Positions 1-64,000 of a stretch of DNA of 64,000 nucleotides are shown here, one piece after another. Where the stretch lies: positions 128,001 through 192,000 of the IMG/VR virus record IMGVR_UViG_3300028048_000040. One strand, 5' to 3'. This stretch comes from a virus. Lineage: Duplodnaviria; Caudoviricetes. The position numbers and the translations under genes were made by a program. The notes under the pieces are model-generated. The model did not search any database. It saw nothing but the letters and a program-made list of their open reading frames with translations, and had not been told where the DNA came from. The stretch's first letter is position 1. Each line of letters starts with the position of its first letter.

Positions 1-1
1 T

Positions 2-2197
2 TCTGTATCTAAGAAACTTATGTATGCTGAAGCATCTATCTTAGGTATCAAAATACCAGTAATAGTATTGCTTTCTTATAATATAGGCTTACAGAAAGTA
101 TTATCTCGTCATAATATCAAATATGAATTTACTGAGAAAAGACCATCTAAAGATCAATTCTATATCAAATTCTCTGATGGATATCTAGTATATGAACCTA
201 AATCTGAAGCAGATAATTTATTAGTAAATGGATTAATGCAATTTGATACATCTGAATATTCTATATCTGATATCAATTCTAAAGACATGTGGATTCCAGT
301 ATTAGATGAATTTGGTGGTAGAGTTAAAGCAGATGGTTTAGATAACTTCTATGATCTCTTTATGGATCCAATTACTACAGAAATTTGTAGACTTACTAAT
401 CTACCAACTGATTATGTAGGTGCTATGCTGTATGCTAATGATCTATTGATAGATAATAAGTTCAATCGTCATACTGATATTACTGGTAATAGATTAAGAA
501 CTAATGAGATTATAGTAGGTCACTTATATCTAGTAACTTCTAGAGCATTTGGTGATTATAGAAAGACTATAAAGAAGAATCCTAACTTAGCTCAGTTTAC
601 AGTAAAGAAATCTGCTGTAATCGATTCTATCTTAACTCACGATCAGACCTCTTCTGACTTATCTACATTAACACCACTTCTAGAATCTGAATCTGGTGGT
701 AAAGTAACATTCAAAGGTCTATCAGGTATGAACTCAGAGAGAGCATTCTCTGTAGATAAGAGAACCTATGATAAGTCTATGCTAGGTATAGTAGGTATTT
801 CTACTGGTTTTGCTACAACTGTAGGTGTTAATAGACAGCTTACTATAGATGCCAATATTAGAAATAAGAGAGGATTTGTTGGTAATACAGAAGCAAAGAA
901 TCTAAATAGTACTAATGGTTTCTCTATGTTTGAAGCATTATCTCCAATGGCTATTAATCATGATGACCCATTCCGTACAGCAATGGCATATACACAAACT
1001 GGTCAACACCAAATGACTACTAGAAAATCTATGCCTAACTTGGTAACCACTGGAGCAGATCAAGCTATCGCTTATCTCACTTCTAATAAATTTGCTTATA
1101 AGTTTAGAGGTAATAGAGGAGTAGTCAAAGAGATCAATGATCAATATATGATTATTGAAGATCAAGATACTAAAGAATGTGAATTTGTTGATCTTAGAGA
1201 AACTATTAGAAAGAATTCTGATGGTGGTTTCTATCTTACTACTAAACTTACAGCTACAGAAGGATTGAAGAAAGGATCTAAACTAAAACAAAATGAAATT
1301 GTTGCATATGATAGGAAGAACTATTCTAAGTCTGTTGGTACTACTGGAGATCCTCACGATATTTCTTATAATATTGGAACTCTTGCTAAAGTAGCTATAA
1401 TGAATACAGATATGGCATTCGAAGACTCTTGTGTAGTAGATGAATATGTATCTGATGCATTGACTACAAATCTATGCTATATGAAAGATATCAATCTAAA
1501 TAAACTCTCAAACGTATATAATCTAGTAAAACCTGGAGATAAAGTAGAAGCAGATGATAGCTTATTAGTATTCCAGGATTCATTTGATGAAGAAGAAGCA
1601 AATGAACTATTAAGAAATATCTCTATGGATCAAGAATTCATTTCAGATATTGGTAGAAAACATATCAGATCTAAAACATCTGGTGTAGTACAAGATGTAA
1701 AGATATATAGAACTTGTGAAATATCTGAACTCTCTCCAACATTACAAAAAATATGTAAAGAACATGATGCCAGAATCAATAAACTCAAGAAAGCTATGAG
1801 AGATAATAAGATAGAAAGGGAATATACTCTAGAACCTACTAAGAAATTAGAGCAAACTGGTAAACTAAAAGGTTTAGAAGGTGTAAGAATAGAGATCTAT
1901 GTAAAAGCAGTAGATAAGTTTGGTATCGGTGATAAACTTGTATTCTATCAAGCTTTAAAAGGTGTATGTTCTTATACTATTCCTAAAGAAGTATCTGGAT
2001 ATACGGATTATAGACCTAATGAAAAAGTAGGAGCTTATCTATCTCAGATTGGTACATTCAAACGTATGGTTCCTTCTTGCTATCTATTAGGATTTACTAA
2101 TAAACTATTAGTAGAACTTACTAGACAATGCCAAGAAGAACTGGGAATCAAATGGAGACCAATACAAGAAATAATGGAAGATGAACCAGAAGAATAA
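2..2197 (+). CDS. Phage multisubunit RNA polymerase beta-like subunit (5'-truncated by window; probably the large virion-RNAP beta piece)
   Basis: HDDPFRTAM..Q..Q..P.LVTTG, DMAFEDS, GIGDKL..ALKGV and IGTFKRM match RpoB motifs HDDANRALM, GYNFEDS, GDK..GNKGV and LGVPSRM. The frame is open upstream of nt 20 and the protein stops before the RpoB clamp region (split subunit). Confidence 0.9.
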   Translation, partial: SVSKKLMYAEASILGIKIPVIVLLSYNIGLQKVLSRHNIKYEFTEKRPSKDQFYIKFSDGYLVYEPKSEADNLLVNGLMQFDTSEYSISDINSKDMWIPVLDEFGGRVKADGLDNFYDLFMDPITTEICRLTNLPTDYVGAMLYANDLLIDNKFNRHTDITGNRLRTNEIIVGHLYLVTSRAFGDYRKTIKKNPNLAQFTVKKSAVIDSILTHDQTSSDLSTLTPLLESESGGKVTFKGLSGMNSERAFSVDKRTYDKSMLGIVGISTGFATTVGVNRQLTIDANIRNKRGFVGNTEAKNLNSTNGFSMFEALSPMAINHDDPFRTAMAYTQTGQHQMTTRKSMPNLVTTGADQAIAYLTSNKFAYKFRGNRGVVKEINDQYMIIEDQDTKECEFVDLRETIRKNSDGGFYLTTKLTATEGLKKGSKLKQNEIVAYDRKNYSKSVGTTGDPHDISYNIGTLAKVAIMNTDMAFEDSCVVDEYVSDALTTNLCYMKDINLNKLSNVYNLVKPGDKVEADDSLLVFQDSFDEEEANELLRNISMDQEFISDIGRKHIRSKTSGVVQDVKIYRTCEISELSPTLQKICKEHDARINKLKKAMRDNKIEREYTLEPTKKLEQTGKLKGLEGVRIEIYVKAVDKFGIGDKLVFYQALKGVCSYTIPKEVSGYTDYRPNEKVGAYLSQIGTFKRMVPSCYLLGFTNKLLVELTRQCQEELGIKWRPIQEIMEDEPEE

Positions 2198-2201
2198 AAA
2201 T

Positions 2202-2233
2202 AAACCAGTAGGGATTTCTCCCTACTGGTTTTT
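2202..2233. terminator. Bidirectional intrinsic terminator
   Basis: aaaccagtaggga-tttc-tccctactggttt between convergent genes, with A/T tracts on both sides. Confidence 0.85.
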
Positions 2234-2318
2234 AATTTCTTGAAACACGATCTAGTACTTTTCCAAGCAAGTATGATATTCCTATAACCATACACCAGAA
2301 AAGAAATTCACCAATCAT
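2232..2318 (-). CDS. 28-aa hydrophobic peptide MIGEFLFWCMVIGISYLLGKVLDRVSRN
   Basis: Translated by hand; overlaps the end of the upstream small ORF and stops at the terminator; one TM-like stretch. Confidence 0.5.
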   Translation of the reverse strand: MIGEFLFWCMVIGISYLLGKVLDRVSRN

Positions 2319-2430
2319 CGGATTCGTCGTAGTCATTGCCATCATCATCACTTTCTCCATAACCAGTAAATAATATAATTGCTATTCCAACCAGCATTAA
2401 AAATCCACCAAATGCAATCATCTCATACAT
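2308..2430 (-). CDS. 40-aa membrane peptide with acidic tail MYEMIAFGGFLMLVGIAIILFTGYGESDDDGNDYDESDDW
   Basis: Translated by hand; GAGGG SD upstream. Confidence 0.7.
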   Translation of the reverse strand: MYEMIAFGGFLMLVGIAIILFTGYGESDDDGNDYDESDDW

Positions 2431-2440
2431 ATAAATCCCT

Positions 2441-2572
2441 CTAATCTGTTAAAGATTCTAATATAGCTCCTAAGATCTCAAAGATAGCTTCAAAGAACCC
2501 TATCTTTATTAATAACCAAATCCCCCCTAAACATCCCATTCCGATTAGTCCATATAACCAATATACACTCAT
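2441..2572 (-). CDS. 43-aa membrane peptide MSVYWLYGLIGMGCLGGIWLLIKIGFFEAIFEILGAILESLTD
   Basis: Translated by hand; GAGGTG SD; early-type promoter at 2584-2598. Confidence 0.7.
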   Translation of the reverse strand: MSVYWLYGLIGMGCLGGIWLLIKIGFFEAIFEILGAILESLTD

Positions 2573-2583
2573 ATCCATCACCT

Positions 2584-2598
2584 CATAGATATAATATA
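2584..2598 (-). promoter_or_regulatory. Early-type phage promoter TATATTAT-N4-ATG
   Basis: Matches a motif repeated about 16 times in intergenic regions of this window. Confidence 0.75.
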
Positions 2599-2607
2599 TG
2601 GATAAAA

Positions 2608-3486
2608 TTAATTTTCTAATTCAAGAATCCCACCTTGTTTTCTATGAATAGTTCCTTTCTCAGTTTCTATAGTAAACTCATCTTGAAGAGTATCCATTAT
2701 ATTAATTTGAGTGAGATATGCAGGTAATGTATGCATTTGAATCTTATCTACTAAATCTCTTAGTTCTATAGATTCTCCATTATAAGTGCAAGATTTTACT
2801 TCTTCTAATCCATTATCTTTCATAAACTTTTCTACTATATCAAATTCAGTTCTAAGTTTGCCCATCTCTTCTTCTCTTACTGTTAATATATCTCTAACCA
2901 TTATATCTTCAAATTCCTGTTTATGGTCATCTATATTTTTTACCATAAGTTTAGTAAGAGATTGAGATAATATTAAAGCTTGAACTTTTCTTACTTCATC
3001 TTTATCTCTTTTTAATTCTTTTTCTATTTCATCTCTTTTATTCTGATATTCTATATAATTTTCCATTATATCGTCACTTACCTGACGATTTAGAATCTTG
3101 ATCTTCTTATCAGTCATTTTATTGAAATCATGAATAGAATATATCTGACCATCTGCAGTCATGATATAGAATTTTACTTCTATATCATGGTCATACAAAT
3201 TTATTCTCTCATCATCTAGCATATTATATATATCGGCTAAAAAATATCCTCTTACATCAGCTTCTTTAATAGCATCATATGAGCAAAAAGCATTAAATGT
3301 ATAATCTTTTTTATCTTCCCAAGATGGTAAAACTTTAACATGACCATTATTCCAATATTCTATATTTTCATATATAAAGCCTTTAAGTTTTTTAATTATT
3401 CTTGGAGTACCATCACATAAAGAAATAAATACATCATCATCTAGCATTTCCGCATCAGTAATAGCGTAAATATGAATCTTGAGCAT
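2608..3486 (-). CDS. Hypothetical protein, 292 aa, coiled-coil C-half
   Basis: ORF with AGGAGG SD; AACT-N6-TAA motif at 3516-3528. Confidence 0.75.
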   Translation of the reverse strand: MLKIHIYAITDAEMLDDDVFISLCDGTPRIIKKLKGFIYENIEYWNNGHVKVLPSWEDKKDYTFNAFCSYDAIKEADVRGYFLADIYNMLDDERINLYDHDIEVKFYIMTADGQIYSIHDFNKMTDKKIKILNRQVSDDIMENYIEYQNKRDEIEKELKRDKDEVRKVQALILSQSLTKLMVKNIDDHKQEFEDIMVRDILTVREEEMGKLRTEFDIVEKFMKDNGLEEVKSCTYNGESIELRDLVDKIQMHTLPAYLTQINIMDTLQDEFTIETEKGTIHRKQGGILELEN

Positions 3487-3546
3487 AATGTTCTCCTCCT
3501 ATATAGCCTGTTTTCTTATCTTAAAGTTTGCCATATAGTGATTGAT

Positions 3547-3559
3547 CACATTTAGATAA
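3547..3559 (+). promoter_or_regulatory. Late-type promoter CACA-N6-TAA
   Basis: ACA-N6-TA motif found upstream of the structural genes here. Confidence 0.7.
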
Positions 3560-3588
3560 TGAGAACAACGAAGGAGGTTAATAAGAAA

Positions 3589-5370
3589 ATGCCTATTCTT
3601 AAGAAATATCAGGCTAGTCCATTTTATATAAATATAACTGTCCCTCAAGTTATACCTATTATTATGGGTGCACTTATAATAAAAGGAAATGTTAGACTAG
3701 TTCCACCTCATCAAACATCTTCATATCTTCCTGGAAATGTTACATTAATTCCAGAAGAATTTACACCAGAAGAATTTGATGGTACGGTTACAATTAAACT
3801 AAGTGAATATAAGCCAGGAAGTCCTGATGATATTATAATAGAAGGTAGCTCATTAGCAGGTTCTGTTACTTTTACTAATACTAAAGTTCCAGTACAATCT
3901 AATGACATAGTATGCCATGTAGAACTTGTGGATACATATTATAGAACTAATTTGCTAGATCCTATTGAATTAATAGTTCCGCAAACAACTGATTGGGATT
4001 TCCCAACAGATCCTACTGTAAAAGAGTATGATTCTACTAAATATGGTAGAGCTGATATAAAAGGTTCAGGTACTTTGGTAGCATATGACTATGAAGATCC
4101 TAATAATGATATATCTGGTTCTGGTAGATTGATGTATGAGTGGTATAAGAAATTTGTAATGGTTGGTAAAGTTACTCTTCCAAAAATAGAAGAATCTATG
4201 GATATAGATGCATCTGTAAGTATTCTACCAGAGGATTATGAACAAGATTTAATAGATATAGCAGTAAGAGTTCCTAGATATGATGTAAGTGTATACATTG
4301 ATACTAGGGTTATAGTTCCCAAGTTTAGAGTTCAATATACTATTCCCATAGATATAGAAGTTGTATCAGGATATTGTACATGTTTACCAGTAGATATAGA
4401 TGTAGTTAATGAATGTATTTGGGAATTTGATGGTAACGTATCTCTTCCTAAAATAGATACTGAAGACGATATAGATTCTACTGTTACTCTATTACCAGAA
4501 GCATATGAGGATATAGATTGTCATGCTAAATTAAATATATTAGCTACATATAGAGAGTTTGATTGCTCTGGATTCTTGATTGGTAGAGTTATAGATGAAT
4601 TTGGTATAGAAATAACTACAGAAGAATATGAAGATCCTATATATGATTTCAGTGAAGATATTATGGATTGTGTAGTACACTTTGGTGGTAAATCTCTATT
4701 TGATTTTGATATAACTGTTAAAACTGAAGCTATTCCTTTATTTGATTTTAAAGAAGATCTTATTGAAGGTATGGTTCATTTAAGAGATTATAAGAGAATT
4801 GGTATTGTTGTAGATCCTAGATGGAACTATGATGCTTATGTATTCAAATCTTCTCTATTAACTCTATTTGATAAATACTATGATAAGACTGTATTAGATA
4901 TAGTTTATGGTGGTAATCCTAGATCAGATTGGGATATAGAACATCTTGGATATGTATTCCATAATAAGCTTACTAAAGTTCCTATTATATTTGATCCTAT
5001 TCATCCAGATCACACTAAGAGAACTATAGAGCATTATATCTATCATCTATCTGATACTCCTATAGATGTACCTATAACAAAAGTATTCTTATTTACAGAT
5101 AGACCAGATTATATTGCTTCCAATCCATTATCTCTAATTACTCAGTTCTGTAAAGATAACTATATAGACTTTGCTATTATTACATCTAGTGGAGAGTTTA
5201 TAGATTATCATGATAATCAAGCTTTCTCTACTACAACTAATCCATTAAGAACTGAACCTCATTCAGTAATGGGTCCATTATCAGTAATGCCTATGGATCA
5301 TTTTAATAAAGTTGCTGAACCTAGTGATCCTAAACACCCATATTATCATCCTACTAAGATTATATATTAA
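3589..5370 (+). CDS. Hypothetical acidic beta-rich protein, probably virion-associated
   Basis: ORF track 3559..5370; AAGGAGG at 3571 favours ATG 3589; internal G.V.LPKI..DID..V.LLPE.YE repeats; late promoter. Confidence 0.6.
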   Translation: MPILKKYQASPFYINITVPQVIPIIMGALIIKGNVRLVPPHQTSSYLPGNVTLIPEEFTPEEFDGTVTIKLSEYKPGSPDDIIIEGSSLAGSVTFTNTKVPVQSNDIVCHVELVDTYYRTNLLDPIELIVPQTTDWDFPTDPTVKEYDSTKYGRADIKGSGTLVAYDYEDPNNDISGSGRLMYEWYKKFVMVGKVTLPKIEESMDIDASVSILPEDYEQDLIDIAVRVPRYDVSVYIDTRVIVPKFRVQYTIPIDIEVVSGYCTCLPVDIDVVNECIWEFDGNVSLPKIDTEDDIDSTVTLLPEAYEDIDCHAKLNILATYREFDCSGFLIGRVIDEFGIEITTEEYEDPIYDFSEDIMDCVVHFGGKSLFDFDITVKTEAIPLFDFKEDLIEGMVHLRDYKRIGIVVDPRWNYDAYVFKSSLLTLFDKYYDKTVLDIVYGGNPRSDWDIEHLGYVFHNKLTKVPIIFDPIHPDHTKRTIEHYIYHLSDTPIDVPITKVFLFTDRPDYIASNPLSLITQFCKDNYIDFAIITSSGEFIDYHDNQAFSTTTNPLRTEPHSVMGPLSVMPMDHFNKVAEPSDPKHPYYHPTKIIY

Positions 5371-5375
5371 ATAAC

Positions 5376-5408
5376 TAGGAGAGCTCATATGAGCTCTCCT
5401 ATATTTTT
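5376..5408 (+). terminator. Intrinsic terminator
   Basis: taggagagctc-atat-gagctctccta followed by a T-rich run. Confidence 0.8.
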
Positions 5409-5431
5409 GTAATTATTAAAAATTTTAAGCA

Positions 5432-5446
5432 TATATTATATCAGTG
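5432..5446 (+). promoter_or_regulatory. Early-type promoter TATATTAT-atca-GTG
   Basis: gcatatattatatcagtga, identical to the site at ~25990. Confidence 0.8.
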
Positions 5447-5640
5447 AAAGAACTAAGGACTATAGGAGACAAATCCGGTCCAGGCTCGGAAAGTGCAGCA
5501 TACCCACGCTGAGGTGGTAGCCTTTGACCACAAAAAGGGAGATAGCACTTGCGTGCTAGAAAGGGGTGAGTCCATTGAACAATTTAATTTAGTAATTTAA
5601 AGAAAAGAAGGTGTAGTCGAGCCTTCCTTTCTTTTTTTAT
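5444..5640 (+). ncRNA. Candidate structured ncRNA or attenuator leader upstream of thyX
   Basis: GC-rich stretch with no convincing ORF between an early promoter and a U-tailed terminator (5600-5640); several short hairpins and a long-range ggact/agtcc pairing. Confidence 0.6.
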
Positions 5641-5699
5641 TTTATTCTTCAAAAGACAATAGAATAGCATTTATTCTATTTATAAGGAGAGGATTCAAT

Positions 5700-7031
5700 A
5701 TGAACATTCTAAACAAAATCAAAGATTTTTTTTCTGGTAAACAGAAAGAAGAAGAATTATTCAGTAAAGCAGAACAAGTAGATCGATCATCTGTTCATGT
5801 ACTAAGTGTTTCTCCTAATGTATATTTAGCATGTAGAGCTGCTAAATTATGCATTGGTAAAAAAGTAAATGGTACTATTACAGATAGAATGAAGTATATA
5901 GAGAAAATAGTAGGTATGGGTCATGAGAGTATTCTAGAACATACCAATGTGGTTGCTATGATTATCTATTATAATCCTATCTCTAAACCAGAACAATTTT
6001 CTGAAATCGTTGCTAATGGTAAGTATTTAGATATTATTCCTAAGCAAGATGGAGAAAAAACTGTTGTTCTTATTGGTGGTTCTATTAGAGCTTATATGCA
6101 TCTAGTAAGAGAAACAGATCAGAATAATGTATATCTAGAAGACATCAAAAAAGTGATGTATCAGTCTATTGAGAAATGTTTCTTGAAATCTCTTATTGAA
6201 AAAGGATTACTTGATGAAGCTGAATGTAACTTCATGACATATGCTACAGTAGATAAACATGTAGAAGATGATCAAGAACCATTACCAGAAATTATAGAAG
6301 ATCCTAAAGAAAAAGAAAGCAAAACTTCTGATCTTATCTATATTACTGATTTTGATAAACTTTATAGCGATGTGGTATTACTTTCTGATAGATATACTAA
6401 GAGAGAAATAGTAAGAATGTGTCACTTTACATTCTTATTCCATGATATTTCTCGTTCTTGTGGTAATCAGTTATGCAGACACCGTAATGGTATTACACAA
6501 GAATCTCAAAGATATGTAACTCATGAATATACTAAAGAGAAAGACTTTATTGATCCTATCAGAATGCAGTTAGATGATAGATATAACAATCTGGCTCCTA
6601 ATCTTATAGAGAAATTTAATAAAGTAGACTTTAAGACTTATAAAGATATGATCTCTGCTGGTATATTTAAAGAAGATGCTAGAGCATGGTTACCAATGAA
6701 TGTTACTACTAAGATTATGATGACATTCAATGGATTTACTTTAGCTAAATTCTTACATCTTAGAACAGCTAAAGGAGCTCAATTAGAGATTAGAAATATG
6801 GCTAATGAAATGGTTCATCAGTTATTTACTAATACAGAAGCATATGTAGACTTTATAAATACAGTATTAAAATTTGGGTATGAAGATGTAAAACCAGCAT
6901 ATACTTCTGATACTATAGATGAAGAAATTGATATTAAAACTGAATCATTTGAAGATTCTAAAATAGACTCTGATGAAGCAAAAAGACTTCTTGAAGTAGA
7001 AGAAGAATATAAGAATTTAGAGAAGAATTAA
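5700..7031 (+). CDS. thyX: FAD-dependent thymidylate synthase, long form
   Basis: GHESILEH, ISRSCGNQLCRHR..QESQRY, KEDARAWLP, LRTAKGAQLEIR. Confidence 0.92.
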   Translation: MNILNKIKDFFSGKQKEEELFSKAEQVDRSSVHVLSVSPNVYLACRAAKLCIGKKVNGTITDRMKYIEKIVGMGHESILEHTNVVAMIIYYNPISKPEQFSEIVANGKYLDIIPKQDGEKTVVLIGGSIRAYMHLVRETDQNNVYLEDIKKVMYQSIEKCFLKSLIEKGLLDEAECNFMTYATVDKHVEDDQEPLPEIIEDPKEKESKTSDLIYITDFDKLYSDVVLLSDRYTKREIVRMCHFTFLFHDISRSCGNQLCRHRNGITQESQRYVTHEYTKEKDFIDPIRMQLDDRYNNLAPNLIEKFNKVDFKTYKDMISAGIFKEDARAWLPMNVTTKIMMTFNGFTLAKFLHLRTAKGAQLEIRNMANEMVHQLFTNTEAYVDFINTVLKFGYEDVKPAYTSDTIDEEIDIKTESFEDSKIDSDEAKRLLEVEEEYKNLEKN

Positions 7032-7082
7032 CAAATGATTAGTTCTGTTAACTCTATTATATATGAAAAAGGAGATTTCAAA

Positions 7083-8150
7083 ATGGAAAACAACGAAATC
7101 AAAAACGAACAAGTCAATGAAAGAAAACCTTACTATCGTAAAAACAACTATCGCCGTCATCAGTGGAGAGAAAAACCTCAGGCTATTTCTTATATTAAAT
7201 CCTTTGATAACTTTAATGATGGTTTTACCGAAGTGATTCGGTTTAATCCTGAATTGAAGAACTATTGTGGTGATTTTGGTTCTTATGATGCTGTAATTGC
7301 TTCTATGACCAAAGCGATTAATGATAATATTCCGTCTCCAAATAATATTAACTATCCTAACACTCTTTCTCTTAGTATTGATGCTAATGAAGTAGGATTT
7401 AAAACGGATACTAATATTGCTCTTGGTTGGAGAATTAGATACTCTTATAAAGAAGCTAAGACTTATTATAATTTCCGTGTAACCTTCATCTCTATTCCTG
7501 TATATAAGAATAATACTATTGCAGATATGGTAGAAGCAGGTTGGAAGAAACTTGTAAAGTCTAATCGACAGAATCGTTATTGGAATCATCTCGAAGGAAA
7601 AGATCGTGAAGAATCCAATGAAGGATTTAAAGTAAAAGAACTCATTGGAGAACAGAAGATTTCTACTAATCATTCTATGAGTATGCCTAAAGCATATAAT
7701 GAAGATGAATATGATGATGTAGAAGATTCTGTAGCTGATTTAAAAGAGATTCATACTGCTGATAATACAGTAGATGATGAAGATATTCTCAATCCAGGAG
7801 ATGAAGTTGCTATTATTAGTGATGAATCTGTAGCTGCTGAACTTGGAGTAGATAAAATCATCTTGAATGGTGAAGATATCAGTAAAGAAGAAGCAGCTGA
7901 AAAGATGGAAGAAGTTCTTGATAAAGTAGAAGAGCAAGCAACTTCTGGATATGTAGAATCTAATGATAGTATCTCTGCAACTGCTAACCCTAGTGTATTT
8001 ATCATCAATCACAAAGGTGAACCTCGTGTAATCAATATTGATGCAGATGATATTGCTTATGGTGATATGCTCGTTAATAAAGAAACTGGTTTGATTAGCT
8101 TTGCTGATGGAACTATTTTTGATTATAAGAACTTAAATATAATGCATTGA
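7083..8150 (+). CDS. Hypothetical protein with acidic C-half
   Basis: ORF track 7035..8150; AAGGAG SD favours ATG 7083. Confidence 0.7.
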   Translation: MENNEIKNEQVNERKPYYRKNNYRRHQWREKPQAISYIKSFDNFNDGFTEVIRFNPELKNYCGDFGSYDAVIASMTKAINDNIPSPNNINYPNTLSLSIDANEVGFKTDTNIALGWRIRYSYKEAKTYYNFRVTFISIPVYKNNTIADMVEAGWKKLVKSNRQNRYWNHLEGKDREESNEGFKVKELIGEQKISTNHSMSMPKAYNEDEYDDVEDSVADLKEIHTADNTVDDEDILNPGDEVAIISDESVAAELGVDKIILNGEDISKEEAAEKMEEVLDKVEEQATSGYVESNDSISATANPSVFIINHKGEPRVINIDADDIAYGDMLVNKETGLISFADGTIFDYKNLNIMH

Positions 8151-8232
8151 AATGCATCTCCTTAATTCATAACATTTAACACCTCATAACTTACCCCTAG
8201 AGCTTAATTGCTCTAGGGGGTGTTATTTGTTT
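8142..8232 (+). ncRNA. Candidate anti-SD sRNA or 3'-UTR element
   Basis: AACT-N6-TAA at 8130-8142, atgcat hairpin, CUCCUU and CACCUC seeds, terminator hairpin 8194-8219. Confidence 0.4.
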
Positions 8233-8296
8233 GCCGAGACATAGGTGTAAGTCTAGACTAAATAAAAGACTAGGAGAAAGGAGGAAATTGATAATT

Positions 8297-11200
8297 ATGG
8301 CAAGCAATAGCATTGTAGACTATCTTAAAAATGTAGGTCAATCTGTTAAGTTTGCTGCTATCGAAAGTGTAACTGAAAAGACGCCTAATCTACAAAAAGT
8401 ATTTGGTGAAAACAACAAGAAATATGTTCAAGAACTCTATAAAGATGTGAATCAACATAGACAAGAATTGAATATGATTGATCGCATTAGAAATGCGACT
8501 GTTTTCAAACAGATATCTGTAGGTTGGGATAATCTAAAGGATTCTATCAAAACTGGTAAATTCAAGGATGATTCTAGAAGTACTGGTTTTGATGAGATGG
8601 AAATGATGTTCGCAATGATGGGAGATGACTTCTTAGGTGGAGATTCAGATCTTATCGAAGCTGAAATGAATGGAGAAGAAACAGGCTCAACTAACGATCA
8701 TCGAATCCGTGGTATACCAGAAATCACTAAAGGTGATGCTCTTGTTGCAACAGCATCAGCTACAGCAACAAAGAATGCAGCCTCTACTATATCTAAAGCC
8801 ATTGTTAGATCTGCTGAATTAACAGATATAACTGCAAGAAAGTCTACAAATTTACAATTAAGGGCCCTGCAACAACAAGCAAACATTTTATCTAGTGGTT
8901 TTCAACAACTATCTAGCTCATTGCATACCATAAATCAATTTAATAATCAAGTTGTCATAACTCATGCTCAAAATAGCAGAATGTTCTTTGAACAAGCCAC
9001 TGCATTAGCTCAAGAGAGAAATGCTATTCTTAGAGAAATGCTAGAAATGCAGCGTGAAACCTTTGGTGCTACAATGAAATCAAATCTGTCTTCTGATGCA
9101 AATGATTTGACTAAAATGAGTAAAATCTTTGATAAAGAAAAAGGATTTGATTTAAGAGCCTATATGAGCTTAATGCAAAAGAGAATGAAAGAAACTCCTA
9201 TTGGAATGATGATGATGTCTATAAAGATGCTTCCAATGATGATAGGAGAAGTAGTTCAAAATCCATTGCATTATATTGCTAAAATGGGTATAGATTCAAT
9301 CATAGATAATAGTCTTAAGAAAGCTATTTATAATATAGATCAGTCAATAAGTGGAATGATATCTACTGGACTAGCTAAACTTGCTAATTATGGTAAAGAT
9401 AAAGCTACTAAGAATACATTGTTAGGTCAAATAGCTAGTTTTTTTGGTGTAAGAAATGAAAATACTAGATTATCTGCAGTAGATACTTCTAAATATAATA
9501 AAGAAGCAATTCAATGGAATGGCATTGCTCAAAAAGCTTTAGTAGAAGTTATACCAGGTCATTTAAGAAGAATAGAAGCTGCTCTTACTGGTGAAGGAGA
9601 AAGAGTATTCGATCTCCAATCTGGTAAGTGGTCTACAATGAAAAAAGTAGCTAATATAGAAAAAGATATAGATCGCAAAGTATTCAAAGAAACTTTCTCT
9701 AAAGAGAAGAATCAACTTCTTAATATGATGCAATTTAAAAATAGAGGAGAAATGAGAGATTGGATTAAAGCTCTTGATAGCTTCTTTAAAGGAGTTAGAA
9801 ATAGAGGTATGGTGGATTATAACCATATTAGAGAGAAATCTAGTGAATATGGAGATAATGAAAATATAGTTAAAGCTATAGCATACATGATCCATTCTGG
9901 TGGATTAGATTCTTCTCAGATATTCAATCTTACTAATAAAATCAATGAAGGTAATGCTAAGAAAGCTGCTATGATAAGAGATCTTAGCCCAGCTAATCAA
10001 TCTCTTGTAACTGAAGCAGTTAATAATTCTTATAATGCTAAATGGGCTGCTGGTACTGGATCTATATATGGTGCAAATGGTAAACAGCAAGTAGATAAAA
10101 ATGGTAGATGGTTATCAATGCCATTTAATGATCTTACTAAACTTACTGATACCAGAGGATACACATTATATGATTATCAATATAATATTCTTCAAACTCT
10201 TTTAAATATGCAAAGATCTGGTGGATTAGGTGGTGGAAGACCTGCAGGCCCTGTAGGACCAGTTGGACCATCTAATGGTGGTATACCAATTCAGAATCCT
10301 CAGAATATAATAGCTGGTGGATTGGTAAGAACTGGAAATACTTTCACTAATGCTGTTCCATCAGAAGCAAAAGATCCAAATTCTGCTCAAAGACAGCATG
10401 CTGCTAATCTAGTACAAAAAGCTCAAGAAAAATCAATATCTAGAAGAGCTCTTTATCATCCAGATAAAAGTGGATTAGATGAAGAGCAAAAACTCGACTT
10501 CTCTGTAGAAAGAATTAAAAATGCAAGTAAAGAAGAATTAGAAGAAATGATAGCTCATATGTATTTTGCTGGTCAAACTGGTAAAGAATATAGAGCTAAT
10601 ACTAAAGTAGCATCTTCTGGTGGAATATTTGGAGATCTTAAATCTGCTGCTAGAGGTTTAGGAGTTTCAAGTATTGATAGCTTCATGGCAGATATGCAAG
10701 AAGCAACTTCTATTGCAGATAAATTCAATGTTGTTGGCGAAGCATTAAGATCAATGACTTCTGCCCCTCAAAAGATATTAACTTCAGTTCTTACTGAAGC
10801 AGATAGATTCATGTATGAATTTATGTTTGGAAATCCTGTAGGCACTGAAAAGGATGAGAATGGTAAACCGATAGAAGGATTCTTTGGTAAAGTTACTCAT
10901 GAATTTGGTAAAACCATGGATAATCTCAATAATAAATTCAATGAGTGGTTTAAAGATACATTCAAAAAAGGTGCTGGTGGAATAGCAGGATTTTTCAAAG
11001 GAGTTCTTGAAGATTATTTCAATATTGATGTAGATGAAAAGGTTGAACAGGCTAAACGCCACGTGAAGAAATATACTAATAAAGTCAAAAAAGGTGCATT
11101 ATCTGCTGGTGCTGATCTATTTGGTATTGCCAAAGAAGCAGTATTAGGAACAGCTCAAGATATGGGTATTTATGAACCAGATGAAGAGGAGGAACAAAAA

Positions 11201-14200
11201 AAAGAGCAACAAACTCCTCCTACAGCATATAGAGGAATTAGAAAATATGATTCTAAATATGGTATAGGTGTAGTAGGTCCTGGTGAAAAAATAATATCTC
11301 CAGGTAGAGGAAAGGTATTAGATAATACTACTGGTTATAAAGTATATGCTTTGCAATATGGAGATTCTGTAATACCTTCTTATCTAAATACATCTAATGC
11401 AGGCAGAGGCAGAGTAACTCCTCAATCTCTTGCATCTCAAGAATATAATGAAAAATCTTTAGCTAAAAGTATAGCAAGAGGCAATGTACCAATATTAGGT
11501 ACATTTAGTGGTGCTAATGCATCATGGAAAGATATAGGTGGATGGATAGGAGAGCTTAAACGTAAAGAGCAAGAAAGATTTGAGCATGGAGATGGAACTC
11601 CTAAATTAGAAGATGCTAAATCAAAACGTGGATTCTTCCATAACTTTGTAAATTGGATGACTGGTTATAATGAACCAGAATTTACTGAAGATCAAATCAA
11701 AATGCAAGAGTTCATTAAAGATATAGTAAATAGTGCTACTAAAGCTGCTATTGAAGCTAATGGTGGAGCATTTGAAGATGAAGAATCAAAAGGAAGATCT
11801 ATTACACAAGCTGGCTTTGAAATGGCTGGTAAACTAAGAAGAGGTAATGTAGATCTTAATACTAATGAATTCCAAGAAGCATTAAAAGAAGTTCTCGCTA
11901 TGAGTGAGAATATCAAAGATCCAGATTTTAGAGATACACTTCAATTTATTTTAAATACTGCTGGATATAAAGGTGAATTTGATACTGTAGATGATTCTAA
12001 AAAAGTAAGAAGATCAAGAAGAAATAATCTATTTGTTGGTGTAAATCAATTTATGGATAATGCCTTTGGTATTGATTCTAAAAAAGCAATAGATACAGCA
12101 GATAAAACTATTAGAAAGAATCTGCCAGAACTCGCTAAAGGTGGAACATTTGGTGCTTTATTAAGTACAGTTCTTCCTCTTGGTGGTCCTTTAATGGGTG
12201 CACTTGTTGGTGCTGGAGCTTCTGTATTAACTAATAGCAAATCTTTCCAATCCTATATGTTTGGAACAGAAATAACAGATAAAGATGGAAATGTAATAGA
12301 TAGAAAAAATGATGGTATTGTATCAAGAAAAACTGTAAAAGCTATTCAAAGATATTTACCAGATGCTAAGAAATATGGTATTACAGGTGCATTAGCAGGT
12401 CTTGTTCTTCCTTTTGGTCCACTTGGTGGTTTGATGATTGGTGCTGGTGCTTCTTTCTTAAAGAACAACAGTAGATTCCAAGAATTTATGTTTGGTGAAG
12501 AAGGAGGCTTAATCAATAAAGATAGAAAAGAAAGAATCAAGAGAGCTCTTCCAAATATAGGTGTCGCTACACTAGGAACGTTATTCCTCGGACCTTTTGG
12601 TATCGTAGGTAACGCTATGCTTGGTGCTGGTCTAGGTATTTTATCTACAACAGAATCATTTAAACGTATTATGCTCGGTTCTAAGGATCGTAATGGTATA
12701 AGACGTGGTGGTTTAGCTGATATTATTAGAAGGCAAATTACAGACCCATTCAAGAAATCAATGCAAGATATTCAAACTAGATTAGCTGCTTGGTTCAAAG
12801 ACGATCTATTCAATCCTGTAGCTAGAACTATTAAACCACTTGGTAGAAATATTACTGGTGAAATATCTAGACTCCTTAGATGGGGAGCAGGTCAAATCTT
12901 TGGTAAGAAAGATGAAAAAGAAAAATCAATATTTGGTAAATATGGACTCAAATCTGTAGATAGAATGCTGGGATTGGTTCGTAATGCTGGTGGTCTAGGT
13001 AAATTTATTACTGGTGGAATAGGCAATGTAATTGGTGCTGGTGCACATGCACTAGAAAATCAAGTAGGTAAGAGATTAGAAAGAAGAGCTTTCAGAAAAG
13101 GATACTATGAAGATGGTACTCTTGCTGATGAAAGAATGGCTCGTGGTGCTGAATTAGGTCTTGATGCAAATAATGCAGATCAATATGCATTAGGTGGTTT
13201 AGATCAGTTAATGGCTAAACTAGAACAGGGGCCAAATGCTCAGAAGAACCTAACATCTTTAGCAGCTGCATTAAGTGCTATTCAATCAAGAACTGAAGGT
13301 ACAGACGATAACCTCAATAGACAAATAGCTGCAGAAAGAGATAATATTATTTCTAATTCTGAGAAGCTATATTCTGATTATCTAAAGAAGAATCCAACAG
13401 AAAAGAATCCTCATGATCTATATCGAAAAGTAGAATCTATGAGAGATAAAATGCTCAAGATGGCAAAAGCAGAAAACTTTAATCCAGAAATAGCTCAAGG
13501 TGAATTTGCAAAAGAATTAGCTAAATCTGATCTTCCTAGAGAGATAAAAGATCAAATGATGGAATTGTTCTTAGATTCTGGTGGCTCTATAGCCAAATTC
13601 CAGAGTGCTAAAGATAATCTAAGTAAACGTAACTATGCTGAAGCAGAAATAGCCAAACTATTAGGATATAATGTAGACGAACAGCAATATGATAAATTAG
13701 ATGAAAGTGTCAAAAAACAAATAGAAGCAATAAAGAAACACCCAGAAGCAATATCTGCTGTTAATAATGATATTAGAACTCTAAAAGAAAGAGCAAGCTC
13801 TGATGAGTCTGCTGCAGCAAAACTAAAAGATCAAGTAACTGATCCTGGAGATCTGTCTATAATCAATAATATGGAAAAACAGGTAGATCAGAATGATGTT
13901 ATCATTGCCACTTTAGAGCATATAGCTAATATACTACAGACTAATGATCCCAAGAAAAGAGAAGAGCTTCAAGCTCAATTTAAAGATACTCTAGATAAAT
14001 ATAGAGGTACTGGAAATAGCGATAAGATAAATAATGCTATTGCTAATGCCAAAATAGCATCTCAAAGAGCTAAGAATCAAAAAGACAAAGATGATGCTAA
14101 AGTAGAACAAGGTAAAGATTTAAATAAAGAAATCTATGATGATTCTTACTTTGACCCAGATAAAGCTATCAATAATCCAGAGATAAAAGCTAAATTCGAA

Positions 14201-17200
14201 AAAGATCATGGAAAATTACTTGAAAATTGGCACGATCAATACCAGAAAGGTCTGCTATCAACAGAAGACTACTATCGTAGAAGAAATGAGTTATTAAAAG
14301 GTACATGGGATGAATACCATGGCAATACAACAATGGGTGCTATTAAGCACGATATAAAACTAGTTGGTGGTAAAGTTGCTAAAGCAGCTAATTCAATTAC
14401 AGAGAAAAGAGAAAAAGCTCTAGATTATATAGACGAAAAGACTACAGACTTCTTAAATGAAGCTCCTGATAAAATAAAAGAAAATATAGTAGAACCAACA
14501 GCAGAAGCTTTTGGTATGGTATCTAAACCTATCATAGCAGGTTTCCAGATGCTAGGTAAAGCAGTAATTGGTTTAGCTAGAAAGATATCTGGAGAGTATG
14601 AAACAATTGCTGATAAAGCAAATCCGATGTCAAATATTGAGAAAGATCAAACAGACAAAAATATTCCTCCTACAGCTACATATGGTTTACCATTCTTTGG
14701 TACATTTGCTGGTGGTACTGCTGCTGCAGGCGCTGCCAAATCAGGTGGTGGATCATTAATAGGTTCTGTTCTCAAAGGTGCTCTTGGTGGAGCTAAAGAC
14801 TATTTTACTGGTGGATCAAGTGATAAGAAAGAAGAACCTTCAAACAATGTAAAAGAAGTTCAACAATCTACTCCTTCTGCAGGAGAAGTCAAATCTACAG
14901 CTGGTCTCGTGGCATCCTTCGACCACTCTAAGGCGAATGGTGGTGCTCCCGATATCAATGCTAAAGATAATGTATCTTATACATCTGATGCTGATGGTAA
15001 CCTAGTGGCTATCGTAAAAGGGCCAGATGGAACACCAATGAAATTAAAGAACAAAGATAATGCTGAAATTGAAAAGAAACATCAACAAGAATTTGAATTC
15101 AAAGAAAGATCTGCAAATGCATTAGAAGCAATTGCTGCTAGATTAGGTGCCAAAGTTAAAGGTGTGGGTAAAGCCATAGCTGATGCTGGTGGTGGACTAC
15201 TTGGCGGTTTGCTAGATTCTATAGGTGGACTCATAAACACATTGTTCCTTGGTCTCCCTGTAGGTACATGGTTGATTAGCAAACTTAAATCTTTACCAGG
15301 CAAATTATTCAAATTATTAGGAAAACTAGTTCCAAATTCAATCAAAAAATTCGGTGCCGATTTAATGGCAAAAGTTGCAAAACTTCCTGGGAAACTAGGA
15401 GAAATGGTAGGAAAAGGTTTCGCTTCTGTTAAATCATTAGTAGGAAAGAAACTAGGTCAAATAGCTCCTTCACTTACCAAAAACTTAGTAAAATTATTAT
15501 CAAAGAGTAGAGTAGGTGCGCTATTACTTGGTGGTGGTGCAGTTGCTACTGGTGCTCTCAAAATGTTTGGTGTTATAGATGATGATGATAAAACTCCATC
15601 ATTACCTCCTGGATCAAAAGTGATAGAAAAAGAAAATGGTTCAAAGGTAGTTGTAGATGAAAATGGTAAAGAACTAGATATTCCAGCAGAAGAAGTAGAA
15701 TCTGAAGAAGATTCTGGTATGAGTGCTGGTAGTCTTGCTAAAACAGCAGTAGCTGGTTATGTTGGTCGTGAAGCTGCTAAAAAAGTAGGATTAAAGAGTG
15801 CAGGTGGTAGAGCTGCTGGTGCAACACTTGCTAATATAATTGCTAATGGTGGAGAAGTAGATGCTGGTACTATAGCTGATTTTGGTATGTCTTATGGAGC
15901 TGAAAAGCTAATAGATAAATTTAGTGGAAATAAAGTACCAACAACTGGTTTAGAAGCAGAAGGTCCTAAAAATAGACCTGCAGGTCAATATAGAAATGCT
16001 ATAGAAGCTAAGAAAGCTGAGATTGCTCAAAGAAAAGCAACAGAAAAGAGTATAGCTCGTCATCAAAGAAAACTTGCACAACAAGCTGCAAAGAGTGGAG
16101 CCAATGTAATTGAAAACAATGCAACTAATCCATCCATTTGGGATAAAGCTAAAAATGCTGCTAGCAGTCTAAAAGATTGGGCATCTAGTAAATTCTCAAC
16201 TGGTACAGAATCAGCCAAAAGTATATTCAAGACTGGAATGAATTCTGAAGTAGCTAATAAGCTCAAAGATACTACTTCTTTGGTTAAAGATACTTCTAAA
16301 CAAGGTGTAGAGGCTGCTGTTGGTAAAATTAGATCTGCTATGCAAACTGTAGTAGAAGCTGCAGGAAAATGGCTACCAGGCAAGACTGTTGGGGAGGCTG
16401 TATCTAATTTCTGTAAGAAAATTATGGAAAAGGTCACATCTTCTCAAGGTATGCAAATACTCCAAAAGAAGTTATCTCAGCAAGCTGCTACAGCTGCTGG
16501 AGGTGCTGCTCTTGGTATTGGTGCCGTTGCAATAGGAACTATGTTCTGCGTAACTTCTTTTATTAGTGGTTACAATCATGCAGCAGAACAATTTGAAGTT
16601 CAAGAGTCTGTTGTTACTAATGGTATGAAAGTAATATCTGGTTTAGTTCATGCCATTCATTGTGCTATTGGATTAATTCCTATAGTTGGATTAGCTTTTG
16701 CATTGATAGTATCTCCAAAACAGATGCTTGATTATGCTATAGACTTAATTGGTCCAGCAGTAGGATTATCAAGACAAGATTTACAAAAATTACAAAAATC
16801 AGGTCAAAGTGTAGTAGAAAATAATGTTAAAGCTGCTCAAGAATATGGTAAAGGCAATCCTGAAATCAATGATAACCATTCTGGTGGTGGATTCTTTGAT
16901 ACAGTTAAAGAAACTGCTGCTGGTGCATGGGATAAAGTTAAAAGCGTTGCATCCTCTGCTTGGGAAGGAGTTAAATCTGGAGCAAGCTGGGTAGGAGATA
17001 AAATTTCAAGTGCTGGAAGTTGGATCAAGAATAAACTTACTGGTCAAGGTAAACACTCTACTTATGGTAGAGGAGGATTATTTGGAACTGGATTCCACTC
17101 TCAATTAGATCCTGCTATTGCAGGTATGGGATTCAATGTATCTGGAGATACAGAAAAACAAACTGTAAAAGATTCTGCTTGTGGTCCAATGGCTATGGCA

Positions 17201-20200
17201 AATGCTCTTGAATCAGTTGGTGTATCTGTAGATGATAAAGATATTATTAATAAAACTAAAGGTGGAAAAGAGAAGAATGGTGGTACACCAGACTATGTAC
17301 TCAATAGATACGCTAATAATCAAGGAATCGCTACTAAATCTGTAGGAACATCTGAAAAAGATCTTGCTAACTCTCTTAAATCTGGTAAACCATTAGTACT
17401 AATGGGTCAGAATAATATGGGAGAAACAGATAAAGATCCATTTGCAGAAAATCCACATTACGTTACTGCTACTGGACTAGATAAAGATGGTAATGTAATA
17501 ATAAAAGATCCAGAATCATATCAACCAGTTAAGACTTATAAACTTAGAGATATTGCTCAAAAGACTACTATTGCTACTGAATTAAGTAAAGACAGAGAAC
17601 CTAAATTCTCTGAAGGTGCAAGTTTAAAAGAAATAATGGCATGGAAACTAAGACATGCTGGAAGATCAAAATGGGGTAGAGAAAGATCTAATGGTAATGC
17701 TGAATTACTATGGAACCATCTGAAATCTAAAGGATTATCAAATCAAACCATATCTGGCATGTTGGGTAATTTCGCTGCTGAATCTGGTTGGAGATCTTCT
17801 GCTGTACAGAGTCCATCAGGAAAACCAATAGATTCGGATACAATGACTATAGATGGGAAAACAGGATATGGACTAGCTCAATGGACAGACAAGGGTAGAC
17901 AGCAAAGATTGCGCAGTTTCTTACAATCAAAAGGATTACAAGATTCAGATTATAAGGGTCAATTAGATTTTGTTCTTTCTGGTCAAGATGGTGATGTATC
18001 TAATCTATTCAAAGAAATGGACGGGATGACTCCAGAAGCAGCTGCAGAAAAATTCTGTGCAGCATATGAGCGTCCAGCAAAAGATAACAATGGTGTTTGG
18101 TTAGGACTTGCTACAAGAAAACAAAGAGCAAGAGAATTATTTCAAAAAGAAGGTAAAGGAGTAACATCAAGTAGCTCCTTCTCAGGAGGTTCGAGTTCAT
18201 CTTCTGGAGCTGCCGAGATTGCTCAAGAAGAACAAGAACCTGGAATTCTTGGAGCAATTGCTCAAGTACTTAATAAAATAAGGTCAATAACAGATATATT
18301 TGGTACTAATTCTTCATCATCTAGTGGGACTCCTGGTTCTATTAGTGGTGGATCTGTAAATTATCAAGATGCTGCTAAAAAGATAGTAGAATGTGCATTA
18401 GCATATGAAAAATCTAAAATTCAATACGGTCAAGTTAATCCTCCTTCTCCTCCAAAAGACGGTGGACAGTGTGACTGCTCTGGTATGGCTCAAAACTGTT
18501 ATAGAGCAGCTGGAATAGAAATTCCTAGAACAGCTGATATTCAATGTGCTTTCTTTAAGAAGCATAATGCTACATTTACCGGAGATATGAAACAGCTCAA
18601 AGCTGGTGATCTAGTATTTACTAGTGATTCTAGTGGAGAAGTTGATCACGTATTCGTATATATTGGTGATGGTAAAGCTGTCAACCTAGGTGGAAGAAAT
18701 GGCAAAGGTTCAAATGGTGGAGATGCTCGTCTATATAATGGATGGGATCAAATCAAAGCAGGTATTGAATGGCACAAGGGCCCAGCAACATTTGGTAGTC
18801 TAGAAAAGCTTTGTGCTGCTACTGGTCAAACTCAAGCTACAGGCACTGGTTATTCAGGATATGGACCTAAAAGATCTTCAACTAATAGAATTATCATTCA
18901 TCACACTGCTGGAGCTAAAGGTATTGATCCAAGTGCAGCAGAAATAGATAAGATGCATAAAGGAAATGGTTGGTCAGGAATTGGCTATCATTTTGTTATT
19001 CGCAAAAATGGTACTATAGAAAAAGGTAGAGCTGAAGATGAACAAGGAGCTCATGCTGAAGGTGCCAATAAAGATTCTATTGGTATTCATGTAGGAGGAA
19101 ACTTCGAATTAGAAAGCCCTACTCAACAACAAATTGCTTCATTAGTAAAATTATTACAACAACTTTGCAAGAAATACAATATTCCTATTGATAGAAAACA
19201 TATTTTAGGCCATAAAGAAGTAGGTCAAACTGCATGCCCTGGTGCAAATCTTTACAGTCAATTAGATTCGATAGTTGCTCAAGCAGCTGGAGGAAAAGGA
19301 AAATCAAGATTTTGTAAAGACAAACCCAATGTGCCAGATATACTAAAAGAAAAATCAAATAAATTTGGTAAAGGTAAATCAAAATATGGTAGAAGTATAT
19401 TCAGTGATATATCAAATTGGTGGAATACTAGAGATCAAAGAAATGCTAGAAGATATGCTGGTCAAGATGATTCTTTAGCAGCAAGATATGGACATGATTC
19501 AGAAAATGAAGGATATGTTGCTCCAACAGTATCTACAACAGATCAAATGGCAGATCAAAGAGATGAAGAATTTAGTGGTCAAGAAAAAATAAGAACAATG
19601 TCTTCTGAAGAACTTGCTGAAGCAGAAGAAGCTGGAAATGTTATTAAATCTATAGCTCAAAAGAAATCTACTGGAGAAGATGCTACTAATGAAGAAATTC
19701 AAAAAGCTGCTAAAGAAGGAAACTTAGAAACTGGAGATCAAACAGTACAAAATATAACCGAGCAGCAGCAAAAAGCTTCTCAAACTAATCTAATGGATAA
19801 ATTCTTCGGTGGTGTTGGCGCTAGATTAGATGCAATTGGAGCTAAATTAGCTCCTATCAAAGATATGATTAGATCAAAACTTGGTTCTGTTATTGGAGAT
19901 AAATTTGGCAAATTTGCTGATTTAATTGGAGATCCTCTTAAACATTTTGGAGGTCTTTTTGGTTCAAATAATAGTAGTTCTTCAAGTGCTGATGGTTCAC
20001 ATGGCGGTGGAGGAGGAACCTTTAATGGTGATGCTACAGCTATACCTGCTACTGGTTCTGCTGCCGCTGCTTTAAAGAAAGCACTCAATTGTGAAATCAC
20101 TAGTCAATTTGGTCCACGTAGTAGTGGAGTGCACCATGGTATAGATTATGGTATTGGTACAGGTACTCCTGTTCCTACTGTAACTGATGGTGTGATTGAT

Positions 20201-21772
20201 GATATAGGATCTCAAGGTGGATCTGGATATGGTAATTATGTTGTCGTAAAAGACAAGAAAGGTATGTATCATATTTATGCTCACTTAAGTCAAAATAATC
20301 TAGCTAAGAAAGGCGATTCAGTAAAAGCTGGTCAAATTATAGCAAAATCTGGTCATAGTGGACATTGTGATCCACCTGGAGATCAAGGATCACATCTACA
20401 TTATGGAATCTATAATAATCCTAATTGTGCTGCTGGTGATGGATGTATTAATCCAAATTCTTATAAAATAGATGGATTAAGTTCTTCAGGTCAAGGAAAA
20501 TATGGTAGAGGTAGATTAATCAAAATCAACCCAGTCAAAACTAAAGGTTCTGATGAAGGTGGAGTTGATACAAAGAAATATGTTCCTAAAAGTGGCAGAG
20601 GCAAATTCAAATCTACTGGATTAGAAGATCTAGATATTACTAGAGCTGCTACATATCCAGATTTCCCAAAAGAAATAAAAAGTCCAGATAATACTTTTGG
20701 TATTACTGACAATATGATTACTCAATCTAAATATGGAAGAGGTAAGTATGGTAGAGGATTTAGCTTAGATAGTATTTCTTCTGCAATATCTTCCTTTGGT
20801 AATATATTTGGTCAAGTATCTAAAATAGGAAATTCTATATCTGGTTTATTCCATCATCCTAAAGGAATCTTTGGAAATAAACAAGATCAAAAATCTAAGA
20901 GTAAGACTACTACTTCAACTACAACAACTAAAGCTCAAGCCCAGCAAGCTATATTAAGTGCTGATGATCCTGAAGTCAAGAAAATAGAAGAAGATTATAA
21001 GAAAGAAATGGAATCCTTTAATGGTATTCCTACAGCTCAACAACAGATGATGGCTCAAATGGGTCTACATCCAGCTGTTAAAAGAGAAAGAGCTCTTAAA
21101 GCTCTGATTGAGAAAAAGAAATCTAATTCTATTACTAAAGCTCAAGATGATTCTAAATTTAAATTAGGACAAGAAGGTTCCCATGGAGCAGGTCCTAATG
21201 GAAAGAAATATACTAATAATGATATAGCATATATACTCAAGAATTCTGATAAATTTGGTGGAGCTAAAACTATAGAAGATGCTATCAAGATTCTAGAAAA
21301 AGATAAAAAATATACAGAAAAAACAGAAACTACCAAAAAAGAAGATAAGACCACTCCAGATTCAGGCACTACCGCCAACTCTGGAGAGGGTGTAGAAGAG
21401 AAAAACGAAAATATTAAGAGTGGTGTTACTACTCCCACACAAAAGACTTCTCAAGAGGCTTCTAAGCCTGTTTCTGCTCAAGATAAGCTTGATATGCTAA
21501 TTGCTGCTCAAAATAAGACTAATGAATTATTATCTGCTATACTTAATATGGCAGCTAAAGCAATGGATGTCAAAGAAACTGATGTCAAAGCAGCTGAAAA
21601 GACTGCTAAAGCAAATAATAAGAAGATGAATGAAACTGCTGCTATGACTAAGTTGAATTATTTCTATAATAACTCAATGAAGAATAGCGGAGTTGATACA
21701 AGCTTCTTCAATCCTGATTCAGGAGATTTTATTGATATAACTAAACGTATGCAAAATATAGCTTCAATGTAA
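8297..21772 (+). CDS. Giant tape-measure-like / tail-associated lysin with C39-like, phage-tail lysozyme, NlpC/P60, amidase-2 and M23 domains
   Basis: GAAAGGAGG SD favours ATG 8297; late promoter 8238-8250; long helical Ala/Gly-rich body with GPLGG hydrophobic repeats. Domains: Q..SACGP..HY..DP (~17090-17585), GMLGNFAAESG..YGLAQWT..YERP (~17696-18148), DCSG..GDLVF..HVFVY (~18371-18810), IIIHHT..IGYH..GAHA..GH..TACPG (~18869-19275), HHGID..YAHL..HLH (~20089-20465). Confidence 0.88.
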   Translation: MASNSIVDYLKNVGQSVKFAAIESVTEKTPNLQKVFGENNKKYVQELYKDVNQHRQELNMIDRIRNATVFKQISVGWDNLKDSIKTGKFKDDSRSTGFDEMEMMFAMMGDDFLGGDSDLIEAEMNGEETGSTNDHRIRGIPEITKGDALVATASATATKNAASTISKAIVRSAELTDITARKSTNLQLRALQQQANILSSGFQQLSSSLHTINQFNNQVVITHAQNSRMFFEQATALAQERNAILREMLEMQRETFGATMKSNLSSDANDLTKMSKIFDKEKGFDLRAYMSLMQKRMKETPIGMMMMSIKMLPMMIGEVVQNPLHYIAKMGIDSIIDNSLKKAIYNIDQSISGMISTGLAKLANYGKDKATKNTLLGQIASFFGVRNENTRLSAVDTSKYNKEAIQWNGIAQKALVEVIPGHLRRIEAALTGEGERVFDLQSGKWSTMKKVANIEKDIDRKVFKETFSKEKNQLLNMMQFKNRGEMRDWIKALDSFFKGVRNRGMVDYNHIREKSSEYGDNENIVKAIAYMIHSGGLDSSQIFNLTNKINEGNAKKAAMIRDLSPANQSLVTEAVNNSYNAKWAAGTGSIYGANGKQQVDKNGRWLSMPFNDLTKLTDTRGYTLYDYQYNILQTLLNMQRSGGLGGGRPAGPVGPVGPSNGGIPIQNPQNIIAGGLVRTGNTFTNAVPSEAKDPNSAQRQHAANLVQKAQEKSISRRALYHPDKSGLDEEQKLDFSVERIKNASKEELEEMIAHMYFAGQTGKEYRANTKVASSGGIFGDLKSAARGLGVSSIDSFMADMQEATSIADKFNVVGEALRSMTSAPQKILTSVLTEADRFMYEFMFGNPVGTEKDENGKPIEGFFGKVTHEFGKTMDNLNNKFNEWFKDTFKKGAGGIAGFFKGVLEDYFNIDVDEKVEQAKRHVKKYTNKVKKGALSAGADLFGIAKEAVLGTAQDMGIYEPDEEEEQKKEQQTPPTAYRGIRKYDSKYGIGVVGPGEKIISPGRGKVLDNTTGYKVYALQYGDSVIPSYLNTSNAGRGRVTPQSLASQEYNEKSLAKSIARGNVPILGTFSGANASWKDIGGWIGELKRKEQERFEHGDGTPKLEDAKSKRGFFHNFVNWMTGYNEPEFTEDQIKMQEFIKDIVNSATKAAIEANGGAFEDEESKGRSITQAGFEMAGKLRRGNVDLNTNEFQEALKEVLAMSENIKDPDFRDTLQFILNTAGYKGEFDTVDDSKKVRRSRRNNLFVGVNQFMDNAFGIDSKKAIDTADKTIRKNLPELAKGGTFGALLSTVLPLGGPLMGALVGAGASVLTNSKSFQSYMFGTEITDKDGNVIDRKNDGIVSRKTVKAIQRYLPDAKKYGITGALAGLVLPFGPLGGLMIGAGASFLKNNSRFQEFMFGEEGGLINKDRKERIKRALPNIGVATLGTLFLGPFGIVGNAMLGAGLGILSTTESFKRIMLGSKDRNGIRRGGLADIIRRQITDPFKKSMQDIQTRLAAWFKDDLFNPVARTIKPLGRNITGEISRLLRWGAGQIFGKKDEKEKSIFGKYGLKSVDRMLGLVRNAGGLGKFITGGIGNVIGAGAHALENQVGKRLERRAFRKGYYEDGTLADERMARGAELGLDANNADQYALGGLDQLMAKLEQGPNAQKNLTSLAAALSAIQSRTEGTDDNLNRQIAAERDNIISNSEKLYSDYLKKNPTEKNPHDLYRKVESMRDKMLKMAKAENFNPEIAQGEFAKELAKSDLPREIKDQMMELFLDSGGSIAKFQSAKDNLSKRNYAEAEIAKLLGYNVDEQQYDKLDESVKKQIEAIKKHPEAISAVNNDIRTLKERASSDESAAAKLKDQVTDPGDLSIINNMEKQVDQNDVIIATLEHIANILQTNDPKKREELQAQFKDTLDKYRGTGNSDKINNAIANAKIASQRAKNQKDKDDAKVEQGKDLNKEIYDDSYFDPDKAINNPEIKAKFEKDHGKLLENWHDQYQKGLLSTEDYYRRRNELLKGTWDEYHGNTTMGAIKHDIKLVGGKVAKAANSITEKREKALDYIDEKTTDFLNEAPDKIKENIVEPTAEAFGMVSKPIIAGFQMLGKAVIGLARKISGEYETIADKANPMSNIEKDQTDKNIPPTATYGLPFFGTFAGGTAAAGAAKSGGGSLIGSVLKGALGGAKDYFTGGSSDKKEEPSNNVKEVQQSTPSAGEVKSTAGLVASFDHSKANGGAPDINAKDNVSYTSDADGNLVAIVKGPDGTPMKLKNKDNAEIEKKHQQEFEFKERSANALEAIAARLGAKVKGVGKAIADAGGGLLGGLLDSIGGLINTLFLGLPVGTWLISKLKSLPGKLFKLLGKLVPNSIKKFGADLMAKVAKLPGKLGEMVGKGFASVKSLVGKKLGQIAPSLTKNLVKLLSKSRVGALLLGGGAVATGALKMFGVIDDDDKTPSLPPGSKVIEKENGSKVVVDENGKELDIPAEEVESEEDSGMSAGSLAKTAVAGYVGREAAKKVGLKSAGGRAAGATLANIIANGGEVDAGTIADFGMSYGAEKLIDKFSGNKVPTTGLEAEGPKNRPAGQYRNAIEAKKAEIAQRKATEKSIARHQRKLAQQAAKSGANVIENNATNPSIWDKAKNAASSLKDWASSKFSTGTESAKSIFKTGMNSEVANKLKDTTSLVKDTSKQGVEAAVGKIRSAMQTVVEAAGKWLPGKTVGEAVSNFCKKIMEKVTSSQGMQILQKKLSQQAATAAGGAALGIGAVAIGTMFCVTSFISGYNHAAEQFEVQESVVTNGMKVISGLVHAIHCAIGLIPIVGLAFALIVSPKQMLDYAIDLIGPAVGLSRQDLQKLQKSGQSVVENNVKAAQEYGKGNPEINDNHSGGGFFDTVKETAAGAWDKVKSVASSAWEGVKSGASWVGDKISSAGSWIKNKLTGQGKHSTYGRGGLFGTGFHSQLDPAIAGMGFNVSGDTEKQTVKDSACGPMAMANALESVGVSVDDKDIINKTKGGKEKNGGTPDYVLNRYANNQGIATKSVGTSEKDLANSLKSGKPLVLMGQNNMGETDKDPFAENPHYVTATGLDKDGNVIIKDPESYQPVKTYKLRDIAQKTTIATELSKDREPKFSEGASLKEIMAWKLRHAGRSKWGRERSNGNAELLWNHLKSKGLSNQTISGMLGNFAAESGWRSSAVQSPSGKPIDSDTMTIDGKTGYGLAQWTDKGRQQRLRSFLQSKGLQDSDYKGQLDFVLSGQDGDVSNLFKEMDGMTPEAAAEKFCAAYERPAKDNNGVWLGLATRKQRARELFQKEGKGVTSSSSFSGGSSSSSGAAEIAQEEQEPGILGAIAQVLNKIRSITDIFGTNSSSSSGTPGSISGGSVNYQDAAKKIVECALAYEKSKIQYGQVNPPSPPKDGGQCDCSGMAQNCYRAAGIEIPRTADIQCAFFKKHNATFTGDMKQLKAGDLVFTSDSSGEVDHVFVYIGDGKAVNLGGRNGKGSNGGDARLYNGWDQIKAGIEWHKGPATFGSLEKLCAATGQTQATGTGYSGYGPKRSSTNRIIIHHTAGAKGIDPSAAEIDKMHKGNGWSGIGYHFVIRKNGTIEKGRAEDEQGAHAEGANKDSIGIHVGGNFELESPTQQQIASLVKLLQQLCKKYNIPIDRKHILGHKEVGQTACPGANLYSQLDSIVAQAAGGKGKSRFCKDKPNVPDILKEKSNKFGKGKSKYGRSIFSDISNWWNTRDQRNARRYAGQDDSLAARYGHDSENEGYVAPTVSTTDQMADQRDEEFSGQEKIRTMSSEELAEAEEAGNVIKSIAQKKSTGEDATNEEIQKAAKEGNLETGDQTVQNITEQQQKASQTNLMDKFFGGVGARLDAIGAKLAPIKDMIRSKLGSVIGDKFGKFADLIGDPLKHFGGLFGSNNSSSSSADGSHGGGGGTFNGDATAIPATGSAAAALKKALNCEITSQFGPRSSGVHHGIDYGIGTGTPVPTVTDGVIDDIGSQGGSGYGNYVVVKDKKGMYHIYAHLSQNNLAKKGDSVKAGQIIAKSGHSGHCDPPGDQGSHLHYGIYNNPNCAAGDGCINPNSYKIDGLSSSGQGKYGRGRLIKINPVKTKGSDEGGVDTKKYVPKSGRGKFKSTGLEDLDITRAATYPDFPKEIKSPDNTFGITDNMITQSKYGRGKYGRGFSLDSISSAISSFGNIFGQVSKIGNSISGLFHHPKGIFGNKQDQKSKSKTTTSTTTTKAQAQQAILSADDPEVKKIEEDYKKEMESFNGIPTAQQQMMAQMGLHPAVKRERALKALIEKKKSNSITKAQDDSKFKLGQEGSHGAGPNGKKYTNNDIAYILKNSDKFGGAKTIEDAIKILEKDKKYTEKTETTKKEDKTTPDSGTTANSGEGVEEKNENIKSGVTTPTQKTSQEASKPVSAQDKLDMLIAAQNKTNELLSAILNMAAKAMDVKETDVKAAEKTAKANNKKMNETAAMTKLNYFYNNSMKNSGVDTSFFNPDSGDFIDITKRMQNIASM

Positions 21773-21774
21773 AA

Positions 21775-21866
21775 AAGAAAGAGTAAGGCTTTTATAGCCT
21801 TACTCTTTTAAAATAGGAGATGATTCACAACCTGGAATAGTTTGTCTGCACTCTCAAACTACCCAT
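21775..21866 (-). ncRNA. Candidate sRNA (promoter, hairpin, AUCAUCUCCU seed, terminator)
   Basis: Minus-strand early promoter 21864-21878 with GTAAAC 13 nt upstream; hairpin 21834-21864; anti-SD at 21815-21820; bidirectional terminator 21778-21808; no ORF with an SD. Confidence 0.6.
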
Positions 21867-21896
21867 TATAATAATATATCTCTATTTTTTAGTTTA

Positions 21897-21983
21897 CTCA
21901 AAAAAAGATAGGCAGTTATGGCTCTACCTATCTTTTCTCTAAAGGGATAATGGATAGTAGGTCTCTAGTCTCCTATCCATCAT
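21897..21983 (-). ncRNA. Candidate sRNA (promoter, hairpin, UCCCUUU seed, terminator)
   Basis: Minus-strand early promoter 21981-21995; hairpin 21947-21983; terminator 21903-21936 with U tail. Confidence 0.6.
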
Positions 21984-22064
21984 AATAATAATATATAACT
22001 ATAAAAAAGTTTGCTTCAGCACAAATGTATAATGAGAAGTTTAAAAGGAGGAATATATAATACT

Positions 22065-24182
22065 ATGATTAAATATAAGAAACCTACTCCTTATATTATA
22101 AAAGGTAGACCAGTAAAAGTTTATAGTGAACCATCTGCACTATCAGGAAATATTATTAATGCTTTACCTCCAGAAACTACTGTATATGCTGTAGGAGAAG
22201 AAAATGGATATATTCAGCTATATGAAGATGGTGGATTTGTACATAAAAACAATAATGTTATTATAGATAGACAAACCATAACTCAAAATAGAATAACTGA
22301 AAAGATACAAGCTCAAAGAAAAAAGAAAATAATGACTGCATCTCTTGCTATGGCAACTTCTGCTTTAGAAGGAAAAAGGATATACCTTAATAAAGGGGTT
22401 ACTGTAGATGAATATAACAATACAATACCTCCAGAAGAAAGAAATAGACCTTTAACATACGTTGGAACTTCATCAGTTGATGGAGGGATTATTTTACAAG
22501 ATGCAACATCAGGTCATAGATATAAAGTATCTAGCAGTAATTTCTCAGTTTTAGAAATTGATACTAAAGAAAATGTAGATCCAGAAAATCCAGATATCTC
22601 TATGGTTAATGGTAGTTTATATCTAAAACAAACTGGTGCTGCTGCTCAAGCTAAAGAAGAAGCTGCTAATAATGCTGTAGAACAAGCTCAAGCTTATTCT
22701 AGTGCAGATGATAGTACAGACAGTAAAGCTAAACCTTCTAAAACATTAGCTGAAACTATGCAAGGTATAGCTAATGGATGGTTTAGTGATAGTGCAACTG
22801 TAGTAAAATTAATAGGATATGATCATGATCAAGATGCATCTAAATTTAAAGTAAATAATACAAGATCTGTATTTGGATTCCCATATCAATTTGAACCTTG
22901 GGTAGATAATAGATTAGATGGTAGTATGGATTGGGAACCATTTGGAAGAAAGTTCTCACAAAAAATAGTATCTAGAGCTCCTATACTTATTATGCAAGCA
23001 GGTGATCCTAAATTCTTAGCAGGATTTTCTGATGAAGATAGAAAAGGAGCTATAGAAGGATTATTTGGTAAAAGTGATACCACTGCTGATAAAGTAGCTA
23101 ATGAAGCTGGTAAATATTATGCATTTAGTGATAGTTCAGTAGAGTATTATAGAGCAGTAAATGATATGTGTAAATCTGTAGCTGCTATGATAGGTGTAGG
23201 AAATAGATCTATAACTGTAAATGGTCATACTGGTGCTGCATCTAAATTTAATTGGAGTGATGCTGCATCCGGTAATGGTGGCTCACATAACTTCTTTGGT
23301 TATTACAGACAAGCAGTAGCATTTTATGTAAATGCTGAGCCTACTATGCAAGATGCTTTTACTAATGGATCTAGACAATCTCAATTAGCTAGTAAAGTAA
23401 ATCAGTTATCTGATCAAGCAGCAGAATTACAATTTATTTTAGGTGGTGCTGAAGGTTATGACCCCACTGGATTAGCAGAAAAAGCACATAGAGAAAGTAA
23501 AGAAGTAGCAGAAAATGCTGGTAATAAAGAAAATTCTGGTTCTACTGGCATATTAGGAACTCTTATAGATAGAATAGATACACTTATGGCTGGTGGTAAA
23601 TTAATTTTTCCAGAGATTTGGTCTGATTCTCAATATACAAAGAACTATAACGTTACTATTAAACTAGACTCTCCAGATTGTGATCCGTTATCTATTTATC
23701 TAAATATATTTGTTCCTCTTATCCATATAATAGCATTTTGTATGCCTAGATGGTCTGCTCCAAATGCATATGTTTCTCCATTTATAGTAAGAGCATATCT
23801 AAGATCTATGTTCCATGTAGATATGGGAATAATTACATCTTGTGATATTACCAGAGGTACACAACAAGGTTGGACTCAAGATGGATTACCAACAGAAGTA
23901 ACAGTAAACCTTACTATAAAAGATCTGTATAATGTATTATCTATGATATCTGGTAAGAATACTAATGATGTTATCTCTAATCCAGCTCAATTAGATTACC
24001 TAGGAAATCTTTGTGGAATTAACGTAGCAGTTCCAGATTTCTCTAGAACCCTTACTCTTTGGGCAGCATGTAGAAATCCATCTACTGCTTTATCTGATGC
24101 TATATTAAGAGTACAATCTAGAGCAGCTGGTACAGTAAATAATGCTTGGCAAAATCTATTTAATAAATATTGGAGAATGTAA
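22065..24182 (+). CDS. Probable baseplate / tail-tube-initiator-like virion protein with N-terminal SH3-like segment
   Basis: AGGAGG SD favours ATG 22065; late promoter 22020-22032; C-terminal GIITSCDI..DGLPTEVTVNLTIKDL resembles tube-fold baseplate proteins; follows the tape measure gene. Confidence 0.6.
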   Translation: MIKYKKPTPYIIKGRPVKVYSEPSALSGNIINALPPETTVYAVGEENGYIQLYEDGGFVHKNNNVIIDRQTITQNRITEKIQAQRKKKIMTASLAMATSALEGKRIYLNKGVTVDEYNNTIPPEERNRPLTYVGTSSVDGGIILQDATSGHRYKVSSSNFSVLEIDTKENVDPENPDISMVNGSLYLKQTGAAAQAKEEAANNAVEQAQAYSSADDSTDSKAKPSKTLAETMQGIANGWFSDSATVVKLIGYDHDQDASKFKVNNTRSVFGFPYQFEPWVDNRLDGSMDWEPFGRKFSQKIVSRAPILIMQAGDPKFLAGFSDEDRKGAIEGLFGKSDTTADKVANEAGKYYAFSDSSVEYYRAVNDMCKSVAAMIGVGNRSITVNGHTGAASKFNWSDAASGNGGSHNFFGYYRQAVAFYVNAEPTMQDAFTNGSRQSQLASKVNQLSDQAAELQFILGGAEGYDPTGLAEKAHRESKEVAENAGNKENSGSTGILGTLIDRIDTLMAGGKLIFPEIWSDSQYTKNYNVTIKLDSPDCDPLSIYLNIFVPLIHIIAFCMPRWSAPNAYVSPFIVRAYLRSMFHVDMGIITSCDITRGTQQGWTQDGLPTEVTVNLTIKDLYNVLSMISGKNTNDVISNPAQLDYLGNLCGINVAVPDFSRTLTLWAACRNPSTALSDAILRVQSRAAGTVNNAWQNLFNKYWRM

Positions 24183-24218
24183 TACCAAGGGAGAATTCTC
24201 CCTTGGTAAACTTTTTTT
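24183..24218 (+). terminator. Intrinsic terminator
   Basis: taccaagggag hairpin followed by T7. Confidence 0.75.
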
Positions 24219-24236
24219 CAGTTATATATTATTATT

Positions 24237-24323
24237 ATGAGAGTATGATGAGAGCCAAACATTATACTCTTAAAAACTTCCTAAGAAGATAGATAGTTAA
24301 TGTGCTGACTATCTATCTTTTTT
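24237..24323 (+). ncRNA. Candidate sRNA (promoter, hairpin, ACUUCCU seed, terminator)
   Basis: Early promoter 24225-24239; hairpin gagtatgatg-agagccaaa-cattatactc; terminator 24286-24323. Confidence 0.6.
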
Positions 24324-24388
24324 ATAAAGTAAAATAAAAAATAGATATATACTATTCCTATGAGTATGAGTTGAAGGAGGAATAAGTT

Positions 24389-24586
24389 ATGCCGGTATTT
24401 TTAGCATTCTTAGCAGGGAGTATATTTACAGTAGCAGTATCAAGATCTACTAGAAATAATCTAAAAACTGCTAATGAAGACTTGAATGATGTTCTAGACA
24501 ATCGTAGAGAATTGATTGAAAAAGTGAATAAGATTCTAGAACAAAAAGAAAAGAATGGAGAGATAATAATAAAACGTAATTCTTAA
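24389..24586 (+). CDS. 65-aa protein with N-terminal membrane anchor and coiled coil
   Basis: Early promoter 24348-24362, GAAGGAGG SD, terminator 24596-24627. Confidence 0.75.
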   Translation: MPVFLAFLAGSIFTVAVSRSTRNNLKTANEDLNDVLDNRRELIEKVNKILEQKEKNGEIIIKRNS

Positions 24587-24662
24587 TCAAACAAAAATAA
24601 TACCTGGAATTCCAGGTATTATTTTTTAACTTATTTTTTACTATTAGATAATCAAGAAAGAG

Positions 24663-25391
24663 GTGATACTTATCAAATCTAGAAAACAAAAGAAAACTCT
24701 CTATGACTCTAAATACTCTCATATTCCTAGAGATTATAATGAGAGATTATCATGGATGTATGACACACTTCATATTACACCAGATAAAGAAAATTATATT
24801 TTACAAGCAAGAGATCAATATATTCAAAACATGGCATTTAGTCCAGAAATATTAGTAGTATTATATGAAGAACCAGAAGGTTCTCCTAGACCAAGAGCTA
24901 GATTTGTCAATAAAGGAAATCTATCTGCTAGTGCTAAAGCAAATCCAGGATTCATACAAGTATATTCTATTACTGGTGCTGCAGATAGAAAGTTTATGAA
25001 ACAATTTATATCAGATAATGATTTTCTACAATTAGATCAATTGATATATACTCCATGTAATATAGAATTCGATGCATTCTTTAAAACACCAAATTCATTT
25101 AATAACACAGATACATTTTTAGCAGAACTTGGATGTATACGACCGATATCAAAACCAGATTTTGATAATATTGAAAAGAAATATGCTGATATGTATAATG
25201 GAAATGTTTGGATAGATGATGCTCTAGTAGTAGATGCAGTAGTTAGGAAATACTATTCTATTCTTCCTAGAGTTGAGATTCATCTTAGATTTCTAAACAT
25301 GCTTTATAACAAATACCAATATAAATCTATATCTAATAGAGTAGAGAGCACTAACGTAAATTATTTCAATACTATATATAAAAAGGAATGA
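24663..25391 (+). CDS. rusA: RusA-family Holliday junction resolvase
   Basis: GSPRPR and KPDFDNIEKKYAD..G.VWIDDA.VV motifs; start codon uncertain. Confidence 0.85.
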   Translation: MILIKSRKQKKTLYDSKYSHIPRDYNERLSWMYDTLHITPDKENYILQARDQYIQNMAFSPEILVVLYEEPEGSPRPRARFVNKGNLSASAKANPGFIQVYSITGAADRKFMKQFISDNDFLQLDQLIYTPCNIEFDAFFKTPNSFNNTDTFLAELGCIRPISKPDFDNIEKKYADMYNGNVWIDDALVVDAVVRKYYSILPRVEIHLRFLNMLYNKYQYKSISNRVESTNVNYFNTIYKKE

Positions 25392-25765
25392 TTTACATGT
25401 TAAAAATTTATCCATCTGGTTTAGATCTAAATATGAAGAACAATATCCTAACAGCTCAGTATATGAAACAAAAACTAACACGAATGGGATATCTAACAAC
25501 ACAATCTATTTATAATACTATAAAGGAGTTCTTTCCTCAGTTTAATGAGAATGCTATAGGATATATGAATACAGAAATAACAATATCATTATCAGGAGAA
25601 ACTATATATCAGATAAGGAGTATCTTAGTAGAGTTATTTAATAGATTGAGTAGTAAACTAAGTGGATTAGTTAGTTTAGATGAACAGAATATATTGATCA
25701 GTAGACCTGAATTATTTTATACTATTCAAACAGTAGCTCCAAACATATATATAATCAGAATATAA
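25388..25765 (+). CDS. Hypothetical protein, 125 aa
   Basis: ORF overlapping the rusA stop (ATGA). Confidence 0.65.
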   Translation: MIYMLKIYPSGLDLNMKNNILTAQYMKQKLTRMGYLTTQSIYNTIKEFFPQFNENAIGYMNTEITISLSGETIYQIRSILVELFNRLSSKLSGLVSLDEQNILISRPELFYTIQTVAPNIYIIRI

Positions 25766-25910
25766 GATAAGGAATGGCGAGACTTATCTTAGTTTTGTTT
25801 TGACATAATGAATCCTCCTAAAATACTCCTTTCATGATGTTTGTTCGTTGTTTCTCCTTTTTCATAAAACTTCCCTAATACACTCCCTAGGTAGAAATAC
25901 CTAGGGAGAT
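25754..25910 (+). ncRNA. Candidate multi-seed anti-SD sRNA
   Basis: AACA-N6-TAA at 25742-25754; hairpin 25763-25791; CCUCCU, CUCCUUUC, UCUCCUUU and CUUCCCU in the linker; hairpin 25883-25908. Confidence 0.6.
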
Positions 25911-26044
25911 GAATATTGCATTTTGGGAAAATTACTGTGATGAAAAGTGTTTAATTGCATCAAAAATAGGTATAAGTTCATTATTTCAAGCATATATTAT
26001 ATCAGTGATAAAAGCCATATAATTAAAGGAAGGAGGTAAAAATT

Positions 26045-26770
26045 ATGGCTAAGAAAAAAGCTGAACCTCAGGTTCAGAAGCTGGAACCAAATCCAGCATT
26101 AGATATTCTGGCTCTTAACTTGTTTGAAAAAACAAATGGGTCAGAAACAATGACTCCTGAACAACTTAAGGAGGCAATTAATAGAGTTGAAACTATAGTC
26201 AAACTCTATGCTAGAAGAATGTCTGAATGCACAGATGTTCAACGGTTACTTATCACAAAATGGTTTTCTGATACGACGATTAAAGAAGAAGATCGTATCA
26301 GAGTACTGGGGGTTGACCAGTACAATGAATGGTTAGCAGTTACCAAAAAAGCTGCAGAAGAATTGGCGGTAACAAAGTCGCCAGCTTCGGAAAATAACTC
26401 TGAAGCAGCAGCGACAATAGAAATGAATGGTACTGGTACCATGAAAGTGGATACCAAAGAGAAGGAGGAAACTAAAATGGCTATGTCTAAAGAAGAAATT
26501 CAGGAACTCGCAGCAGCAATGGCAGCAATGCAGCAGGGAGGCAAGGAAGAGAAGAAAGAAGACTCCAAAAAGGAGCAGGGATTCTTTGATGAGATGTGCG
26601 GCACGGTAAAAGAGGCAACCGATACCACTGTAGGTAAGGTAGCCCTTATCGCAGGCGGCGCAGCAGCAGGCATTTATCTGAAGAAGAAATTCTTCGACGA
26701 GCCAGCTGATTCCGACTGGGCGTCTGGTGAAACCCAGATCGCGTCCCAGGGAGCATCTATGTTCTTCTAA
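26045..26770 (+). CDS. Early hypothetical protein with C-terminal hydrophobic segment; possible internal start at 26477
   Basis: Early promoter 25993-26007, AGGAGGT SD, terminator 26786-26820; higher GC than flanks. Confidence 0.75.
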   Translation: MAKKKAEPQVQKLEPNPALDILALNLFEKTNGSETMTPEQLKEAINRVETIVKLYARRMSECTDVQRLLITKWFSDTTIKEEDRIRVLGVDQYNEWLAVTKKAAEELAVTKSPASENNSEAAATIEMNGTGTMKVDTKEKEETKMAMSKEEIQELAAAMAAMQQGGKEEKKEDSKKEQGFFDEMCGTVKEATDTTVGKVALIAGGAAAGIYLKKKFFDEPADSDWASGETQIASQGASMFF

Positions 26771-26816
26771 TGACAACATTACTCAGAGGAGCACCAATTT
26801 GGTGCTCCTCATTTTT

Positions 26817-27833
26817 TTATTTTTTATTAATAGATTTCTTCATGTCATTCAGCATCTTAGTAATATAACCCTCATTGATAGGAATCATATTCAGTGTATT
26901 CAAGCATTCCAAGAATGAATACATAACTTTAGTATCATTTACTACTTTACCAAAGTTTACTTTATTATATTCAGTACTATAAGCTTCCTTTAACACATCT
27001 ACACTATGAATAGATTCTAGCATAATCTGAGTCATACTATTAAATACATTACAAGGAGATTCAAGAATAGCTCTTTCTTTTCTCTTTGCCATTCTTACTG
27101 CTTCTTGTTGCATCTGCTGAACATCTTCAGGAGAATTAGATACTATTTCTTGACTACCATCCATAGTATTCTCTGCAGCATCTAGTTCATCTATTCTTTG
27201 CTTAGCATTATCATAGATCTGCTTAATAGCATATTTATTCTTTTTATTAAAATCAATAAAGTCATCTACTGAATCTTGTACTCTATCAGCAATAATCTTA
27301 GTTACATCTTTAGGAATTGAATCTTTAATATCTACTACAAAGCTTTCAATATCATGATCTTCAATCTTATAAGCATCTTCTTCAGGAAGACCTTCTTTAA
27401 TTTTTTCTTTGGTATCTTCAAGAAGTCTATCTAGATGCTGGTCAATTGTTCTAGAGATATCAGATAAATAAATAGACTTATGAGACCATTCATTCAGTAG
27501 AGCTGGAACATTCTGCTCATTTACGAAATCATTAACAACACCTTTAGCAAGGGTTCTCTCATGAGTATTAGCAACCTGTTCATTCAATACTGGTTCTAAT
27601 ACTGAATAATAGATAGCATTAGTAAGAAGAGTCTTCTGAGCTTCTTCAGCAAAGCTTATCCAGCTATTATCAAATTTCTTTTTACCCATCCAAGCATCAT
27701 ATGCTTGTTCACCATAAGATTTAGGCTTATCTTCTTTCTTAGGATATAGATCAATAGATTGCTCCTGTAAAGACTTTAAATATTCTAATTTTACAGAGGC
27801 ATTAGATTTGGGTGCACGTTTAAAAGTATACAT
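26817..27833 (-). CDS. Probable virion (head) protein, 338 aa
   Basis: Third gene of a late minus-strand operon; AAGGAGGT SD; helical and acidic. Confidence 0.55.
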   Translation of the reverse strand: MYTFKRAPKSNASVKLEYLKSLQEQSIDLYPKKEDKPKSYGEQAYDAWMGKKKFDNSWISFAEEAQKTLLTNAIYYSVLEPVLNEQVANTHERTLAKGVVNDFVNEQNVPALLNEWSHKSIYLSDISRTIDQHLDRLLEDTKEKIKEGLPEEDAYKIEDHDIESFVVDIKDSIPKDVTKIIADRVQDSVDDFIDFNKKNKYAIKQIYDNAKQRIDELDAAENTMDGSQEIVSNSPEDVQQMQQEAVRMAKRKERAILESPCNVFNSMTQIMLESIHSVDVLKEAYSTEYNKVNFGKVVNDTKVMYSFLECLNTLNMIPINEGYITKMLNDMKKSINKK

Positions 27834-27851
27834 TATGTCTTTACCTCCTTA

Positions 27852-29084
27852 TTAGAATAATGGACCACCAGTAGAGCTCATAGCAGTATCTGGATTAGTA
27901 TTTACATCATCAATTCTATACTTTCTACTATCTGCTTTAATCTGATTGGTTGCTGCTCTTTCATTCTTATTATGATCAATAGCAATCTTATCAGCTAGTT
28001 TACGGAAAGCAGATGCGATCTTAAGCTGTCTTCTAACAACAGAAGATTTGTCTCCAACTGTTTTAATATCATTAGTACTATTTAACTGATTAGCATTCAT
28101 CTCTAATAGATCTGCTTGAATGTCTAGATAAGTAGATACTCTAGCTCTAGAAGCATAGAAATAATATACTAGGTCTTTAAGCATAGATACACATGCTAAT
28201 ACAACACCAACCATGGATACTACTGCACCTACACCTACTAATACAGTCAAAGGATCAAATCCTTTAGCTTTAGCTTTTACAAGAGGTCTAAGAGCATTCT
28301 CTACATCACCTTTGCGAGCTGCATCATTAAACTTAACTAAGCTTTCATACATAAGAGATTCTTTAACTTTAGAGATGCCTGCTTTATCAAGAGCAATATC
28401 CATACCATCATTCTTAGGAGACTTAATGTATTCAATACAAGTAGCAATCATATAAGAAATAGAAGATATAATACCAAGAACTATATTATTATACATTGCA
28501 ATACCAATAGAGATCTTGCCAGCAAAGCAAGCCATGAAAAGATCTTTATTGTATTCTACATACTGAAGAGCATTTTGTATTTCAATGATTGGTTTTGTAT
28601 CTTCTTTATACTGAGTGAAAATCTGTTTAAGAATATCAATACATTGTTCAATCTGTTCATATTTAGGAAGTCTAGTAATATCACCTTTAGTATTAGGAAT
28701 ATCACCATAATCAATCTCATCTACTTTATCAATCATCATCTGATAAAGTTTATTAGTAAGAGATACAATAAGAGCATTTTGTTCTGCTTCATCTAAAGCA
28801 AAGATAGCCATGTTAGTTTTAACGTCATGATAGTCAAAATACTCATTAACAATAGCTACAAAGCCTTCATGGAATTTAGCAGTATCATTCTTTTGAGAAA
28901 GGTCATTCATTTTTTTATAAGGTTCATATTTATTAATAACCATACCTTTGTTTTCCTCCTCCTTCTTATCTTTTTTATCATCAGAAAGTTCTGTATCATT
29001 AAAAAGATCTTCTGTATCTACATCAGGAACTACCATATTATCCTGATCTGCTATTCCAGTTTCTGAGAGTTTAAATAGTGGCAT
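27852..29084 (-). CDS. Probable virion (head/ejection) protein, 410 aa, one hydrophobic segment
   Basis: Late operon; AAGGAG SD. Confidence 0.55.
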   Translation of the reverse strand: MPLFKLSETGIADQDNMVVPDVDTEDLFNDTELSDDKKDKKEEENKGMVINKYEPYKKMNDLSQKNDTAKFHEGFVAIVNEYFDYHDVKTNMAIFALDEAEQNALIVSLTNKLYQMMIDKVDEIDYGDIPNTKGDITRLPKYEQIEQCIDILKQIFTQYKEDTKPIIEIQNALQYVEYNKDLFMACFAGKISIGIAMYNNIVLGIISSISYMIATCIEYIKSPKNDGMDIALDKAGISKVKESLMYESLVKFNDAARKGDVENALRPLVKAKAKGFDPLTVLVGVGAVVSMVGVVLACVSMLKDLVYYFYASRARVSTYLDIQADLLEMNANQLNSTNDIKTVGDKSSVVRRQLKIASAFRKLADKIAIDHNKNERAATNQIKADSRKYRIDDVNTNPDTAMSSTGGPLF

Positions 29085-29095
29085 AGTATCACTCC

Positions 29096-30586
29096 TTATC
29101 TCTTAGAAACCATATTGATAACTTTCTTATACATACCTGAACTTTCTTCACGTTCAAGACTCATGAAGGAATAAGTTTCAAAACTCTTACCGCCATCATC
29201 CCAAAGCATATCTACTCTTTCCATTGCTTCATCTACAATGACAGCACACATAAAACTATATCCTCTCATAATAGAAAGAAGAGTTCCTGGATTCTTAATA
29301 TCCAATCTATGATACTTCTTAATTAGATCTGCTTCTTCTTTAGAAATAACTATAGTAGCAATAGCAGAGCAAGAAGCATCATTTTTAAACACCTGTTTAT
29401 TTCTCTTAGCCTGATTAGCTCTAAGTTCTAGAAGTTTCCAAACAGAAGATGTAGAACCTTTGCCTACCTTAGACAAAGCATCTACTTTAGCTCTATCTAC
29501 AGAGAATAAGAAATCTTTAAAGAATGAAATTTCTCTAGTAGTAGCTCTAATGAAATTAAATAATCCTCTACGATCTGAATTTTTGAGCATGATCTTATTT
29601 ACCATATCTTCAGATTTAACATAGTGGATCATTGCTTTAACGCCAATAACAGCAACATTCTCTACATTATTTGTAGCAAATCCATCTCTTGTTTGACCAC
29701 TAACTGTAGTGAATCTAACAATAACAAGGGATGGCATAGCTTCATTAGCTTTTTCTACATCGGTTTTAATAATGCCTTTATTAAGCATATCGTAAGCATT
29801 TTTTATATTACTAATGCCTGGATCATTAGAATATTCTGTATTATAATTTACATCTGTTTCATAACCAGTTCTATTTCCATTATTATCATATTGATTGCGA
29901 TTATTTCTAATAACTGTATCTCTAGTAATACCAGTTCTATGAGCTGTAAACTCATTAAATACTTGCTTTACAACATAATCATTTACGGAAGTCTCGCTTA
30001 AACATTCATCAAGATAATAATGACAATTCTGTTTCAAATCTTCTTGAACAGCTTTAATTCCATCTCTAACTGCAATTTCTGTAGCAGCATTTAGATTATT
30101 AGTATTATTATATACAGTACCACCACGATAAGCATCTATAGTATCTACACCAGCAGACAAAACATCATCAATATTAGCATTAGACCAATCAAGTTTAGAA
30201 TCTAAATTATTATGAAATTGAGAAAGATAGTCATATGCATTAGTAGCAGAATCAATAGATGCGGAAGCAAATAACATTTCTAGCATACCAACACATTTTC
30301 TCTCTACTGCTTTAGAAATCATAACAGCTTGATCAAGTGGTGTAGCCTCAGTAACAATAACTGGGAATACAGCTGTTAGACCTTTTGTAGCTGTAGCAAT
30401 ATTTCTACTAATAACTTGATTAAATTTAGATCTGTCATTGATCTCAGTCATATTCTTTTTATTTTCTCGATAAAAATAGTCCCATACAGTGCTTGGATTT
30501 TTAGATGTGCCAATTTTACTGGCCATATCAATGATGTCACGAAGAAACCCTTCGTGAATAGTAGTAAAGTCTGTGTTAGAACTCAT
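29096..30586 (-). CDS. Probable virion protein, 496 aa
   Basis: Late promoter AACA-N6-TAA at 30641-30653 (minus); AAGGAGGAG SD. Confidence 0.55.
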   Translation of the reverse strand: MSSNTDFTTIHEGFLRDIIDMASKIGTSKNPSTVWDYFYRENKKNMTEINDRSKFNQVISRNIATATKGLTAVFPVIVTEATPLDQAVMISKAVERKCVGMLEMLFASASIDSATNAYDYLSQFHNNLDSKLDWSNANIDDVLSAGVDTIDAYRGGTVYNNTNNLNAATEIAVRDGIKAVQEDLKQNCHYYLDECLSETSVNDYVVKQVFNEFTAHRTGITRDTVIRNNRNQYDNNGNRTGYETDVNYNTEYSNDPGISNIKNAYDMLNKGIIKTDVEKANEAMPSLVIVRFTTVSGQTRDGFATNNVENVAVIGVKAMIHYVKSEDMVNKIMLKNSDRRGLFNFIRATTREISFFKDFLFSVDRAKVDALSKVGKGSTSSVWKLLELRANQAKRNKQVFKNDASCSAIATIVISKEEADLIKKYHRLDIKNPGTLLSIMRGYSFMCAVIVDEAMERVDMLWDDGGKSFETYSFMSLEREESSGMYKKVINMVSKR

Positions 30587-30640
30587 TGACTTACTCCTCC
30601 TTATTAATTTATTTTAGCATAATATTAATATAGTGAATAC

Positions 30641-30699
30641 TTAATCTAATGTTTCTCAAAATAGGCTTTTAAGGACCAATTAGTAAGACAACCTGTTAA
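30641..30699. promoter_or_regulatory. Divergent pair of late promoters
   Basis: AACA-ttagat-TAA (minus, 30641-30653) and GACA-acctgt-TAA (plus, 30687-30699). Confidence 0.75.
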
Positions 30700-30716
30700 G
30701 AAAAGGGGGGAATAAG

Positions 30717-31769
30717 ATGGCAAAGACTACAATTGGAGGATATCAATACGGATCAGGAAAAGTAGAAGTAAATAGCTCAACAGAAATGAGCTCATTTAAA
30801 GATGATGGGAATATAAGACCTAAAGTATTAGAAGATCAACAACTCTTAAAACAAATGAGATCTAATAGTATATTTCAACCATCAGATATGAGATATAGAA
30901 GATCTTTTTATCCATTTAAAAGAATAGATCCATTTAATAGAGTACAAGGAACAAAAGAATATGTATTCTTTACTAAACCACGTATTCCTATAGTGAAAGA
31001 TGATACATTGCAACCTCAATTTCAAAAAATACCTTATTATAGAAATTTATGGTCTTCTGGATATGGTTATCAAGAAATCTTAAAAGACTTATCTGGTACT
31101 GGTGATATATGCCCATTTGTACAGATACTAACTAATAGAATAACTTCTAATATAGATATACCTTCAGTAAATGTAGATATGTTAGAAACAGCTCAAAATT
31201 TTTGGGGTAGTAAAATAGTTTATCCTAAAACTTCTATGTCTTCCGATGAAGGCATGGAATTTACATGTGAATTTGAAGAGACTAAATATCTAGAAATTTA
31301 TCATTTCTTCAAAGCATGGGATATGTATAGACAGATGAAATGGTGGGGAATTATTAGTCCACCAGATTATTGTATTAACCATAAAATTTTAAATGATCAT
31401 ATCGCCGTCTATAAAATTATTGTTGCTGAAGATGGTGAAAGAATATTATATTGGTGTAAATGGACTGGAGTATTCCCATCTACTATAGGAAGAGATACAT
31501 TCTCAGAAATACCAGTTGAAGGGCCATTAAAAATAACAGTAAACTTTAAAGTTAGTGGATGGTTTGAAGATATGGAACCAAATATAATTACAGACTTTAG
31601 ACAAATAGTATCTACTGGGTTAAATAGAAATTATAATAGATGGAAAATTTGGGATGATGATATTGGAGGAATAGAACAAGAGAATATGTATATGCCTTGG
31701 ATTGAACCAGCAGGTAGATTAAATGGTGAAAACTTTACTAATCTTTATTTTGAATGGTTAGAATTTTAA
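30717..31769 (+). CDS. Tail-tube-fold baseplate protein
   Basis: FTCEFEE...FFKAW...GVFPSTIG...ITVNF pattern of tube-like proteins; precedes the wedge gene. Confidence 0.6.
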   Translation: MAKTTIGGYQYGSGKVEVNSSTEMSSFKDDGNIRPKVLEDQQLLKQMRSNSIFQPSDMRYRRSFYPFKRIDPFNRVQGTKEYVFFTKPRIPIVKDDTLQPQFQKIPYYRNLWSSGYGYQEILKDLSGTGDICPFVQILTNRITSNIDIPSVNVDMLETAQNFWGSKIVYPKTSMSSDEGMEFTCEFEETKYLEIYHFFKAWDMYRQMKWWGIISPPDYCINHKILNDHIAVYKIIVAEDGERILYWCKWTGVFPSTIGRDTFSEIPVEGPLKITVNFKVSGWFEDMEPNIITDFRQIVSTGLNRNYNRWKIWDDDIGGIEQENMYMPWIEPAGRLNGENFTNLYFEWLEF

Positions 31770-31782
31770 GAGGAGGTAGAAC

Positions 31783-34584
31783 ATGGCATCTATATCAACT
31801 ACTATCCTCAATACTGATATCTATAAGATTAATCAGTTTGTAGATAGTCTTAAAGCAAGATATGTTGATATTCCAGAAGATACCCTAGTATTAGGTGTTT
31901 ATGGTTATCTATCTTCTGTTATATCTAACGCATTAGAGAATACTGCAGTGATGGCATCTGAGTATTCTAATGAAGCAATTCCTACTAAAGCAAAGTTTGA
32001 AAGAAATATAATTTCTCATGCTTTATCTTTAGGTATAAATAAAATCTTTGCAGTTCCTTCATATATTGATATTACTTTAAACTTACCAGAATCTAAATTA
32101 GTAGAGAATCTTATTCAAGATCCTGATATAGTAAACTCTGCTAGTTATACTGGTGGTGCTCCTAAAGATACATTTATCTTAGATAAAGATTGTGTATTCC
32201 ATATAGGAACAGATGAAGAGTATGAGTATCATCTAGATTATGATATCAAAATAAAAAGAAATATACTTGCTAATGGTACTTATGTATACAATGCTATGTA
32301 TATGACTGATAGCTGGCATAATGAAATGGTTACTCTTAATAATCCATATCTACCAGCTATAGGTATAGTCAATGTAGAGGGAGATAACATGTTATCTATC
32401 AAAACCTCTATAAGGCAATATACCCATACAGAAATCTATCATAAGATCATTGTAGAAAATCCATTAGAGAATAAGATACTCAATTTCACATGGAATGATC
32501 AATTAGTATTCTTCTATGTAGAAGTAGATGAGACTAATGATTCTGGTGGTACTGATAAACATATATTAGTCCCAGTATATGATGGTCTTTATAATGATAC
32601 CACTGTTACTCAAGAATATATAAACTTTATATTCTTAGATGATAAGAATATCAGGCTTAAATTCAATAGAGATGTATATCAACCTAGAAGAAATGCTAAT
32701 ATAACTATTCATGTTATAACTTGCTTAGGTGATGAGACTAACTTTATGCTAGCTCCGTCATATTATAAAGTAGGACCACTAAACTCTTCTAGATTTAATT
32801 ATGCATCTATGTATTATATGATTACTCCTGTAGGAGACTCTATAGATGGCCAGAACAAATTATCTGTAGAACAGCTTAAACATATAATTCCTCAAGAAGC
32901 AATATCTAGAGGATCTATATCTACATATACTGATCTTAATAATGCATTCAACTCTGTTCAAACTCCAGATATTAAAATGACTTTCTTAAGAAAAGTTCAT
33001 AATCAGATAGAAAGATTGTATTATGCTTATCTCTTATTAAGAGATCAGAATAAGAATATAGTGCCAACAAATACAGTTACTTCTTATCTAGAAAGAGATG
33101 TATTTGACTCTATTACTAAATATAACTTTATTCTTAAACCTGGAGCGATATTCTATCAAGATCCAGAAGATGAAAAAGTTAAAGTAAAAGCTCAAGGAGA
33201 TTATACTCAAGATGATATAGATTATATGGATAATAAATCATTCTTATATACTTGCCCTTATCTTATCGTAATGAACAAATCTCCATTCTATGTATCATAT
33301 TACATGACTATGGTATATTATACGAGAGATATGTACTTCAAGTATATAAATGATAAGTCTCTCTTACAGTTTATTGCTCTTAGCTTTACATTCCATAGAG
33401 ATATGTATCCTACTGCGGATATAGATGACATTACAGATCCAGATTATCTTGAAAATGATAATTCTGTATATCATCTAGAAATGACCGTAGTGCAAAATAT
33501 AGCAACTGATTATGATATGGTTACATATGATGATACTGGTGCTATGGATGAATGTAGATTATCTATCTATTTAGTTCTTTATCAGAAAGATAGTGAAGGA
33601 CAAGAATACCCATTCAAATATGTAAAGGGTGTAATGACTCAGTTTGATGAATCTGATTCTTCATTCAATTTTGAATTTAGATTTAAATCTAGTGATAGAT
33701 TTGCTAAGCTAGGTTCTTATATCAATATAGTAAAAGGGTTAAAGAATATTGGTACTGGTGTAGATGTAGAAGCTTATCTACCTCCTAATATTGGTGCTAA
33801 GTTCTTTATCTTAGCTAAATTTGATAATGAATTTGGTAGAGATTATGAATTTGATCATGATGGTAATATTTTAAATTGTGATGATCTTATTCCTAACCTA
33901 ACTGGTTATACTCTTACTAATGTATATGATGCAGGAGACCAAGGATTAGATATATTCTATGACTATTCTGATCTTAATAATTCTTATTGTGAATTAGGTA
34001 AGAATACATTAACTGGAGATAATAATTTCACTATCTATAAAGTTCCTGTAATAAGATATACTTATATGAATACAGAAGCTAAGTGGAGATCTATCATGAG
34101 AATGATTGATAGAAGAAGAAGATATATTCAAAACGTATTACTCCTTCTAGAAGATTCATTTGGTATAGATTATAAATTCTATAATACTTATGGTAAATCT
34201 CTTACTTATAATATTGAGAAAGAAGAGCAGATTGATAGAATCAATCTTAATCTTAGATTTGAAATCAAGTTCATCTCTGAATCTGAAAATGTTATTCTTT
34301 CTAATATCACTACATCTATCAAAGAATATATAGAAGATCTGAATAATGTATCTGATCTACATATGCCTAACTTGATTACATATATAACCAATCTATATAG
34401 AGATCATATCATTTATATTAAGTTTATTGGACTTAATGATTATGAATCTCTCTATCAGTCTATCTATAAGAATCCAATCTTATCTGATAACTATTTCGTT
34501 GAAACTCAGACTGTACCAGAATTTATCAATGTAAATACTAATAGATTCGAATTACCAGATATTGAATATAAAGTAGTAAGCTAA
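31783..34584 (+). CDS. Baseplate wedge protein (T4 gp6 / baseplate-J-like)
   Basis: N-terminal NEAIPTKAKFERNIISHALSLG and DGQNKLSVEQLK..ISTYTDL resemble gp6-family signatures. Confidence 0.7.
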   Translation: MASISTTILNTDIYKINQFVDSLKARYVDIPEDTLVLGVYGYLSSVISNALENTAVMASEYSNEAIPTKAKFERNIISHALSLGINKIFAVPSYIDITLNLPESKLVENLIQDPDIVNSASYTGGAPKDTFILDKDCVFHIGTDEEYEYHLDYDIKIKRNILANGTYVYNAMYMTDSWHNEMVTLNNPYLPAIGIVNVEGDNMLSIKTSIRQYTHTEIYHKIIVENPLENKILNFTWNDQLVFFYVEVDETNDSGGTDKHILVPVYDGLYNDTTVTQEYINFIFLDDKNIRLKFNRDVYQPRRNANITIHVITCLGDETNFMLAPSYYKVGPLNSSRFNYASMYYMITPVGDSIDGQNKLSVEQLKHIIPQEAISRGSISTYTDLNNAFNSVQTPDIKMTFLRKVHNQIERLYYAYLLLRDQNKNIVPTNTVTSYLERDVFDSITKYNFILKPGAIFYQDPEDEKVKVKAQGDYTQDDIDYMDNKSFLYTCPYLIVMNKSPFYVSYYMTMVYYTRDMYFKYINDKSLLQFIALSFTFHRDMYPTADIDDITDPDYLENDNSVYHLEMTVVQNIATDYDMVTYDDTGAMDECRLSIYLVLYQKDSEGQEYPFKYVKGVMTQFDESDSSFNFEFRFKSSDRFAKLGSYINIVKGLKNIGTGVDVEAYLPPNIGAKFFILAKFDNEFGRDYEFDHDGNILNCDDLIPNLTGYTLTNVYDAGDQGLDIFYDYSDLNNSYCELGKNTLTGDNNFTIYKVPVIRYTYMNTEAKWRSIMRMIDRRRRYIQNVLLLLEDSFGIDYKFYNTYGKSLTYNIEKEEQIDRINLNLRFEIKFISESENVILSNITTSIKEYIEDLNNVSDLHMPNLITYITNLYRDHIIYIKFIGLNDYESLYQSIYKNPILSDNYFVETQTVPEFINVNTNRFELPDIEYKVVS

Positions 34585-34589
34585 TAACA

Positions 34590-34617
34590 TACCAGAGTAC
34601 CAAATGGTACTCTGGTA
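34590..34617 (+). terminator. Terminator-like hairpin
   Basis: taccagagtacc-aaat-ggtactctggta. Confidence 0.7.
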
Positions 34618-34711
34618 AACTTATAATTTATAATTGTATATTATAGTCGTGATAAAGTTAGAAGCTCATCATGGTGGTGAGCTCATGTTTAAAAAAGAAA
34701 GGAGCTTTATC

Positions 34712-35137
34712 ATGGAAAACAAAATTTACAGAGACCACCCTGCACATGTATCCGCAAAAACGGCAGATATGATTCATATTTTAAATCATATCTGGAGTGA
34801 GGGCTATATCGACGATCACGATAAGAAGTGGGTTCGTCCATCCGACATCTATCAAGTTGGATTTTGGACCAATTTCCGTGCCGAACAGATTGTTCCTGTA
34901 TTCAAAGGGTCTTTCTGCATCAATCCATTTTATGTGGATGAAGAGGATGGGAATATCCATCTGGATACCTGCTCTTGTGGCGGGACCGTAATAGGCGGTG
35001 ATATAGACCGCTTTAATCATGAAATGAGCCCAAATAATGGGGAGGGGTGGCATACATTTGAACATCTATTTCCCCTCACTGAAGAGGGTTGGAACCGGAT
35101 CAAGGATCGCAAGATGTTCCAAGTAGAAGAAGAATAA
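34712..35137 (+). CDS. Early hypothetical protein (GC-richer)
   Basis: ORF track 34634..35137; promoter 34637-34651 and GAAAGGAG SD favour ATG 34712. Confidence 0.7.
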   Translation: MENKIYRDHPAHVSAKTADMIHILNHIWSEGYIDDHDKKWVRPSDIYQVGFWTNFRAEQIVPVFKGSFCINPFYVDEEDGNIHLDTCSCGGTVIGGDIDRFNHEMSPNNGEGWHTFEHLFPLTEEGWNRIKDRKMFQVEEE

Positions 35138-35257
35138 CAAAAACAAAAATAGAAGCACTAGAGCACGATTCTCTAACGTGCTTCTATTTTTTTTGAGTAA
35201 ACTTATTTTTAGATATATACTATTTATATGAGTTATGAGTTGAAGGAGGAATAGTTT

Positions 35258-35578
35258 ATGTTAACCAAAGAAGAACTCTCATTATGCAATTCCAAGGAAG
35301 ATTATTTAATTCGATATTTATTATGCTCTCTTGCTAAGAGCGATATCGAATTAGGAAAGAAATATCGAGAAGCTTTAAGATTTTTTGATATTCATTCTAA
35401 AGGTAAAAGAACAGATACAGAGAAAGAAAAGGTGAAAGAATATGCATCTCTATTTGTAGATATAAGAACTACTTTATATAGAGCTGTAAGAAGATTAACA
35501 AATCACGAGAAAGCGGACTTATTAGAGTATGATAATAAGATGGATGAGTTTTTGAGTAGTATTAAATTAGGAGAGTAA
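35258..35578 (+). CDS. Early hypothetical protein, 106 aa
   Basis: Promoter 35216-35230, GAAGGAGG SD. Confidence 0.75.
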   Translation: MLTKEELSLCNSKEDYLIRYLLCSLAKSDIELGKKYREALRFFDIHSKGKRTDTEKEKVKEYASLFVDIRTTLYRAVRRLTNHEKADLLEYDNKMDEFLSSIKLGE

Positions 35579-35580
35579 AT

Positions 35581-36279
35581 ATGCAATTCAATTATCTAAA
35601 TGCTGTGAATGTATTCACAGATGCATCAAATCTACCTGCTATGAATGGTAGAAAAGAAAATATCATATGCCCTGCTTATATAGTATCAATCAATGGATCA
35701 ATATTAGAATATGGATCCAGATTGATTAAGAATGCTACAGCAGCATATGGAGAATTATATGCATTAGCTATGGGAGTTCAAGCAGCTACTAGGTATGCCT
35801 ATACTGGCATGCCTATTTATATCTATTCTGATTCTGAAATATCTGTATCTGCATGTACTAAATGGTTAGAAAAATGGTATATGAATGGACGGGATAATTT
35901 CTATCTTACGAAAGGGGATAAGAATCCTGCTGCTAATCAAGAATTAGTTCTAGATATAGTAAAGATGGTATGTCAAGCTAATATGAAAATAGGTTTAATA
36001 AATATATTAGGTCATACTAGAAATGAAGATGTATCTGCTATGGAAAAATTCAGATATTATTTCTATAGAGCTAATCATATTAATGGAAGAGTTCCTATAG
36101 AACACTTACAGAATATGGCTTTATTCAATGATAAAGTAGATACTATATCTAGAACTGCATTAAAGAATATATGTAATCCTAATCATCCTATAGTAAATGC
36201 AAAGGAACAAGTACCAGGAATCTATTGGTATCCTAAGGATGAAGATATTCAACTATATTTGTCATTAGTCAATAAGTAA
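35581..36279 (+). CDS. Ribonuclease HI-like protein
   Basis: VFTDAS, GELYAL, IYSDS, GH..N..VD catalytic D-E-D-D pattern. Confidence 0.85.
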   Translation: MQFNYLNAVNVFTDASNLPAMNGRKENIICPAYIVSINGSILEYGSRLIKNATAAYGELYALAMGVQAATRYAYTGMPIYIYSDSEISVSACTKWLEKWYMNGRDNFYLTKGDKNPAANQELVLDIVKMVCQANMKIGLINILGHTRNEDVSAMEKFRYYFYRANHINGRVPIEHLQNMALFNDKVDTISRTALKNICNPNHPIVNAKEQVPGIYWYPKDEDIQLYLSLVNK

Positions 36280-36362
36280 TTCAAGCATATACTATATCAA
36301 TGATAGTTTGGAGAGTAATCTCCAAACTGAAATTTAAATCTTACTGAAAGGGAGAATTTTTT

Positions 36363-39300
36363 ATGTATTACAATGGCCAAGTGGTACAACAACCTCCTGG
36401 ATTTGTCGATCCAAACCAACAGATCATGCTGACACCAGAACAGCAAGATCAAATGAGAATTAAGTGTACTCCTAGTACTTATGTTATCAACAATCCTAGA
36501 GTACAACTTCAAGAACCTGTGTTAGAATATAATTATGGTGATGGGAGAGACTATGTTAGTGCAGTTCCTGATATCTCTAATCCTGCATTTAACCAAGAGA
36601 TAGCAAATGCAGGAGGATTAGAAAATGTTCTTAAGAAATATCCGTATCAGCAACTTAAGATTGATGATAATGGAAAGCTTGCACCAGTTAATCAGAATTT
36701 GGGATATGATCCTACGATTACTAATGCTTATCATGTTATGTATCATTCTAATCTCAATAAGCAAAAGCAACAAGAAGAGAAAAAGAACGCTGTTATGGAA
36801 GATATAGCTCCTGGATCTACTACTCCCAATATCTTTGTTCCTCATTATAATAGACCTGGTGCTATTGCTAAGAAATTAGTTGATATTGATGATGTAGCTA
36901 ATCATAAGGAGGAAGAAATGTATGGTCCAAGTTTGTTTAGCTTAGTTGATATGGGAGATAAACCAGAAGAACTTTATGGATATGAAAAGATAGAACAAGC
37001 ATATCATATGGAACCTGAAAATGTTGTAGCAGATTATAGAGTGCTTCAAGAAAGTAATGTTGTATATAATCCAGCACAACAAGAAACCTATATGATTGAT
37101 AACAATCGTATCCCTGAGTTTATAGATGTATCTAATCCAACTAATGTGGTATTTAAACATCCTAATCCAGACTATAGCAAAGCTCCTCAACAAGTTAATC
37201 AACAACAATTCCAACAAGCAAATCCAGGATATAGTTATTATGGACAACAACCAATGATTCAATATCCTCAGGCTAATCAAGTAGGTACAGGATATAGTTA
37301 TGATAGTGGAATGAATCCTAATATCTTTGGTTGGAATAGAAATGATCAAGTAGCTCCATTTGGATCTACTCCAACAACAAATCCTAATTTAGCAAATCTC
37401 TTACTTAGTGTATTCAATCCTGCTACTGGCAAAGATGAATGGGTTCAATCTGGAGGACAACCATCACAATCTAATATGGTTAATTTCAGTGATATGAACT
37501 CTGCTAAGGGTAAGATTACAAACAACGCTATGTTCAATAACATGAAAAATCCCAATATTCAATATGGAGGTAACAATGTAAACTCATATAATCCATATCA
37601 AGCAAGAAACAATAGTCTATGGTTTAATACTCAAAGTGCATATAACAATAATGGATTCTATAGTCCTGGATATTATGGAGGAGGATCTGCAACTCCAGGA
37701 AAGAATCCAATTCAACAAACTTTTGCTCATTTAACAGATTTCGACTATAAGCATGGTTTAGGTATTAAAGTAGCAGTAAGAAATACTGGAAAGAAGGTAG
37801 AAACTAAGAAAGAAAGAGATCTTAAAGCATATGGTCATACTCCAGAACCAAAGAGAAAACTTACATATCTTGAAAAGCTGACACAAGTACCAACAGTTAG
37901 AGTTTACACTTATAAAAATGAAGAACCTGATGCTGAAAAGAAAGATGAGATATTCTGGGATAAAGATAGCATGCAGAAATATACTGAAGCTATGAAGAAA
38001 GCTATAGAGCTTAAAGCAACTGATGAAGAAAGTAAGATGATGCAAGATCATCCGATGAAATTGTCTGAAGCAGATAAGAAGATGGCTGAACAGATTGCTG
38101 ATCATATGGAGGAATGGGATGAAGTATATGCAACTCTGATAAGAATGTATGCTTCTGATGAAGCAACTGAACATCCTGCATTGAACTGGATGAGTCAAGA
38201 GCATTTCTATGTGTTTATGAGACTTGCTAGAGGTAGAATTAAGTGGCTGCAAAGAATGGATATAAATGACAAGTCTAGAAACTATCATAGAGATTATAGA
38301 TATCTCCAGATTCCATTGTATAAGGTTAATCCCAATGATCCAAATGACAGAAAATATTTGTATCGAGAAGAAGAAGAGGACTATTTTGAATTGAGAGAGG
38401 TTGATAAGAATGGTAATATCTATCATGTAGTAGACCATGGTGAAGATATACCAGATGATGTAAGAAGAGCATTTATGGATGATATGAATACACAGATCAA
38501 ATATCGTGTAGAAGCTATGCGTATCTATGAGAAGTCTATGTGGTTAATCAAAGAAAGAGAAGGGAAGAAATTAAATGATCAGATGGATAGTAACGAGAGT
38601 GCTAAACGTGGTAATTCAGTATGCGGTTACGAAATTGACGGATCTAATTACGGAAAAGATAAGACAGATGAGAACAGCTCGTTCAATGGCATGAATTATA
38701 ATTATATGAGCTATGGTGCTCGTATGTATTATGAGAAACAAGAGCAACAGCGTAGAGAGCATCAGAAGATGGTGGATAATCAAAAGATGGTCTTTAGAAA
38801 AGCTTTTGGGAGTTCTATGACAGAGAAGCAATTTAATGATTTCTGGTATGGTCCTCAGAATAATCCAGATAATCAATTAGATCCTGTATGGAAGAGACAA
38901 CAAGAGCTTGCTGCTGTGACTAGAGCTAATATAGATACTCTGTTTAAAGCTAAACCTTATCCTGAGAATTCTGAAGAGATACTTAATAATTTTGAGATTA
39001 AGAGACTTAGAGAAATGGATAAGGGATGTATGGAAGGAGTAACAGAACTCAAAGACTATTTTGATAACTTTGGTTATTTGGTAAACTTGTGTGAAATGGA
39101 TGATGCTAAACAAAAGCAAAAAGCTGGAGGAGGAATAATCTATAAGTTAAATAAGAAACTCAAAACAACAATGGGTTTTGTCAAAGAAAATATGGAAAAG
39201 ACAGTAGATATCATGAAAGATTCTTTGGGTATAGATAGTAGTATACTTAAGAAGGTTACAGAAGATTGTTTCAATTGTCTCAGTTCAGATGAAGATGGTA

Positions 39301-39428
39301 ACTCCTATATAGATCTGACTAAAGATGATAATTGGAATGCAAATCGTCAGACTTTCATAGAAAAATGCTGTCGTGGTGATCAAGATCCTATAAGAGTTAG
39401 ATATACTCCATTACCCTTTCCAATGTAA
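36363..39428 (+). CDS. Early 1021-aa protein with Q/N/P/Y/G-rich low-complexity N-half
   Basis: Promoter 36288-36302, leader hairpin, GAAAGGGAG SD. Confidence 0.75.
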   Translation: MYYNGQVVQQPPGFVDPNQQIMLTPEQQDQMRIKCTPSTYVINNPRVQLQEPVLEYNYGDGRDYVSAVPDISNPAFNQEIANAGGLENVLKKYPYQQLKIDDNGKLAPVNQNLGYDPTITNAYHVMYHSNLNKQKQQEEKKNAVMEDIAPGSTTPNIFVPHYNRPGAIAKKLVDIDDVANHKEEEMYGPSLFSLVDMGDKPEELYGYEKIEQAYHMEPENVVADYRVLQESNVVYNPAQQETYMIDNNRIPEFIDVSNPTNVVFKHPNPDYSKAPQQVNQQQFQQANPGYSYYGQQPMIQYPQANQVGTGYSYDSGMNPNIFGWNRNDQVAPFGSTPTTNPNLANLLLSVFNPATGKDEWVQSGGQPSQSNMVNFSDMNSAKGKITNNAMFNNMKNPNIQYGGNNVNSYNPYQARNNSLWFNTQSAYNNNGFYSPGYYGGGSATPGKNPIQQTFAHLTDFDYKHGLGIKVAVRNTGKKVETKKERDLKAYGHTPEPKRKLTYLEKLTQVPTVRVYTYKNEEPDAEKKDEIFWDKDSMQKYTEAMKKAIELKATDEESKMMQDHPMKLSEADKKMAEQIADHMEEWDEVYATLIRMYASDEATEHPALNWMSQEHFYVFMRLARGRIKWLQRMDINDKSRNYHRDYRYLQIPLYKVNPNDPNDRKYLYREEEEDYFELREVDKNGNIYHVVDHGEDIPDDVRRAFMDDMNTQIKYRVEAMRIYEKSMWLIKEREGKKLNDQMDSNESAKRGNSVCGYEIDGSNYGKDKTDENSSFNGMNYNYMSYGARMYYEKQEQQRREHQKMVDNQKMVFRKAFGSSMTEKQFNDFWYGPQNNPDNQLDPVWKRQQELAAVTRANIDTLFKAKPYPENSEEILNNFEIKRLREMDKGCMEGVTELKDYFDNFGYLVNLCEMDDAKQKQKAGGGIIYKLNKKLKTTMGFVKENMEKTVDIMKDSLGIDSSILKKVTEDCFNCLSSDEDGNSYIDLTKDDNWNANRQTFIEKCCRGDQDPIRVRYTPLPFPM

Positions 39429-39488
39429 TTCATAGAGAGGAGAAATCCTCTCTATGAATATATACTATATATACGAAGGGGTGAGTAA

Positions 39489-41642
39489 ATGAACAATCAT
39501 GATCAACAATTGGAAAATCTAGATTTTATAATGAGATTTCAATCTGATCAAACAATAGGAAAGTTCTTAAAACCATTCTCTATTCAAGATTGGAATGCGA
39601 TTCAAAGACCTCCTATAGAATGTTATATACCTCAGGTAGGTCTAGATAATCTTAGAGCTCTTGTTAATGATCCTGCTTGGATGAATAAGACTGCTAAGAA
39701 GAAAAAAGAAGCTAGAAAAATACTAAAACAGTTTGGTCTAACTCAAATAGCAGCTGGAACCAATAGAATGTGTTTTGGTTGTGAGTATGACCCTGGAATA
39801 GTATTTAAACTAGGACTTGATAGAGTAGGAAGGAGCGATAATCTTGCTGAATCATATAATCAATATTTCCTAAATGGGTTTGGGGCTAAGATTATACATG
39901 TACTCCCAGATGGAATACTAGGTATGTGTGAAAGAGTTCAGACTATGGATCAAAAGACATATGCTGAGCATTCTGATATCATATATCGCTTAATCACATA
40001 TTGGTCTGTCTGTAAAAATATTCTCATAGAAGATATAGGTTGTAACTTCTTTAAGAATTGGGGAGTTAGATTAGGATTTGGTCCAGTATTATTAGACTAT
40101 CCATATGTGTATAAAGTTAGTCCATTCAAATTAGTATGTCATAGAAAAGACCCTATAACACAACAAGAATGTATGGGGCATATTGATTATGACCCAGGAT
40201 TGAATCAAATTGTATGTGATAGATGTGGTGTTAGATATGGTATATCTGATATTGCAGATATGGGCATAGAGGAATTAGTGAAGAAAGCAATTAGCATGAA
40301 AGGAAAGGTGTTATCCATGGCTTTGGTAAATACGAATGTAAAGGTAAGCATTAAGAGAGGTAATAAGATTGTAAACAGACTTTACAATGAATCTGATAAT
40401 AAGTTAGATAAGAACAATATAGTTGGTGGTAAGATTGTTACTTCTAAGAAGATAGATAATCTTCCTAAAGATTTACAAGATGGAGCTAAGAAACTTTGTA
40501 GTGAATTGACCAGTAAAACAGTTACAGCTGTTCATCAAGCCAAAGAACCTAAACCAATTGATGTTGAAGAATTGAAGAAAAAACACTACCATTTCTATCC
40601 TAGAGCAGTCAAGAATGATATAATCTATTTCCTTAAAAGAATAGAACGAATCCATGGTGTAGATATGGCTCTTGAATTAGCTGATAGATTACAGATAAAG
40701 TATAATGTGATGAACTATGAACAAGACAAGCAGGAAGAAGTACCCAGCAAAGAAGAGAAAACGGAAGATATCAAAGCAGAAGAGCATAGTGAAACCAAGC
40801 AAGAAGAAAAAGTTGAAACCAAAGAAGAGACTGTAGAGGAAGAACCTGTAGTTATTGGAGGAAACAAAGAAGCTACAGTATCTGATGATGGCACTACAGA
40901 TACAGATAAACCTAAAGACGGTTTGTTTGTTGCTAGAGCTTTGACTGCTGCTGAGATTGAAGCTATGAGCATGGCTAATAGTAAAGAAAATGCTATAATG
41001 GGTTTCCCTGGTGAGCCTTTAGTAGATACTATGAAGTTTAAAGAACTCATGCCTCGTATTCAGGAACTTGTGGTAAAGAAGTTTGATAACTTTGCTATGG
41101 CTACTCAAGATATAGATGATATCTGCAACGATCTGTCTATGAAAATCAAAGACTATATCTATGAAGATGTGAAATCTATTATGCAAGGTGATGTAGAAGC
41201 TCTGAAGGTAGATGTAGTAAAAACAGTAGACACTAGAAACAAAGATTGCTATTCTGTTAAAGCAGATAATAGAGGTACTGAGTTGTTTGATATCCTTCTC
41301 TATCCAAAAGCTGATGAAGATGAAGCATCTGATGGTGAATATAAGTATGATGAACTTATTGCAGATGAAGATAAACTGAATGCATTCTTTGGTAAGACTT
41401 TAGAAGATATGGGCATTACTTCTTTAGGAAAGACTATAGATGGTTACGAAGATATCAATGAAGCAAAGAATGATATGATTGGTCTCTTGTTTGCTGCTCT
41501 TATGGATACTAGAGATAAGAATATCAACTATGGATTACAACATAATCCTGCGATGGAAGCAGCAAAGAAGTATGTTGAGGAGAACTACAACTTTACTACT
41601 AAAGAAGTAGAAACTGAATCTACAGTAGCAGATGAATTGTAA
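39489..41642 (+). CDS. Protein-kinase-like domain, Zn ribbon and acidic C-terminal region
   Basis: AAGTNR (Gly loop), VFKL, N..E, EDIG..KNWG, VLLDY; C..C...CDRC. Confidence 0.65.
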   Translation: MNNHDQQLENLDFIMRFQSDQTIGKFLKPFSIQDWNAIQRPPIECYIPQVGLDNLRALVNDPAWMNKTAKKKKEARKILKQFGLTQIAAGTNRMCFGCEYDPGIVFKLGLDRVGRSDNLAESYNQYFLNGFGAKIIHVLPDGILGMCERVQTMDQKTYAEHSDIIYRLITYWSVCKNILIEDIGCNFFKNWGVRLGFGPVLLDYPYVYKVSPFKLVCHRKDPITQQECMGHIDYDPGLNQIVCDRCGVRYGISDIADMGIEELVKKAISMKGKVLSMALVNTNVKVSIKRGNKIVNRLYNESDNKLDKNNIVGGKIVTSKKIDNLPKDLQDGAKKLCSELTSKTVTAVHQAKEPKPIDVEELKKKHYHFYPRAVKNDIIYFLKRIERIHGVDMALELADRLQIKYNVMNYEQDKQEEVPSKEEKTEDIKAEEHSETKQEEKVETKEETVEEEPVVIGGNKEATVSDDGTTDTDKPKDGLFVARALTAAEIEAMSMANSKENAIMGFPGEPLVDTMKFKELMPRIQELVVKKFDNFAMATQDIDDICNDLSMKIKDYIYEDVKSIMQGDVEALKVDVVKTVDTRNKDCYSVKADNRGTELFDILLYPKADEDEASDGEYKYDELIADEDKLNAFFGKTLEDMGITSLGKTIDGYEDINEAKNDMIGLLFAALMDTRDKNINYGLQHNPAMEAAKKYVEENYNFTTKEVETESTVADEL

Positions 41643-41703
41643 GAACTGAAGGACTGCTCCACATTATAGTGGAGCAGTCTAATTAATTAAGAGGTGATAA
41701 CTT

Positions 41704-42480
41704 ATGAATGTACCAACTCAATATCCACCAGTAATGGATGGATTATTATATGCTACCATAGATATGGGAGCAGTAGAAGATGCATTACAAAGAGGATGGA
41801 TAGTTGCTATGGTATCTGAAACTATGCCAGTACAACATCCTAACTGTGGTTCTTTATCTATGCTTTTACCACCATTTCCTGTATTAGAAGCATATTCTAA
41901 TCAACAACCTCAAATGGCTAGAGCTATATATCTAGAATATCTGAATTCTATAGATTTGGATCAAACTATATCTAAAGTTTTAGGTTGTCTTAGAAACTTT
42001 AAGAGAGTTCTATTATATATAGAACCAGATCCTAATAAAGAATTCCATATTTTAGATACTATAGCAGAATTCATGATGAATGTATTTGGTCTTAGAATAG
42101 GTATGTATAATCATCCTGATATGCCTGCTGGTATCTTTGCTAGTCCTATGACTAACTTTAACATAGCAGATTGTCTGTTTAGAAATGGAGCAATATCTAA
42201 AGAAGAATATGCATTTATGATTCCTCCGGAATGTGTACCTTCTAATGCATCTTGTGCTCTTCTATTACAATCTATAAACTTTGGTATGGGTAGTGTAGAA
42301 GATGTGCTAAGAGTAACTTGTCAGTTATTACATGAGATAAGACAAACTGTTACTACAGGTAGACCATCTCCTGTAATGATAATAAATGACAAAGATATTG
42401 CTAAACAGAAAGCACAGATAAACCAGATAGTGCAAAATTCTAAGACTATTTATGGAGATCAAGACAAACCAAATATATAA
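41704..42480 (+). CDS. Hypothetical protein, 258 aa
   Basis: GAGGTG SD; hairpin 41652-41679 upstream. Confidence 0.7.
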   Translation: MNVPTQYPPVMDGLLYATIDMGAVEDALQRGWIVAMVSETMPVQHPNCGSLSMLLPPFPVLEAYSNQQPQMARAIYLEYLNSIDLDQTISKVLGCLRNFKRVLLYIEPDPNKEFHILDTIAEFMMNVFGLRIGMYNHPDMPAGIFASPMTNFNIADCLFRNGAISKEEYAFMIPPECVPSNASCALLLQSINFGMGSVEDVLRVTCQLLHEIRQTVTTGRPSPVMIINDKDIAKQKAQINQIVQNSKTIYGDQDKPNI

Positions 42481-42539
42481 ATAGGCATATATTATAGTAG
42501 TGGTTAGATTAATCTACACATATAAAGGAGAAATGAAAA

Positions 42540-43340
42540 ATGAAAAAATTCGAAGAGTTCAACAATGGCAATGTTACTGAGGTTAAAAGCGCTATTGCTA
42601 ATGGCAAAGCCACAGTGATCATGTATTGCTCATGCGGAATTAAAAACTGTATCAAGAATATCGTTGAGAAAGATGATATTTATTCTCTTTACGATCACCA
42701 GTCTTTGATCATTGTTCGTGAAGAAGATACCATTATAGTTTGTCAGCTTAAAGGATTCTATAAAAAGAATTCTGATAACTATATAGTTATCGTTGAGAAG
42801 GTTGATCCTAGTGATATTTTCGATAGATTAAAAAATGCTGGTATTGAAGATGGCCAAATATATGATTCTGTTAAAGATATCTTTGATAAAGCCCTTGAAC
42901 TGAAAAGAAAGCTTGAAGAATCCAAAGAAAAAGAAGAGGAGAATGAAGGTGCACCTGACGATATCTTTGATATCCTTAATGGTAAAGTAAATAATAAGAA
43001 TATAGGTAATGATGATGACGATATGCCAAATCCTCTGGATTTACTTGGTAAACTGTTGGCTGTTGGCGCTGCTAGTAGTGCGATCAGAAAATCAGTAGAC
43101 CCTGAAAATAGTAAATGGAAGATATTCAAAGAGTTGGAAGAAAAGCTTGGCAGAGTACCTACTTTTGAGGAATTTACCAATGCTGATCCGAACCTTTCCA
43201 GAGAAGAAAAAGAAAAGATGATAAAGACACACAAGGAGAGACAGGAGAGAATCAATCCTGGCGAAGATTCATTCCAGAGAATAATGTCCAAGTTGTTGGG
43301 TTCATTTGAAAAAGATTTGGAAAGAATGAGTAAGCACTAA
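42540..43340 (+). CDS. Early hypothetical protein, 266 aa
   Basis: Promoter 42488-42502, AAGGAG SD. Confidence 0.7.
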   Translation: MKKFEEFNNGNVTEVKSAIANGKATVIMYCSCGIKNCIKNIVEKDDIYSLYDHQSLIIVREEDTIIVCQLKGFYKKNSDNYIVIVEKVDPSDIFDRLKNAGIEDGQIYDSVKDIFDKALELKRKLEESKEKEEENEGAPDDIFDILNGKVNNKNIGNDDDDMPNPLDLLGKLLAVGAASSAIRKSVDPENSKWKIFKELEEKLGRVPTFEEFTNADPNLSREEKEKMIKTHKERQERINPGEDSFQRIMSKLLGSFEKDLERMSKH

Positions 43341-43447
43341 GATAATCGTAAGATTATCATAAATATGGGGTGGTCTTTTGATCACCCCTAATTTTTTATT
43401 AGAAACAGACCTTTGTATTTAGAAAAAGACTTAAGGAGACGATTAAC

Positions 43448-44272
43448 ATGGCAACAGAAGTATTATTTTCCAAACCAGTATGTGAATACAATATACCTTT
43501 GTTTGAAAAGATTAAAACATATGAACTCAAAACAAACGTACATCAAATTACCATTCCTAAAGAGAATATATACGCATTTTACAATGATGAGAAAAATCCT
43601 ATATTGATCATAACCTTCCCTGAGTATAATAACTACAAGATTGGTTATGAAATAGAGATAAATGATGAAACAGAAACTATTATTTTACACTATATAGATA
43701 AAATATATAAGTATGTATTCTGTCCTACAGAAAGAGACTTTGCTAAACTTAAAATATTCTTTGATAAAGTAACTAGTGGTAATAAAGAGTTACATGATCT
43801 TAGAAATAAAAGAGTGTATGCTACTAGTGCTATAAGAGCTTTCTATGTAGATAAGTCTATGTGGATAAATAACAATGGTTTCTATGATATATATTGCGAT
43901 ATATTCATTTCTGGTTCTGATAAGACTTTTGGTCTTTATAAGAAATTCTTAGGAATGAATAATAGACAACTATTCTATCTCGTGGATGAGTTAGATACAG
44001 TTGATAAAATCATGATGAAAAATCAACTTATGAGAGTATATCCTAGCAATAAGCTTGGTATCAATGTTTATAACAAGGAAATTGTCTTGGATGCGTCGGC
44101 AGTATTCTTATATGAAGAAAATCAATTCAGAAAAGATAACACAGCATTTGATAAAATGAAAGAAGAATATTTAGATGAAGTGCACAATTCAGTAGAGGTT
44201 GATCAGATGATTATGGATTTTGATAATACTGAAAAGACCAATAAAGATGCTAAAGGTGATTGCCCATTCTAA
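43448..44272 (+). CDS. Hypothetical protein, 274 aa
   Basis: AAGGAG SD; acidic tail ending DCPF (SSB-tail-like, weak). Confidence 0.7.
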   Translation: MATEVLFSKPVCEYNIPLFEKIKTYELKTNVHQITIPKENIYAFYNDEKNPILIITFPEYNNYKIGYEIEINDETETIILHYIDKIYKYVFCPTERDFAKLKIFFDKVTSGNKELHDLRNKRVYATSAIRAFYVDKSMWINNNGFYDIYCDIFISGSDKTFGLYKKFLGMNNRQLFYLVDELDTVDKIMMKNQLMRVYPSNKLGINVYNKEIVLDASAVFLYEENQFRKDNTAFDKMKEEYLDEVHNSVEVDQMIMDFDNTEKTNKDAKGDCPF

Positions 44273-44284
44273 GGAGGAATCTCT

Positions 44285-44602
44285 ATGACTATTGAAGAAG
44301 CTCTGAATATCTTGTGTAAAAAATCATATCTTATAGATAAATCAAATAATGATAATATAGTTCCATTAGATCAATTATATGGAGTAGATTGTACAGCTGA
44401 TAATACTTATATTATATTTGATTGTGATATAAAAGACGGTGTACCAGATATATATAGACTGCTTCCACCTATAGAAACAGAGACTATGGGTGTAAATGTA
44501 GAAAAAGTGAATGATACTTGTGAGTATGAATCAGTATATAATCATGTACAATCGCTATGTTATGTAGATGAAGATAGATTTGGGTATAAAAAAATATACT
44601 GA
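44285..44602 (+). CDS. Hypothetical protein, 105 aa
   Basis: AAGGAGG SD. Confidence 0.7.
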   Translation: MTIEEALNILCKKSYLIDKSNNDNIVPLDQLYGVDCTADNTYIIFDCDIKDGVPDIYRLLPPIETETMGVNVEKVNDTCEYESVYNHVQSLCYVDEDRFGYKKIY

Positions 44603-44633
44603 GTAAACTAAAAAATGGTTATATACTATATCA

Positions 44634-44830
44634 GTGTAGAAACAGGTATTGATTAGTTTATATCGAGTTGTTAAGATGCTTATGTTTATTCTAAACTATT
44701 TCGGTATTTGAGAATACGCCCTAATCAGTACCTGAATCTACTATTAACGACTGTTGTCGTTAGCTGAGGAATATTATTACAGAGAAATAACTATAGGACG
44801 AGTCCCTCTAGGCTCGTCCTATAAGTTATT
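44634..44830 (+). ncRNA. Candidate structured leader / riboswitch-like RNA
   Basis: Early promoter 44603-44636; 19-bp interrupted stem 44636-44656/44721-44741; UUCG hairpin; pseudoknot-or-hairpin alternative; long hairpin 44786-44830. Confidence 0.65.
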
Positions 44831-44864
44831 CAAACATTCAGAATTTTTTAAAAAAGGTGATATA

Positions 44865-45395
44865 ATGAAATTAACTTTTATTGATGTAACTGGCAAACCT
44901 GAACTTGTAGAATGGGTTCAGAATAAGGAAACTGGTGGTAAAGCTGCTATATTCCGTATGTATGCTTTGGAGATGTTGGGTACTCCATTAAAAGCATTAA
45001 TGCCATTAGCAGATACAATGTTGTATCTGAACCCAACGATAGAAGGAGATGAAAACTCCAGGATATTTGATGAAAAGTATGCAAATCAATTATCCAATTT
45101 CCCAGCAACTAAGTTTGATCTGGCAATATTACTAGAACAACTTCAGTTGAAGGACGAGGTATATGTAGTATGCAATTATACTCATCCCACTGTAGGTCCT
45201 ATTGTAGACAGTCTCTCTAAATATATCCAGCAGAAGTATACTTTCCAAGGTATATATCTGGTAAATGATCTTGAGGATATTGATGAATTTGCTGCATCTG
45301 AATTTGATACAGATGAAGGATATGAAGCATTTGTCAAAGATATTGAATGGATGACTAGTCAGAGAGATACGGTGGAAGATGTTCTCAAGAAGTGA
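44865..45395 (+). CDS. Hypothetical protein
   Basis: ORF track 44754..45395; AAGGTGA SD favours ATG 44865. Confidence 0.7.
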   Translation: MKLTFIDVTGKPELVEWVQNKETGGKAAIFRMYALEMLGTPLKALMPLADTMLYLNPTIEGDENSRIFDEKYANQLSNFPATKFDLAILLEQLQLKDEVYVVCNYTHPTVGPIVDSLSKYIQQKYTFQGIYLVNDLEDIDEFAASEFDTDEGYEAFVKDIEWMTSQRDTVEDVLKK

Positions 45396-45400
45396 TATGA

Positions 45401-46177
45401 ATGCTTTATGAGAGAACATTATATGCAGCTCCATATCAATATCTAATCAATAGGAATATACAAGAGTATGATATATCCAAGGCAAATATATCTATTCTGT
45501 TGGATATAGGGTATATTACTCAAAAGGAGTATGATTATCTGCATCAGCTTCCTAAACAACAGCGAGAAGTCAAAGTTGGTTGGAAAATGAGAAGTGATCA
45601 GAATATGATCAAAGCATTAAATTATGGTTTCATTGAAGCAAGGAAAAAATTCTTTGAGCTAAATGAAATCAATGATATGAATGTTTTGTATATTGATAAA
45701 GACTCTATTACATTGATAGATACTAATATCAGGACTACAAAAGTATCTGATCATGTAGAGTTTATTCCTAAGAGTAGATATACTAGCCTATATCAATTAG
45801 GTCAAATACATTTCCTATATCTCAATGATAATGCATATAGATTTAAGTATGCGAATCAAGAGATGCTAGAATCTTACCATTCTGGATTCTTTATAGACTT
45901 TCTATTGTTCATAGCAGAAGAAGCTCAAACTAATTCTGCTAATGAATGTATTGGTTATATAAGAAACTTCTATAACCAATATGTATCTAGAACTTTAGAT
46001 ATAAGATACTATAGAGAATTCAATCAGATGTGTAAGTATAAGATTCTAAATAGTGGTTATTATTTAGCTATTGATGATCCTAGTGCTAGAGAGATAGTGG
46101 ATATATCCTATAACGCTAGAATCATTCAGGATATATACAAATCATTAGCTAATGAGTATTTCAAGAGTGTAAAGTAG
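45401..46177 (+). CDS. Small family-B DNA-polymerase-palm-like protein
   Basis: EYDISKANISIL (motif A-like) and LYIDKDSI (motif C YxDTDS-like). Confidence 0.55.
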   Translation: MLYERTLYAAPYQYLINRNIQEYDISKANISILLDIGYITQKEYDYLHQLPKQQREVKVGWKMRSDQNMIKALNYGFIEARKKFFELNEINDMNVLYIDKDSITLIDTNIRTTKVSDHVEFIPKSRYTSLYQLGQIHFLYLNDNAYRFKYANQEMLESYHSGFFIDFLLFIAEEAQTNSANECIGYIRNFYNQYVSRTLDIRYYREFNQMCKYKILNSGYYLAIDDPSAREIVDISYNARIIQDIYKSLANEYFKSVK

Positions 46178-46189
46178 GAGGAATTCAAT

Positions 46190-46279
46190 ATGTTTAGTTG
46201 GTTATTTAGTTGTGTTTGTGCAGCAATAGTTGTTACCACGTATTTCTATTTCCGTAAAGATTCTGTATTCAATTCTTAA
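46190..46279 (+). CDS. 29-aa hydrophobic peptide MFSWLFSCVCAAIVVTTYFYFRKDSVFNS
   Basis: Translated by hand; AGGAGGAATTCAA RBS. Confidence 0.7.
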   Translation: MFSWLFSCVCAAIVVTTYFYFRKDSVFNS

Positions 46280-46291
46280 GGAGGAATTCAA

Positions 46292-46447
46292 ATGTTCAAA
46301 GCTATTTTAGGTTTCTTTGCAAAAACAGTCATTCAAGCAGTCGTTACTGCAGCAATTACTATTGCAAGTTTATTGGTAGTTGCTCAGCAGGTAGCAAACA
46401 GAATTCAAGAAAAATATTATTATACCGATTACGAACCAGTTTACTAA
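46292..46447 (+). CDS. 51-aa membrane peptide MFKAILGFFAKTVIQAVVTAAITIASLLVVAQQ...
   Basis: Translated by hand; same AGGAGGAATTCAA RBS. Confidence 0.72.
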   Translation: MFKAILGFFAKTVIQAVVTAAITIASLLVVAQQVANRIQEKYYYTDYEPVY

Positions 46448-46558
46448 GCACTATATTTGTTTGAACTTATCTTAATATCAATCCATTTGGTATGTATGGG
46501 GAGATATAAAGATATTTTCATATATATTATACTGTATACAAAAAGGGGATGGTTGGAT

Positions 46559-46879
46559 TTGATATCCAAAACTAAAGCGCTTGCTCTATATGAGCAAGTT
46601 GCTAAAGATGAAGCAAATGTAAAGGAGGTGCTGACAATAATAAAATTCCATCCTAGATGTGTCTTATCTATGGAAACATTAGATATGATATGGGATGGAA
46701 TGCTAAAAGCCGCTAATGAATTCTACAGAGCGGTTTTAAATAACCCAAGGGGTGATGATATGGTACCAAAAGCATCACTCGTGCGTTATTATAAGAAGTT
46801 GTTCTTTAATAACGTCGTATACCGAGATATTTACTGTGGAAGCAGTTACATACCAGATCTCTCGGTATACACAATTTAA
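46559..46879 (+). CDS. Hypothetical protein (start uncertain; TTG 46559 proposed)
   Basis: ORF track 46457..46879; TATATTAT at 46523-46530 lies inside the annotated N-terminus. Confidence 0.55.
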   Translation: MISKTKALALYEQVAKDEANVKEVLTIIKFHPRCVLSMETLDMIWDGMLKAANEFYRAVLNNPRGDDMVPKASLVRYYKKLFFNNVVYRDIYCGSSYIPDLSVYTI

Positions 46880-46946
46880 AGAAAGTTCCCTTAGAAAAGT
46901 GCCCTTCGGGGCACTCAGGACTTTTTGTTTAAAAGAGGTTTTAAAT

Positions 46947-47750
46947 ATGAAAGCAGAACAAATGTACAATTTATTGCATGATCAAACCAAATCTCAAACT
47001 AGCTTTATAGCTTTAGTAGGATCTCATAATTATAACTTAGCAGATGAGAATTCAGATTATGACTTCAAATTATTTATCTATCCTACATTCTTAGATCTTT
47101 ATAACGGTGCTAAAAAGAATGGCCATGATATAAAGATAAAAGAAAACGACCTTAAAACCACAGATATAAGAAATTTAAAGACTTGTTTTGTAAAGTCTAG
47201 TTTTAATTTCTCTGAGACATTATTCTCTGATGATATTTATATTCCTACTAATGAGAATGAGGAATTAGACAGAGTCAATAGAGAGACTATACATTTTCTT
47301 ATTCATAATAGAGAATCATTGGCTGCATTGAATATAAGATATCTTATTAAAGCAGTACGTGGATGTTTGCATACTAGACTGAATGCTTTTAATAAGAATG
47401 GTAATTACAAAGCAGCGGCAGAAGCATTTAAAGAGAATATCATGTTAGGAAGATATCTTACTAATCTTATAAAGAAAGAAGAAGATCCTTTTCTAAATGC
47501 TATAAAATTTAGCAAATCTGATGCTATGAGAGAACCATATTTTCAAATAAGACAAAAAGCCATAACTGAAAGGAAGATACTCTCTTATATAGATCTTGCC
47601 TCTTCTGATCTTGAAAAGATTATAAAAGATAATGGATTTGAAGAAAGAGAAAAAGATCATGTTATGACTTATGCTTTAGAAACTATGCTAAATAAAGCAG
47701 TTGCTAAACGTATTCAAGTAGAGTTGAATATTAAATACAACAACAAATAA
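46947..47750 (+). CDS. Pol-beta-superfamily nucleotidyltransferase
   Basis: LVGSHNYNLADENSDYD (GS..DxD) motif; GAGGT SD favours ATG 46947. Confidence 0.8.
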   Translation: MKAEQMYNLLHDQTKSQTSFIALVGSHNYNLADENSDYDFKLFIYPTFLDLYNGAKKNGHDIKIKENDLKTTDIRNLKTCFVKSSFNFSETLFSDDIYIPTNENEELDRVNRETIHFLIHNRESLAALNIRYLIKAVRGCLHTRLNAFNKNGNYKAAAEAFKENIMLGRYLTNLIKKEEDPFLNAIKFSKSDAMREPYFQIRQKAITERKILSYIDLASSDLEKIIKDNGFEEREKDHVMTYALETMLNKAVAKRIQVELNIKYNNK

Positions 47751-47753
47751 ATA

Positions 47754-47784
47754 TAGAGTAGTCCATTGCGGACTACTCTTTTTT
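47754..47784. terminator. Terminator between convergent genes
   Basis: agagtagtcc-attgc-ggactactct followed by a T run. Confidence 0.8.
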
Positions 47785-48392
47785 TAGTTCATATTTGGTA
47801 CTTTAGAATTGTAAATAGGTTTATTATTATTGGCTACAAAGAGAGATACGAATTGATAGCACATTCTTCCTAAAATAATATCAGTTCGACCTTGACCATA
47901 ATACATGTCTAATTTAGTTCTAAGAGAAGGAGACATGTTACTAGCAACCGATTCTAGTAAAGCATTTAACATTTCTTGTTCATCTTTAGTATTAATATAT
48001 TCTTTATCTTGTAATCCTCTAAAGAATAATACATCTCTATCAAAACATTCTGATACAAAATTAGTTAAGATTGCTTTTATACCATCTTCACTATCAGTCA
48101 ATTTATCTAAATCTATAATAGCAAGTTTATCTTTTTCTCTTTGATATTCCATTTTACGATTAATAAGAATAAAGATATATAAAATAGATCCCCAAAAAGC
48201 ATAAGTCCATAGTTCTCCAAGTAATCCCATGATAACTACAAAGATAAATATAGCCTTACCTTTATTATCTATTATATCTTTAATTACATCTTTTATTCCA
48301 CTAGCTAAAAAGTTCTTAGCTGATATAAGATTCATTTTAGCACTATTCTTCCAATCAGTCATCTTGTTTGCTACTTTTACTAAAGCATTCAT
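47784..48392 (-). CDS. Membrane protein, 202 aa (two TM-like segments)
   Basis: AIFIFVVIMGLLGELWTYAFWGSILYIFILI. Confidence 0.7.
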   Translation of the reverse strand: MNALVKVANKMTDWKNSAKMNLISAKNFLASGIKDVIKDIIDNKGKAIFIFVVIMGLLGELWTYAFWGSILYIFILINRKMEYQREKDKLAIIDLDKLTDSEDGIKAILTNFVSECFDRDVLFFRGLQDKEYINTKDEQEMLNALLESVASNMSPSLRTKLDMYYGQGRTDIILGRMCYQFVSLFVANNNKPIYNSKVPNMN

Positions 48393-49087
48393 TGTACTTT
48401 ACACCCTCTCAAACCAGACCAATCTAATAATTCCTCGTTAAGTTGCAAGAGTTTAGCATTCCTATCTTCATAGATTGGAAATTTGTCTTCTCTTGCTTTC
48501 TTAAGATACATCATTAGTTTAAACATTATATCTCTATTAAGTCCTAACCTGTATTTCTCGATTAATTCCCACCATTTACCAAAACACATATTAGGATGCA
48601 CGTATAGATAGTTATGGTGATATTGCTGATGACAAGTCTTGCACAACATCACTATTGGTATATTGTTCTGTGCATGTTCACATTTAAGTATCTCTGCTAA
48701 GTCATATTCTGTAATAGCCCCTACAGTATTAAGAACATGCTCAGTGATCATAATAGCAATATCATATATATTAAGCATACAATGGTGCATTTCTAATATA
48801 GTATCATTATATTCTTCAGTATCTTGAATATATGGATGTAGTTGACAACAATTCATCCCTATAGAATATAAGTATGCTTTATAATGTGAATAAGTTCTAC
48901 TATGCCTAAATAGACGTATAGCAGAGTCTAAGAATGCTTTATATTCCTCTAAATCATAAGTACCTTCTCTAGTTAATGCAAATTGAATAGCATAATCAGC
49001 ATTGGGAGATAGTATTTCTGGATTACCAGTATCATTCTTCAATATAATATCAGGATAGTTTACATTAGTAAGATTCATCTTTCTCAT
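48389..49087 (-). CDS. HNH/Zn-finger-like protein
   Basis: CC..HP, LEMHH, MLCKTCHQQYH; late promoter 49114-49126 (minus). Confidence 0.55.
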   Translation of the reverse strand: MRKMNLTNVNYPDIILKNDTGNPEILSPNADYAIQFALTREGTYDLEEYKAFLDSAIRLFRHSRTYSHYKAYLYSIGMNCCQLHPYIQDTEEYNDTILEMHHCMLNIYDIAIMITEHVLNTVGAITEYDLAEILKCEHAQNNIPIVMLCKTCHQQYHHNYLYVHPNMCFGKWWELIEKYRLGLNRDIMFKLMMYLKKAREDKFPIYEDRNAKLLQLNEELLDWSGLRGCKVQ

Positions 49088-49113
49088 CTCCTTTATATAT
49101 GAAGTATTTTTAT

Positions 49114-49171
49114 CTAATCTAATGTCTTCAGCCTGAATCTGGATATAATGATATGGAAAACATTTGGGTAA
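49114..49171. promoter_or_regulatory. Divergent pair of late promoters
   Basis: GACA-ttagat-TAG (minus) and AACA-tttggg-TAA (plus). Confidence 0.75.
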
Positions 49172-49198
49172 GATATTAGGAAGGAAGGAGAGATATGT

Positions 49199-52100
49199 GT
49201 GAGTTTAAGGTTTACTGAGGATCTTTTAGACACAGAAAATCCTTTTATTGATCTTTTGGTTTATAACCTAAAGATACTAGCATTCAATTGTGTTATTAAG
49301 AATGAATATGATGCAAATGAAGCTGAAACAGAAGAGTCTTCAAAGAACTCTTCTATATACATTGCTTGCTTAGAAGATAAAGCTCATATTGAGCTTTTTG
49401 ATATAATTCCAGTAGGGTTCTTACAACAAGTTGGTGTGCCTCAAGCACAAATAGATTTGTATATAAATAATGGATATGATCAATTCTATATCCCTAAAGA
49501 TATTATATGGGACTTTAATAAGAATGAATATGTTCCTAGTGGTACTACATATGAAGCTGATTTAAAACCATTATTACAGAAATGGTATATAGAAAAGTAC
49601 GAGAATAACCATTATGAAGGAGAATTAAATAATTACTACAGAAAGATATTAGGTATACCTCCAGTTGGAGACTGGGGTATTCCTATGGTTGAATATGAAT
49701 ATCTTTTTCCTGATTATTTTACATATACAGGAGAGTTTGTACATGAAATAGGACCAGATGCTTGTAGAACTCTTGATAGATTGGGAATACTAGATATAAT
49801 GCGAGCAGACTATCCAGATGCTGATTATCTAGATTATGTAGTTTGTGGAATTACTCCATATGATGCTAGAAATAAGATGGATATGCAAATGTTATGGCAT
49901 CCTAGTGAAGAAGATCTATCTTATGATAATGAAGAACTAAATGTAACTACATTTAGATCTATGATAGAAGAATTTGAAAACAAGTATAATCAAAATAGAG
50001 AATTCGTTCAAACAGCTGTATATTCTCAAGCTATGGAAATAGCATCTACAGAGTATCATTCTTTTATGATTTTATATACTGTATTGATTACTATGATGGA
50101 TATTCTTACAGAGATACAATCTCATATAGTAAAAAAGGATATCTTGAATAGAAGATGTGTGGAATATATTTTATCTATGTATGGTATTCCATTTTATAGA
50201 AAGATACCAGAAAAATATCAAGAAAGAATAGCAAAGAACTGTCATAGATTGATAAAATATAAATCTAGTACTGAAGGAATGGAGAATATCAAAGATATCT
50301 TTGATAATAAATCTTTAGAGATATACAAATATTATATCCTTAAACATAGAAAGATGGATTCATATGGAAACTATGCTTTCTCTGAATCTAGTAAGCTTAT
50401 ATGTGAAGATAATGATATAATTATCCACGAAACTCTTAAAGAGACTGTAGGAGAACCTCCACCTCCACAACCAATGCCTACTAATGTAGACTATTATGAG
50501 AAATATAGATATTCTGGTAGTGTTATTGATGTATATGCAGATGGTTCTTACACTTCTAGTGGTGAAGATCAATCATTAACCAATAATGCTACTAATGATG
50601 CTATTAATAATGGAGATGCTCCTGGTCAAGCAGAAGCTAACTTTGAAGCTGTTACTAATGGTAATTATGTAGAAAGATATATAGTTTGGCCTTTTGAATA
50701 TTTCCTACAAAAAGGAAATGTTATGTTTGTCAAGATAGGAGATTATATTCTTAAAGAAGGGCAAGATTTTGTTATCTTCAATTATAATAAGATAAGAATC
50801 AATGCAGATTTAATGACTGATCCTAATGCAGTTATTACATATGAATTCTACTATGATAAGAATACGGTAAATGAAGACTTTGCTATTACTCTAGATTATG
50901 CTCTTAATATGAAAACTAAAATGGTCATGGGAACAAATGAAAGAACCTATAGTTTAGCTCCTTTACCATTCCCAAATTATCTAATAGAGAATAATGATAT
51001 AATAGTTTCAGTAGGTTCTGTATGGTTATCAAGTGATATGTATACTATAGATAAGTATGCAGAGACTATCACATTCACAGATGATGAGTTAGATGTAAAT
51101 GGTAGAGAGATATACTTTATCCTTATCTATTCTAAATTCTTAAGATCTAAGTTTGAAAAGCATTATGTAGAAGCTACAGAGAATGGTCAGACTAAGTTCT
51201 TTGTTCCTGATCCATTCCCATTCTATACACAGAATGAGAATACATTCTATCTCACTATAGGTAATACTTATATTGCTCCAGAAAGATATGAAATAGTAAG
51301 ATCTACGATAGAAGGACAATCATATGTAGAATTTACTGATGGTACTTACTTCTCTATAGGTAGAGGATTAATGTTTAATTTCCTCTATACTAAAAATGCT
51401 ATAGTGAATAAAATAGATCTTCTTAAGACTGTAATAGATCTTAAAGTAGAATCACATTATCAGTCAGAATTTGATGTAACCTGGCCTACTAAGAACTATG
51501 TATCTTCTGGATATCTTACATTTGTTAAAATCTTTGGTTGGTATTTACCTAAAGAATCTTTCTCATACACAAATAAGAAACTATTACTATTAGATGAATC
51601 TTTAGCATTACCAAAAGATACAGAACTACAATTGATTTGTGTTTATTGTGATAAAGATAGAACTGTAGATGAATATGATAATATAAGAATAGGAAAGTCT
51701 TATTATATAGCAGAAGAAGATAGACAAAAGACCTTTGCTTTCAAAACACCAGTAAGACATTTTGATACCAAATTTAATAGAGCTATAGTAGATATCAATG
51801 GCACTCTATTAGAAGATAATCAATATTCTATAAACTATGATCCTATGACTGATGATGCTACTCTCAGTATAACTTACTATTATACTAGACCTATGAAAGG
51901 TCAAAGAGTTAATTTCACCTTCTTCTATAACCAAGATGCTGAATATGTTACAGAGATGACAGAACAACATATTCCTATCACTTCTGATCAACAAGATACA
52001 TTTAGTTTAGATTATCCATTCTTCCCATATCTACAGACTGGACAAGATTTCTTAGTATCTATTGGTGCTACTTTAATACACAAATCTAGAATCCATATGC

Positions 52101-53716
52101 TAGACCAATTTACTATGAAGATAGATGATTTTAGTTCTCCTCCTGGTAGAACTTTAACTGTTCTTTATATCTATTCTAATTGGTATACATTGAATGCTAA
52201 TCAGAGATTAATAGTAGAATGGAAAGATGAACCAAAAGAAAAGGCAGTAAAGCAAGGTATAGTTATGCCTACTCCATTTGCTGGATATGTAGAACATGGA
52301 TGGGATTACTTTGTATCATATAATAATCGTCATGAATTAGATGAGACAAAATATGACGTGTTTAATGAGACTTTCTATACATATCCATCTTCAGATTTAG
52401 AAAAAGGTGTATATGGAGATACTATTACTTTCACATTTGTATATCTAATAAGAGAACCATGGGTTCATTCTGTAACAGAAGAAGACTTTTCTCAAGATGT
52501 AGATTTATTTTTCTGCAGAATGCCTGTATTAGATATATATTCATCTAAGTATCTAAAAGATGAATCTAATTGGTTAGCATATGATCCTGTAACATTAGCA
52601 GATGGTTGGTGGGATGGTTTCCAATATAGAGATGATTCTCATGAATATATAAAAGATAAAATATTCCATGAGAAATGGAACTATGCTAGAACTAAATACT
52701 ATTCTGTATATCAAGAATATAGTGCTAGTGCATATGCTGCATATATGGCTTTCTTCTATTCTATGCTATATGATCCAGTTCTATTAGAGAAAGAATTAAC
52801 TGTATCTGTTCCATCTCTTGGTTCTGATCATAAATTTAATCTAGCTCATTTATTTATCTTTATGACTTCTCTTACCAATGTTTACTACAATCTAGATGAT
52901 TTTACTATAGACTATGCTACAGATCAAAAGAAGATAGTAGGATTTAATTTCTCTACATCTTTGAATGATATAAAGGATTGGATGCTAGAACATCATCTAC
53001 AACCAGATCAATATGATATATGGGATTTCATCATTCCTACATCTCAAATTATGAGTATGCCAGAATTTAATACTATCTATACTACTAATATGAAAGTATA
53101 TGAAAAAGTTATAAAGAATATAGTAAATGCTGAATCTTTCAAAGAATATCAGATATGGACCTATATCAAAGAAACTTTATTTGAATGGGAATTTGATTTC
53201 TCTTATTTTAATAAGAATGATGGAACTCCAGCTAAAACATATGCAGAATATCTAGAAGATAAAGATTATGTACTATATCTTGCTCTAAATGACGTAAAGA
53301 AAATCAAGAATGAAGAAACTAGAATAGATGTAATCGTATCTTATATAGATGATATATGCTACATATTAGAAGCATATCTAGATAAAGATCTAGTAAATAA
53401 GATAGCAGATAGATTTCCTGGTAGATCTTCTCTTGAAGTGATGAAGTACATGAAATATATATTAGAATTCTTCAAATCTTATAAGATAATCTTTAGAACT
53501 TCTGGTCAGAATATGGTATTTGGTGGAGAAGATGGTTCTGAGTCTGAAGATAATGTAATTAGATTTAATGATATCATGTATTCAGTAGAAAGATTTCAAA
53601 GAGATGAATACTACACAATGATAGAGAAACCTGCTATTACGGAATCTAAAGAGATTTATGATTATGGACCATGGTTGGAAGAAGATGTGGATATAAAGGA
53701 GATTAAAACACCATGA
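49199..53716 (+). CDS. Large virion structural (baseplate-region) protein, 1505 aa, with about seven central beta-sandwich-like repeats
   Basis: Late promoter; repeated Q..F....PF..Y....N.F.V.IG..L.......F.Y units. Confidence 0.65.
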   Translation: MSLRFTEDLLDTENPFIDLLVYNLKILAFNCVIKNEYDANEAETEESSKNSSIYIACLEDKAHIELFDIIPVGFLQQVGVPQAQIDLYINNGYDQFYIPKDIIWDFNKNEYVPSGTTYEADLKPLLQKWYIEKYENNHYEGELNNYYRKILGIPPVGDWGIPMVEYEYLFPDYFTYTGEFVHEIGPDACRTLDRLGILDIMRADYPDADYLDYVVCGITPYDARNKMDMQMLWHPSEEDLSYDNEELNVTTFRSMIEEFENKYNQNREFVQTAVYSQAMEIASTEYHSFMILYTVLITMMDILTEIQSHIVKKDILNRRCVEYILSMYGIPFYRKIPEKYQERIAKNCHRLIKYKSSTEGMENIKDIFDNKSLEIYKYYILKHRKMDSYGNYAFSESSKLICEDNDIIIHETLKETVGEPPPPQPMPTNVDYYEKYRYSGSVIDVYADGSYTSSGEDQSLTNNATNDAINNGDAPGQAEANFEAVTNGNYVERYIVWPFEYFLQKGNVMFVKIGDYILKEGQDFVIFNYNKIRINADLMTDPNAVITYEFYYDKNTVNEDFAITLDYALNMKTKMVMGTNERTYSLAPLPFPNYLIENNDIIVSVGSVWLSSDMYTIDKYAETITFTDDELDVNGREIYFILIYSKFLRSKFEKHYVEATENGQTKFFVPDPFPFYTQNENTFYLTIGNTYIAPERYEIVRSTIEGQSYVEFTDGTYFSIGRGLMFNFLYTKNAIVNKIDLLKTVIDLKVESHYQSEFDVTWPTKNYVSSGYLTFVKIFGWYLPKESFSYTNKKLLLLDESLALPKDTELQLICVYCDKDRTVDEYDNIRIGKSYYIAEEDRQKTFAFKTPVRHFDTKFNRAIVDINGTLLEDNQYSINYDPMTDDATLSITYYYTRPMKGQRVNFTFFYNQDAEYVTEMTEQHIPITSDQQDTFSLDYPFFPYLQTGQDFLVSIGATLIHKSRIHMLDQFTMKIDDFSSPPGRTLTVLYIYSNWYTLNANQRLIVEWKDEPKEKAVKQGIVMPTPFAGYVEHGWDYFVSYNNRHELDETKYDVFNETFYTYPSSDLEKGVYGDTITFTFVYLIREPWVHSVTEEDFSQDVDLFFCRMPVLDIYSSKYLKDESNWLAYDPVTLADGWWDGFQYRDDSHEYIKDKIFHEKWNYARTKYYSVYQEYSASAYAAYMAFFYSMLYDPVLLEKELTVSVPSLGSDHKFNLAHLFIFMTSLTNVYYNLDDFTIDYATDQKKIVGFNFSTSLNDIKDWMLEHHLQPDQYDIWDFIIPTSQIMSMPEFNTIYTTNMKVYEKVIKNIVNAESFKEYQIWTYIKETLFEWEFDFSYFNKNDGTPAKTYAEYLEDKDYVLYLALNDVKKIKNEETRIDVIVSYIDDICYILEAYLDKDLVNKIADRFPGRSSLEVMKYMKYILEFFKSYKIIFRTSGQNMVFGGEDGSESEDNVIRFNDIMYSVERFQRDEYYTMIEKPAITESKEIYDYGPWLEEDVDIKEIKTP

Positions 53717-54552
53717 TTAATGATAAAATAAGTTTAGGAGAAGATATATCTCTTGATAGTGCTACAGAGTATATGAGTATACAAGATGGACGTAAAGATG
53801 GATTAGATACTCTAGTTACTATTCAGGATAAAAGAACTGGAGAAGTAGTATTCAAAGGAAAGAATCGTACTATGATTTCTGGTTCTGAGTTCATGGCTTA
53901 CCATGTATTCAGACTAAATAACTTTAATTTTACTACTCCTACATATAATACTCAGATAGGATTAGATCATACAGTATCTGGTTCTCAGAATGATCTTGGT
54001 TCTAATTATGTTACTCAAGTATTCTGTGTTGGCACTTCTGGTTGTAATAGAGAATCTGCTATTTGGTATCCTGTATCTAATAAGAAATGGATTGCTCCAT
54101 CAGAATTAGTACCATTTCAATATGTTCCTAGTAATAAAGACTTAACAGCTTTACAAAGAGAAACATATTTTGGTAGAAAAGAAATGGGTAACCAATATAT
54201 TGCTTATTATTTTAAGAAATTTGATTCTAATCCTATTTATAAGAAACAATATGAAGATGGTACTCCATGGAATGCTAGTATTTTTGAAGATAATTCTGAA
54301 GCAAATGCTCAGATGAGTGTTACTACTACAATGACTATCACTAAAGATGATTGTAGAGATTACTTTATCAATACTACTGGCATTAATGATGGTAGATTTA
54401 ATTGTCTATCTCTATGCTTAGCATGGACTGATGTATTTGATGGGTTTACATATTATCAAGATATTAGACCACTCACTAGAATCAACTTCCCAAATAAATT
54501 CTTAAATGATCTTACTAGTGAATGGTTAGTAACTTATCATATCTACTTCTAA
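53713..54552 (+). CDS. Probable baseplate/tail structural protein, 279 aa
   Basis: Coupled (ATGA) to the upstream structural gene. Confidence 0.55.
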   Translation: MINDKISLGEDISLDSATEYMSIQDGRKDGLDTLVTIQDKRTGEVVFKGKNRTMISGSEFMAYHVFRLNNFNFTTPTYNTQIGLDHTVSGSQNDLGSNYVTQVFCVGTSGCNRESAIWYPVSNKKWIAPSELVPFQYVPSNKDLTALQRETYFGRKEMGNQYIAYYFKKFDSNPIYKKQYEDGTPWNASIFEDNSEANAQMSVTTTMTITKDDCRDYFINTTGINDGRFNCLSLCLAWTDVFDGFTYYQDIRPLTRINFPNKFLNDLTSEWLVTYHIYF

Positions 54553-54574
54553 TTTCTTACTTAACCAACATAAA

Positions 54575-54705
54575 GTAATGAAATAGAAGTGGTTACTCCA
54601 CTGCTATTTTTAGCATAATATTGATAATAATACAAATTGATAATTCATTTTCTCTCCTTCTAGAATAATTCTAACCCTGGAGTCTATTGACTCCAGGGTG
54701 GTTTT
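54575..54705 (+). ncRNA. Candidate anti-RBS sRNA or cis-sequestering element
   Basis: Hairpin 54581-54610; CAUUUUCUCUCCUUCUA at 54646-54662; terminator hairpin 54674-54699. Confidence 0.45.
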
Positions 54706-54762
54706 ATGTCAAAAACAATCATATAAGATAAGTTTCTATATTATATAGAAGGAGAATGAAAT

Positions 54763-56007
54763 ATGATAAAACAACCTAAGCGTCAAGCTAAGTTTATTAC
54801 GGATCAGAAAGATTTAAATTATCTATTTTCTCTTAATGAAGATTTAGCATGTAGAACATCTACCATGATGGAATGTTTCGGTAAATTTGGAGATAAGAGA
54901 AGATTTAATCCATATGATATTATATCTGTGCCTCCTAATACATTTGGTATAGAAGGTCATAAGAATAAGAAAGGATTCATGACTACTGTAGGACTATGGG
55001 TATTTAATAAAGCCTTTACAGAGTGTGGAGTATTTCCTATAACTGGATATGTGAATGATACTATAGGAAAGAAATTGTTTAAGAAACTCAATAAGCAGAT
55101 ATCTTATGCTGTAATGGAAGAAAGATTAGATATAGAAGAGCTTAAGAAGTATACTCTAAAATCACAAAAGTTCCAGCCATATTGTAATATCTTATCTCCT
55201 TCTCTTTCTGAAGGACTATTAGGCATGTCTGCAGAAATAAAGAAAGAGAAAGAAGCTCTTATCAAACAAAATCCAGATATATTAAAAGGAGAACCAGATC
55301 CTGTAGCAATACAAAGTATAGAAAACAAGTTGATCAAATCAATAGATGAAAAACTAAAAGATGATCCATCTGCGGATATACTAGAATCTTCTGTTGGTGC
55401 TGATAAGGGAAATAACCTAAAGAATATGTTTGTTATGAAAGGTGCATCTAAACTAGCAGATCAATCTAGAGGTAAGTATTCTATCATCACTAGTAACTAT
55501 ATGGATGGTTCTTCTAAAGAAGAATATGCTGATTTCTGTGAAACACTAACTTTAGGGCCATTCTCTCGTGCTAATAAAACAATGGTTGGTGGTTACTGGG
55601 AGAAGCTATTTGTTAAAGGATTAGAACATCTTTCTATTCAGTTTGATGAAGATTGCCATACCAAAAAATATAAGACAGTAGAACTTACTGGAGATAATAT
55701 AGATATATGGATGTATTCTAATATAATAGAAGGTGGAAGACTTGTAGAGCTTAATCCATCTAATATGAATAAGTATATAGGTAAAACTCTTAAATTTAGA
55801 TTTAGTGGATTTTGTGAATGTGACCATGGTATATGTGAAGCATGTGCAGGATCTCTATTTAGAAAGCTTAAGCTTAAGAATGTAGGTGTAGTATCATATA
55901 AGCTTTGTTCCGACCTCAAAAATTTAGCAATGAAGAATTTTCATGATTCCGTTGTGAGATCTTCTCATATGCAAGACTATGGGTTTAAAAAGATATTCGG
56001 ATTATAA
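54763..56007 (+). CDS. RNA polymerase beta'-like subunit, C-terminal part (bridge helix and trigger loop); probably virion RNAP
   Basis: GGYWEKLF..EDCHT..RFSGFC..GICEACAG..NVGV..LAMKNFH parallels RpoC SGYL..DCGT..RS..C..GVC..CYG..LTMRTFH; late promoter 54714-54726. Confidence 0.88.
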   Translation: MIKQPKRQAKFITDQKDLNYLFSLNEDLACRTSTMMECFGKFGDKRRFNPYDIISVPPNTFGIEGHKNKKGFMTTVGLWVFNKAFTECGVFPITGYVNDTIGKKLFKKLNKQISYAVMEERLDIEELKKYTLKSQKFQPYCNILSPSLSEGLLGMSAEIKKEKEALIKQNPDILKGEPDPVAIQSIENKLIKSIDEKLKDDPSADILESSVGADKGNNLKNMFVMKGASKLADQSRGKYSIITSNYMDGSSKEEYADFCETLTLGPFSRANKTMVGGYWEKLFVKGLEHLSIQFDEDCHTKKYKTVELTGDNIDIWMYSNIIEGGRLVELNPSNMNKYIGKTLKFRFSGFCECDHGICEACAGSLFRKLKLKNVGVVSYKLCSDLKNLAMKNFHDSVVRSSHMQDYGFKKIFGL

Positions 56008-56085
56008 TGATATTCCCTAGGGTTTTAAAACCCTAGGGAATTAATTTTTATTATGAATAATACTATTATATAATCAAATTATTTA

Positions 56086-56724
56086 ATGAATCATTATTTG
56101 GAGGGGATATTTATGTTTACTAGTTCTAATTATTCATTTGAAATGGCTGATAAAGTATGTATGTTGTTAGCAGTTAATAAAACACCTCAAGAAATTCAAT
56201 ATATATTATCAGGACAATTGCCTTATGATCCAAATTTTAATGCATTCTGTACTCGACTTCGTAATAGACTTGCTTTTAAACAGCTAGGTGATAAATATAG
56301 ATTAAAACCTTTGTATACTAATTTTGAAGAGGGATTTATAATTTCAGTATGTAAACTTCTTGTGCAAAATAAATCAACTCAAGAAATAGCCACTATATTA
56401 GGAGTTCCAATGGATACAAGAATAAGCAATCTTTGTAGTAATCTTAAGAGACGTAATATTATATATAAAAAGTATACTGATATGTTTCCAAATATACCAT
56501 ATGCAGAAACTAGAAATTGTACAGAGATAACAATGGAACAAATGGAAGAAATATTTAAATTAAAGAAAGAGGGTCATAATGTAACTGAAATTGCAGATAT
56601 TCTTGGACCCACTAATCCAAACATTAATAGAACTAAAATATATGGATTGATTTCTAGACTGAAAAAGAATCCAAATGCTAAAGGAAGAGATCTTGCTATC
56701 AAGTATGGTATAATTGAAGGATAA
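56086..56724 (+). CDS. Protein with three HTH-like repeats
   Basis: VCMLLAVNKTPQEIQYIL / VCKLLVQNKSTQEIATIL / IFKLKKEGHNVTEIADIL; start may be ATG 56113 after GAGGGG. Confidence 0.65.
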   Translation: MNHYLEGIFMFTSSNYSFEMADKVCMLLAVNKTPQEIQYILSGQLPYDPNFNAFCTRLRNRLAFKQLGDKYRLKPLYTNFEEGFIISVCKLLVQNKSTQEIATILGVPMDTRISNLCSNLKRRNIIYKKYTDMFPNIPYAETRNCTEITMEQMEEIFKLKKEGHNVTEIADILGPTNPNINRTKIYGLISRLKKNPNAKGRDLAIKYGIIEG

Positions 56725-56734
56725 TATATAAGAA

Positions 56735-56925
56735 ATGATAAGTCGACACTTGCGTCGACTTATCATGATTATTATTTCAAAGATTAATTTGCCATCTGTG
56801 GCAAATTATATTAAGTATTTCAAACATATATTATATAAATGAGGAATATAATAAGTGGACACCAATGTCCACTTATTTATCTGAAAGTGCAGTAAACACA
56901 AAATTGGACACGAGTGTCCAATTTT
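56735..56925. repeat. Four related 22-bp palindromes (operator/parS-like array)
   Basis: aagtcgac-acttgc-gtcgactt, aatttgcc-atctgt-ggcaaatt, aagtggac-accaat-gtccactt, aattggac-acgagt-gtccaatt. Confidence 0.8.
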
Positions 56926-56963
56926 TCAGGCATATACTATATACATGAAGGGAGTGATTAGAA

Positions 56964-57215
56964 ATGGATTATAAAGTATCCATTAAAGGCAATTACGGAC
57001 CTGTAAGAGAAAAGAACTTCCTACAGGTATTTGTAGAGAACAAGAATAAGACTGTTAGAACTGAAAAGTTCGGACTGGAGCCTGGGACATCTGCTTTGGC
57101 AAAACAGATGAACCATAATATCTGGAAAAAGGCAGCCAACTCCATACAAACCTTCAAGAAAGAATTCGATGAAGGCGTATGGGATAATAAGGAATTTTAT
57201 AACCGTGTGGTGTAA
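56964..57215 (+). CDS. Early hypothetical protein, 83 aa
   Basis: Promoter 56933-56947, GGGAG SD, terminator 57235-57263. Confidence 0.7.
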   Translation: MDYKVSIKGNYGPVREKNFLQVFVENKNKTVRTEKFGLEPGTSALAKQMNHNIWKKAANSIQTFKKEFDEGVWDNKEFYNRVV

Positions 57216-57376
57216 ACCACAACGGTTATACTAGAAAGACATCCTTTATGGATGTCTTTTTTTATTTTGATTAGTACTACTCTATTAAGGAGGTGAGGTA
57301 AATGTAAAATGAAAAATCTCTGTGTATCCATATATTGGATACACTAATTTCAGTCTAATTAATAGAAGGGAGAGAA

Positions 57377-58975
57377 ATGTTAATGAGTGATCAGCAACTT
57401 CCAAGCTTTAAGGTTCATCTCAATTATCCTAATAATGAAGAGTATGATTACTTTACTAAACTGGAAAGGATTAACTTGGACAAAGAGTGCGACAAAGATC
57501 TCAGTCTGAATCATGGATTTATTATTCTAGAGAATCAGAATTTGTCTAAGGCTCTAAAAAGTGACACGTCTATCTTCTCTACCAAGTTCGGTAGATCATT
57601 GCAGGACAAAGATCCATATATCAATAGATACTCTTGTAAGTGTGGATATACACAAGGATCTTTTAAATCTGTTCCTGATGATGCTAACTTCAATTGTCCT
57701 ATATGCCATACTCCAGTTAAGTTAGTAGGTGATGACTTTACTTACTTTGGTTGGATTAAATTGAAAGATGAGTATTGTGTTATTCATCCTTTAATGTACA
57801 AATCACTTGAATCTCTTATTGGTGCTGGTAATTTGGCTGCTATTATTGAACCAGAAGTGGAGCTGGATGGTAATGGTAAACCAATGTCTAATTATGATAA
57901 GAGAATCTTTAAGAAACAAAATGCAAGAGCATTTAAGAAGAAAGGAAAGATTGACCAAACATATGCTGGTATAGGAATGCTGGAATTTAGGGATAGATTC
58001 CAAGAAATCATAGACTATTTCTATAGTAAGAAACCTGCTAAGAAAGATGTGTATGATGATATCATGGAAAATAAAGATATTGTCTTTACTCATTCTATTC
58101 CAGTATATACTACTCAGTTACGAATAGCAAAAGTAGAGAATAAGAGATTTACATTTGAATCTACTAATGCGGATTTCAACTTATTAGCTAAACTTGCTGC
58201 TCAAGTTAATAAGGACAATCTTTATATCTATCGTAATAGAAAGTATCAGAATCAGTTACTCTGGGATATGCAGTCTAAGATATCTCATCTTACTACAGAG
58301 ATAATTAATATCTTAGCAGGTAAGAAAGGTATTATCAGATCTACAATATCTGGTAGAATTGCATTCACCTCTAGAACTGTTATTACTCCTGGTGCTAAAT
58401 TGCATATGGACGAAATAGAAATGCCATATTTTGCTCTTTGCATCTTGCTTGAACAGGTTATAATCAATGTTCTTCAAAAGAGTTACAATATAACCTATGC
58501 TAAAGCATACAAAATTTGGTATTATGCTCATATGCAGGAAGATCCTAGAGTAAGAGCTATAATAGAGAATCTTATAGCAGCAGGAAAAGTTTCTGGGTTG
58601 CTGAATAGAAATCCAACTATAGCATATGAGTCCATAATATATGTGAGAGTAGTAAAATGTATTGATGGATTTGCCTTAAAATTATCAGATTTTATAATTT
58701 CTGGCTGCGGTGGCGATTTCGATGGAGACACTCTTAACTTCCTTATGATATATAATGAAAATTTCCGTAAAGAATGTGAAAGAATATATTCTCCTAGAAA
58801 TGCTTTCTGTATATCTAGAGATGATGGTATGCTAAACCATAACGTCAATATATTTAAAGACACAATGATCAATATAAATACTATGGTAGATCTCTGTAGA
58901 GAAAACTATAGTGAAGATCAATTAGCTAAAATCAAAGCGTTAAAAGAAAAGTATAGAGGTAAAATGGTATGTTAA
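57377..58975 (+). CDS. RNA polymerase beta'-like subunit, N-terminal catalytic part; probably non-virion RNAP
   Basis: SIFSTKFG, YSCKCG..CPIC Zn site, GKKGIIR..GR..SRTVITP, LNRNPTI, GGDFDGD catalytic motif. Confidence 0.92.
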   Translation: MLMSDQQLPSFKVHLNYPNNEEYDYFTKLERINLDKECDKDLSLNHGFIILENQNLSKALKSDTSIFSTKFGRSLQDKDPYINRYSCKCGYTQGSFKSVPDDANFNCPICHTPVKLVGDDFTYFGWIKLKDEYCVIHPLMYKSLESLIGAGNLAAIIEPEVELDGNGKPMSNYDKRIFKKQNARAFKKKGKIDQTYAGIGMLEFRDRFQEIIDYFYSKKPAKKDVYDDIMENKDIVFTHSIPVYTTQLRIAKVENKRFTFESTNADFNLLAKLAAQVNKDNLYIYRNRKYQNQLLWDMQSKISHLTTEIINILAGKKGIIRSTISGRIAFTSRTVITPGAKLHMDEIEMPYFALCILLEQVIINVLQKSYNITYAKAYKIWYYAHMQEDPRVRAIIENLIAAGKVSGLLNRNPTIAYESIIYVRVVKCIDGFALKLSDFIISGCGGDFDGDTLNFLMIYNENFRKECERIYSPRNAFCISRDDGMLNHNVNIFKDTMININTMVDLCRENYSEDQLAKIKALKEKYRGKMVC

Positions 58976-59211
58976 ATGAATCAATAAAGAAACAGATACG
59001 GTGGAAAAACTTAATTCATGGCGGAAAAGTACCTGATGATATAGTATGGGTGTATCTTGACCATTTAGAGGACCGTCATTTGCAGTATCTGTTATATGAT
59101 AATTACATGTATCATCTAGATGATGGTCGTCGGTATATGTATTATTTCAGCGAATCAAAAGATATGGGTTTTGTAGTCAAAGTAAATAAAAAAGAGGGCA
59201 ACAATCAATGA
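58969..59211 (+). CDS. Hypothetical protein, 80 aa
   Basis: ORF overlapping the upstream stop; GAGGT SD. Confidence 0.6.
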   Translation: MLNESIKKQIRWKNLIHGGKVPDDIVWVYLDHLEDRHLQYLLYDNYMYHLDDGRRYMYYFSESKDMGFVVKVNKKEGNNQ

Positions 59212-59570
59212 GTGAAATGAATTTTGGGAATGCTAGTAAGTATATTATGGGTAATTGTATAGATACCTTTGAGGAAACTGTACTCTTTGAACTGGGTGTA
59301 GAATACACTAAGAAAGAGTATACTGAAGTTGATGAAAATGCTAAGATGGTCATAATAGACTTTAAGACTGATCATTCTACATTATACTTTAGTGGTAAAA
59401 TTAAAGAGGCTACTCTTGATCAAATGAAAGAATTTATTCAAGCTTACTTCAACGACTGTAGAAAAATACAGAATGTGCTAACTGAGGATAGTTCTGCGCA
59501 TTTTGAAGTACAAAGTAAAGATAAGAGTATGTATATCTCTTATTCTTCAAATAGTCTTGATTTAGATTAA
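59208..59570 (+). CDS. Hypothetical protein, paralogue family B
   Basis: ORF; similar by eye to 59620 and 60451. Confidence 0.65.
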   Translation: MSEMNFGNASKYIMGNCIDTFEETVLFELGVEYTKKEYTEVDENAKMVIIDFKTDHSTLYFSGKIKEATLDQMKEFIQAYFNDCRKIQNVLTEDSSAHFEVQSKDKSMYISYSSNSLDLD

Positions 59571-59619
59571 ATCACAGTTAATTCTATCTCCTAGGGATAT
59601 CCCTAGGAGATATTTTATA

Positions 59620-60021
59620 ATGGAGGAAAGTAAAATGATTACTAAAGTAAGAAACTCTCTTAAACTTAACATTGTTTTCATTGATGAAATCAATGATAAA
59701 AATCCTTGGTTAATCAAAGGTACAATTAAAAAAGCTATCGGCGATTTCTATATATTAGGATCTGAAAAGGTTAAAGAGGATAAACCATCTAGAAAAGTAG
59801 ATCCTTTTAAAATAGAATTTATCATGAAAAAAGCTATACTTACATTAAACTTATATGATACTCCAATGGAGTATGACAGTATAATGGAAATGGCTGATAA
59901 ATTCTTAGATGATATAGCTGAGCATTATAAAAGTAAAACAAAAGGTGGAATTATATGTAAAGATTATACTGGTAAACTTGTAGCAGAATATGTTACATTT
60001 AGTGTTTATCATGCCCATTAA
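59620..60021 (+). CDS. Hypothetical protein, paralogue family B
   Basis: ORF; GGAGG suggests start at ATG 59635. Confidence 0.65.
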   Translation: MEESKMITKVRNSLKLNIVFIDEINDKNPWLIKGTIKKAIGDFYILGSEKVKEDKPSRKVDPFKIEFIMKKAILTLNLYDTPMEYDSIMEMADKFLDDIAEHYKSKTKGGIICKDYTGKLVAEYVTFSVYHAH

Positions 60022-60043
60022 TCAATATTAGGAGGAATTTAAA

Positions 60044-60448
60044 ATGGAAATCAAAACTGCAAAGGAAATTAGAAAAGCTATGAAAGATAAATTTGAAAAT
60101 AATGATCAGCTTGCTTTTGAAACTATTTGTGATAGTATAATGAAAAAGATAGAGGTGTCGGCATTAACAAATGCTCGCTTCTTTACTGTATATGATTTTG
60201 AAAAACAATTAGACTATCTTGAACTCTCGTCATCAATTAAAGAAACAGATGAAAAAGTGATTGGATATTTAAAATTTATAATCAATTCCTATAAAAGTAA
60301 ATCAGATAAAGAGTTATATAATGCTTTTGAATCTCAAATAGTAAATCTTCTTATAGTAAAAGGATATACTGTTGAGAAAGAAGAAGGACTTTTAAATAGA
60401 TTCAAAATTACTATTAGATGGGATAAAGAAGTAGATGAGGGAAATTAA
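60044..60448 (+). CDS. Hypothetical protein, paralogue family A
   Basis: AGGAGG SD; ends KGYTV...ITIRW. Confidence 0.7.
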   Translation: MEIKTAKEIRKAMKDKFENNDQLAFETICDSIMKKIEVSALTNARFFTVYDFEKQLDYLELSSSIKETDEKVIGYLKFIINSYKSKSDKELYNAFESQIVNLLIVKGYTVEKEEGLLNRFKITIRWDKEVDEGN

Positions 60449-60450
60449 TA

Positions 60451-60786
60451 ATGGCTGCTTATCAAATACTTTTAAGAAACGTAGATTTTATCATTAATGA
60501 GAATGGTATTGTTGATAAGAGATTGCTTAAGAAAGCATTTGATAATAGAATAGTGTTTGATAATAAACGTCAATCATCAACCAATACTATTCAAATTCAA
60601 GCAAAGCAATCTGAGATAATGATTACTTATAACAAAGATATCTTATACAATGATCTCATCTCATTCTATAATGGGTTTATATCTAACTGTGTTAGATTAG
60701 CTCATGAACTTGATACTCCATTTATAACTGTAGATGTATTCTCAGTTGATGGTAAGTTATCTGCCTTTTATAGATCACATAGATGA
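60451..60786 (+). CDS. Hypothetical protein, paralogue family B
   Basis: ORF with GAGGG SD. Confidence 0.65.
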   Translation: MAAYQILLRNVDFIINENGIVDKRLLKKAFDNRIVFDNKRQSSTNTIQIQAKQSEIMITYNKDILYNDLISFYNGFISNCVRLAHELDTPFITVDVFSVDGKLSAFYRSHR

Positions 60787-60801
60787 TATGGAGGAATAAA
60801 A

Positions 60802-61176
60802 ATGATTGACAAGAAAACTGCTAAAACATGGTCTGATATGGCTAAAGAACAATTGGAAAAGAATTGGAAGATTAATGTTATTACCAAAGCAAAAGTAAAA
60901 ACTCCAATAGATTTATTGGATGCTGTTACTAAATATATTGATAAGAAGATTGTTGGTTATGCCAAAGTTACTGGTAATACATCCGTTTCTATTAATCTAG
61001 ATAAGATTAGAAAGAGTATTACTGCTAATGAAAATGCACTTACAGTATTAGGAAAGAATAATCTTACTATAGATTCTTATGTAAATAAAACTATAGTAGA
61101 AATGCTTAGAGATAATGATTTTAACGTCACTGAGCTCATGTCTGAAGATAAGCTTATTGTTGATTGGACTAAGTAA
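60802..61176 (+). CDS. Hypothetical protein, paralogue family A
   Basis: GGAGG SD; ends NDFNV...LIVDW. Confidence 0.7.
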   Translation: MIDKKTAKTWSDMAKEQLEKNWKINVITKAKVKTPIDLLDAVTKYIDKKIVGYAKVTGNTSVSINLDKIRKSITANENALTVLGKNNLTIDSYVNKTIVEMLRDNDFNVTELMSEDKLIVDWTK

Positions 61177-61264
61177 ACTTTGATATAAGTATATACTATT
61201 TAAGTGTAGGTGTCTTATGACACCTACACTAATTTGTTTTATGAGATAGAAAGGAAGAGATAAA

Positions 61265-61681
61265 ATGCAAAATTCACCAGTAGATGATTACAGTGCACAA
61301 GATTTCAAAGATTTATCAGAAAGATGTATAAGCGAAGAAAAGAAGGATAAGATAACTAACCAATGTATATTGTCTAAGCTCATAAGTGATATACGATTTG
61401 AAGTCGCTATCAATAGTTTTGATGGTTTTACTAGCTGTAATGTATGTGTTAGTCACAATATACTACCAGCACCAAAAGAAGTATTGGAAGAAGTGATGGG
61501 TTATATTAAGAATTACTTCGAGGTTCTGGACTTTGATGTTACTATTAAAGATAATATAATATCTCTTGATTGGTCCAATGCAAATGAAGAAGATATGGAT
61601 AATGTAAGATATCAGAATATGCATAAACAAGGTAAAAAACAGCATGCTCCGAGAAAACATAATTTGAAGGTGATAAAATGA
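61265..61681 (+). CDS. Hypothetical protein, paralogue family A
   Basis: Early promoter 61173-61206 and leader hairpin; LDFDV..ISLDW. Confidence 0.7.
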   Translation: MQNSPVDDYSAQDFKDLSERCISEEKKDKITNQCILSKLISDIRFEVAINSFDGFTSCNVCVSHNILPAPKEVLEEVMGYIKNYFEVLDFDVTIKDNIISLDWSNANEEDMDNVRYQNMHKQGKKQHAPRKHNLKVIK

Positions 61682-61875
61682 GAAGAAAAAAGAAAAATAC
61701 CAATATAGATTATTCTTCTATAGCTAGAAAATCAAATCCTGCATTCTGGAATTACTCAATTGGTGATTCTAAATCACAATATACTGAAAAGTGCTATAAC
61801 GGTAGTCCATTGATTGAAAACAAATGCCATATCAATTTTAAAGATATCAAAAGAAAGAATATGATGGTAGTATGA
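61678..61875 (+). CDS. Basic hypothetical protein, 65 aa
   Basis: ATGA-coupled on both sides. Confidence 0.55.
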   Translation: MRRKKKNTNIDYSSIARKSNPAFWNYSIGDSKSQYTEKCYNGSPLIENKCHINFKDIKRKNMMVV

Positions 61876-62429
61876 AAAGTTCAGAATATATGAGAAAATT
61901 GGCTGACAATAGTGGTATTAAAGTAGATATAAATCTACTAACAAAAATACTATTTAGGGAAGCTGAAAAGAAAATAAAAGAAGCTGCAAAAAGAGGTGAT
62001 TATGAAATTTTATTGAACTTTAGAGGAATATTCTTAAAAGCAGAAGTTCCTAAGTATGCAACTAAAAAGAAATCTTATGTTCCTCTAATAGATCAATATG
62101 ATAAGTTGATAAAAAATCGTGTTAAACTTGGTAGATGGGTAAATGCATTAATAAGAGAATTCAACAGAGGTGGATATATAGTTGAGACTCTTTTATATGG
62201 TGAAGGCCCAGTTCCTTTTAGTAGAGATGATGAAAGTCCTGTTGACTTTGTTATTCCTGCTAGAACAAGCTTTTCTGGTCTTAGAATTAGATGGGACTTA
62301 CTTCTCAATCCTTCTTCAGACTTGAGTCGTAAATCAGATCAAGAGTTAGAAGAGATGATGAAAAATCCTATGCTAACCTCAAACCCATTTATTAAATCTT
62401 CACGTCCATTTGATGGGCCATCCTTTTAG
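61872..62429 (+). CDS. Hypothetical protein, paralogue family A
   Basis: KIKEAAKRG..GGYIV...LRIRW. Confidence 0.7.
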   Translation: MKSSEYMRKLADNSGIKVDINLLTKILFREAEKKIKEAAKRGDYEILLNFRGIFLKAEVPKYATKKKSYVPLIDQYDKLIKNRVKLGRWVNALIREFNRGGYIVETLLYGEGPVPFSRDDESPVDFVIPARTSFSGLRIRWDLLLNPSSDLSRKSDQELEEMMKNPMLTSNPFIKSSRPFDGPSF

Positions 62430-62498
62430 ATTCTAAATCATAAACTACTATATTATAAGGTTTATAAACGCTATATATATTCTAAGGAGGATTTAACA

Positions 62499-62798
62499 AT
62501 GAACAAGAAAGAATTATCTAAGAAGGTTGCTGAGAAAGCCAATGTTACTGCTGCAGTTGCAGGGGAATGCGTTACTGCTACTTTTGATGTTATCAAAGAA
62601 ACAGTAGTAACTGGTGAGAAGGTAGATATTGCTGGTTTTGGTTCTTATGAAGCTAAAACTCGTGAAGCTCGTGTTGGTCGTAATCCATTGACTGGTGAAC
62701 AAATTCAGATTCCGGCATCTGTAGTTCCTTCCTTTAAAGCTTCTAAAACTTTCAAAGATTATTTGAAAGAAAATGGTAAAAATCTGTTAAAGAAATAA
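62499..62798 (+). CDS. hup: HU-family DNA-binding protein
   Basis: MNKKEL, GEKVDIAGFGSY, ARVGRNPLTGE, PSFKASK. Confidence 0.95.
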   Translation: MNKKELSKKVAEKANVTAAVAGECVTATFDVIKETVVTGEKVDIAGFGSYEAKTREARVGRNPLTGEQIQIPASVVPSFKASKTFKDYLKENGKNLLKK

Positions 62799-62807
62799 AT
62801 ATTGCAG

Positions 62808-62839
62808 ATCTAGAGAGGATTACTCCTCTCTAGATTTTT
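62808..62839 (+). terminator. Intrinsic terminator
   Basis: atctagagagga-ttac-tcctctctagat followed by a T run. Confidence 0.8.
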
Positions 62840-62858
62840 AAGTTAAAATAAGTTGGTG

Positions 62859-62963
62859 ATGATGAAAGACAAAAATTGTAGCAGTGGAGATAATAAGCTC
62901 TTCAAAATGATGATGATGATAAATCTTATGAATCAGAATAAGACAGAGACTAAAGATGAATAA
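62859..62963 (+). CDS. 34-aa Met-rich peptide MMKDKNCSSGDNKLFKMMMMINLMNQNKTETKDE
   Basis: Translated by hand; overlaps the next start; shares a C-terminal motif with the next ORF. Confidence 0.5.
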   Translation: MMKDKNCSSGDNKLFKMMMMINLMNQNKTETKDE

Positions 62964-63174
62964 TGTTGATTATAATTCGAGTATTGATTCAACAAGATAT
63001 AGTCTTATGAGATCAGCTATTGGTTTTGATCAACTTGAAGGAAAACTTACATATCCAAATCTCCCTGAAGATGATGTATATAATCCAAGAATATATCCAA
63101 ATAAGAAAAAATCAAACAATAAGAAACTAAAGTTACTAATGCTTGCAATGATGATGAACAATCAAAACAAATAA
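62956..63174 (+). CDS. 72-aa protein with Met-rich C-terminus
   Basis: ORF; terminator 63178-63211. Confidence 0.6.
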   Translation: MNNVDYNSSIDSTRYSLMRSAIGFDQLEGKLTYPNLPEDDVYNPRIYPNKKKSNNKKLKLLMLAMMMNNQNK

Positions 63175-63250
63175 TCAATAGTCTAGGGATATTTCCCTAG
63201 ACTATTTTTTTATTTAAAGATATACTATATATTAGAAGGAGGAATGTAGA

Positions 63251-63538
63251 ATGTATGTAAGACCTTATGAAGCTCTAGAGAAACTTGGAAATGAATTGAT
63301 TTACATTGATGAATTGTCTGGAGAAAAAAGAACAGGAATTGTTGTGGGAAAGGAGAGAATAGGTGAGAGAGCTGTAATGGTATTAGTGGCTTCGCCATAT
63401 GATGATGAGAATAATAAAACGGAAGGGATGATTAGATATCGAGATATCATCATGTTTGATGATGTTCCTAATGATATTAATGGCTGGGGTAGAGATCCAG
63501 TATTAAAAGAGTATGGGAAATATATAGGAGTCGAATAA
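63251..63538 (+). CDS. Hypothetical protein, 95 aa
   Basis: TATACTAT at 63221; GAAGGAGG SD. Confidence 0.7.
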   Translation: MYVRPYEALEKLGNELIYIDELSGEKRTGIVVGKERIGERAVMVLVASPYDDENNKTEGMIRYRDIIMFDDVPNDINGWGRDPVLKEYGKYIGVE

Positions 63539-63539
63539 A

Positions 63540-64000
63540 ATGAATACTAAAAAAGAAGAGAAACAACGTTGGTATATGGTAAAAGAATCAATCTATTTAA
63601 AGAATGCTGAATACTACACTAATTGGAGATTATCATCCCTTATTAGATACCCACCAACTATTAATCTGGATGGAGCTATTGATACTTTTAAAGAGCTCTT
63701 AATGAAATATCTTATTACTTATATTCCTGATGGAAATATAAACCATAAAGAGATATCTGAACTGAGGATTATTTTAATCTACAATGAAACAGATTATTAT
63801 GGTACGCCAATTGCAAAATTCATTATCAAAGATTATAGGAACAATGGCGTTTTTAAAGTCAACTTAGATATTTTGCAATCTAAAACTAATAATCCTAATA
63901 GATTAAAAACTGGTGCTGTTGGATCTACTTTGCTCAGATCAAAATATGACTACTTTTCTGATCAGATAGAGGAGTTCTTAAATACTAAAATGGTATCTGA
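63540..64000 (+). CDS. Hypothetical protein, 3'-truncated by window (MNTKKEEKQRWY...)
   Basis: AGGAG SD; frame open to the window end. Confidence 0.65.
   Translation, partial: MNTKKEEKQRWYMVKESIYLKNAEYYTNWRLSSLIRYPPTINLDGAIDTFKELLMKYLITYIPDGNINHKEISELRIILIYNETDYYGTPIAKFIIKDYRNNGVFKVNLDILQSKTNNPNRLKTGAVGSTLLRSKYDYFSDQIEEFLNTKMVS

Follow-up and report, generated by a model that had tools for sequence, protein, structure and literature searches.

The DNA analysed here, referred to as the window, is a stretch of 64 kb that corresponds to bases 128,001-192,000 of an IMG/VR record. The source record is 342,328 bp in length, is rated complete by CheckV and has a GC content of 31.6%. A fragment of an RNA polymerase beta subunit is encoded at window positions 20-2197 (Pfam RNA_pol_Rpb2_6; PHROG 'RNA polymerase beta subunit', 1e-122), and the 342-kb genome is that of a jumbo phage with a phage-type multisubunit RNA polymerase, which is encoded as fragments. 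The thyX gene (5700-7031, + strand) was identified from a Pfam Thy1 match of 1.4e-36. Its product is 443 aa long with the Thy1 match restricted to residues 233-375, and this long form of ThyX is kept across many jumbo-phage contigs at 30-47% identity. Further downstream, window positions 8231-21772 hold a single ORF of 4513 aa, and in its homologues in relatives a single protein combines peptidase C39-like, phage lysozyme, NlpC/P60, amidase_2 and M23 domains (precomputed Pfam list).

Between thyX and the upstream gene, which encodes a 603-aa protein, the base composition changes sharply. GC content is 0.51 at 5450-5549, compared to approximately 0.30 on either side and 0.316 for the whole genome. 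Of the 70 gaps in the genome that span at least 150 nt and are free of ORFs of at least 90 aa, this one reaches the highest GC in any 60-nt stretch (0.58). A first-pass annotation, made from the sequence alone, had described a balanced-GC stretch in a very AT-rich genome at this site, and these values (51% against 31.6%) bear that out. It had also proposed that the patch encodes an RNA with its own promoter, that a U-tailed terminator follows, and that thyX has a separate promoter; all three are corroborated by the features listed in Table 1.

The promoter of the RNA belongs to a recurrent class. The fuller motif, AAAWTTT-N5-11-TATAYWMT-N3-8-TGA, was found at approximately 15 sites in the genome, mostly before genes, compared to 0.35 in shuffled sequences, and 5419-5447 is one of these sites. 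The shorter form, TATATTATA-N3-(A/G)TGA, occurs approximately 30 times, in intergenic positions preceding protein genes. At the present locus TATATTATA-N3-GTGA occupies 5432-5447 and the transcript probably starts near 5443-5447. The RNA would end at an intrinsic terminator, whose hairpin was detected at 5607-5626 with a T run, and the predicted energies of this hairpin range from -12 to -20 kcal/mol across variants; in the window's own copy (W) the stem is AU-rich with one mismatch (-13.5 kcal/mol). The terminator stem is altered on both sides between W and the relatives L100 and L106. Its 8-nt loop, GUAGUCGA (window 5612-5621), is the same in L014, L100, L102 and L106 despite the two-sided changes in the stem, and a conserved loop inside a changing stem is unusual for a plain terminator. 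The block upstream of thyX contains a palindrome, AATAGAATA-GCAT-TTATTCTATT, in all relatives whether or not they carry the RNA, and the right half of this palindrome resembles the promoter variant TATTCTATTGA.

Table 1. Features of the RNA gene and its borders, in window coordinates.
Feature	Position	Strand	Details
Upstream terminator hairpin	5376..5401	+	ends the 603-aa gene; left cassette border; kept in relatives with and without the cassette
RNA promoter	5419..5447	+	AAAAATTTT, then TATATTATA (5432-5440), then N3-GTGA
P1, 5' hairpin	5457..5481	+	outer stem GGAC/GUCC, inner stem GGA/UCC, loop GACAA(A)
P2 5' strand	5483..5496	+	GGCUCG-GA-AAGUGC; pairs with 5545-5557
Internal loop strand and P3 5' strand	5497..5505	+	AGCAUA and CCC; AGCA and CC(C) in all three tip versions
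Variable tip	5506..5536	+	type A in W: GUGGU-loop-ACCAC plus flanks
P3 3' strand, loop strand and P2 3' strand	5537..5557	+	GGG, AGAUA and GCACUU-G-CGUGCU
3' tail	5558..5577	+	Shine-Dalgarno-like purine run AGAAAGGGGUGA, then invariant CCAUUG (AUU at 5574, UUG at 5575)
Mini-ORF, unconserved	5574..5600	+	UUG frame of 2-5 codons, AUU frame of 4-8 codons; AU-rich spacer
RNA terminator, intrinsic	5601..5639	+	stem 5601-5632, conserved loop GUAGUCGA, T run; right cassette border
thyX promoter/RBS block	5640..5699	+	AAAGACAATAGAATAGC...TATAAGGAGAGGAT; outside the RNA gene; kept in cassette-free relatives

Homologues and fold of the RNA

No known RNA family had been recognised by eye, and the covariance-model search agrees with this: at Rfam 15 gathering thresholds there were no matches in the 64-kb window, nor in the relatives L014 and L007. 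When the 371 nt from 5350-5720 were searched at E up to 10, only terminator-like chance matches outside the GC-rich core were returned. ARAGORN detected no tRNA or tmRNA genes in the window, blastn in distant mode found no match to the RNA among GenBank phages, and the phage's own genome holds no second copy.

Eight copies of the RNA were found in all: W, one in the IMG/VR record L007, and one in each of the six ENA/Logan contigs L014, L100, L101, L102, L103 and L106, which were traced from ThyX and from the 603-aa protein encoded upstream. R1, a covariance model based on the first three copies, recovers the remaining ones at 1e-8 to 1e-22. Run over 41 related jumbo-phage records, R1 detected only the window and one relative and nothing in the 39 others, which carry relatives of ThyX. 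Pattern scans returned two chance matches in the JGI metagenomes, both in GC-rich coding DNA, none among the 185,579 genomes of prokaryote species, and in IMG/VR nothing beyond the relative already known. As R1 and the pattern scans add nothing beyond close relatives, the predicted RNA family is confined to one narrow clade of jumbo phages. The genomes of this clade are approximately 340-355 kb, are uncultured and have approximately 31% GC; for several of the relatives the sample carries the label gut metagenome, and the sample names in some cases look like those of rumen studies. Within the clade the flanking DNA is 75-95% identical, and the RNA overall is not more conserved than its flanks.

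The RNA is predicted to begin with a hairpin, P1, which is followed by a long bulged hairpin at 5483-5557, in which P2 encloses an internal loop (AGCA/AGA), a three base pair helix (P3, CCC/GGG) and a tip. The seven further copies supply two-sided changes in P1. Its outer stem occurs as GGAC/GUCC, GGGC/GCCC and GAGC/GCUC, two of the pairs each standing as GC in four copies and AU in three, and its inner stem varies on both sides (GGA/UCC, GAU/GUC, GGAU/GUCC and CGGAU/AUCCG). The covariation score of P1 is 0.116 compared to 0.066 for shuffled alignments, a value reached by one of 500 shuffles, and it stems from few events, all eight copies being close relatives. The comparison of copies thus points to a structure that is kept by compensatory change, at least for P1.

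P2 and P3 are never altered on both sides, and their support comes from changes that are compatible with G-U pairing, from a common minimum free energy (MFE) fold and from replacements that are limited to the tip. Across copies P2 reads GGYUCG-GA-AAGUGY with GCACUU-G-CGYGCU, on which RNAalifold and the folding of single sequences agree. There are three versions of the tip: the GUGGU/ACCAC hairpin in W, L007 and L014, a bare loop of 7-9 nt in L100-L103, and a longer, different hairpin in L106. Despite these unrelated tips, each of the six complete variants has the fold comprising P1, P2 and P3 as its MFE structure or no more than 1 kcal/mol above it. That the tip alone is replaced, with both flanks kept, counts towards the fold because a real long hairpin predicts exactly such a pattern. 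All one-sided changes (C-to-U in P2, A-to-G beside P2, and a U-G in P1) fit G-U pairing solely when read on the + strand, which is therefore taken as the RNA strand. The MFE z-scores of the core range from -1.6 to -2.4 on this strand, so that the thermodynamic support alone is modest.

The original observation was right in part. The GC patch, the promoter, the terminator and one helix, GGAC/GUCC at 5457-5481, are real, and this helix covaries among the copies; most of the other helices proposed with it are not retained. A GUGGU/ACCAC pairing is present in one of the three tip versions and absent from the other two. The AGGCU/AGCCU and CCUUU/AAAGG helices, the CCAC-GCUGAG-GUGG hairpin and a long-range pairing of GGACU at 5457 with AGUCC at 5569 are not kept in relatives. 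The proposed UAGCAC-UUGC-GUGCUA hairpin shares its 3' strand with the better-conserved P2, and a U-to-C change in L014 and L106 turns one of its pairs into an A-C mismatch; in P2 the same change falls at a position that is already U-U. A likeness to the T-loop modules of RNase P and T-box RNAs had also been suggested; there is no Rfam match to either, and the GCUGAG loop on which it was based is deleted in L007. Readings of the conserved internal loop as RNase P-like, T-box-like or a K-turn were likewise rejected or found no support.

Protein-coding explanations of the patch were considered on both strands. A gene on the minus strand was rejected: there the changes that give G-U pairs would produce A-C mismatches, and relatives do not keep the 40-aa frame intact. 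On the + strand a 22-codon frame starting with GTG is broken in L007 and L100. Indels of 1, 2 and 5 nt break the frames across the copies and no protein-coding frame is conserved.

Distribution of the cassette and its relation to thyX

Five relatives, L104, L105 and L009-L011, have empty sites in which the intergenic region is just 92-101 nt long and consists of the upstream terminator, approximately 20 nt, and then the thyX block AAAGACAATAGAATAGC...TATAAGGAGAGGAT. By their upstream proteins, L104 and L105 belong to one 90% cluster with L100 and L102, two contigs that do have the cassette. The borders ...CTCTCCTATATTTTT and ...TTTTTTATTTTA... are common to filled and empty sites, and at filled sites the cassette is placed exactly between ...CCTATATTTTT and ...TTTTTTATTTTA...

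The RNA lies directly upstream of thyX and on the same strand in five of the seven complete loci. In the other two, L014 and L007, a second, unrelated GC-rich unit is located between the RNA and thyX (L014:2700-2935 and L007:2746-2925); this unit is absent from the window and has no Rfam match in either contig. In L014 the second cassette comprises a TATATTATA-N3-GTGA promoter of its own, a GC-rich body of approximately 190 nt and its own terminator, and behind GGTGGA it contains a 19-codon ORF rich in Cys and Arg (MAALKCYCPC...); the ORF in L007 is a different one, 16 codons long and rich in Lys. A covarying hairpin and homologous terminators are common to both cassettes. Three independent metagenome contigs (L012:1-63, L013:1-62 and L015:1-33) end 30-60 nt upstream of thyX, and these ends look like assembly breaks at a variable spot, pointing to samples in which cassette states are mixed.

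Pairing that could control the terminator was searched for in each variant. The best upstream pairing of its 5' arm amounts to -4 to -8 kcal/mol and is differently placed in each variant, so that no conserved antiterminator was found, and the 3' tail of the RNA as an antiterminator for the 3' arm was discarded for want of covariation.

The first-pass annotation had offered two interpretations, a stand-alone non-coding RNA or a ligand-sensing attenuator of early thyX expression, and had asked whether homologues always precede genes of nucleotide metabolism. The former agrees with the recurrent promoter and terminator, the lack of a conserved ORF and the compensatory changes in P1. The latter is not supported: homologues are not always tied to thyX, as the cassette is absent from five relatives with the same thyX block and is separated from thyX by the second cassette in both L014 and L007, three unrelated versions of the tip replace one another, and there is no consistent antiterminator. 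The internal loop is conserved and might in principle bind a partner. Because the cassette may be absent, because a second one may intervene, and because an antiterminator was not found, this is best read as a stand-alone accessory sRNA gene and not a thyX riboswitch. The resemblance to nucleotide and folate riboswitches (THF, ZTP and 2'-dG; Rfam 15) is that of a structured, GC-rich RNA with a terminator upstream of a thymidylate synthase gene; unlike these, it matches no family, is dispensable in close relatives, is separated from the gene by a cassette in some, and has no conserved antiterminator. A tempting but wrong annotation is thereby removed. A guide RNA for the upstream 603-aa protein was also considered and rejected; this protein has no Pfam or PHROG match and occurs in close relatives without the RNA.

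Cassettes of a comparable layout have been described in T4-type phages, where the promoters and terminator stem-loops of PeSL elements (promoter-early stem-loops) border small accessory inserts, and where near-identical phages differ by insertion, deletion or replacement exactly at such motifs (PMC2839356, PMC4122927). Both features are found here, namely promoter and terminator borders and presence or absence between near-identical genomes. The differences are that the payload here is a non-coding RNA as opposed to an ORFan, that the promoter is of another type and that the recombination between repeated motifs and the mini-circles by which PeSLs are recognised would here be putative. Intergenic sRNAs have been mapped in the jumbo phages 201phi2-1, phiKZ and PA5oct using ONT-cappable-seq or dRNA-seq (PMC11512511, PMC7318152, PMC8244752). 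Phage 201phi2-1 has 11 sRNAs, of which three are intergenic, and sRNAs were defined by a start site closely trailed by a terminator (PMC11512511). The RNA before thyX is alike in being a short start-to-terminator unit between the genes of a giant phage with a multisubunit RNA polymerase. It is unlike the sRNAs of these three phages in that it matches none of them in sequence or structure, belongs to another clade and has an exchangeable tip as well as a tail with a strong ribosome-binding sequence; also, theirs were mapped from RNA whereas this one is deduced from DNA. On this comparison it is a candidate new family of phage intergenic sRNAs, a kind already documented in jumbo phages. The production of sRNAs is known for giant phages, and their roles are known for almost none.

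The 3' tail and possible roles of the RNA

The long hairpin is followed by a tail with a purine run that resembles a Shine-Dalgarno (SD) sequence and occurs in three versions, AGAAAGGGGUGA, GGAAGGGAGGAGA and AGAAGGAGGAGA. For all three, the predicted duplex with the 3' end of 16S rRNA (canonical, as assumed for the host) has an energy of -15 to -18 kcal/mol. This is better than 94-99% of the SD sequences of 325 genes of the same phage (median -10) and better than 99.9% of random 20-mers. The invariant CCAUUG sets AUU and UUG 7-8 nt after the SD core, which is a normal spacing for a start codon, and both frames stop within a few codons. The peptides that would be encoded are unrelated among the variants, and short frames of this kind should arise by chance where the sequence is AU-rich. 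The tail drifts in sequence yet keeps its SD character, and nothing inside the RNA covaries with it; as a result, the tail seems to be under selection for pairing with an invariant partner outside the RNA, for which the ribosome would be the obvious candidate. Another potential partner, the CU-rich 3' UTR that follows the thyX operon at 8146-8218, can form 10 bp with the tail including one G-U, which is estimated to be at chance level, and it was rejected.

This arrangement recalls the bar minigenes of phage lambda, which are mini-ORFs consisting of little more than a start and a stop, in which the loading of ribosomes matters and not the peptide. Minigene effects are described in PMC2490762. 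As in the bar minigenes, a strong SD sequence, a start codon inside the 5-9 nt range expected of such minigenes and a stop after a few codons are all present on what is here a predicted phage transcript. Unlike them, the start codon is UUG or AUU and not AUG, the second codon varies (AAC, CAC or GUU), and the module is placed behind a structured body of approximately 115 nt.

Taken together, the most favoured reading, to which we give an even chance as a whole, is that this is an accessory sRNA gene of a narrow jumbo-phage clade that acts in trans and engages ribosomes through its 3' module. Window 5419-5639 would then be a self-contained accessory gene for a non-coding RNA of approximately 190 nt on the + strand, the cassette of promoter, RNA and terminator being located at a variable spot that is flanked by the upstream gene's terminator on one side and the thyX promoter on the other. 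It appears to be gained, lost and partly swapped among near-identical phages, for which recombination at repeated promoter and terminator motifs would be the simplest account. The RNA, as predicted, consists of a 5' hairpin, a long bulged hairpin with the AGCA/AGA loop and a replaceable tip, and a 3' module that is largely unpaired. Once made it would act in trans and not on thyX; the best guess is that the 3' module loads host 30S subunits or ribosomes, either as a minigene or as an RNA that holds ribosomes, and that the structured body may lend the RNA stability or offer a protein a binding site at the AGCA/AGA loop. Such a role in loading ribosomes would compete with the SD-dependent genes of the phage itself. 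A more specific proposal, which we regard as unlikely, is that the RNA is a ribosome trap made by the phage, in which an abundant transcript with an exceptionally strong SD/UUG minigene captures host 30S subunits or drains tRNAs by drop-off, and the hairpin with its swappable tip tunes stability or recruits a protein. If this were true, it would be an RNA-based means by which the phage commandeers or retunes host translation.

The 5' mRNA stabilisers of Bacillus provide a model for a different role, in which the cassette is a cis-acting leader of thyX. It would add a promoter, a 5' hairpin and an SD sequence bound by ribosomes, partial read-through of the terminator would give a stabilised or regulated thyX mRNA, and translation of the AUU mini-ORF might mask the terminator stem. 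This would fit the position of the RNA directly upstream of thyX and on its strand in five of seven complete loci, the AU-rich stem of the W terminator with its mismatch (-13.5 kcal/mol), and an eight-codon AUU frame that stops at 5598-5600, at the 5' arm of the terminator, in W, L014, L100 and L102. This frame ends elsewhere in L106 and L007 however, and in L014 and L007 the second cassette intervenes with a terminator of its own. With or without the cassette thyX retains its conserved promoter block, the upstream pairings do not form a conserved antiterminator (-4 to -8 kcal/mol, the place differing per variant), the tip is swapped in a way that is unlike a ligand pocket, and no riboswitch family matches, so that we view the leader as rather unlikely. 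It is quite improbable that the locus is a relic of a lost accessory protein gene, of which the promoter, leader, ribosome-binding site, start codon and terminator survive, most of the ORF having been deleted, and whose RNA has no function itself. The layout does copy that of the phage's mRNAs, with the same class of promoter, a hairpin approximately 12 nt after the start, a strong SD sequence and a normally spaced start codon. Decayed 5' ends of genes do lie behind similar promoters in this genome (G000 at approximately 125,500-125,600, compared to 304,067), and the level of conservation, which does not exceed that of the flanks, would also be expected of a relic. A functionless remnant does not explain why the pairing of P1 is kept by compensatory changes, why replacements are limited to the hairpin tip with P2, P3 and the AGCA/AGA loop retained, or why the SD sequence stays very strong in three versions without decay; moreover, no version bearing an ORF was found among the 41 related jumbo-phage records or the ENA/Logan contigs, and the body, at 50% GC, is unlike the phage's other leaders.

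The internal loop invites one more alternative, which is very improbable: that the AGCA/AGA loop, together with the three base pair helix and the A-rich loop, imitates a protein-binding core found in some host RNA (domain IV of SRP RNA, circularly permuted, would be an example) and so acts as a decoy that titrates a host or phage RNA-binding protein. As in domain IV of bacterial SRP (4.5S) RNA, an AGCA internal loop is located beside a three base pair helix with an A-rich loop, all within a long hairpin. The AGCA and AGA strands, the CCC/GGG helix and the A-rich 3' strand are common to all versions of the tip, and the order of AGCA, 3 bp, a single A opposite an A-rich strand, 3 bp and a purine loop recalls that of E. 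coli 4.5S RNA. Membership was assessed by the Rfam SRP models, a GNRA tetraloop capping helix 8 and a symmetric AGCA opposite CAGG. The RNA has no SRP match, even at E up to 10 on the 371 nt, the elements run in the opposite polarity with respect to the end of the hairpin, a GNRA tetraloop is lacking, AGCA faces GAUA or GAAG and not CAGG, and two extra nucleotides separate AGCA from the helix; it was rejected as a bacterial SRP RNA.

The preferred reading, an accessory sRNA that acts in trans and engages ribosomes, concerns an RNA that is unusually easy to study, as it is a clean promoter-to-terminator unit with a conserved and strong ribosome-binding module. The empty sites in near-identical phages provide natural knock-outs, and the tip is available in three natural variants. 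The spot before thyX is itself a hot spot at which these phages swap small regulatory cassettes.

Two further groups of loci in the genome were noted in connection with the promoter. One is a set of genes at window 25993-26770 and 34637-35137 and at G000 9170, 29902, 80218 and 105346 (minus strand), which have in common the promoter with GTGATAAAG, a leader hairpin, AAAGGAGG and ...TTTATCATGG. The GC content of the coding sequences in this set reaches 0.54-0.59, which is unusually high for this genome, and they may constitute a paralogous, highly expressed accessory family. The other is located on the minus strand at G000 124,900-125,700, approximately 2.3-3.1 kb before the window, where promoters of the variant TATATACTATTCTATTGAGG are stacked and lead to very short, purine-rich putative transcripts that end at terminators; at least one unit of this stack resembles a degraded version of the gene start that is intact at G000 304,067.

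Follow-up and report, generated by a model that had tools for sequence, protein, structure and literature searches.

T4-type phages contain promoter-early stem-loop (PeSL) cassettes, in which a terminator stem-loop is combined with a strong sigma-70-like early promoter as a repeated unit. These cassettes carry an ORFan gene as cargo together with their own promoter and terminator, and occur as indels between close relatives that are bounded by repeats (Arbiol et al. 2010; PMC2839356). In the Pseudomonas jumbo phage 201phi2-1, ONT-cappable-seq detected short transcripts, reported as sRNAs, whose terminator lies less than 250 nt from the start site; they contain no coding sequence, many of them lie before genes and one is conserved across genera (PMC11512511). 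The RsaE/RoxS RNAs of Firmicutes, ~90 nt long, combine two hairpins with an unpaired UCCC or CUCC word, and the RsaE motifs are duplicated and strictly conserved across genera. The c4 RNA of phages P1 and P7, cut out of an operon transcript and active in temperate-phage immunity, acts by covering the ribosome-binding site (RBS) of icd. This antisense RNA lies upstream of icd-ant, on the same strand and in one operon with the repressed genes, and ant is fully repressed only in its presence (PMC8198154). The T4 genes e, soc, 49 and I-TevI have leaders that sequester their RBSs (reviewed in PMC3014915). In AR9, the early promoters of the virion RNA polymerase follow the consensus AAATATATATTAT-(6N)-G(+1) (PMC5312081).

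The window analysed here, a stretch of 64,000 nucleotides, comes from an AR9-like jumbo phage of 342 kb found in bovine gut metagenomes (rumen). An initial annotation had proposed six intergenic units in it as a single dispersed family of small-RNA genes, each with a promoter, a 5' hairpin, an anti-Shine-Dalgarno (anti-SD) seed and a terminator, that would silence translation. These six proposed genes are of two kinds and do not make up one family (Table 1). Judging by their sequence, units 2, 3 and 4 appear to be strain-variable, gene-free cassettes running from an early promoter to a terminator, and units 1, 5 and 6 appear to be terminator or untranslated regions tied to adjacent genes. The architecture itself was recovered, since no ORF preceded by an SD lies on the named strand of any of the six stretches and, in the predicted fold of all six, an unpaired stretch separates a 5' hairpin from a strong 3' hairpin, the latter lacking a U-tail in unit 5; fold z-scores against shuffles range from -3.1 to -7.8. 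The bodies of the units, however, have no sequence in common and the promoter alone recurs, contrary to what was expected of a family, and no Rfam match was found for the units. As for their supposed independence, it is plausible for units 2-4, whereas units 1, 5 and 6 go with the modules of neighbouring genes.

Table 1. Positions in the window of the six proposed units, of a seventh unit and of the start region of the RNA polymerase beta-subunit gene.
Feature	Position	Strand	Layout	Parts	RNA length
Unit 1	8142..8232	+	small hairpin, UCUCCUU, terminator	hairpin 8142-8157; UCUCCUU 8157-8163; terminator 8186-8226	
Unit 2	21773..21878	-	early promoter, 5' hairpin, linker, terminator	promoter 21878-21871; G(+1) 21864; terminator 21778-21808	~92 nt
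Unit 3	21898..21995	-	early promoter, 5' hairpin, linker, terminator	promoter 21995-21988; G(+1) 21981; terminator 21904-21935	~84 nt
Unit 4	24225..24325	+	early promoter, 5' hairpin, linker, terminator	promoter 24225-24232; G(+1) 24239; terminator 24286-24319	~87 nt
Unit 5	25742..25910	+	late-type motif, hairpin, pyrimidine blocks, hairpin	AACA-N6-TA motif 25742-25753; hairpin 25763-25791; four pyrimidine blocks 25813-25885; hairpin 25884-25909	
Unit 6	54567..54705	+	hairpin, anti-RBS stretch, terminator with U-tail	hairpin 54584-54606; anti-RBS stretch 54644-54663; terminator 54675-54698	
Late promoter and RBS/AUG of the RNA polymerase beta-subunit gene	54714..54766	+	3' arm region	late promoter 54714-54725; RBS and AUG 54746-54766; ATG 54763	
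Seventh unit, overlooked in the initial annotation	56827..56927	+	early promoter, hairpin, linker, terminator	promoter 56827-56834; G(+1) 56841; hairpin 56852-56875; terminator ~56901-56924	

The early promoter, TATA[T/C]TAT-(6N)-G, is present in 72 strict copies in the phage genome, and units 2, 3 and 4 each hold a perfect copy. These three and the seventh unit have it as TATATTAT-(6N)-G, preceded by A/T-rich sequence, and it is the same as the early consensus of AR9 (PMC5312081). The 'ATG' with which the early units open is not a start codon; it belongs to the start site of the promoter, where G is +1. Most of the 72 promoters are followed 5-80 nt downstream by the SD and ATG of ordinary genes, and 24 of them form composite modules with a terminator on the same strand that ends 11-57 nt upstream. 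Units 2, 3 and 4 and the stretch 56841-56927 each form an early cassette of 84-92 nt that carries its own terminator. Their 5' hairpin is not special to small-RNA units, given that such hairpins are general in early transcripts, whose first 45 nt have a mean folding energy of -7.5 kcal/mol compared with -3.5 kcal/mol for shuffled sequences. The linker contains CAUCUCCU in unit 2, is the 7-nt UAUCCCU in unit 3 and UAAAAACUUCCU in unit 4, and a C/U motif was looked for in the linker of the seventh unit and not found. The terminator of unit 2 is bidirectional and also ends a giant gene on the + strand. Directly 3' of unit 4 there is a second early promoter, TATACTAT (24348-24355), for a 65-aa gene at 24389, and the seventh unit is followed by the next early promoter at 56933. 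The sense strands of units 3 and 4 are predicted to fold more strongly (-31.8 and -33.2 kcal/mol) than the antisense strands (-23.1 and -20.8 kcal/mol), each unit having four G-U pairs. On the strength of a consensus promoter, a strong terminator and such strand-asymmetric folds, it is plausible that units 2-4 give rise to short, discrete, non-coding early transcripts.

The early cassettes turn over among strains. All four are missing from the nearest relative, G001, whose flanks align at ~90% and which has one terminator where units 2 and 3 stand; in more distant relatives homologues were searched for and not found. Unit 4 lies exactly between the two halves of a promoter repeat and, because G001 and another sequence (L035) have a single promoter there, it reads as an insertion bounded by promoter repeats; a metagenome variant carries 15 nt in place of 24234-24371 and thus lacks the unit. 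Three strains keep unit 4, in which both stem changes are G-U/G-C swaps that preserve pairing. In unit 2 of a strain of ~97% identity (L063) the linker has been replaced with loss of CUCCU while hairpins and promoter are kept, and indels in this unit are also present in other metagenome sequence. Orthologous orphan units likewise retain promoter and terminator as well as the first ~20 nt, with compensatory changes, and drift in the middle. As a separate observation, the fold bias of the transcribed strand in units 3 and 4 and the paired changes in the stem of unit 4 fit a selected RNA, not debris.

With the PeSL cassettes these units share the repeated composite of terminator stem-loop and strong early promoter (24 of the 72 promoters), the own promoter and terminator of each cassette and, in unit 4, an indel between close relatives bounded by promoter copies; they differ in having an AR9-type virion-polymerase promoter, and units 2-4 have an 85-nt hairpin RNA as cargo instead of an ORFan gene. 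Similarly, they resemble the 201phi2-1 sRNAs in being jumbo-phage units with a close terminator and no coding sequence that often precede genes, but they are predicted from sequence and are not conserved beyond strains. The explanation that we favour, with about an even chance of being right, is a mixed one in which early cassettes (units 2-4 and the unit at 56827) stand beside untranslated regions linked to neighbouring genes (units 1, 5 and 6). The cassettes would comprise these four and about half a dozen elsewhere in the genome, each with a consensus promoter of the type that the injected virion RNA polymerase reads in AR9, then a 5' hairpin, a short linker and, 84-92 nt downstream, an intrinsic terminator, with no gene; most of them stand immediately before a second early promoter serving a normal gene. 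They would be gained and lost by recombination in the repeated terminator-promoter sequence, as in the T4-type PeSL cassettes, and would be transcribed as short early RNAs, whose C/U stretch would not be a conserved seed and which would have no sequence-specific role in translation.

Two other readings of these units have to be weighed against the mixed one. In that of the initial annotation, trans-acting sRNAs of one dispersed family would direct C/U seeds to host or phage SDs in early and late waves, and several observations are in its favour: the promoter-hairpin-linker-terminator layout is present, the RNAs would share with RsaE/RoxS a length of ~90 nt, two hairpins and an unpaired UCCC or CUCC word, the unit 3 linker includes UCCC, an RsaE-type word, orphan units at genome positions 315484 and 83557 keep ACUCCUU and GCAUCUCCA in G001, the orthologous pairs of orphan units c and i keep a CUCC word, and short transcripts that end soon after their start sites in 201phi2-1 were reported as sRNAs (PMC11512511). 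However, anti-SD words are not enriched. The frequency of CTCC is 2.18/kb in intergenic sense DNA and 1.90/kb in coding DNA, and by our count from their sequences the unbiased orphan early units contain 4 CTCC in ~1.1 kb, against 2.4 expected at the measured CTCC rate; this frequency check, which the initial annotation had set for itself beforehand, came out against a single silencing family. Units 3 and 4 contain only UCCC and UUCCU as C/U words, and the stretch 56841-56927 has no anti-SD word. Pairing with targets gives a similar picture: across all phage RBSs, units 2, 4, 5a and 6 have a stronger median pairing than shuffled seeds do (0 of 25 shuffles), but the best phage targets are no better than for shuffles with the one exception of unit 5a, matches of 13-15 nt are expected by chance, and complementarity goes beyond chance solely between unit 6 and its neighbour gene. 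Moreover, an anti-SD of 5-6 nt would strike every mRNA, including the phage's own. The words also vary or vanish between strains, unlike the RsaE motifs, as seen in the replaced seed of unit 2 and in orphan unit d, where the seed is partly deleted in G001, which tells against an anti-SD layer of translational silencing. With bodies that lack a common sequence and with units 2-4 missing from the nearest relative, we regard the single family as distinctly unlikely. It also seems unlikely that units 2-4 are inert debris of cassette recombination or gene deletion whose RNA is devoid of function. Debris would account for their presence/absence polymorphism, for a divergence faster than that of the flanks and for the ~4-5% divergence of unit 4 among strains, which is like that of neutral DNA; it does not agree with the strand-asymmetric stability of units 3 and 4 with their G-U pairs, with changes that preserve structure or with a unit 3 that is identical in two strains (the second being L063) differing by ~3%, and if the sequence between two composite modules had simply been deleted, a single module would remain there instead of a hairpin cargo of 85 nt.

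The ACA-N6-TAA motif is spacing-specific in intergenic DNA, with 65 matches at N6 against ~27 at other spacings, and ~40% of its intergenic matches (27/65) are expected by chance; as the AR9-type late promoter we took AACA-(6N)-TA/G enriched before genes at this specific spacing. Among units 1, 5 and 6, only unit 5 has AACA-N6-TA. Of the good promoters claimed for five units, those of early units 2, 3 and 4 were confirmed and that of unit 5 matches the late-type ACA-N6-TAA; that of unit 1, ACT-N6-TAA, is no commoner than background, and the same is true of the N5-spaced motif in unit 6. The hairpin of unit 1 overlaps the stop codon of the gene at 7083-8150, and an ACA-N6-TAA late-type motif at 8239-8250, 3' of the unit, serves the giant gene whose ATG is at 8298. 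Unit 1 is conserved as a single block with this downstream gene, the upstream gene being just 44-80% identical, and its pairing with the downstream RBS is unspecific (rank 146 of 347; 154 of 346 null regions equal it). The late-type motif of unit 5 falls inside the end of the gene at 25388-25765, and the unit is within a ~97% identical block that includes the upstream genes and ends at 25910. Its 'array' of pyrimidine blocks is within chance expectation, with 7 such clusters in the genome against ~12 by our Poisson estimate from block density. One RNA-library contig covers 25469-25874, a weak indication from low-depth, unstranded metatranscriptome contigs that may contain DNA.

Unit 6 is the one specific anti-RBS signal. 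Its pyrimidine stretch (UUCAUUUUCUCUCCUUCUAG) is predicted to pair over ~18 bp with the SD and AUG of the neighbouring RNA polymerase beta-subunit gene, in a helix of 10+4+4 bp that appears in both MFE and centroid folds (-19.1 kcal/mol in this phage, G000, and -21.5 kcal/mol in G001). This cis pairing ranks 3 of 347 (empirical p ~0.006), with 1 of 346 other upstream regions pairing equally; conversely, the unit 6 region pairs as strongly with 20 of 346 other RBSs as with the neighbouring one. The claim that three of the units mirror a complete RBS holds for unit 6, which mirrors that of the next gene, and there is no general signal of this kind, as no genome-wide excess of upstream anti-RBS sequences was found (-0.19 +/- 0.15 kcal/mol). 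The late promoter of the beta-subunit gene, AACAatcataTA (AACA-N6-TA), sits between the two arms of the helix. As in the T4 leaders (PMC3014915), an upstream sequence would pair with SD and AUG, and the late promoter of the gene itself is enclosed by the structure, so that only longer read-through transcripts would be silenced; in unit 6, by contrast, the arms of the predicted helix are separated by ~100 nt with a strong terminator between them, and the phage uses its own multisubunit polymerases. In the mixed explanation that we favour, units 1, 5 and 6 would be terminator-bearing untranslated regions of neighbouring gene modules, and the pyrimidine stretch of unit 6 would be the 5' arm of a long-range helix burying the start of the beta gene, with terminator read-through transcripts translationally silent and promoter-proximal ones translated, following the logic of T4 genes e, soc, 49 and I-TevI. 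Because the helix must span a strong terminator, few such cis read-through transcripts may exist. In G001 unit 6 and the beta gene travel together within a 1.48-kb inversion, and the upstream read-through differs there because the module is inverted. The unit is ~94% identical to that of G001 and, in our reading of the alignment, the differences lie in hairpin loops and linker and none in predicted stems.

The same complementarity could be used in trans, with unit 6, and perhaps unit 5, acting as a c4-like antisense RNA on the RBS of the beta-subunit gene. The ~18 bp of pairing, the joint movement of unit and target gene through the inversion with unchanged hairpin stems, a strong terminator that would free a discrete RNA of ~60-130 nt and the position of c4 upstream of icd-ant in one operon (PMC8198154) make this a possible model for unit 6, but we consider it improbable: the AACA-N5-TA at 54567 has background spacing and leaves unit 6 with no credible promoter, G001 lacks the ACA-N6-TAA that stands at 54638, and in relatives with 36-52% identical beta subunits a plain terminator alone lies upstream. 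The c4 RNA differs from unit 6, which shows no processing site, in being cut from an operon transcript and in acting in temperate-phage immunity. It is more improbable still that the C/U stretches with CAU are the reverse complement of real or relic opposite-strand RBSs, that is, of minigenes or of remnants that inversions and deletions left behind, with no RNA function on the named strand. In reverse, unit 6 does read AGAAGGAGAGAAA-ATG followed by 12 codons and unit 5 AGGAGG-7 nt-ATG followed by 5 codons, besides a 15-codon frame, and the region has been rearranged, as the inversion in G001 indicates. However, no opposite-strand promoter motif was found near unit 5, whose minigenes would be antisense to a + strand operon, and in G001 a frameshift cuts the minigene of unit 6 to 7 codons, whereas the mirrored RBS is retained.

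The six intergenic hairpin units had been read in the initial annotation as one dispersed family of small RNAs, whose anti-Shine-Dalgarno (anti-SD) seeds would silence translation in a temporally staged way, an observation that was in part right but whose claim of a single family proved wrong. The folds described hold for all units, and in units 3 and 4 the named strand is much more stable because of G-U pairs. The 5′ hairpin is not peculiar to the units, as structure opens early transcripts generally, and when units 3 and 4 were folded jointly to a consensus, nothing but their terminators aligned.

Coordinates of the hairpin units, orphan early cassettes and recurrent early leaders
Feature	Window	Genome
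Unit 1	8142-8232 (+)	
Unit 2	21773-21878 (-)	
Unit 3	21898-21995 (-)	
Unit 4	24225-24325 (+)	
Unit 5	25742-25910 (+)	
Unit 6	54567-54705 (+)	
Overlooked unit from the scan	56827-56927	
Further orphan early cassettes, from the scan		14888, 220710, 300520, 315484
Further orphan early cassettes, from reading the promoter list		15713, 83557, 89788
Recurrent early leader	34637-34700	9170, 29902, 80218, 105346 (- strand)

The phage genome comprises 342,328 bp with a G+C content of 31.6% (the window being bases 128001-192000 of the IMG/VR virus record), RNA polymerase subunits are encoded in split form in the window alongside a 4,513-aa virion protein, and the matches of the phage in public runs come from bovine gut metagenomes. 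Its sole close relative, G001 (332,775 bp; 87% identity over 77% aligned), was also the only one to emerge when viral contigs were scanned by pattern and by protein, and all the units are missing in the more distant relatives. One metagenome scan returned a single short contig, and the phage GenBank collection gave no match, whether near or distant. Among the strain contigs, L061 and L062 are identical to the window over the stretch compared, and L035, L063 and L065 are distinct from it. Rfam searches (the whole window at gathering scores, and 5380-5720 at E ≤ 1) gave a terminator-like partial hit only, and ARAGORN found no tRNA or tmRNA. Identity with G001 is strongly mosaic, 353 perfect runs of at least 60 nt adjoining segments of 45-75% identity, with boundaries frequently at terminator hairpins (e.g., 25910 and ~8139).

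A motif TATA[T/C]TAT-(6N)-G occurs in 72 strict copies in the genome, mostly 5-80 nt ahead of an SD and start codon and often with gtAAAC and a T-run upstream; it is the same motif as the early consensus of phage AR9, AAATATATATTAT-(6N)-G(+1) (PMC5312081). The early promoters assigned to units 2, 3 and 4 are indeed perfect copies of it, and the "ATG" that opens these units is the start-site triplet and no start codon. One third of the early promoters are joined to an upstream terminator. The AR9 late motif AACA-(6N)-TA is also in use, ACA-N6-TAA showing 65 intergenic occurrences, versus about 27 at other spacings, with a peak 20-40 nt upstream of start codons. Unit 5 alone matches this motif, the ACT variant in unit 1 and the N5 spacing in unit 6 both being of background frequency.

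The proposed layer of anti-SD silencing was left unsupported by the comparison of motif frequency with background that the initial annotation had itself put forward. CTCC and CTCCT are about equally frequent in the intergenic sense strand and in coding DNA, a hand count of the unbiased orphan set from the scan sequences gave no enrichment over that rate, and clusters like that of unit 5 are as frequent as chance predicts. Likewise, in duplex predictions against 348 phage ribosome-binding sites (RBSs), the best targets were mostly not above those of shuffled seeds, with the exception of unit 5a, a part of unit 5. In a genome this rich in AT, chance should yield exact complementary matches of 13-15 nt; unit 5 does match the RBS at 7062-7075 in 14/14 positions, but as one of three hits that are equally good. 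The main value of the analysis is corrective: chance leads one to expect words that look like anti-SDs in the AT-rich intergenic DNA of phages, and conservation is needed before such words are taken for seeds.

A genome scan for early promoters followed by a terminator ahead of any SD-led ORF recovered units 2, 3 and 4 (class A) together with an overlooked unit and further orphan early cassettes, that is, promoter, 5′ hairpin, linker and terminator without a gene. Class A units are missing from G001 despite aligned flanks. Unit 4 is exactly flanked by two promoter copies, of which G001 and L035 have one only, and the unit is missing in one metagenome variant; its CUUCCU is kept in three strains, and the two changes within its stems exchange G-U and G-C pairs. 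Strain L063 has an identical unit 3, and its unit 2 retains the hairpins with a replaced CUCCU-bearing linker, the rest being 97-99% identical. No donor was found for the new linker, and the shared word UAAUUCAU is a common one. Orthologous orphan units drift in the middle and retain promoter, terminator and about the first 20 nt, with compensatory changes. Two RNA libraries offered low-depth contigs only, none of them on units 2-4, an absence that carries no weight. The class A units form a polymorphic set of non-coding early cassettes that are probably transcribed. The same pattern is known from the PeSLs of T4-type phages (PMC2839356), the cargo here being non-coding, and short self-terminating transcripts were already known in the jumbo phage 201phi2-1 (PMC11512511). 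It is rather improbable that the orphan cassettes represent fast-evolving phage small RNAs, in which a conserved scaffold of promoter, 5′ hairpin and terminator would spread by recombination at promoter repeats, and a short single-stranded linker would be exchanged or varied from strain to strain so as to aim at new translation start regions of host or phage mRNAs; were it so, the linker replacement of unit 2 would be seed exchange and not decay. If expressed, the cassettes would place an AR9-like, Gram-positive-type rumen phage among the small number of jumbo phages that make short non-coding transcripts early, and the promoter-terminator modules of a virion-polymerase phage would shuffle non-coding cargo as T4 PeSLs do ORFans.

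Unit 6 is a candidate RBS-occluding element of a different kind. In predicted folds of both genomes, its segment 54644-54663 pairs with gene 54763, which encodes an RNA polymerase beta subunit, over ~18 bp that take in the SD and AUG, and the two arms of this helix enclose a consensus late promoter (54714-54725). The architecture is like that of T4 e, soc, 49 and I-TevI (PMC3014915). The main alternative is that unit 6 acts in trans, in a c4-like manner. Equally good pairing with this RBS came from 1 of 346 other upstream regions, the difference between cis and trans pairing ranks 3rd among 347 genes, and the unit and the polymerase gene are carried together in a 1.48-kb inversion in G001; a genome-wide test for cis upstream anti-RBS sequences was negative. 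More distant relatives have a plain terminator only at this position. Occlusion in cis, if true, would extend the read-through silencing of T4 to a phage with its own multisubunit polymerases, and to a polymerase subunit gene. Both the cassettes and unit 6 leave current views standing. The inverted module (window 54567-56045) consists of unit 6, the late promoter, the beta-subunit gene and a palindromic terminator; G001 also lacks the cassette 56827-56927 and a gene for a 212-aa HTH-like product (56086-56724). Read-through occlusion may extend to two genes outside the window, at genome 228683 and 206079 (100683 and 78079 in window coordinates), whose upstream anti-RBS pairing is stronger than that of unit 6 (-27.6 and -24.5 kcal/mol, respectively); in the former, the 5′ arm (ACACCUCUUCUUUUU) is immediately upstream of the early promoter of the gene.

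Unit 6 forms class B together with units 1 and 5, which belong to conserved surroundings, unit 1 in a single block with the giant gene that follows it, and unit 5 with its upstream genes in a block that stops at its last hairpin. That unit 5 matches G001 perfectly over 112 nt was rejected as a special signal, since this stretch is part of a mosaic block of ~97% identity and perfect runs are numerous genome-wide. The giant ORF (8298-21772; about 4,490 aa) looks like a multi-lysin virion protein because of its domain set, listed as Peptidase_C39_2, Phage_lysozyme2, NLPC_P60, Amidase_2 and Peptidase_M23 in the gene table of an identical contig, and it shows large internal skips and replacements among metagenome contigs.

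Other leaders are structured as well. An early promoter at 5432-5439 opens a G+C-rich leader of roughly 200 nt, with a terminator (5599-5634) just upstream of the ThyX gene (5700-7031, PF02511). The core of this 5432-5700 leader is nearly invariant in G001, with three compensatory pair changes in the first hairpin, the search of 5380-5720 at E ≤ 1 gave it no Rfam match, and its layout resembles that of a riboswitch or attenuator. A recurrent early leader consists of the promoter TGTATATTAT-agcaGTGATAAAG, a hairpin, AAGGAG and then CTTTATCATG, its 5′ end being able to pair across the start codon. Gene 44865 has a 240-nt leader (44622-44865) that begins at an early promoter, and the hairpin 44787-44829 (-23 kcal/mol) in this leader is unchanged in G001 while the leader middle has diverged. 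Finally, beyond the window, reading of the sequence showed that a 600-nt gap with + strand genes on either side (genome 197940-198460) carries, on its minus strand, several late-type motifs and hairpins as well as stretches rich in pyrimidines.

Follow-up and report, generated by a model that had tools for sequence, protein, structure and literature searches.

Organisation of the locus

The stretch of DNA analysed here (the window, 64,000 nt) corresponds to bases 128001–192000 of virus record IMGVR_UViG_3300028048_000040, which comprises 342,328 bp with 31.6% G+C. The locus consists of an early-type promoter, a leader of about 229 nt with a long-range helix (P1), a small hairpin (P2) and a long hairpin (P3), a ribosome-binding site (RBS), and the first gene of an operon, specifying a 176-aa protein (Table 1). 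All segments named in the original prediction, which took the leader for a riboswitch-like element, are present where it placed them. The leader as a whole folds at −73.3 kcal/mol, with z = −5.9 against shuffled sequences.

Table 1. Features of the leader region and first gene (window coordinates).
Feature	Position (nt)	Strand	Description
Early-type promoter	44603–44635	+	GTAAAC 44603–44608, AT-rich spacer, ATATACTAT 44621–44629, 6 nt ending in T44635
Predicted start, G+1	44636	+	Seventh base after ATATACTAT; placed by analogy with AR9, phiKZ and phiR1-37
P1a 5′ arm, GUAGA	44636–44640	+	Pairs with 44737–44741; GTAG/CTAC in 6/6 group A sequences
P1b 5′ arm	44643–44656	+	Pairs with 44721–44734; 14 pairs, 96.3% of cells paired, 6 changed on both sides
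Variable P1 interior	44657–44720	+	z = −0.23 alone; 21–69 nt in relatives
P1b 3′ arm (44721–44734), AA loop, P1a 3′ arm (44737–44741)	44721–44741	+	Present as predicted; folds and shows covariation
P2 small hairpin, AACGAC/GUCGUU core	44744–44763	+	−8.4 kcal/mol, z = −4.9; variable
UGAGGAA, Shine-Dalgarno-like	44765–44771	+	No start codon at proper distance; group A only
P3 long hairpin	44786–44830	+	Lower stem 44786–44792/44824–44830, bulged A44823, upper stem 44793–44804/44811–44822
U6 run (44844–44849), A run, RBS AAGGUGA (44854–44860)	44844–44860	+	T5–6, A run and GG in all leaders
First gene, 176 aa	44865–45395	+	ATG 44865 is the true start; in-frame stops 0–8 codons upstream in relatives

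DNA nearly identical to the record was found mostly in bovine gut metagenomes. Two stretches of the record match Rpb2_6, an RNA polymerase beta domain (RNAP beta-like pieces), and gene 2 of the operon shows about 30% identity to AR9 g239 as well as to genes from jumbo phages of Staphylococcus, Listeria and Yersinia. Judged by these sequence matches, the source is therefore an uncultured AR9/phiKZ-like jumbo phage of the cattle gut with a genome of 342 kb. Its strong Shine-Dalgarno (SD) sites and its AR9 and Staphylococcus jumbo-phage relatives only suggest a Firmicute host. No match to the leader region was found among cultured phages (BLASTn), and neither RNase III nor dsRBD domains were found among the phage's own genes.

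The 176-aa protein belongs to no Pfam or PHROG family, gave no match to cultured phages (tBLASTn) and has no sequence similarity to the syntenic guanylate kinase of AR9, g238; 58 distant homologues were detected. Its predicted structure (pLDDT 64) shows no recognisable RNA-binding fold, and Foldseek returned only non-significant matches to NMP kinases (TM ~0.3). The operon gene originally described as PolB-like is a nucleotidyltransferase of the Pol-beta superfamily (PF10127 just under the cut-off, phrog_388), and is not a family-B DNA polymerase; its RlaP match lies below the cut-off. A longer form of the first gene, read from TTG 44754, was considered and rejected, as a start that far upstream exists only in the window and the frame is stopped within 0–8 codons in six relatives. 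The broken frame favours the RNA reading over a translated extension. One-base length differences before the ATG occur in L007, L022 and one RNA-library contig.

Promoter and predicted transcription start

The motif ATATACTAT occurs 61 times in the genome, where about 19 copies would be expected. Under stringent settings 34 promoter copies were recognised, of which 32 have T at position −1 and G at +1; the consensus of all 34 reads GTAAA (−33), TAG (−20), ATATACTAT (−15 to −7), then N4-R-T-G. The early promoter of AR9 has the layout AAATATATATTAT-(6N)-G+1, and the virion polymerases of phiKZ and phiR1-37 likewise start 6 nt past their motif (PMC5312081). This phage, too, has the hallmark of AR9/phiKZ-type promoters, in that an extended AT-rich motif is over-represented and precedes, by six bases, a conserved G at the predicted start. 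The likeness to the AR9 early (virion RNA polymerase) promoter extends to the conservation of this G and to the dozens of copies, but the core is here ATATACTAT, joined by GTAAA at −33 and TAG at −20. By this analogy, the phage's principal early promoter, of the AR9 type, has the form ATATACTAT-N6-G, its early timing being read from the likeness in layout. The predicted position of the leader directly after an early promoter is thus borne out as regards motif and layout, while its early character is drawn by analogy with AR9 only. Because the layout is of the AR9 type, the start of the transcript was placed at G44636, which would be the first base of P1a; a G at the predicted +1 is kept in the leaders of all relatives. 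A late promoter between P3 and the gene was also considered, but the pattern ACW-N6-TAR is present only in the window (44779) and in L025; chance alone would give about as many occurrences, and the pattern is not conserved.

Most of the 31 promoters of this kind that were surveyed have an RBS 6–21 nt downstream. A hairpin of −10 kcal/mol or lower lies directly after 10 of the 31, against 5.7% of random 48-mers, and several of these hairpins begin exactly at +1. The RNAs at genome positions 14886(−) and 89774(−) pair +1 within a closing helix, of 18 contiguous bp enclosing 222 nt in the first and of 16 contiguous bp enclosing 106 nt in the second, and are followed by a terminator or U-run. The longest closing helix at 300 random sites was 15 bp, and the 13-bp closing helix of the RNA at 62512(−) lies within this random range. 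Given the long closing helices at +1 in other RNAs, P1 is one of a class of 5′-terminal panhandles. A look-alike of P3, AAUAACUGAUAGGAU-GUAA-AUCCUAUCAGUUAU, heads another early RNA, at genome position 295922(−). The AR9 g237–g238 spacer was considered as an equivalent of the leader and rejected; it is strongly folded, but its hairpins precede a late start site, which is another arrangement. A Y RNA or RNA-repair module was rejected as well, since neither TROVE (Ro) nor RtcB was found in the 342-kb record.

Conservation of the leader in related phages

Contigs of related phages were fetched by way of metagenome homologues of the 176-aa protein. The gene order is kept in these relatives (a gene of ~273 aa, one of ~105 aa, a gap of 180–270 nt, the 176-aa gene and a 260-aa gene), and every such gap contains the same promoter motif. 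P1 and P3 are present in every promoter-bearing relative. When 15 leader sequences were folded independently (minimum free energy), P1 and P3 formed every time, and P2 formed in those leaders that have one. The distant relatives L026–L028 have one terminator-like hairpin only, and no promoter. Rfam returned nothing at gathering score for the window or for 10 loci, with chance-level matches only at E up to 10, in agreement with the original view of the RNA as undescribed. RNA-library contigs are of low depth; one covers nt 44655–44882, and the best RNA run has no contig over nt 44621–45048.

For the covariation counts, the arms of L017, L021 and L025 and all of group B were misplaced by MAFFT, and trimmed segments were realigned; L021 was left out of the counts for P3, and group B out of those for P1. 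P1 is formed by nt 44636–44656 and 44721–44741 (5 + 14 bp with a 2×2 AA/AA loop), and the domain it closes (44636–44741) folds at −30.8 kcal/mol with z = −5.3. In the six group A sequences (alignment A9), its 19 pairs are 93.6% paired and 6 of the 14 P1b pairs show compensatory changes, while controls with slid partners reached at most 46% paired. P1a is swapped in other lineages for ATAG/CTAT, ATAA/TTAT or GAGTA/TACTC. The lineages that cannot be aligned here (L009 group, L015 group, L017, L025, L030) form the same helix in the same place with other arms. The pairing proposed for this stem is therefore well supported, by the fold, by covariation and by its recurrence in relatives. The helix takes in the predicted +1 in 8 of 11 lineages; the predicted P1 of L017, L025 and the L009 group lies further in, its first base being 6–7 nt past +1 (+7 to +8).

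The interior of P1 behaves differently. Compared with the window, the four closest relatives keep only 34–55% identity here, against 58–77% at third codon positions of the gene, so that the interior evolves faster than synonymous sites; it is shortest in group B, at 21 nt. Only GUAUU-UGAG-AAUAC (44704–44717) is common to the four closest relatives, and it shows no covariation in A9. The UUCG-capped hairpin that had been described within the interior (44687–44716) is no better than chance, its energy of −1.7 kcal/mol (z = 0.03) being equalled by 92 of 200 shuffles. The proposed 9-bp pseudoknot fared no better: the complementarity of AGUUGUUAA and UUAACGACU is present in the window, but at least 9 pairs are found in 111 of 300 shuffled interiors, the duplex (−11.9) is weaker than the shuffle mean (−14.7), and the homologues have no conserved counterpart. 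Of the supposed pair of mutually exclusive structures, the hairpin alternative, P2, does fold (Table 1), and the exclusive switch finds no support, as the alternatives are not conserved. P2 becomes GAGC/GCTC in L007 and L022 and GCGTCC/GGATGC in L009, and is absent in L017, L025 and L030. The SD-like UGAGGAA is found in the window, L007, L022, L019, L020 and L021 and is missing from the other lineages. Small leader peptides were considered and rejected; neither the frame nor the sequence of the short ORFs in P1 and after UGAGGAA is kept between relatives, and group B has room for none.

P3 folds at −24.4 kcal/mol with z = −7.9, and in the window alone both strands fold nearly equally well. In alignment A7 (nine distinct sequences), its 18 pairs are 95.6% paired and 6 of them changed on both sides, which bears out the long hairpin of the original prediction. 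Slid partners gave at most 49% paired, and none of 500 shuffles matched the observed share paired or the covariation score; the sets are small and related, and these shuffle counts are not probabilities, though the overall pattern is consistent. Six of the 18 pairs are invariant across groups whose proteins are only about 55% identical. Where cells are unpaired, A7 reads as a one-base 3′ bulge that is kept while its position shifts by one or two places. P3 is 92–98% identical to the window in relatives, against 58–77% at third codon positions; this conservation goes beyond what pairing needs and points to specific recognition. The hairpin is single-copy in the genome, and the upper stems of its counterparts in L030 and L021 are quite different. 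The U tail noted as weak is indeed so. The terminator scan does not call P3, although it does call nt 47755–47779, where T7 comes right after the stem; instead of a U-tract 0–2 nt past the stem, the window has a T6 run 14 nt downstream. A U-tract in the adjacent position is seen in L030 (T6) and in part in L021 (a U-rich run).

The original argument that G-U pairs signal selection at the RNA level also gains ground. The P1 and P3 counts include 18 G-U cells, and no A-C mismatch was seen among the unpaired cells when the aligned rows were read by eye. Summed energies on the + and − strands are −273.8 and −228.8 kcal/mol for P1, and −269.3 and −230.5 kcal/mol for P3, and a covariance model of P3 (R1) scored 66–74 bits on the + strand and 28–38 on the −. 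The G-U cells and the energy asymmetry place both helices on the + strand, and for P3 the R1 scores do so as well. Across about ten lineages of related jumbo phages from the cattle gut, compensatory changes preserve P1 and P3.

P3 lies 35 nt before the start codon. The mean unpaired probability over positions −14 to +3 is 0.46–0.65 in five group A leaders, and the true RBS is predicted by these folds to be mostly open. Two pairings that would cover it were examined and rejected: UACCU of the P1b 3′ arm pairs with the SD in the window and L021 and does not do so in L020, L017 and L025, and a pairing of CAUGCUAUCCCU with the SD is found in the L009 group only.

Comparison with known leaders and small RNAs

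Both 5′ stem-loops and SD-like sequences are established stabilisers of mRNA (Emory 1992, Agaisse and Lereclus 1996, Hambraeus 2002, Hue 1995; listed in PMC3997798). What the stem-loops at the 5′ ends of E. coli ompA and papA, B. subtilis aprE and the T7 phi10 leader would have in common with the present leader, given its predicted start, is a helix right at the 5′ terminus, preceded by few unpaired bases or none, and an accessible RBS downstream; here the arrangement recurs on a third of early transcripts. They have no sequence relation to it; P1, unlike them, is a long-range closing helix (19 bp around 21–69 nt) and is followed by the sequence-constrained P3. The STAB-SD of cryIIIA in B. thuringiensis and the 5′ polypurine stabiliser of the phage SP82 may be likened to UGAGGAA, an SD-like purine motif within the leader that lacks a start codon at the proper distance, in what is probably a Firmicute phage, but UGAGGAA matches the presumed anti-SD by only 4–5 nt and is confined to one subgroup. 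The 5′UTR-derived small RNAs of 201phi2-1 and phiKZ (PMC11512511) come from the same broad phage group, with multisubunit RNA polymerases of its own that are putative in the present phage, and have the same succession of promoter, folded RNA of <250 nt and gene, kept by position. They belong to other genes in phages of Pseudomonas hosts, have no sequence similarity to the leader and differ from it in that no canonical U-tract follows the hairpin here. In the lambda N leader and at the RNase III sites of T7, too, the stretch from an early promoter to the first RBS contains long hairpins that are almost perfect, span about two helical turns and carry a bulge or internal loop; nut-like boxes and a phage-encoded RNase III are lacking here, and the likeness to RNase III substrates is one of predicted helix length. 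Compared with the roughly 20 near-continuous bp of such substrates, P1 has 19 bp with a 2×2 loop and P3 has 17–19 bp with a bulge.

Interpretation of the leader

Tentatively, and at somewhat less than an even chance, we favour the view that the ~229-nt sequence is a cis-acting leader of an early mRNA and controls what becomes of the message, without acting as a sensor of a ligand. P1 would bury the first nucleotide of the RNA in a helix without a 5′ overhang, and the buried end would shield the early transcript from host decay that depends on the 5′ end (of the pyrophosphohydrolase, RNase J1 or RNase E type). P3 would be a second checkpoint, either a barrier to 5′-to-3′ decay or a processing site; UGAGGAA ahead of it may help by binding ribosomes, and the true RBS would stay open. 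P1 probably protects the 5′ end, as known stabilisers do, and P3 is probably a decay barrier, a leaky terminator or a protein site. Some observations sit uneasily with this reading. The transcript start is placed by AR9 analogy, and P1 of L017, L025 and the L009 group starts past +1. Simple protection leaves the 92–98% identity of P3 unexplained, UGAGGAA is missing outside group A, and a 19-bp helix around 21–69 nt exceeds the needs of a stabiliser.

Somewhat unlikely, though a serious contender, is an attenuator or 5′UTR-derived small RNA, in which P3 is a leaky premature terminator that yields a panhandle RNA of ~195 nt (P1-P2-P3), and the operon is expressed by read-through, possibly with a phage antiterminator. 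There is a precedent in the giant phage 201phi2-1, where transcription that terminates early within 5′ UTRs gives rise to 8 of 11 small RNAs, one small RNA being conserved in giant phages (PMC11512511). With its A-rich 5′ arm and U-rich 3′ arm, the lower stem of P3 looks like terminator tracts, two other panhandle RNAs end at a canonical terminator or U-run, L026–L028 have only a terminator hairpin at this place, the P3 equivalent of L030 runs directly into T6, and in L021 a U-rich run comes after a helix around P3. However, the terminator scan passes over P3, the T6 run of the window lies too far from the stem to be adjacent and most lineages have no adjacent U-tract at all; no antiterminator pairing is conserved, and the RNA-library contig 44655–44882 crosses both P3 and the T run, a weak point given its low depth and possible DNA carry-over. 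The sequence constraint on P3 is best accounted for by an operator whose conserved basal half (AAUAAC-U-AUAG with CUAU-A-AGUUAUU and a migrating one-base bulge) would be recognised by an RNA-binding protein or nuclease, encoded by phage or host, which controls how the operon is translated or decays. Its high identity relative to third codon positions, the six pairs that never vary, the bulge that is kept while moving and the P3-like hairpin at the head of the early RNA at 295922(−) all fit such an operator. We consider it quite unlikely nevertheless, as neither RNase III nor a dsRBD was found in the phage, no RNA-binding fold is recognisable in the 176-aa product, and the upper stems of L030 and L021 diverge. 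Still more speculative, and distinctly improbable, is the idea that P3, perhaps with P1, is the recognition site of some phage RNA-binding factor or of a phage RNA polymerase (put- or antitermination-like), and that the leader belongs to a phage-wide class of early panhandles that, in AR9-like jumbo phages infecting gut Firmicutes, programme the switch from early to late.

The reading first proposed, a metabolite riboswitch in which pseudoknot and hairpin exclude each other, is now very improbable. The 9-bp complementarity of the window and the length and structure of the leader spoke for it, as did the leaders of phiKZ, which are typically 31–40 nt (PMC8244752) and make a conserved leader of 229 nt unusual for the group. 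A ligand-binding core should be conserved, but the interior of P1 is variable in length (21–69 nt) and in sequence (34–55% identical, z = −0.23), its UUCG hairpin (z = 0.03) is no better than chance, and Rfam gave no match. Nor is there an expression platform: the arms of P3 have no alternative partner and the RBS is predicted to be mostly open. With no conserved pocket and no conserved alternative pairing that would hide P3 or the RBS, the basis of the riboswitch reading is removed. Nothing suggests a ribozyme. Scarcely credible, finally, are inverted repeats that act in the DNA (where a protein binds or recombination takes place) or a palindrome arisen by chance, and a translated extension from TTG 44754. 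P3 does fold nearly equally on both strands in the window, and the frame is open there from 44754; the 18 G-U cells, the strand bias of R1 and the + strand energies stand against the former, and the stops within 0–8 codons in six relatives and the one-base length differences before the ATG against the latter.

The locus is of a known kind, be it a structured early leader, a 5′ stabiliser or a giant-phage 5′UTR-derived RNA; what is new is this particular RNA family, with a panhandle starting at +1 and a strongly constrained P3. To our knowledge, very little is known of RNA-level control in jumbo phages with their own RNA polymerases, and nothing for rumen ones. The analysis removes a false riboswitch candidate and adds a covariation-backed RNA family that is absent from Rfam. 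It also exposes a genome-wide habit, in that the start of an early transcript often lies within a hairpin, and in several transcripts a long closing helix takes in the first base. Such leaders may find use as portable stabilising elements. Should the helices keep host nucleases off the early messages, or flag these for a factor of the phage, they would be part of the takeover of the cell by these viruses.

Promoter and promoter-proximal RNA structures

The predicted promoter of the leader is phage-wide, with at least 34 sites in the genome that share the consensus GTAAA..TAG..ATATACTAT-N4-R-T-G(+1), and its layout is identical to that of the AR9 early promoter. The exact core, ATATACTAT, occurs 61 times in the genome compared with about 19 expected. 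Genome-wide, a hairpin follows immediately behind 10 of 31 promoters, as against 5.7% of random sites. Two such hairpins within the window are perfect, and one outside it closely resembles P3, the long hairpin of the leader, and scored 22.8 bits (E = 0.15) with the covariance model of P3 (R1). Three further RNAs are predicted to begin with a base that is part of a closing helix. For the RNA at genome 14886(-), which had no match in Rfam, a canonical terminator comes next, and for that at 89774(-) a U-run. The coordinates of these elements, and of other features of the window, are collected in the table.

Promoter copies, promoter-proximal RNA structures and other features of the phage sequence
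Feature	Location	Details
Promoter copy	window 44603-44636	upstream of the leader
Further promoter copies	window, near 24347, 35215, 36287, 39460, 56932, 61191, 63220	
Perfect hairpin AGUUUGGAGA-GUAA-UCUCCAAACU	window ~36302-36328	immediately 3' of another promoter copy
Perfect hairpin GUAGGUGUC-UUAU-GACACCUAC	window ~61206-61231	begins at +1 of another promoter copy
P3 look-alike hairpin AAUAACUGAUAGGAU-GUAA-AUCCUAUCAGUUAU	genome 295922(-), outside window	5' end of another early-type transcript
RNA	genome 14886(-), outside window	predicted first base in 18-bp closing helix around 222 nt
RNA	genome 89774(-), outside window	predicted first base in 16-bp closing helix around 106 nt
RNA	genome 62512(-), outside window	predicted first base in 13-bp closing helix around 299 nt
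Bidirectional intrinsic terminator, AGAGUAGUCC..GGACUACUCU then T7	window 47755-47779	between convergent genes; an example of the canonical terminator form in the phage
RNA polymerase beta-like piece	window 2-2197	Rpb2_6 match at 1466-1990
4513-aa ORF	window 8231-21772	

Genes of the operon and comparison with AR9 and the L009 group

The gene described in the original prediction as PolB-like (window 46752-47750) specifies a nucleotidyltransferase of the Pol-beta superfamily and not a DNA polymerase B, as judged from its match to RlaP (PF10127; 22.1 bits, below the cut-off of 23) and to phrog_388. Gene 2 (window 45401-46177) corresponds to phrog_21037 and shares about 30% identity with AR9 g239, which in AR9 (L037, g237-g239) comes directly after g238, a guanylate kinase of 173 aa. 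The product of the first gene here, which begins at window position 44865 and encodes 176 aa, showed no sequence similarity to g238, and fold comparison returned only NMP-kinase hits, all of them non-significant; a kinase-like protein that has diverged strongly or is inactive is one possible identity for it.

The AR9 g237-g238 spacer (L037:1670-1870) is also strongly folded (z = -7.1). Two of its hairpins are long and perfect, the Shine-Dalgarno site of g238 is paired by a CCUCC segment of the spacer, and a late start site lies within it (supplement of PMC5312081). Only in the L009 group, one lineage of related metagenome leaders, is a segment immediately 3' of the closing helix P1, CAUGCUAUCCCU, complementary to the start codon and its Shine-Dalgarno site, with 11 bp formed in the MFE structure between L009:2886-2897 and 2988-3003. 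This modelled pairing would represent a possible lineage-specific form of translational occlusion.
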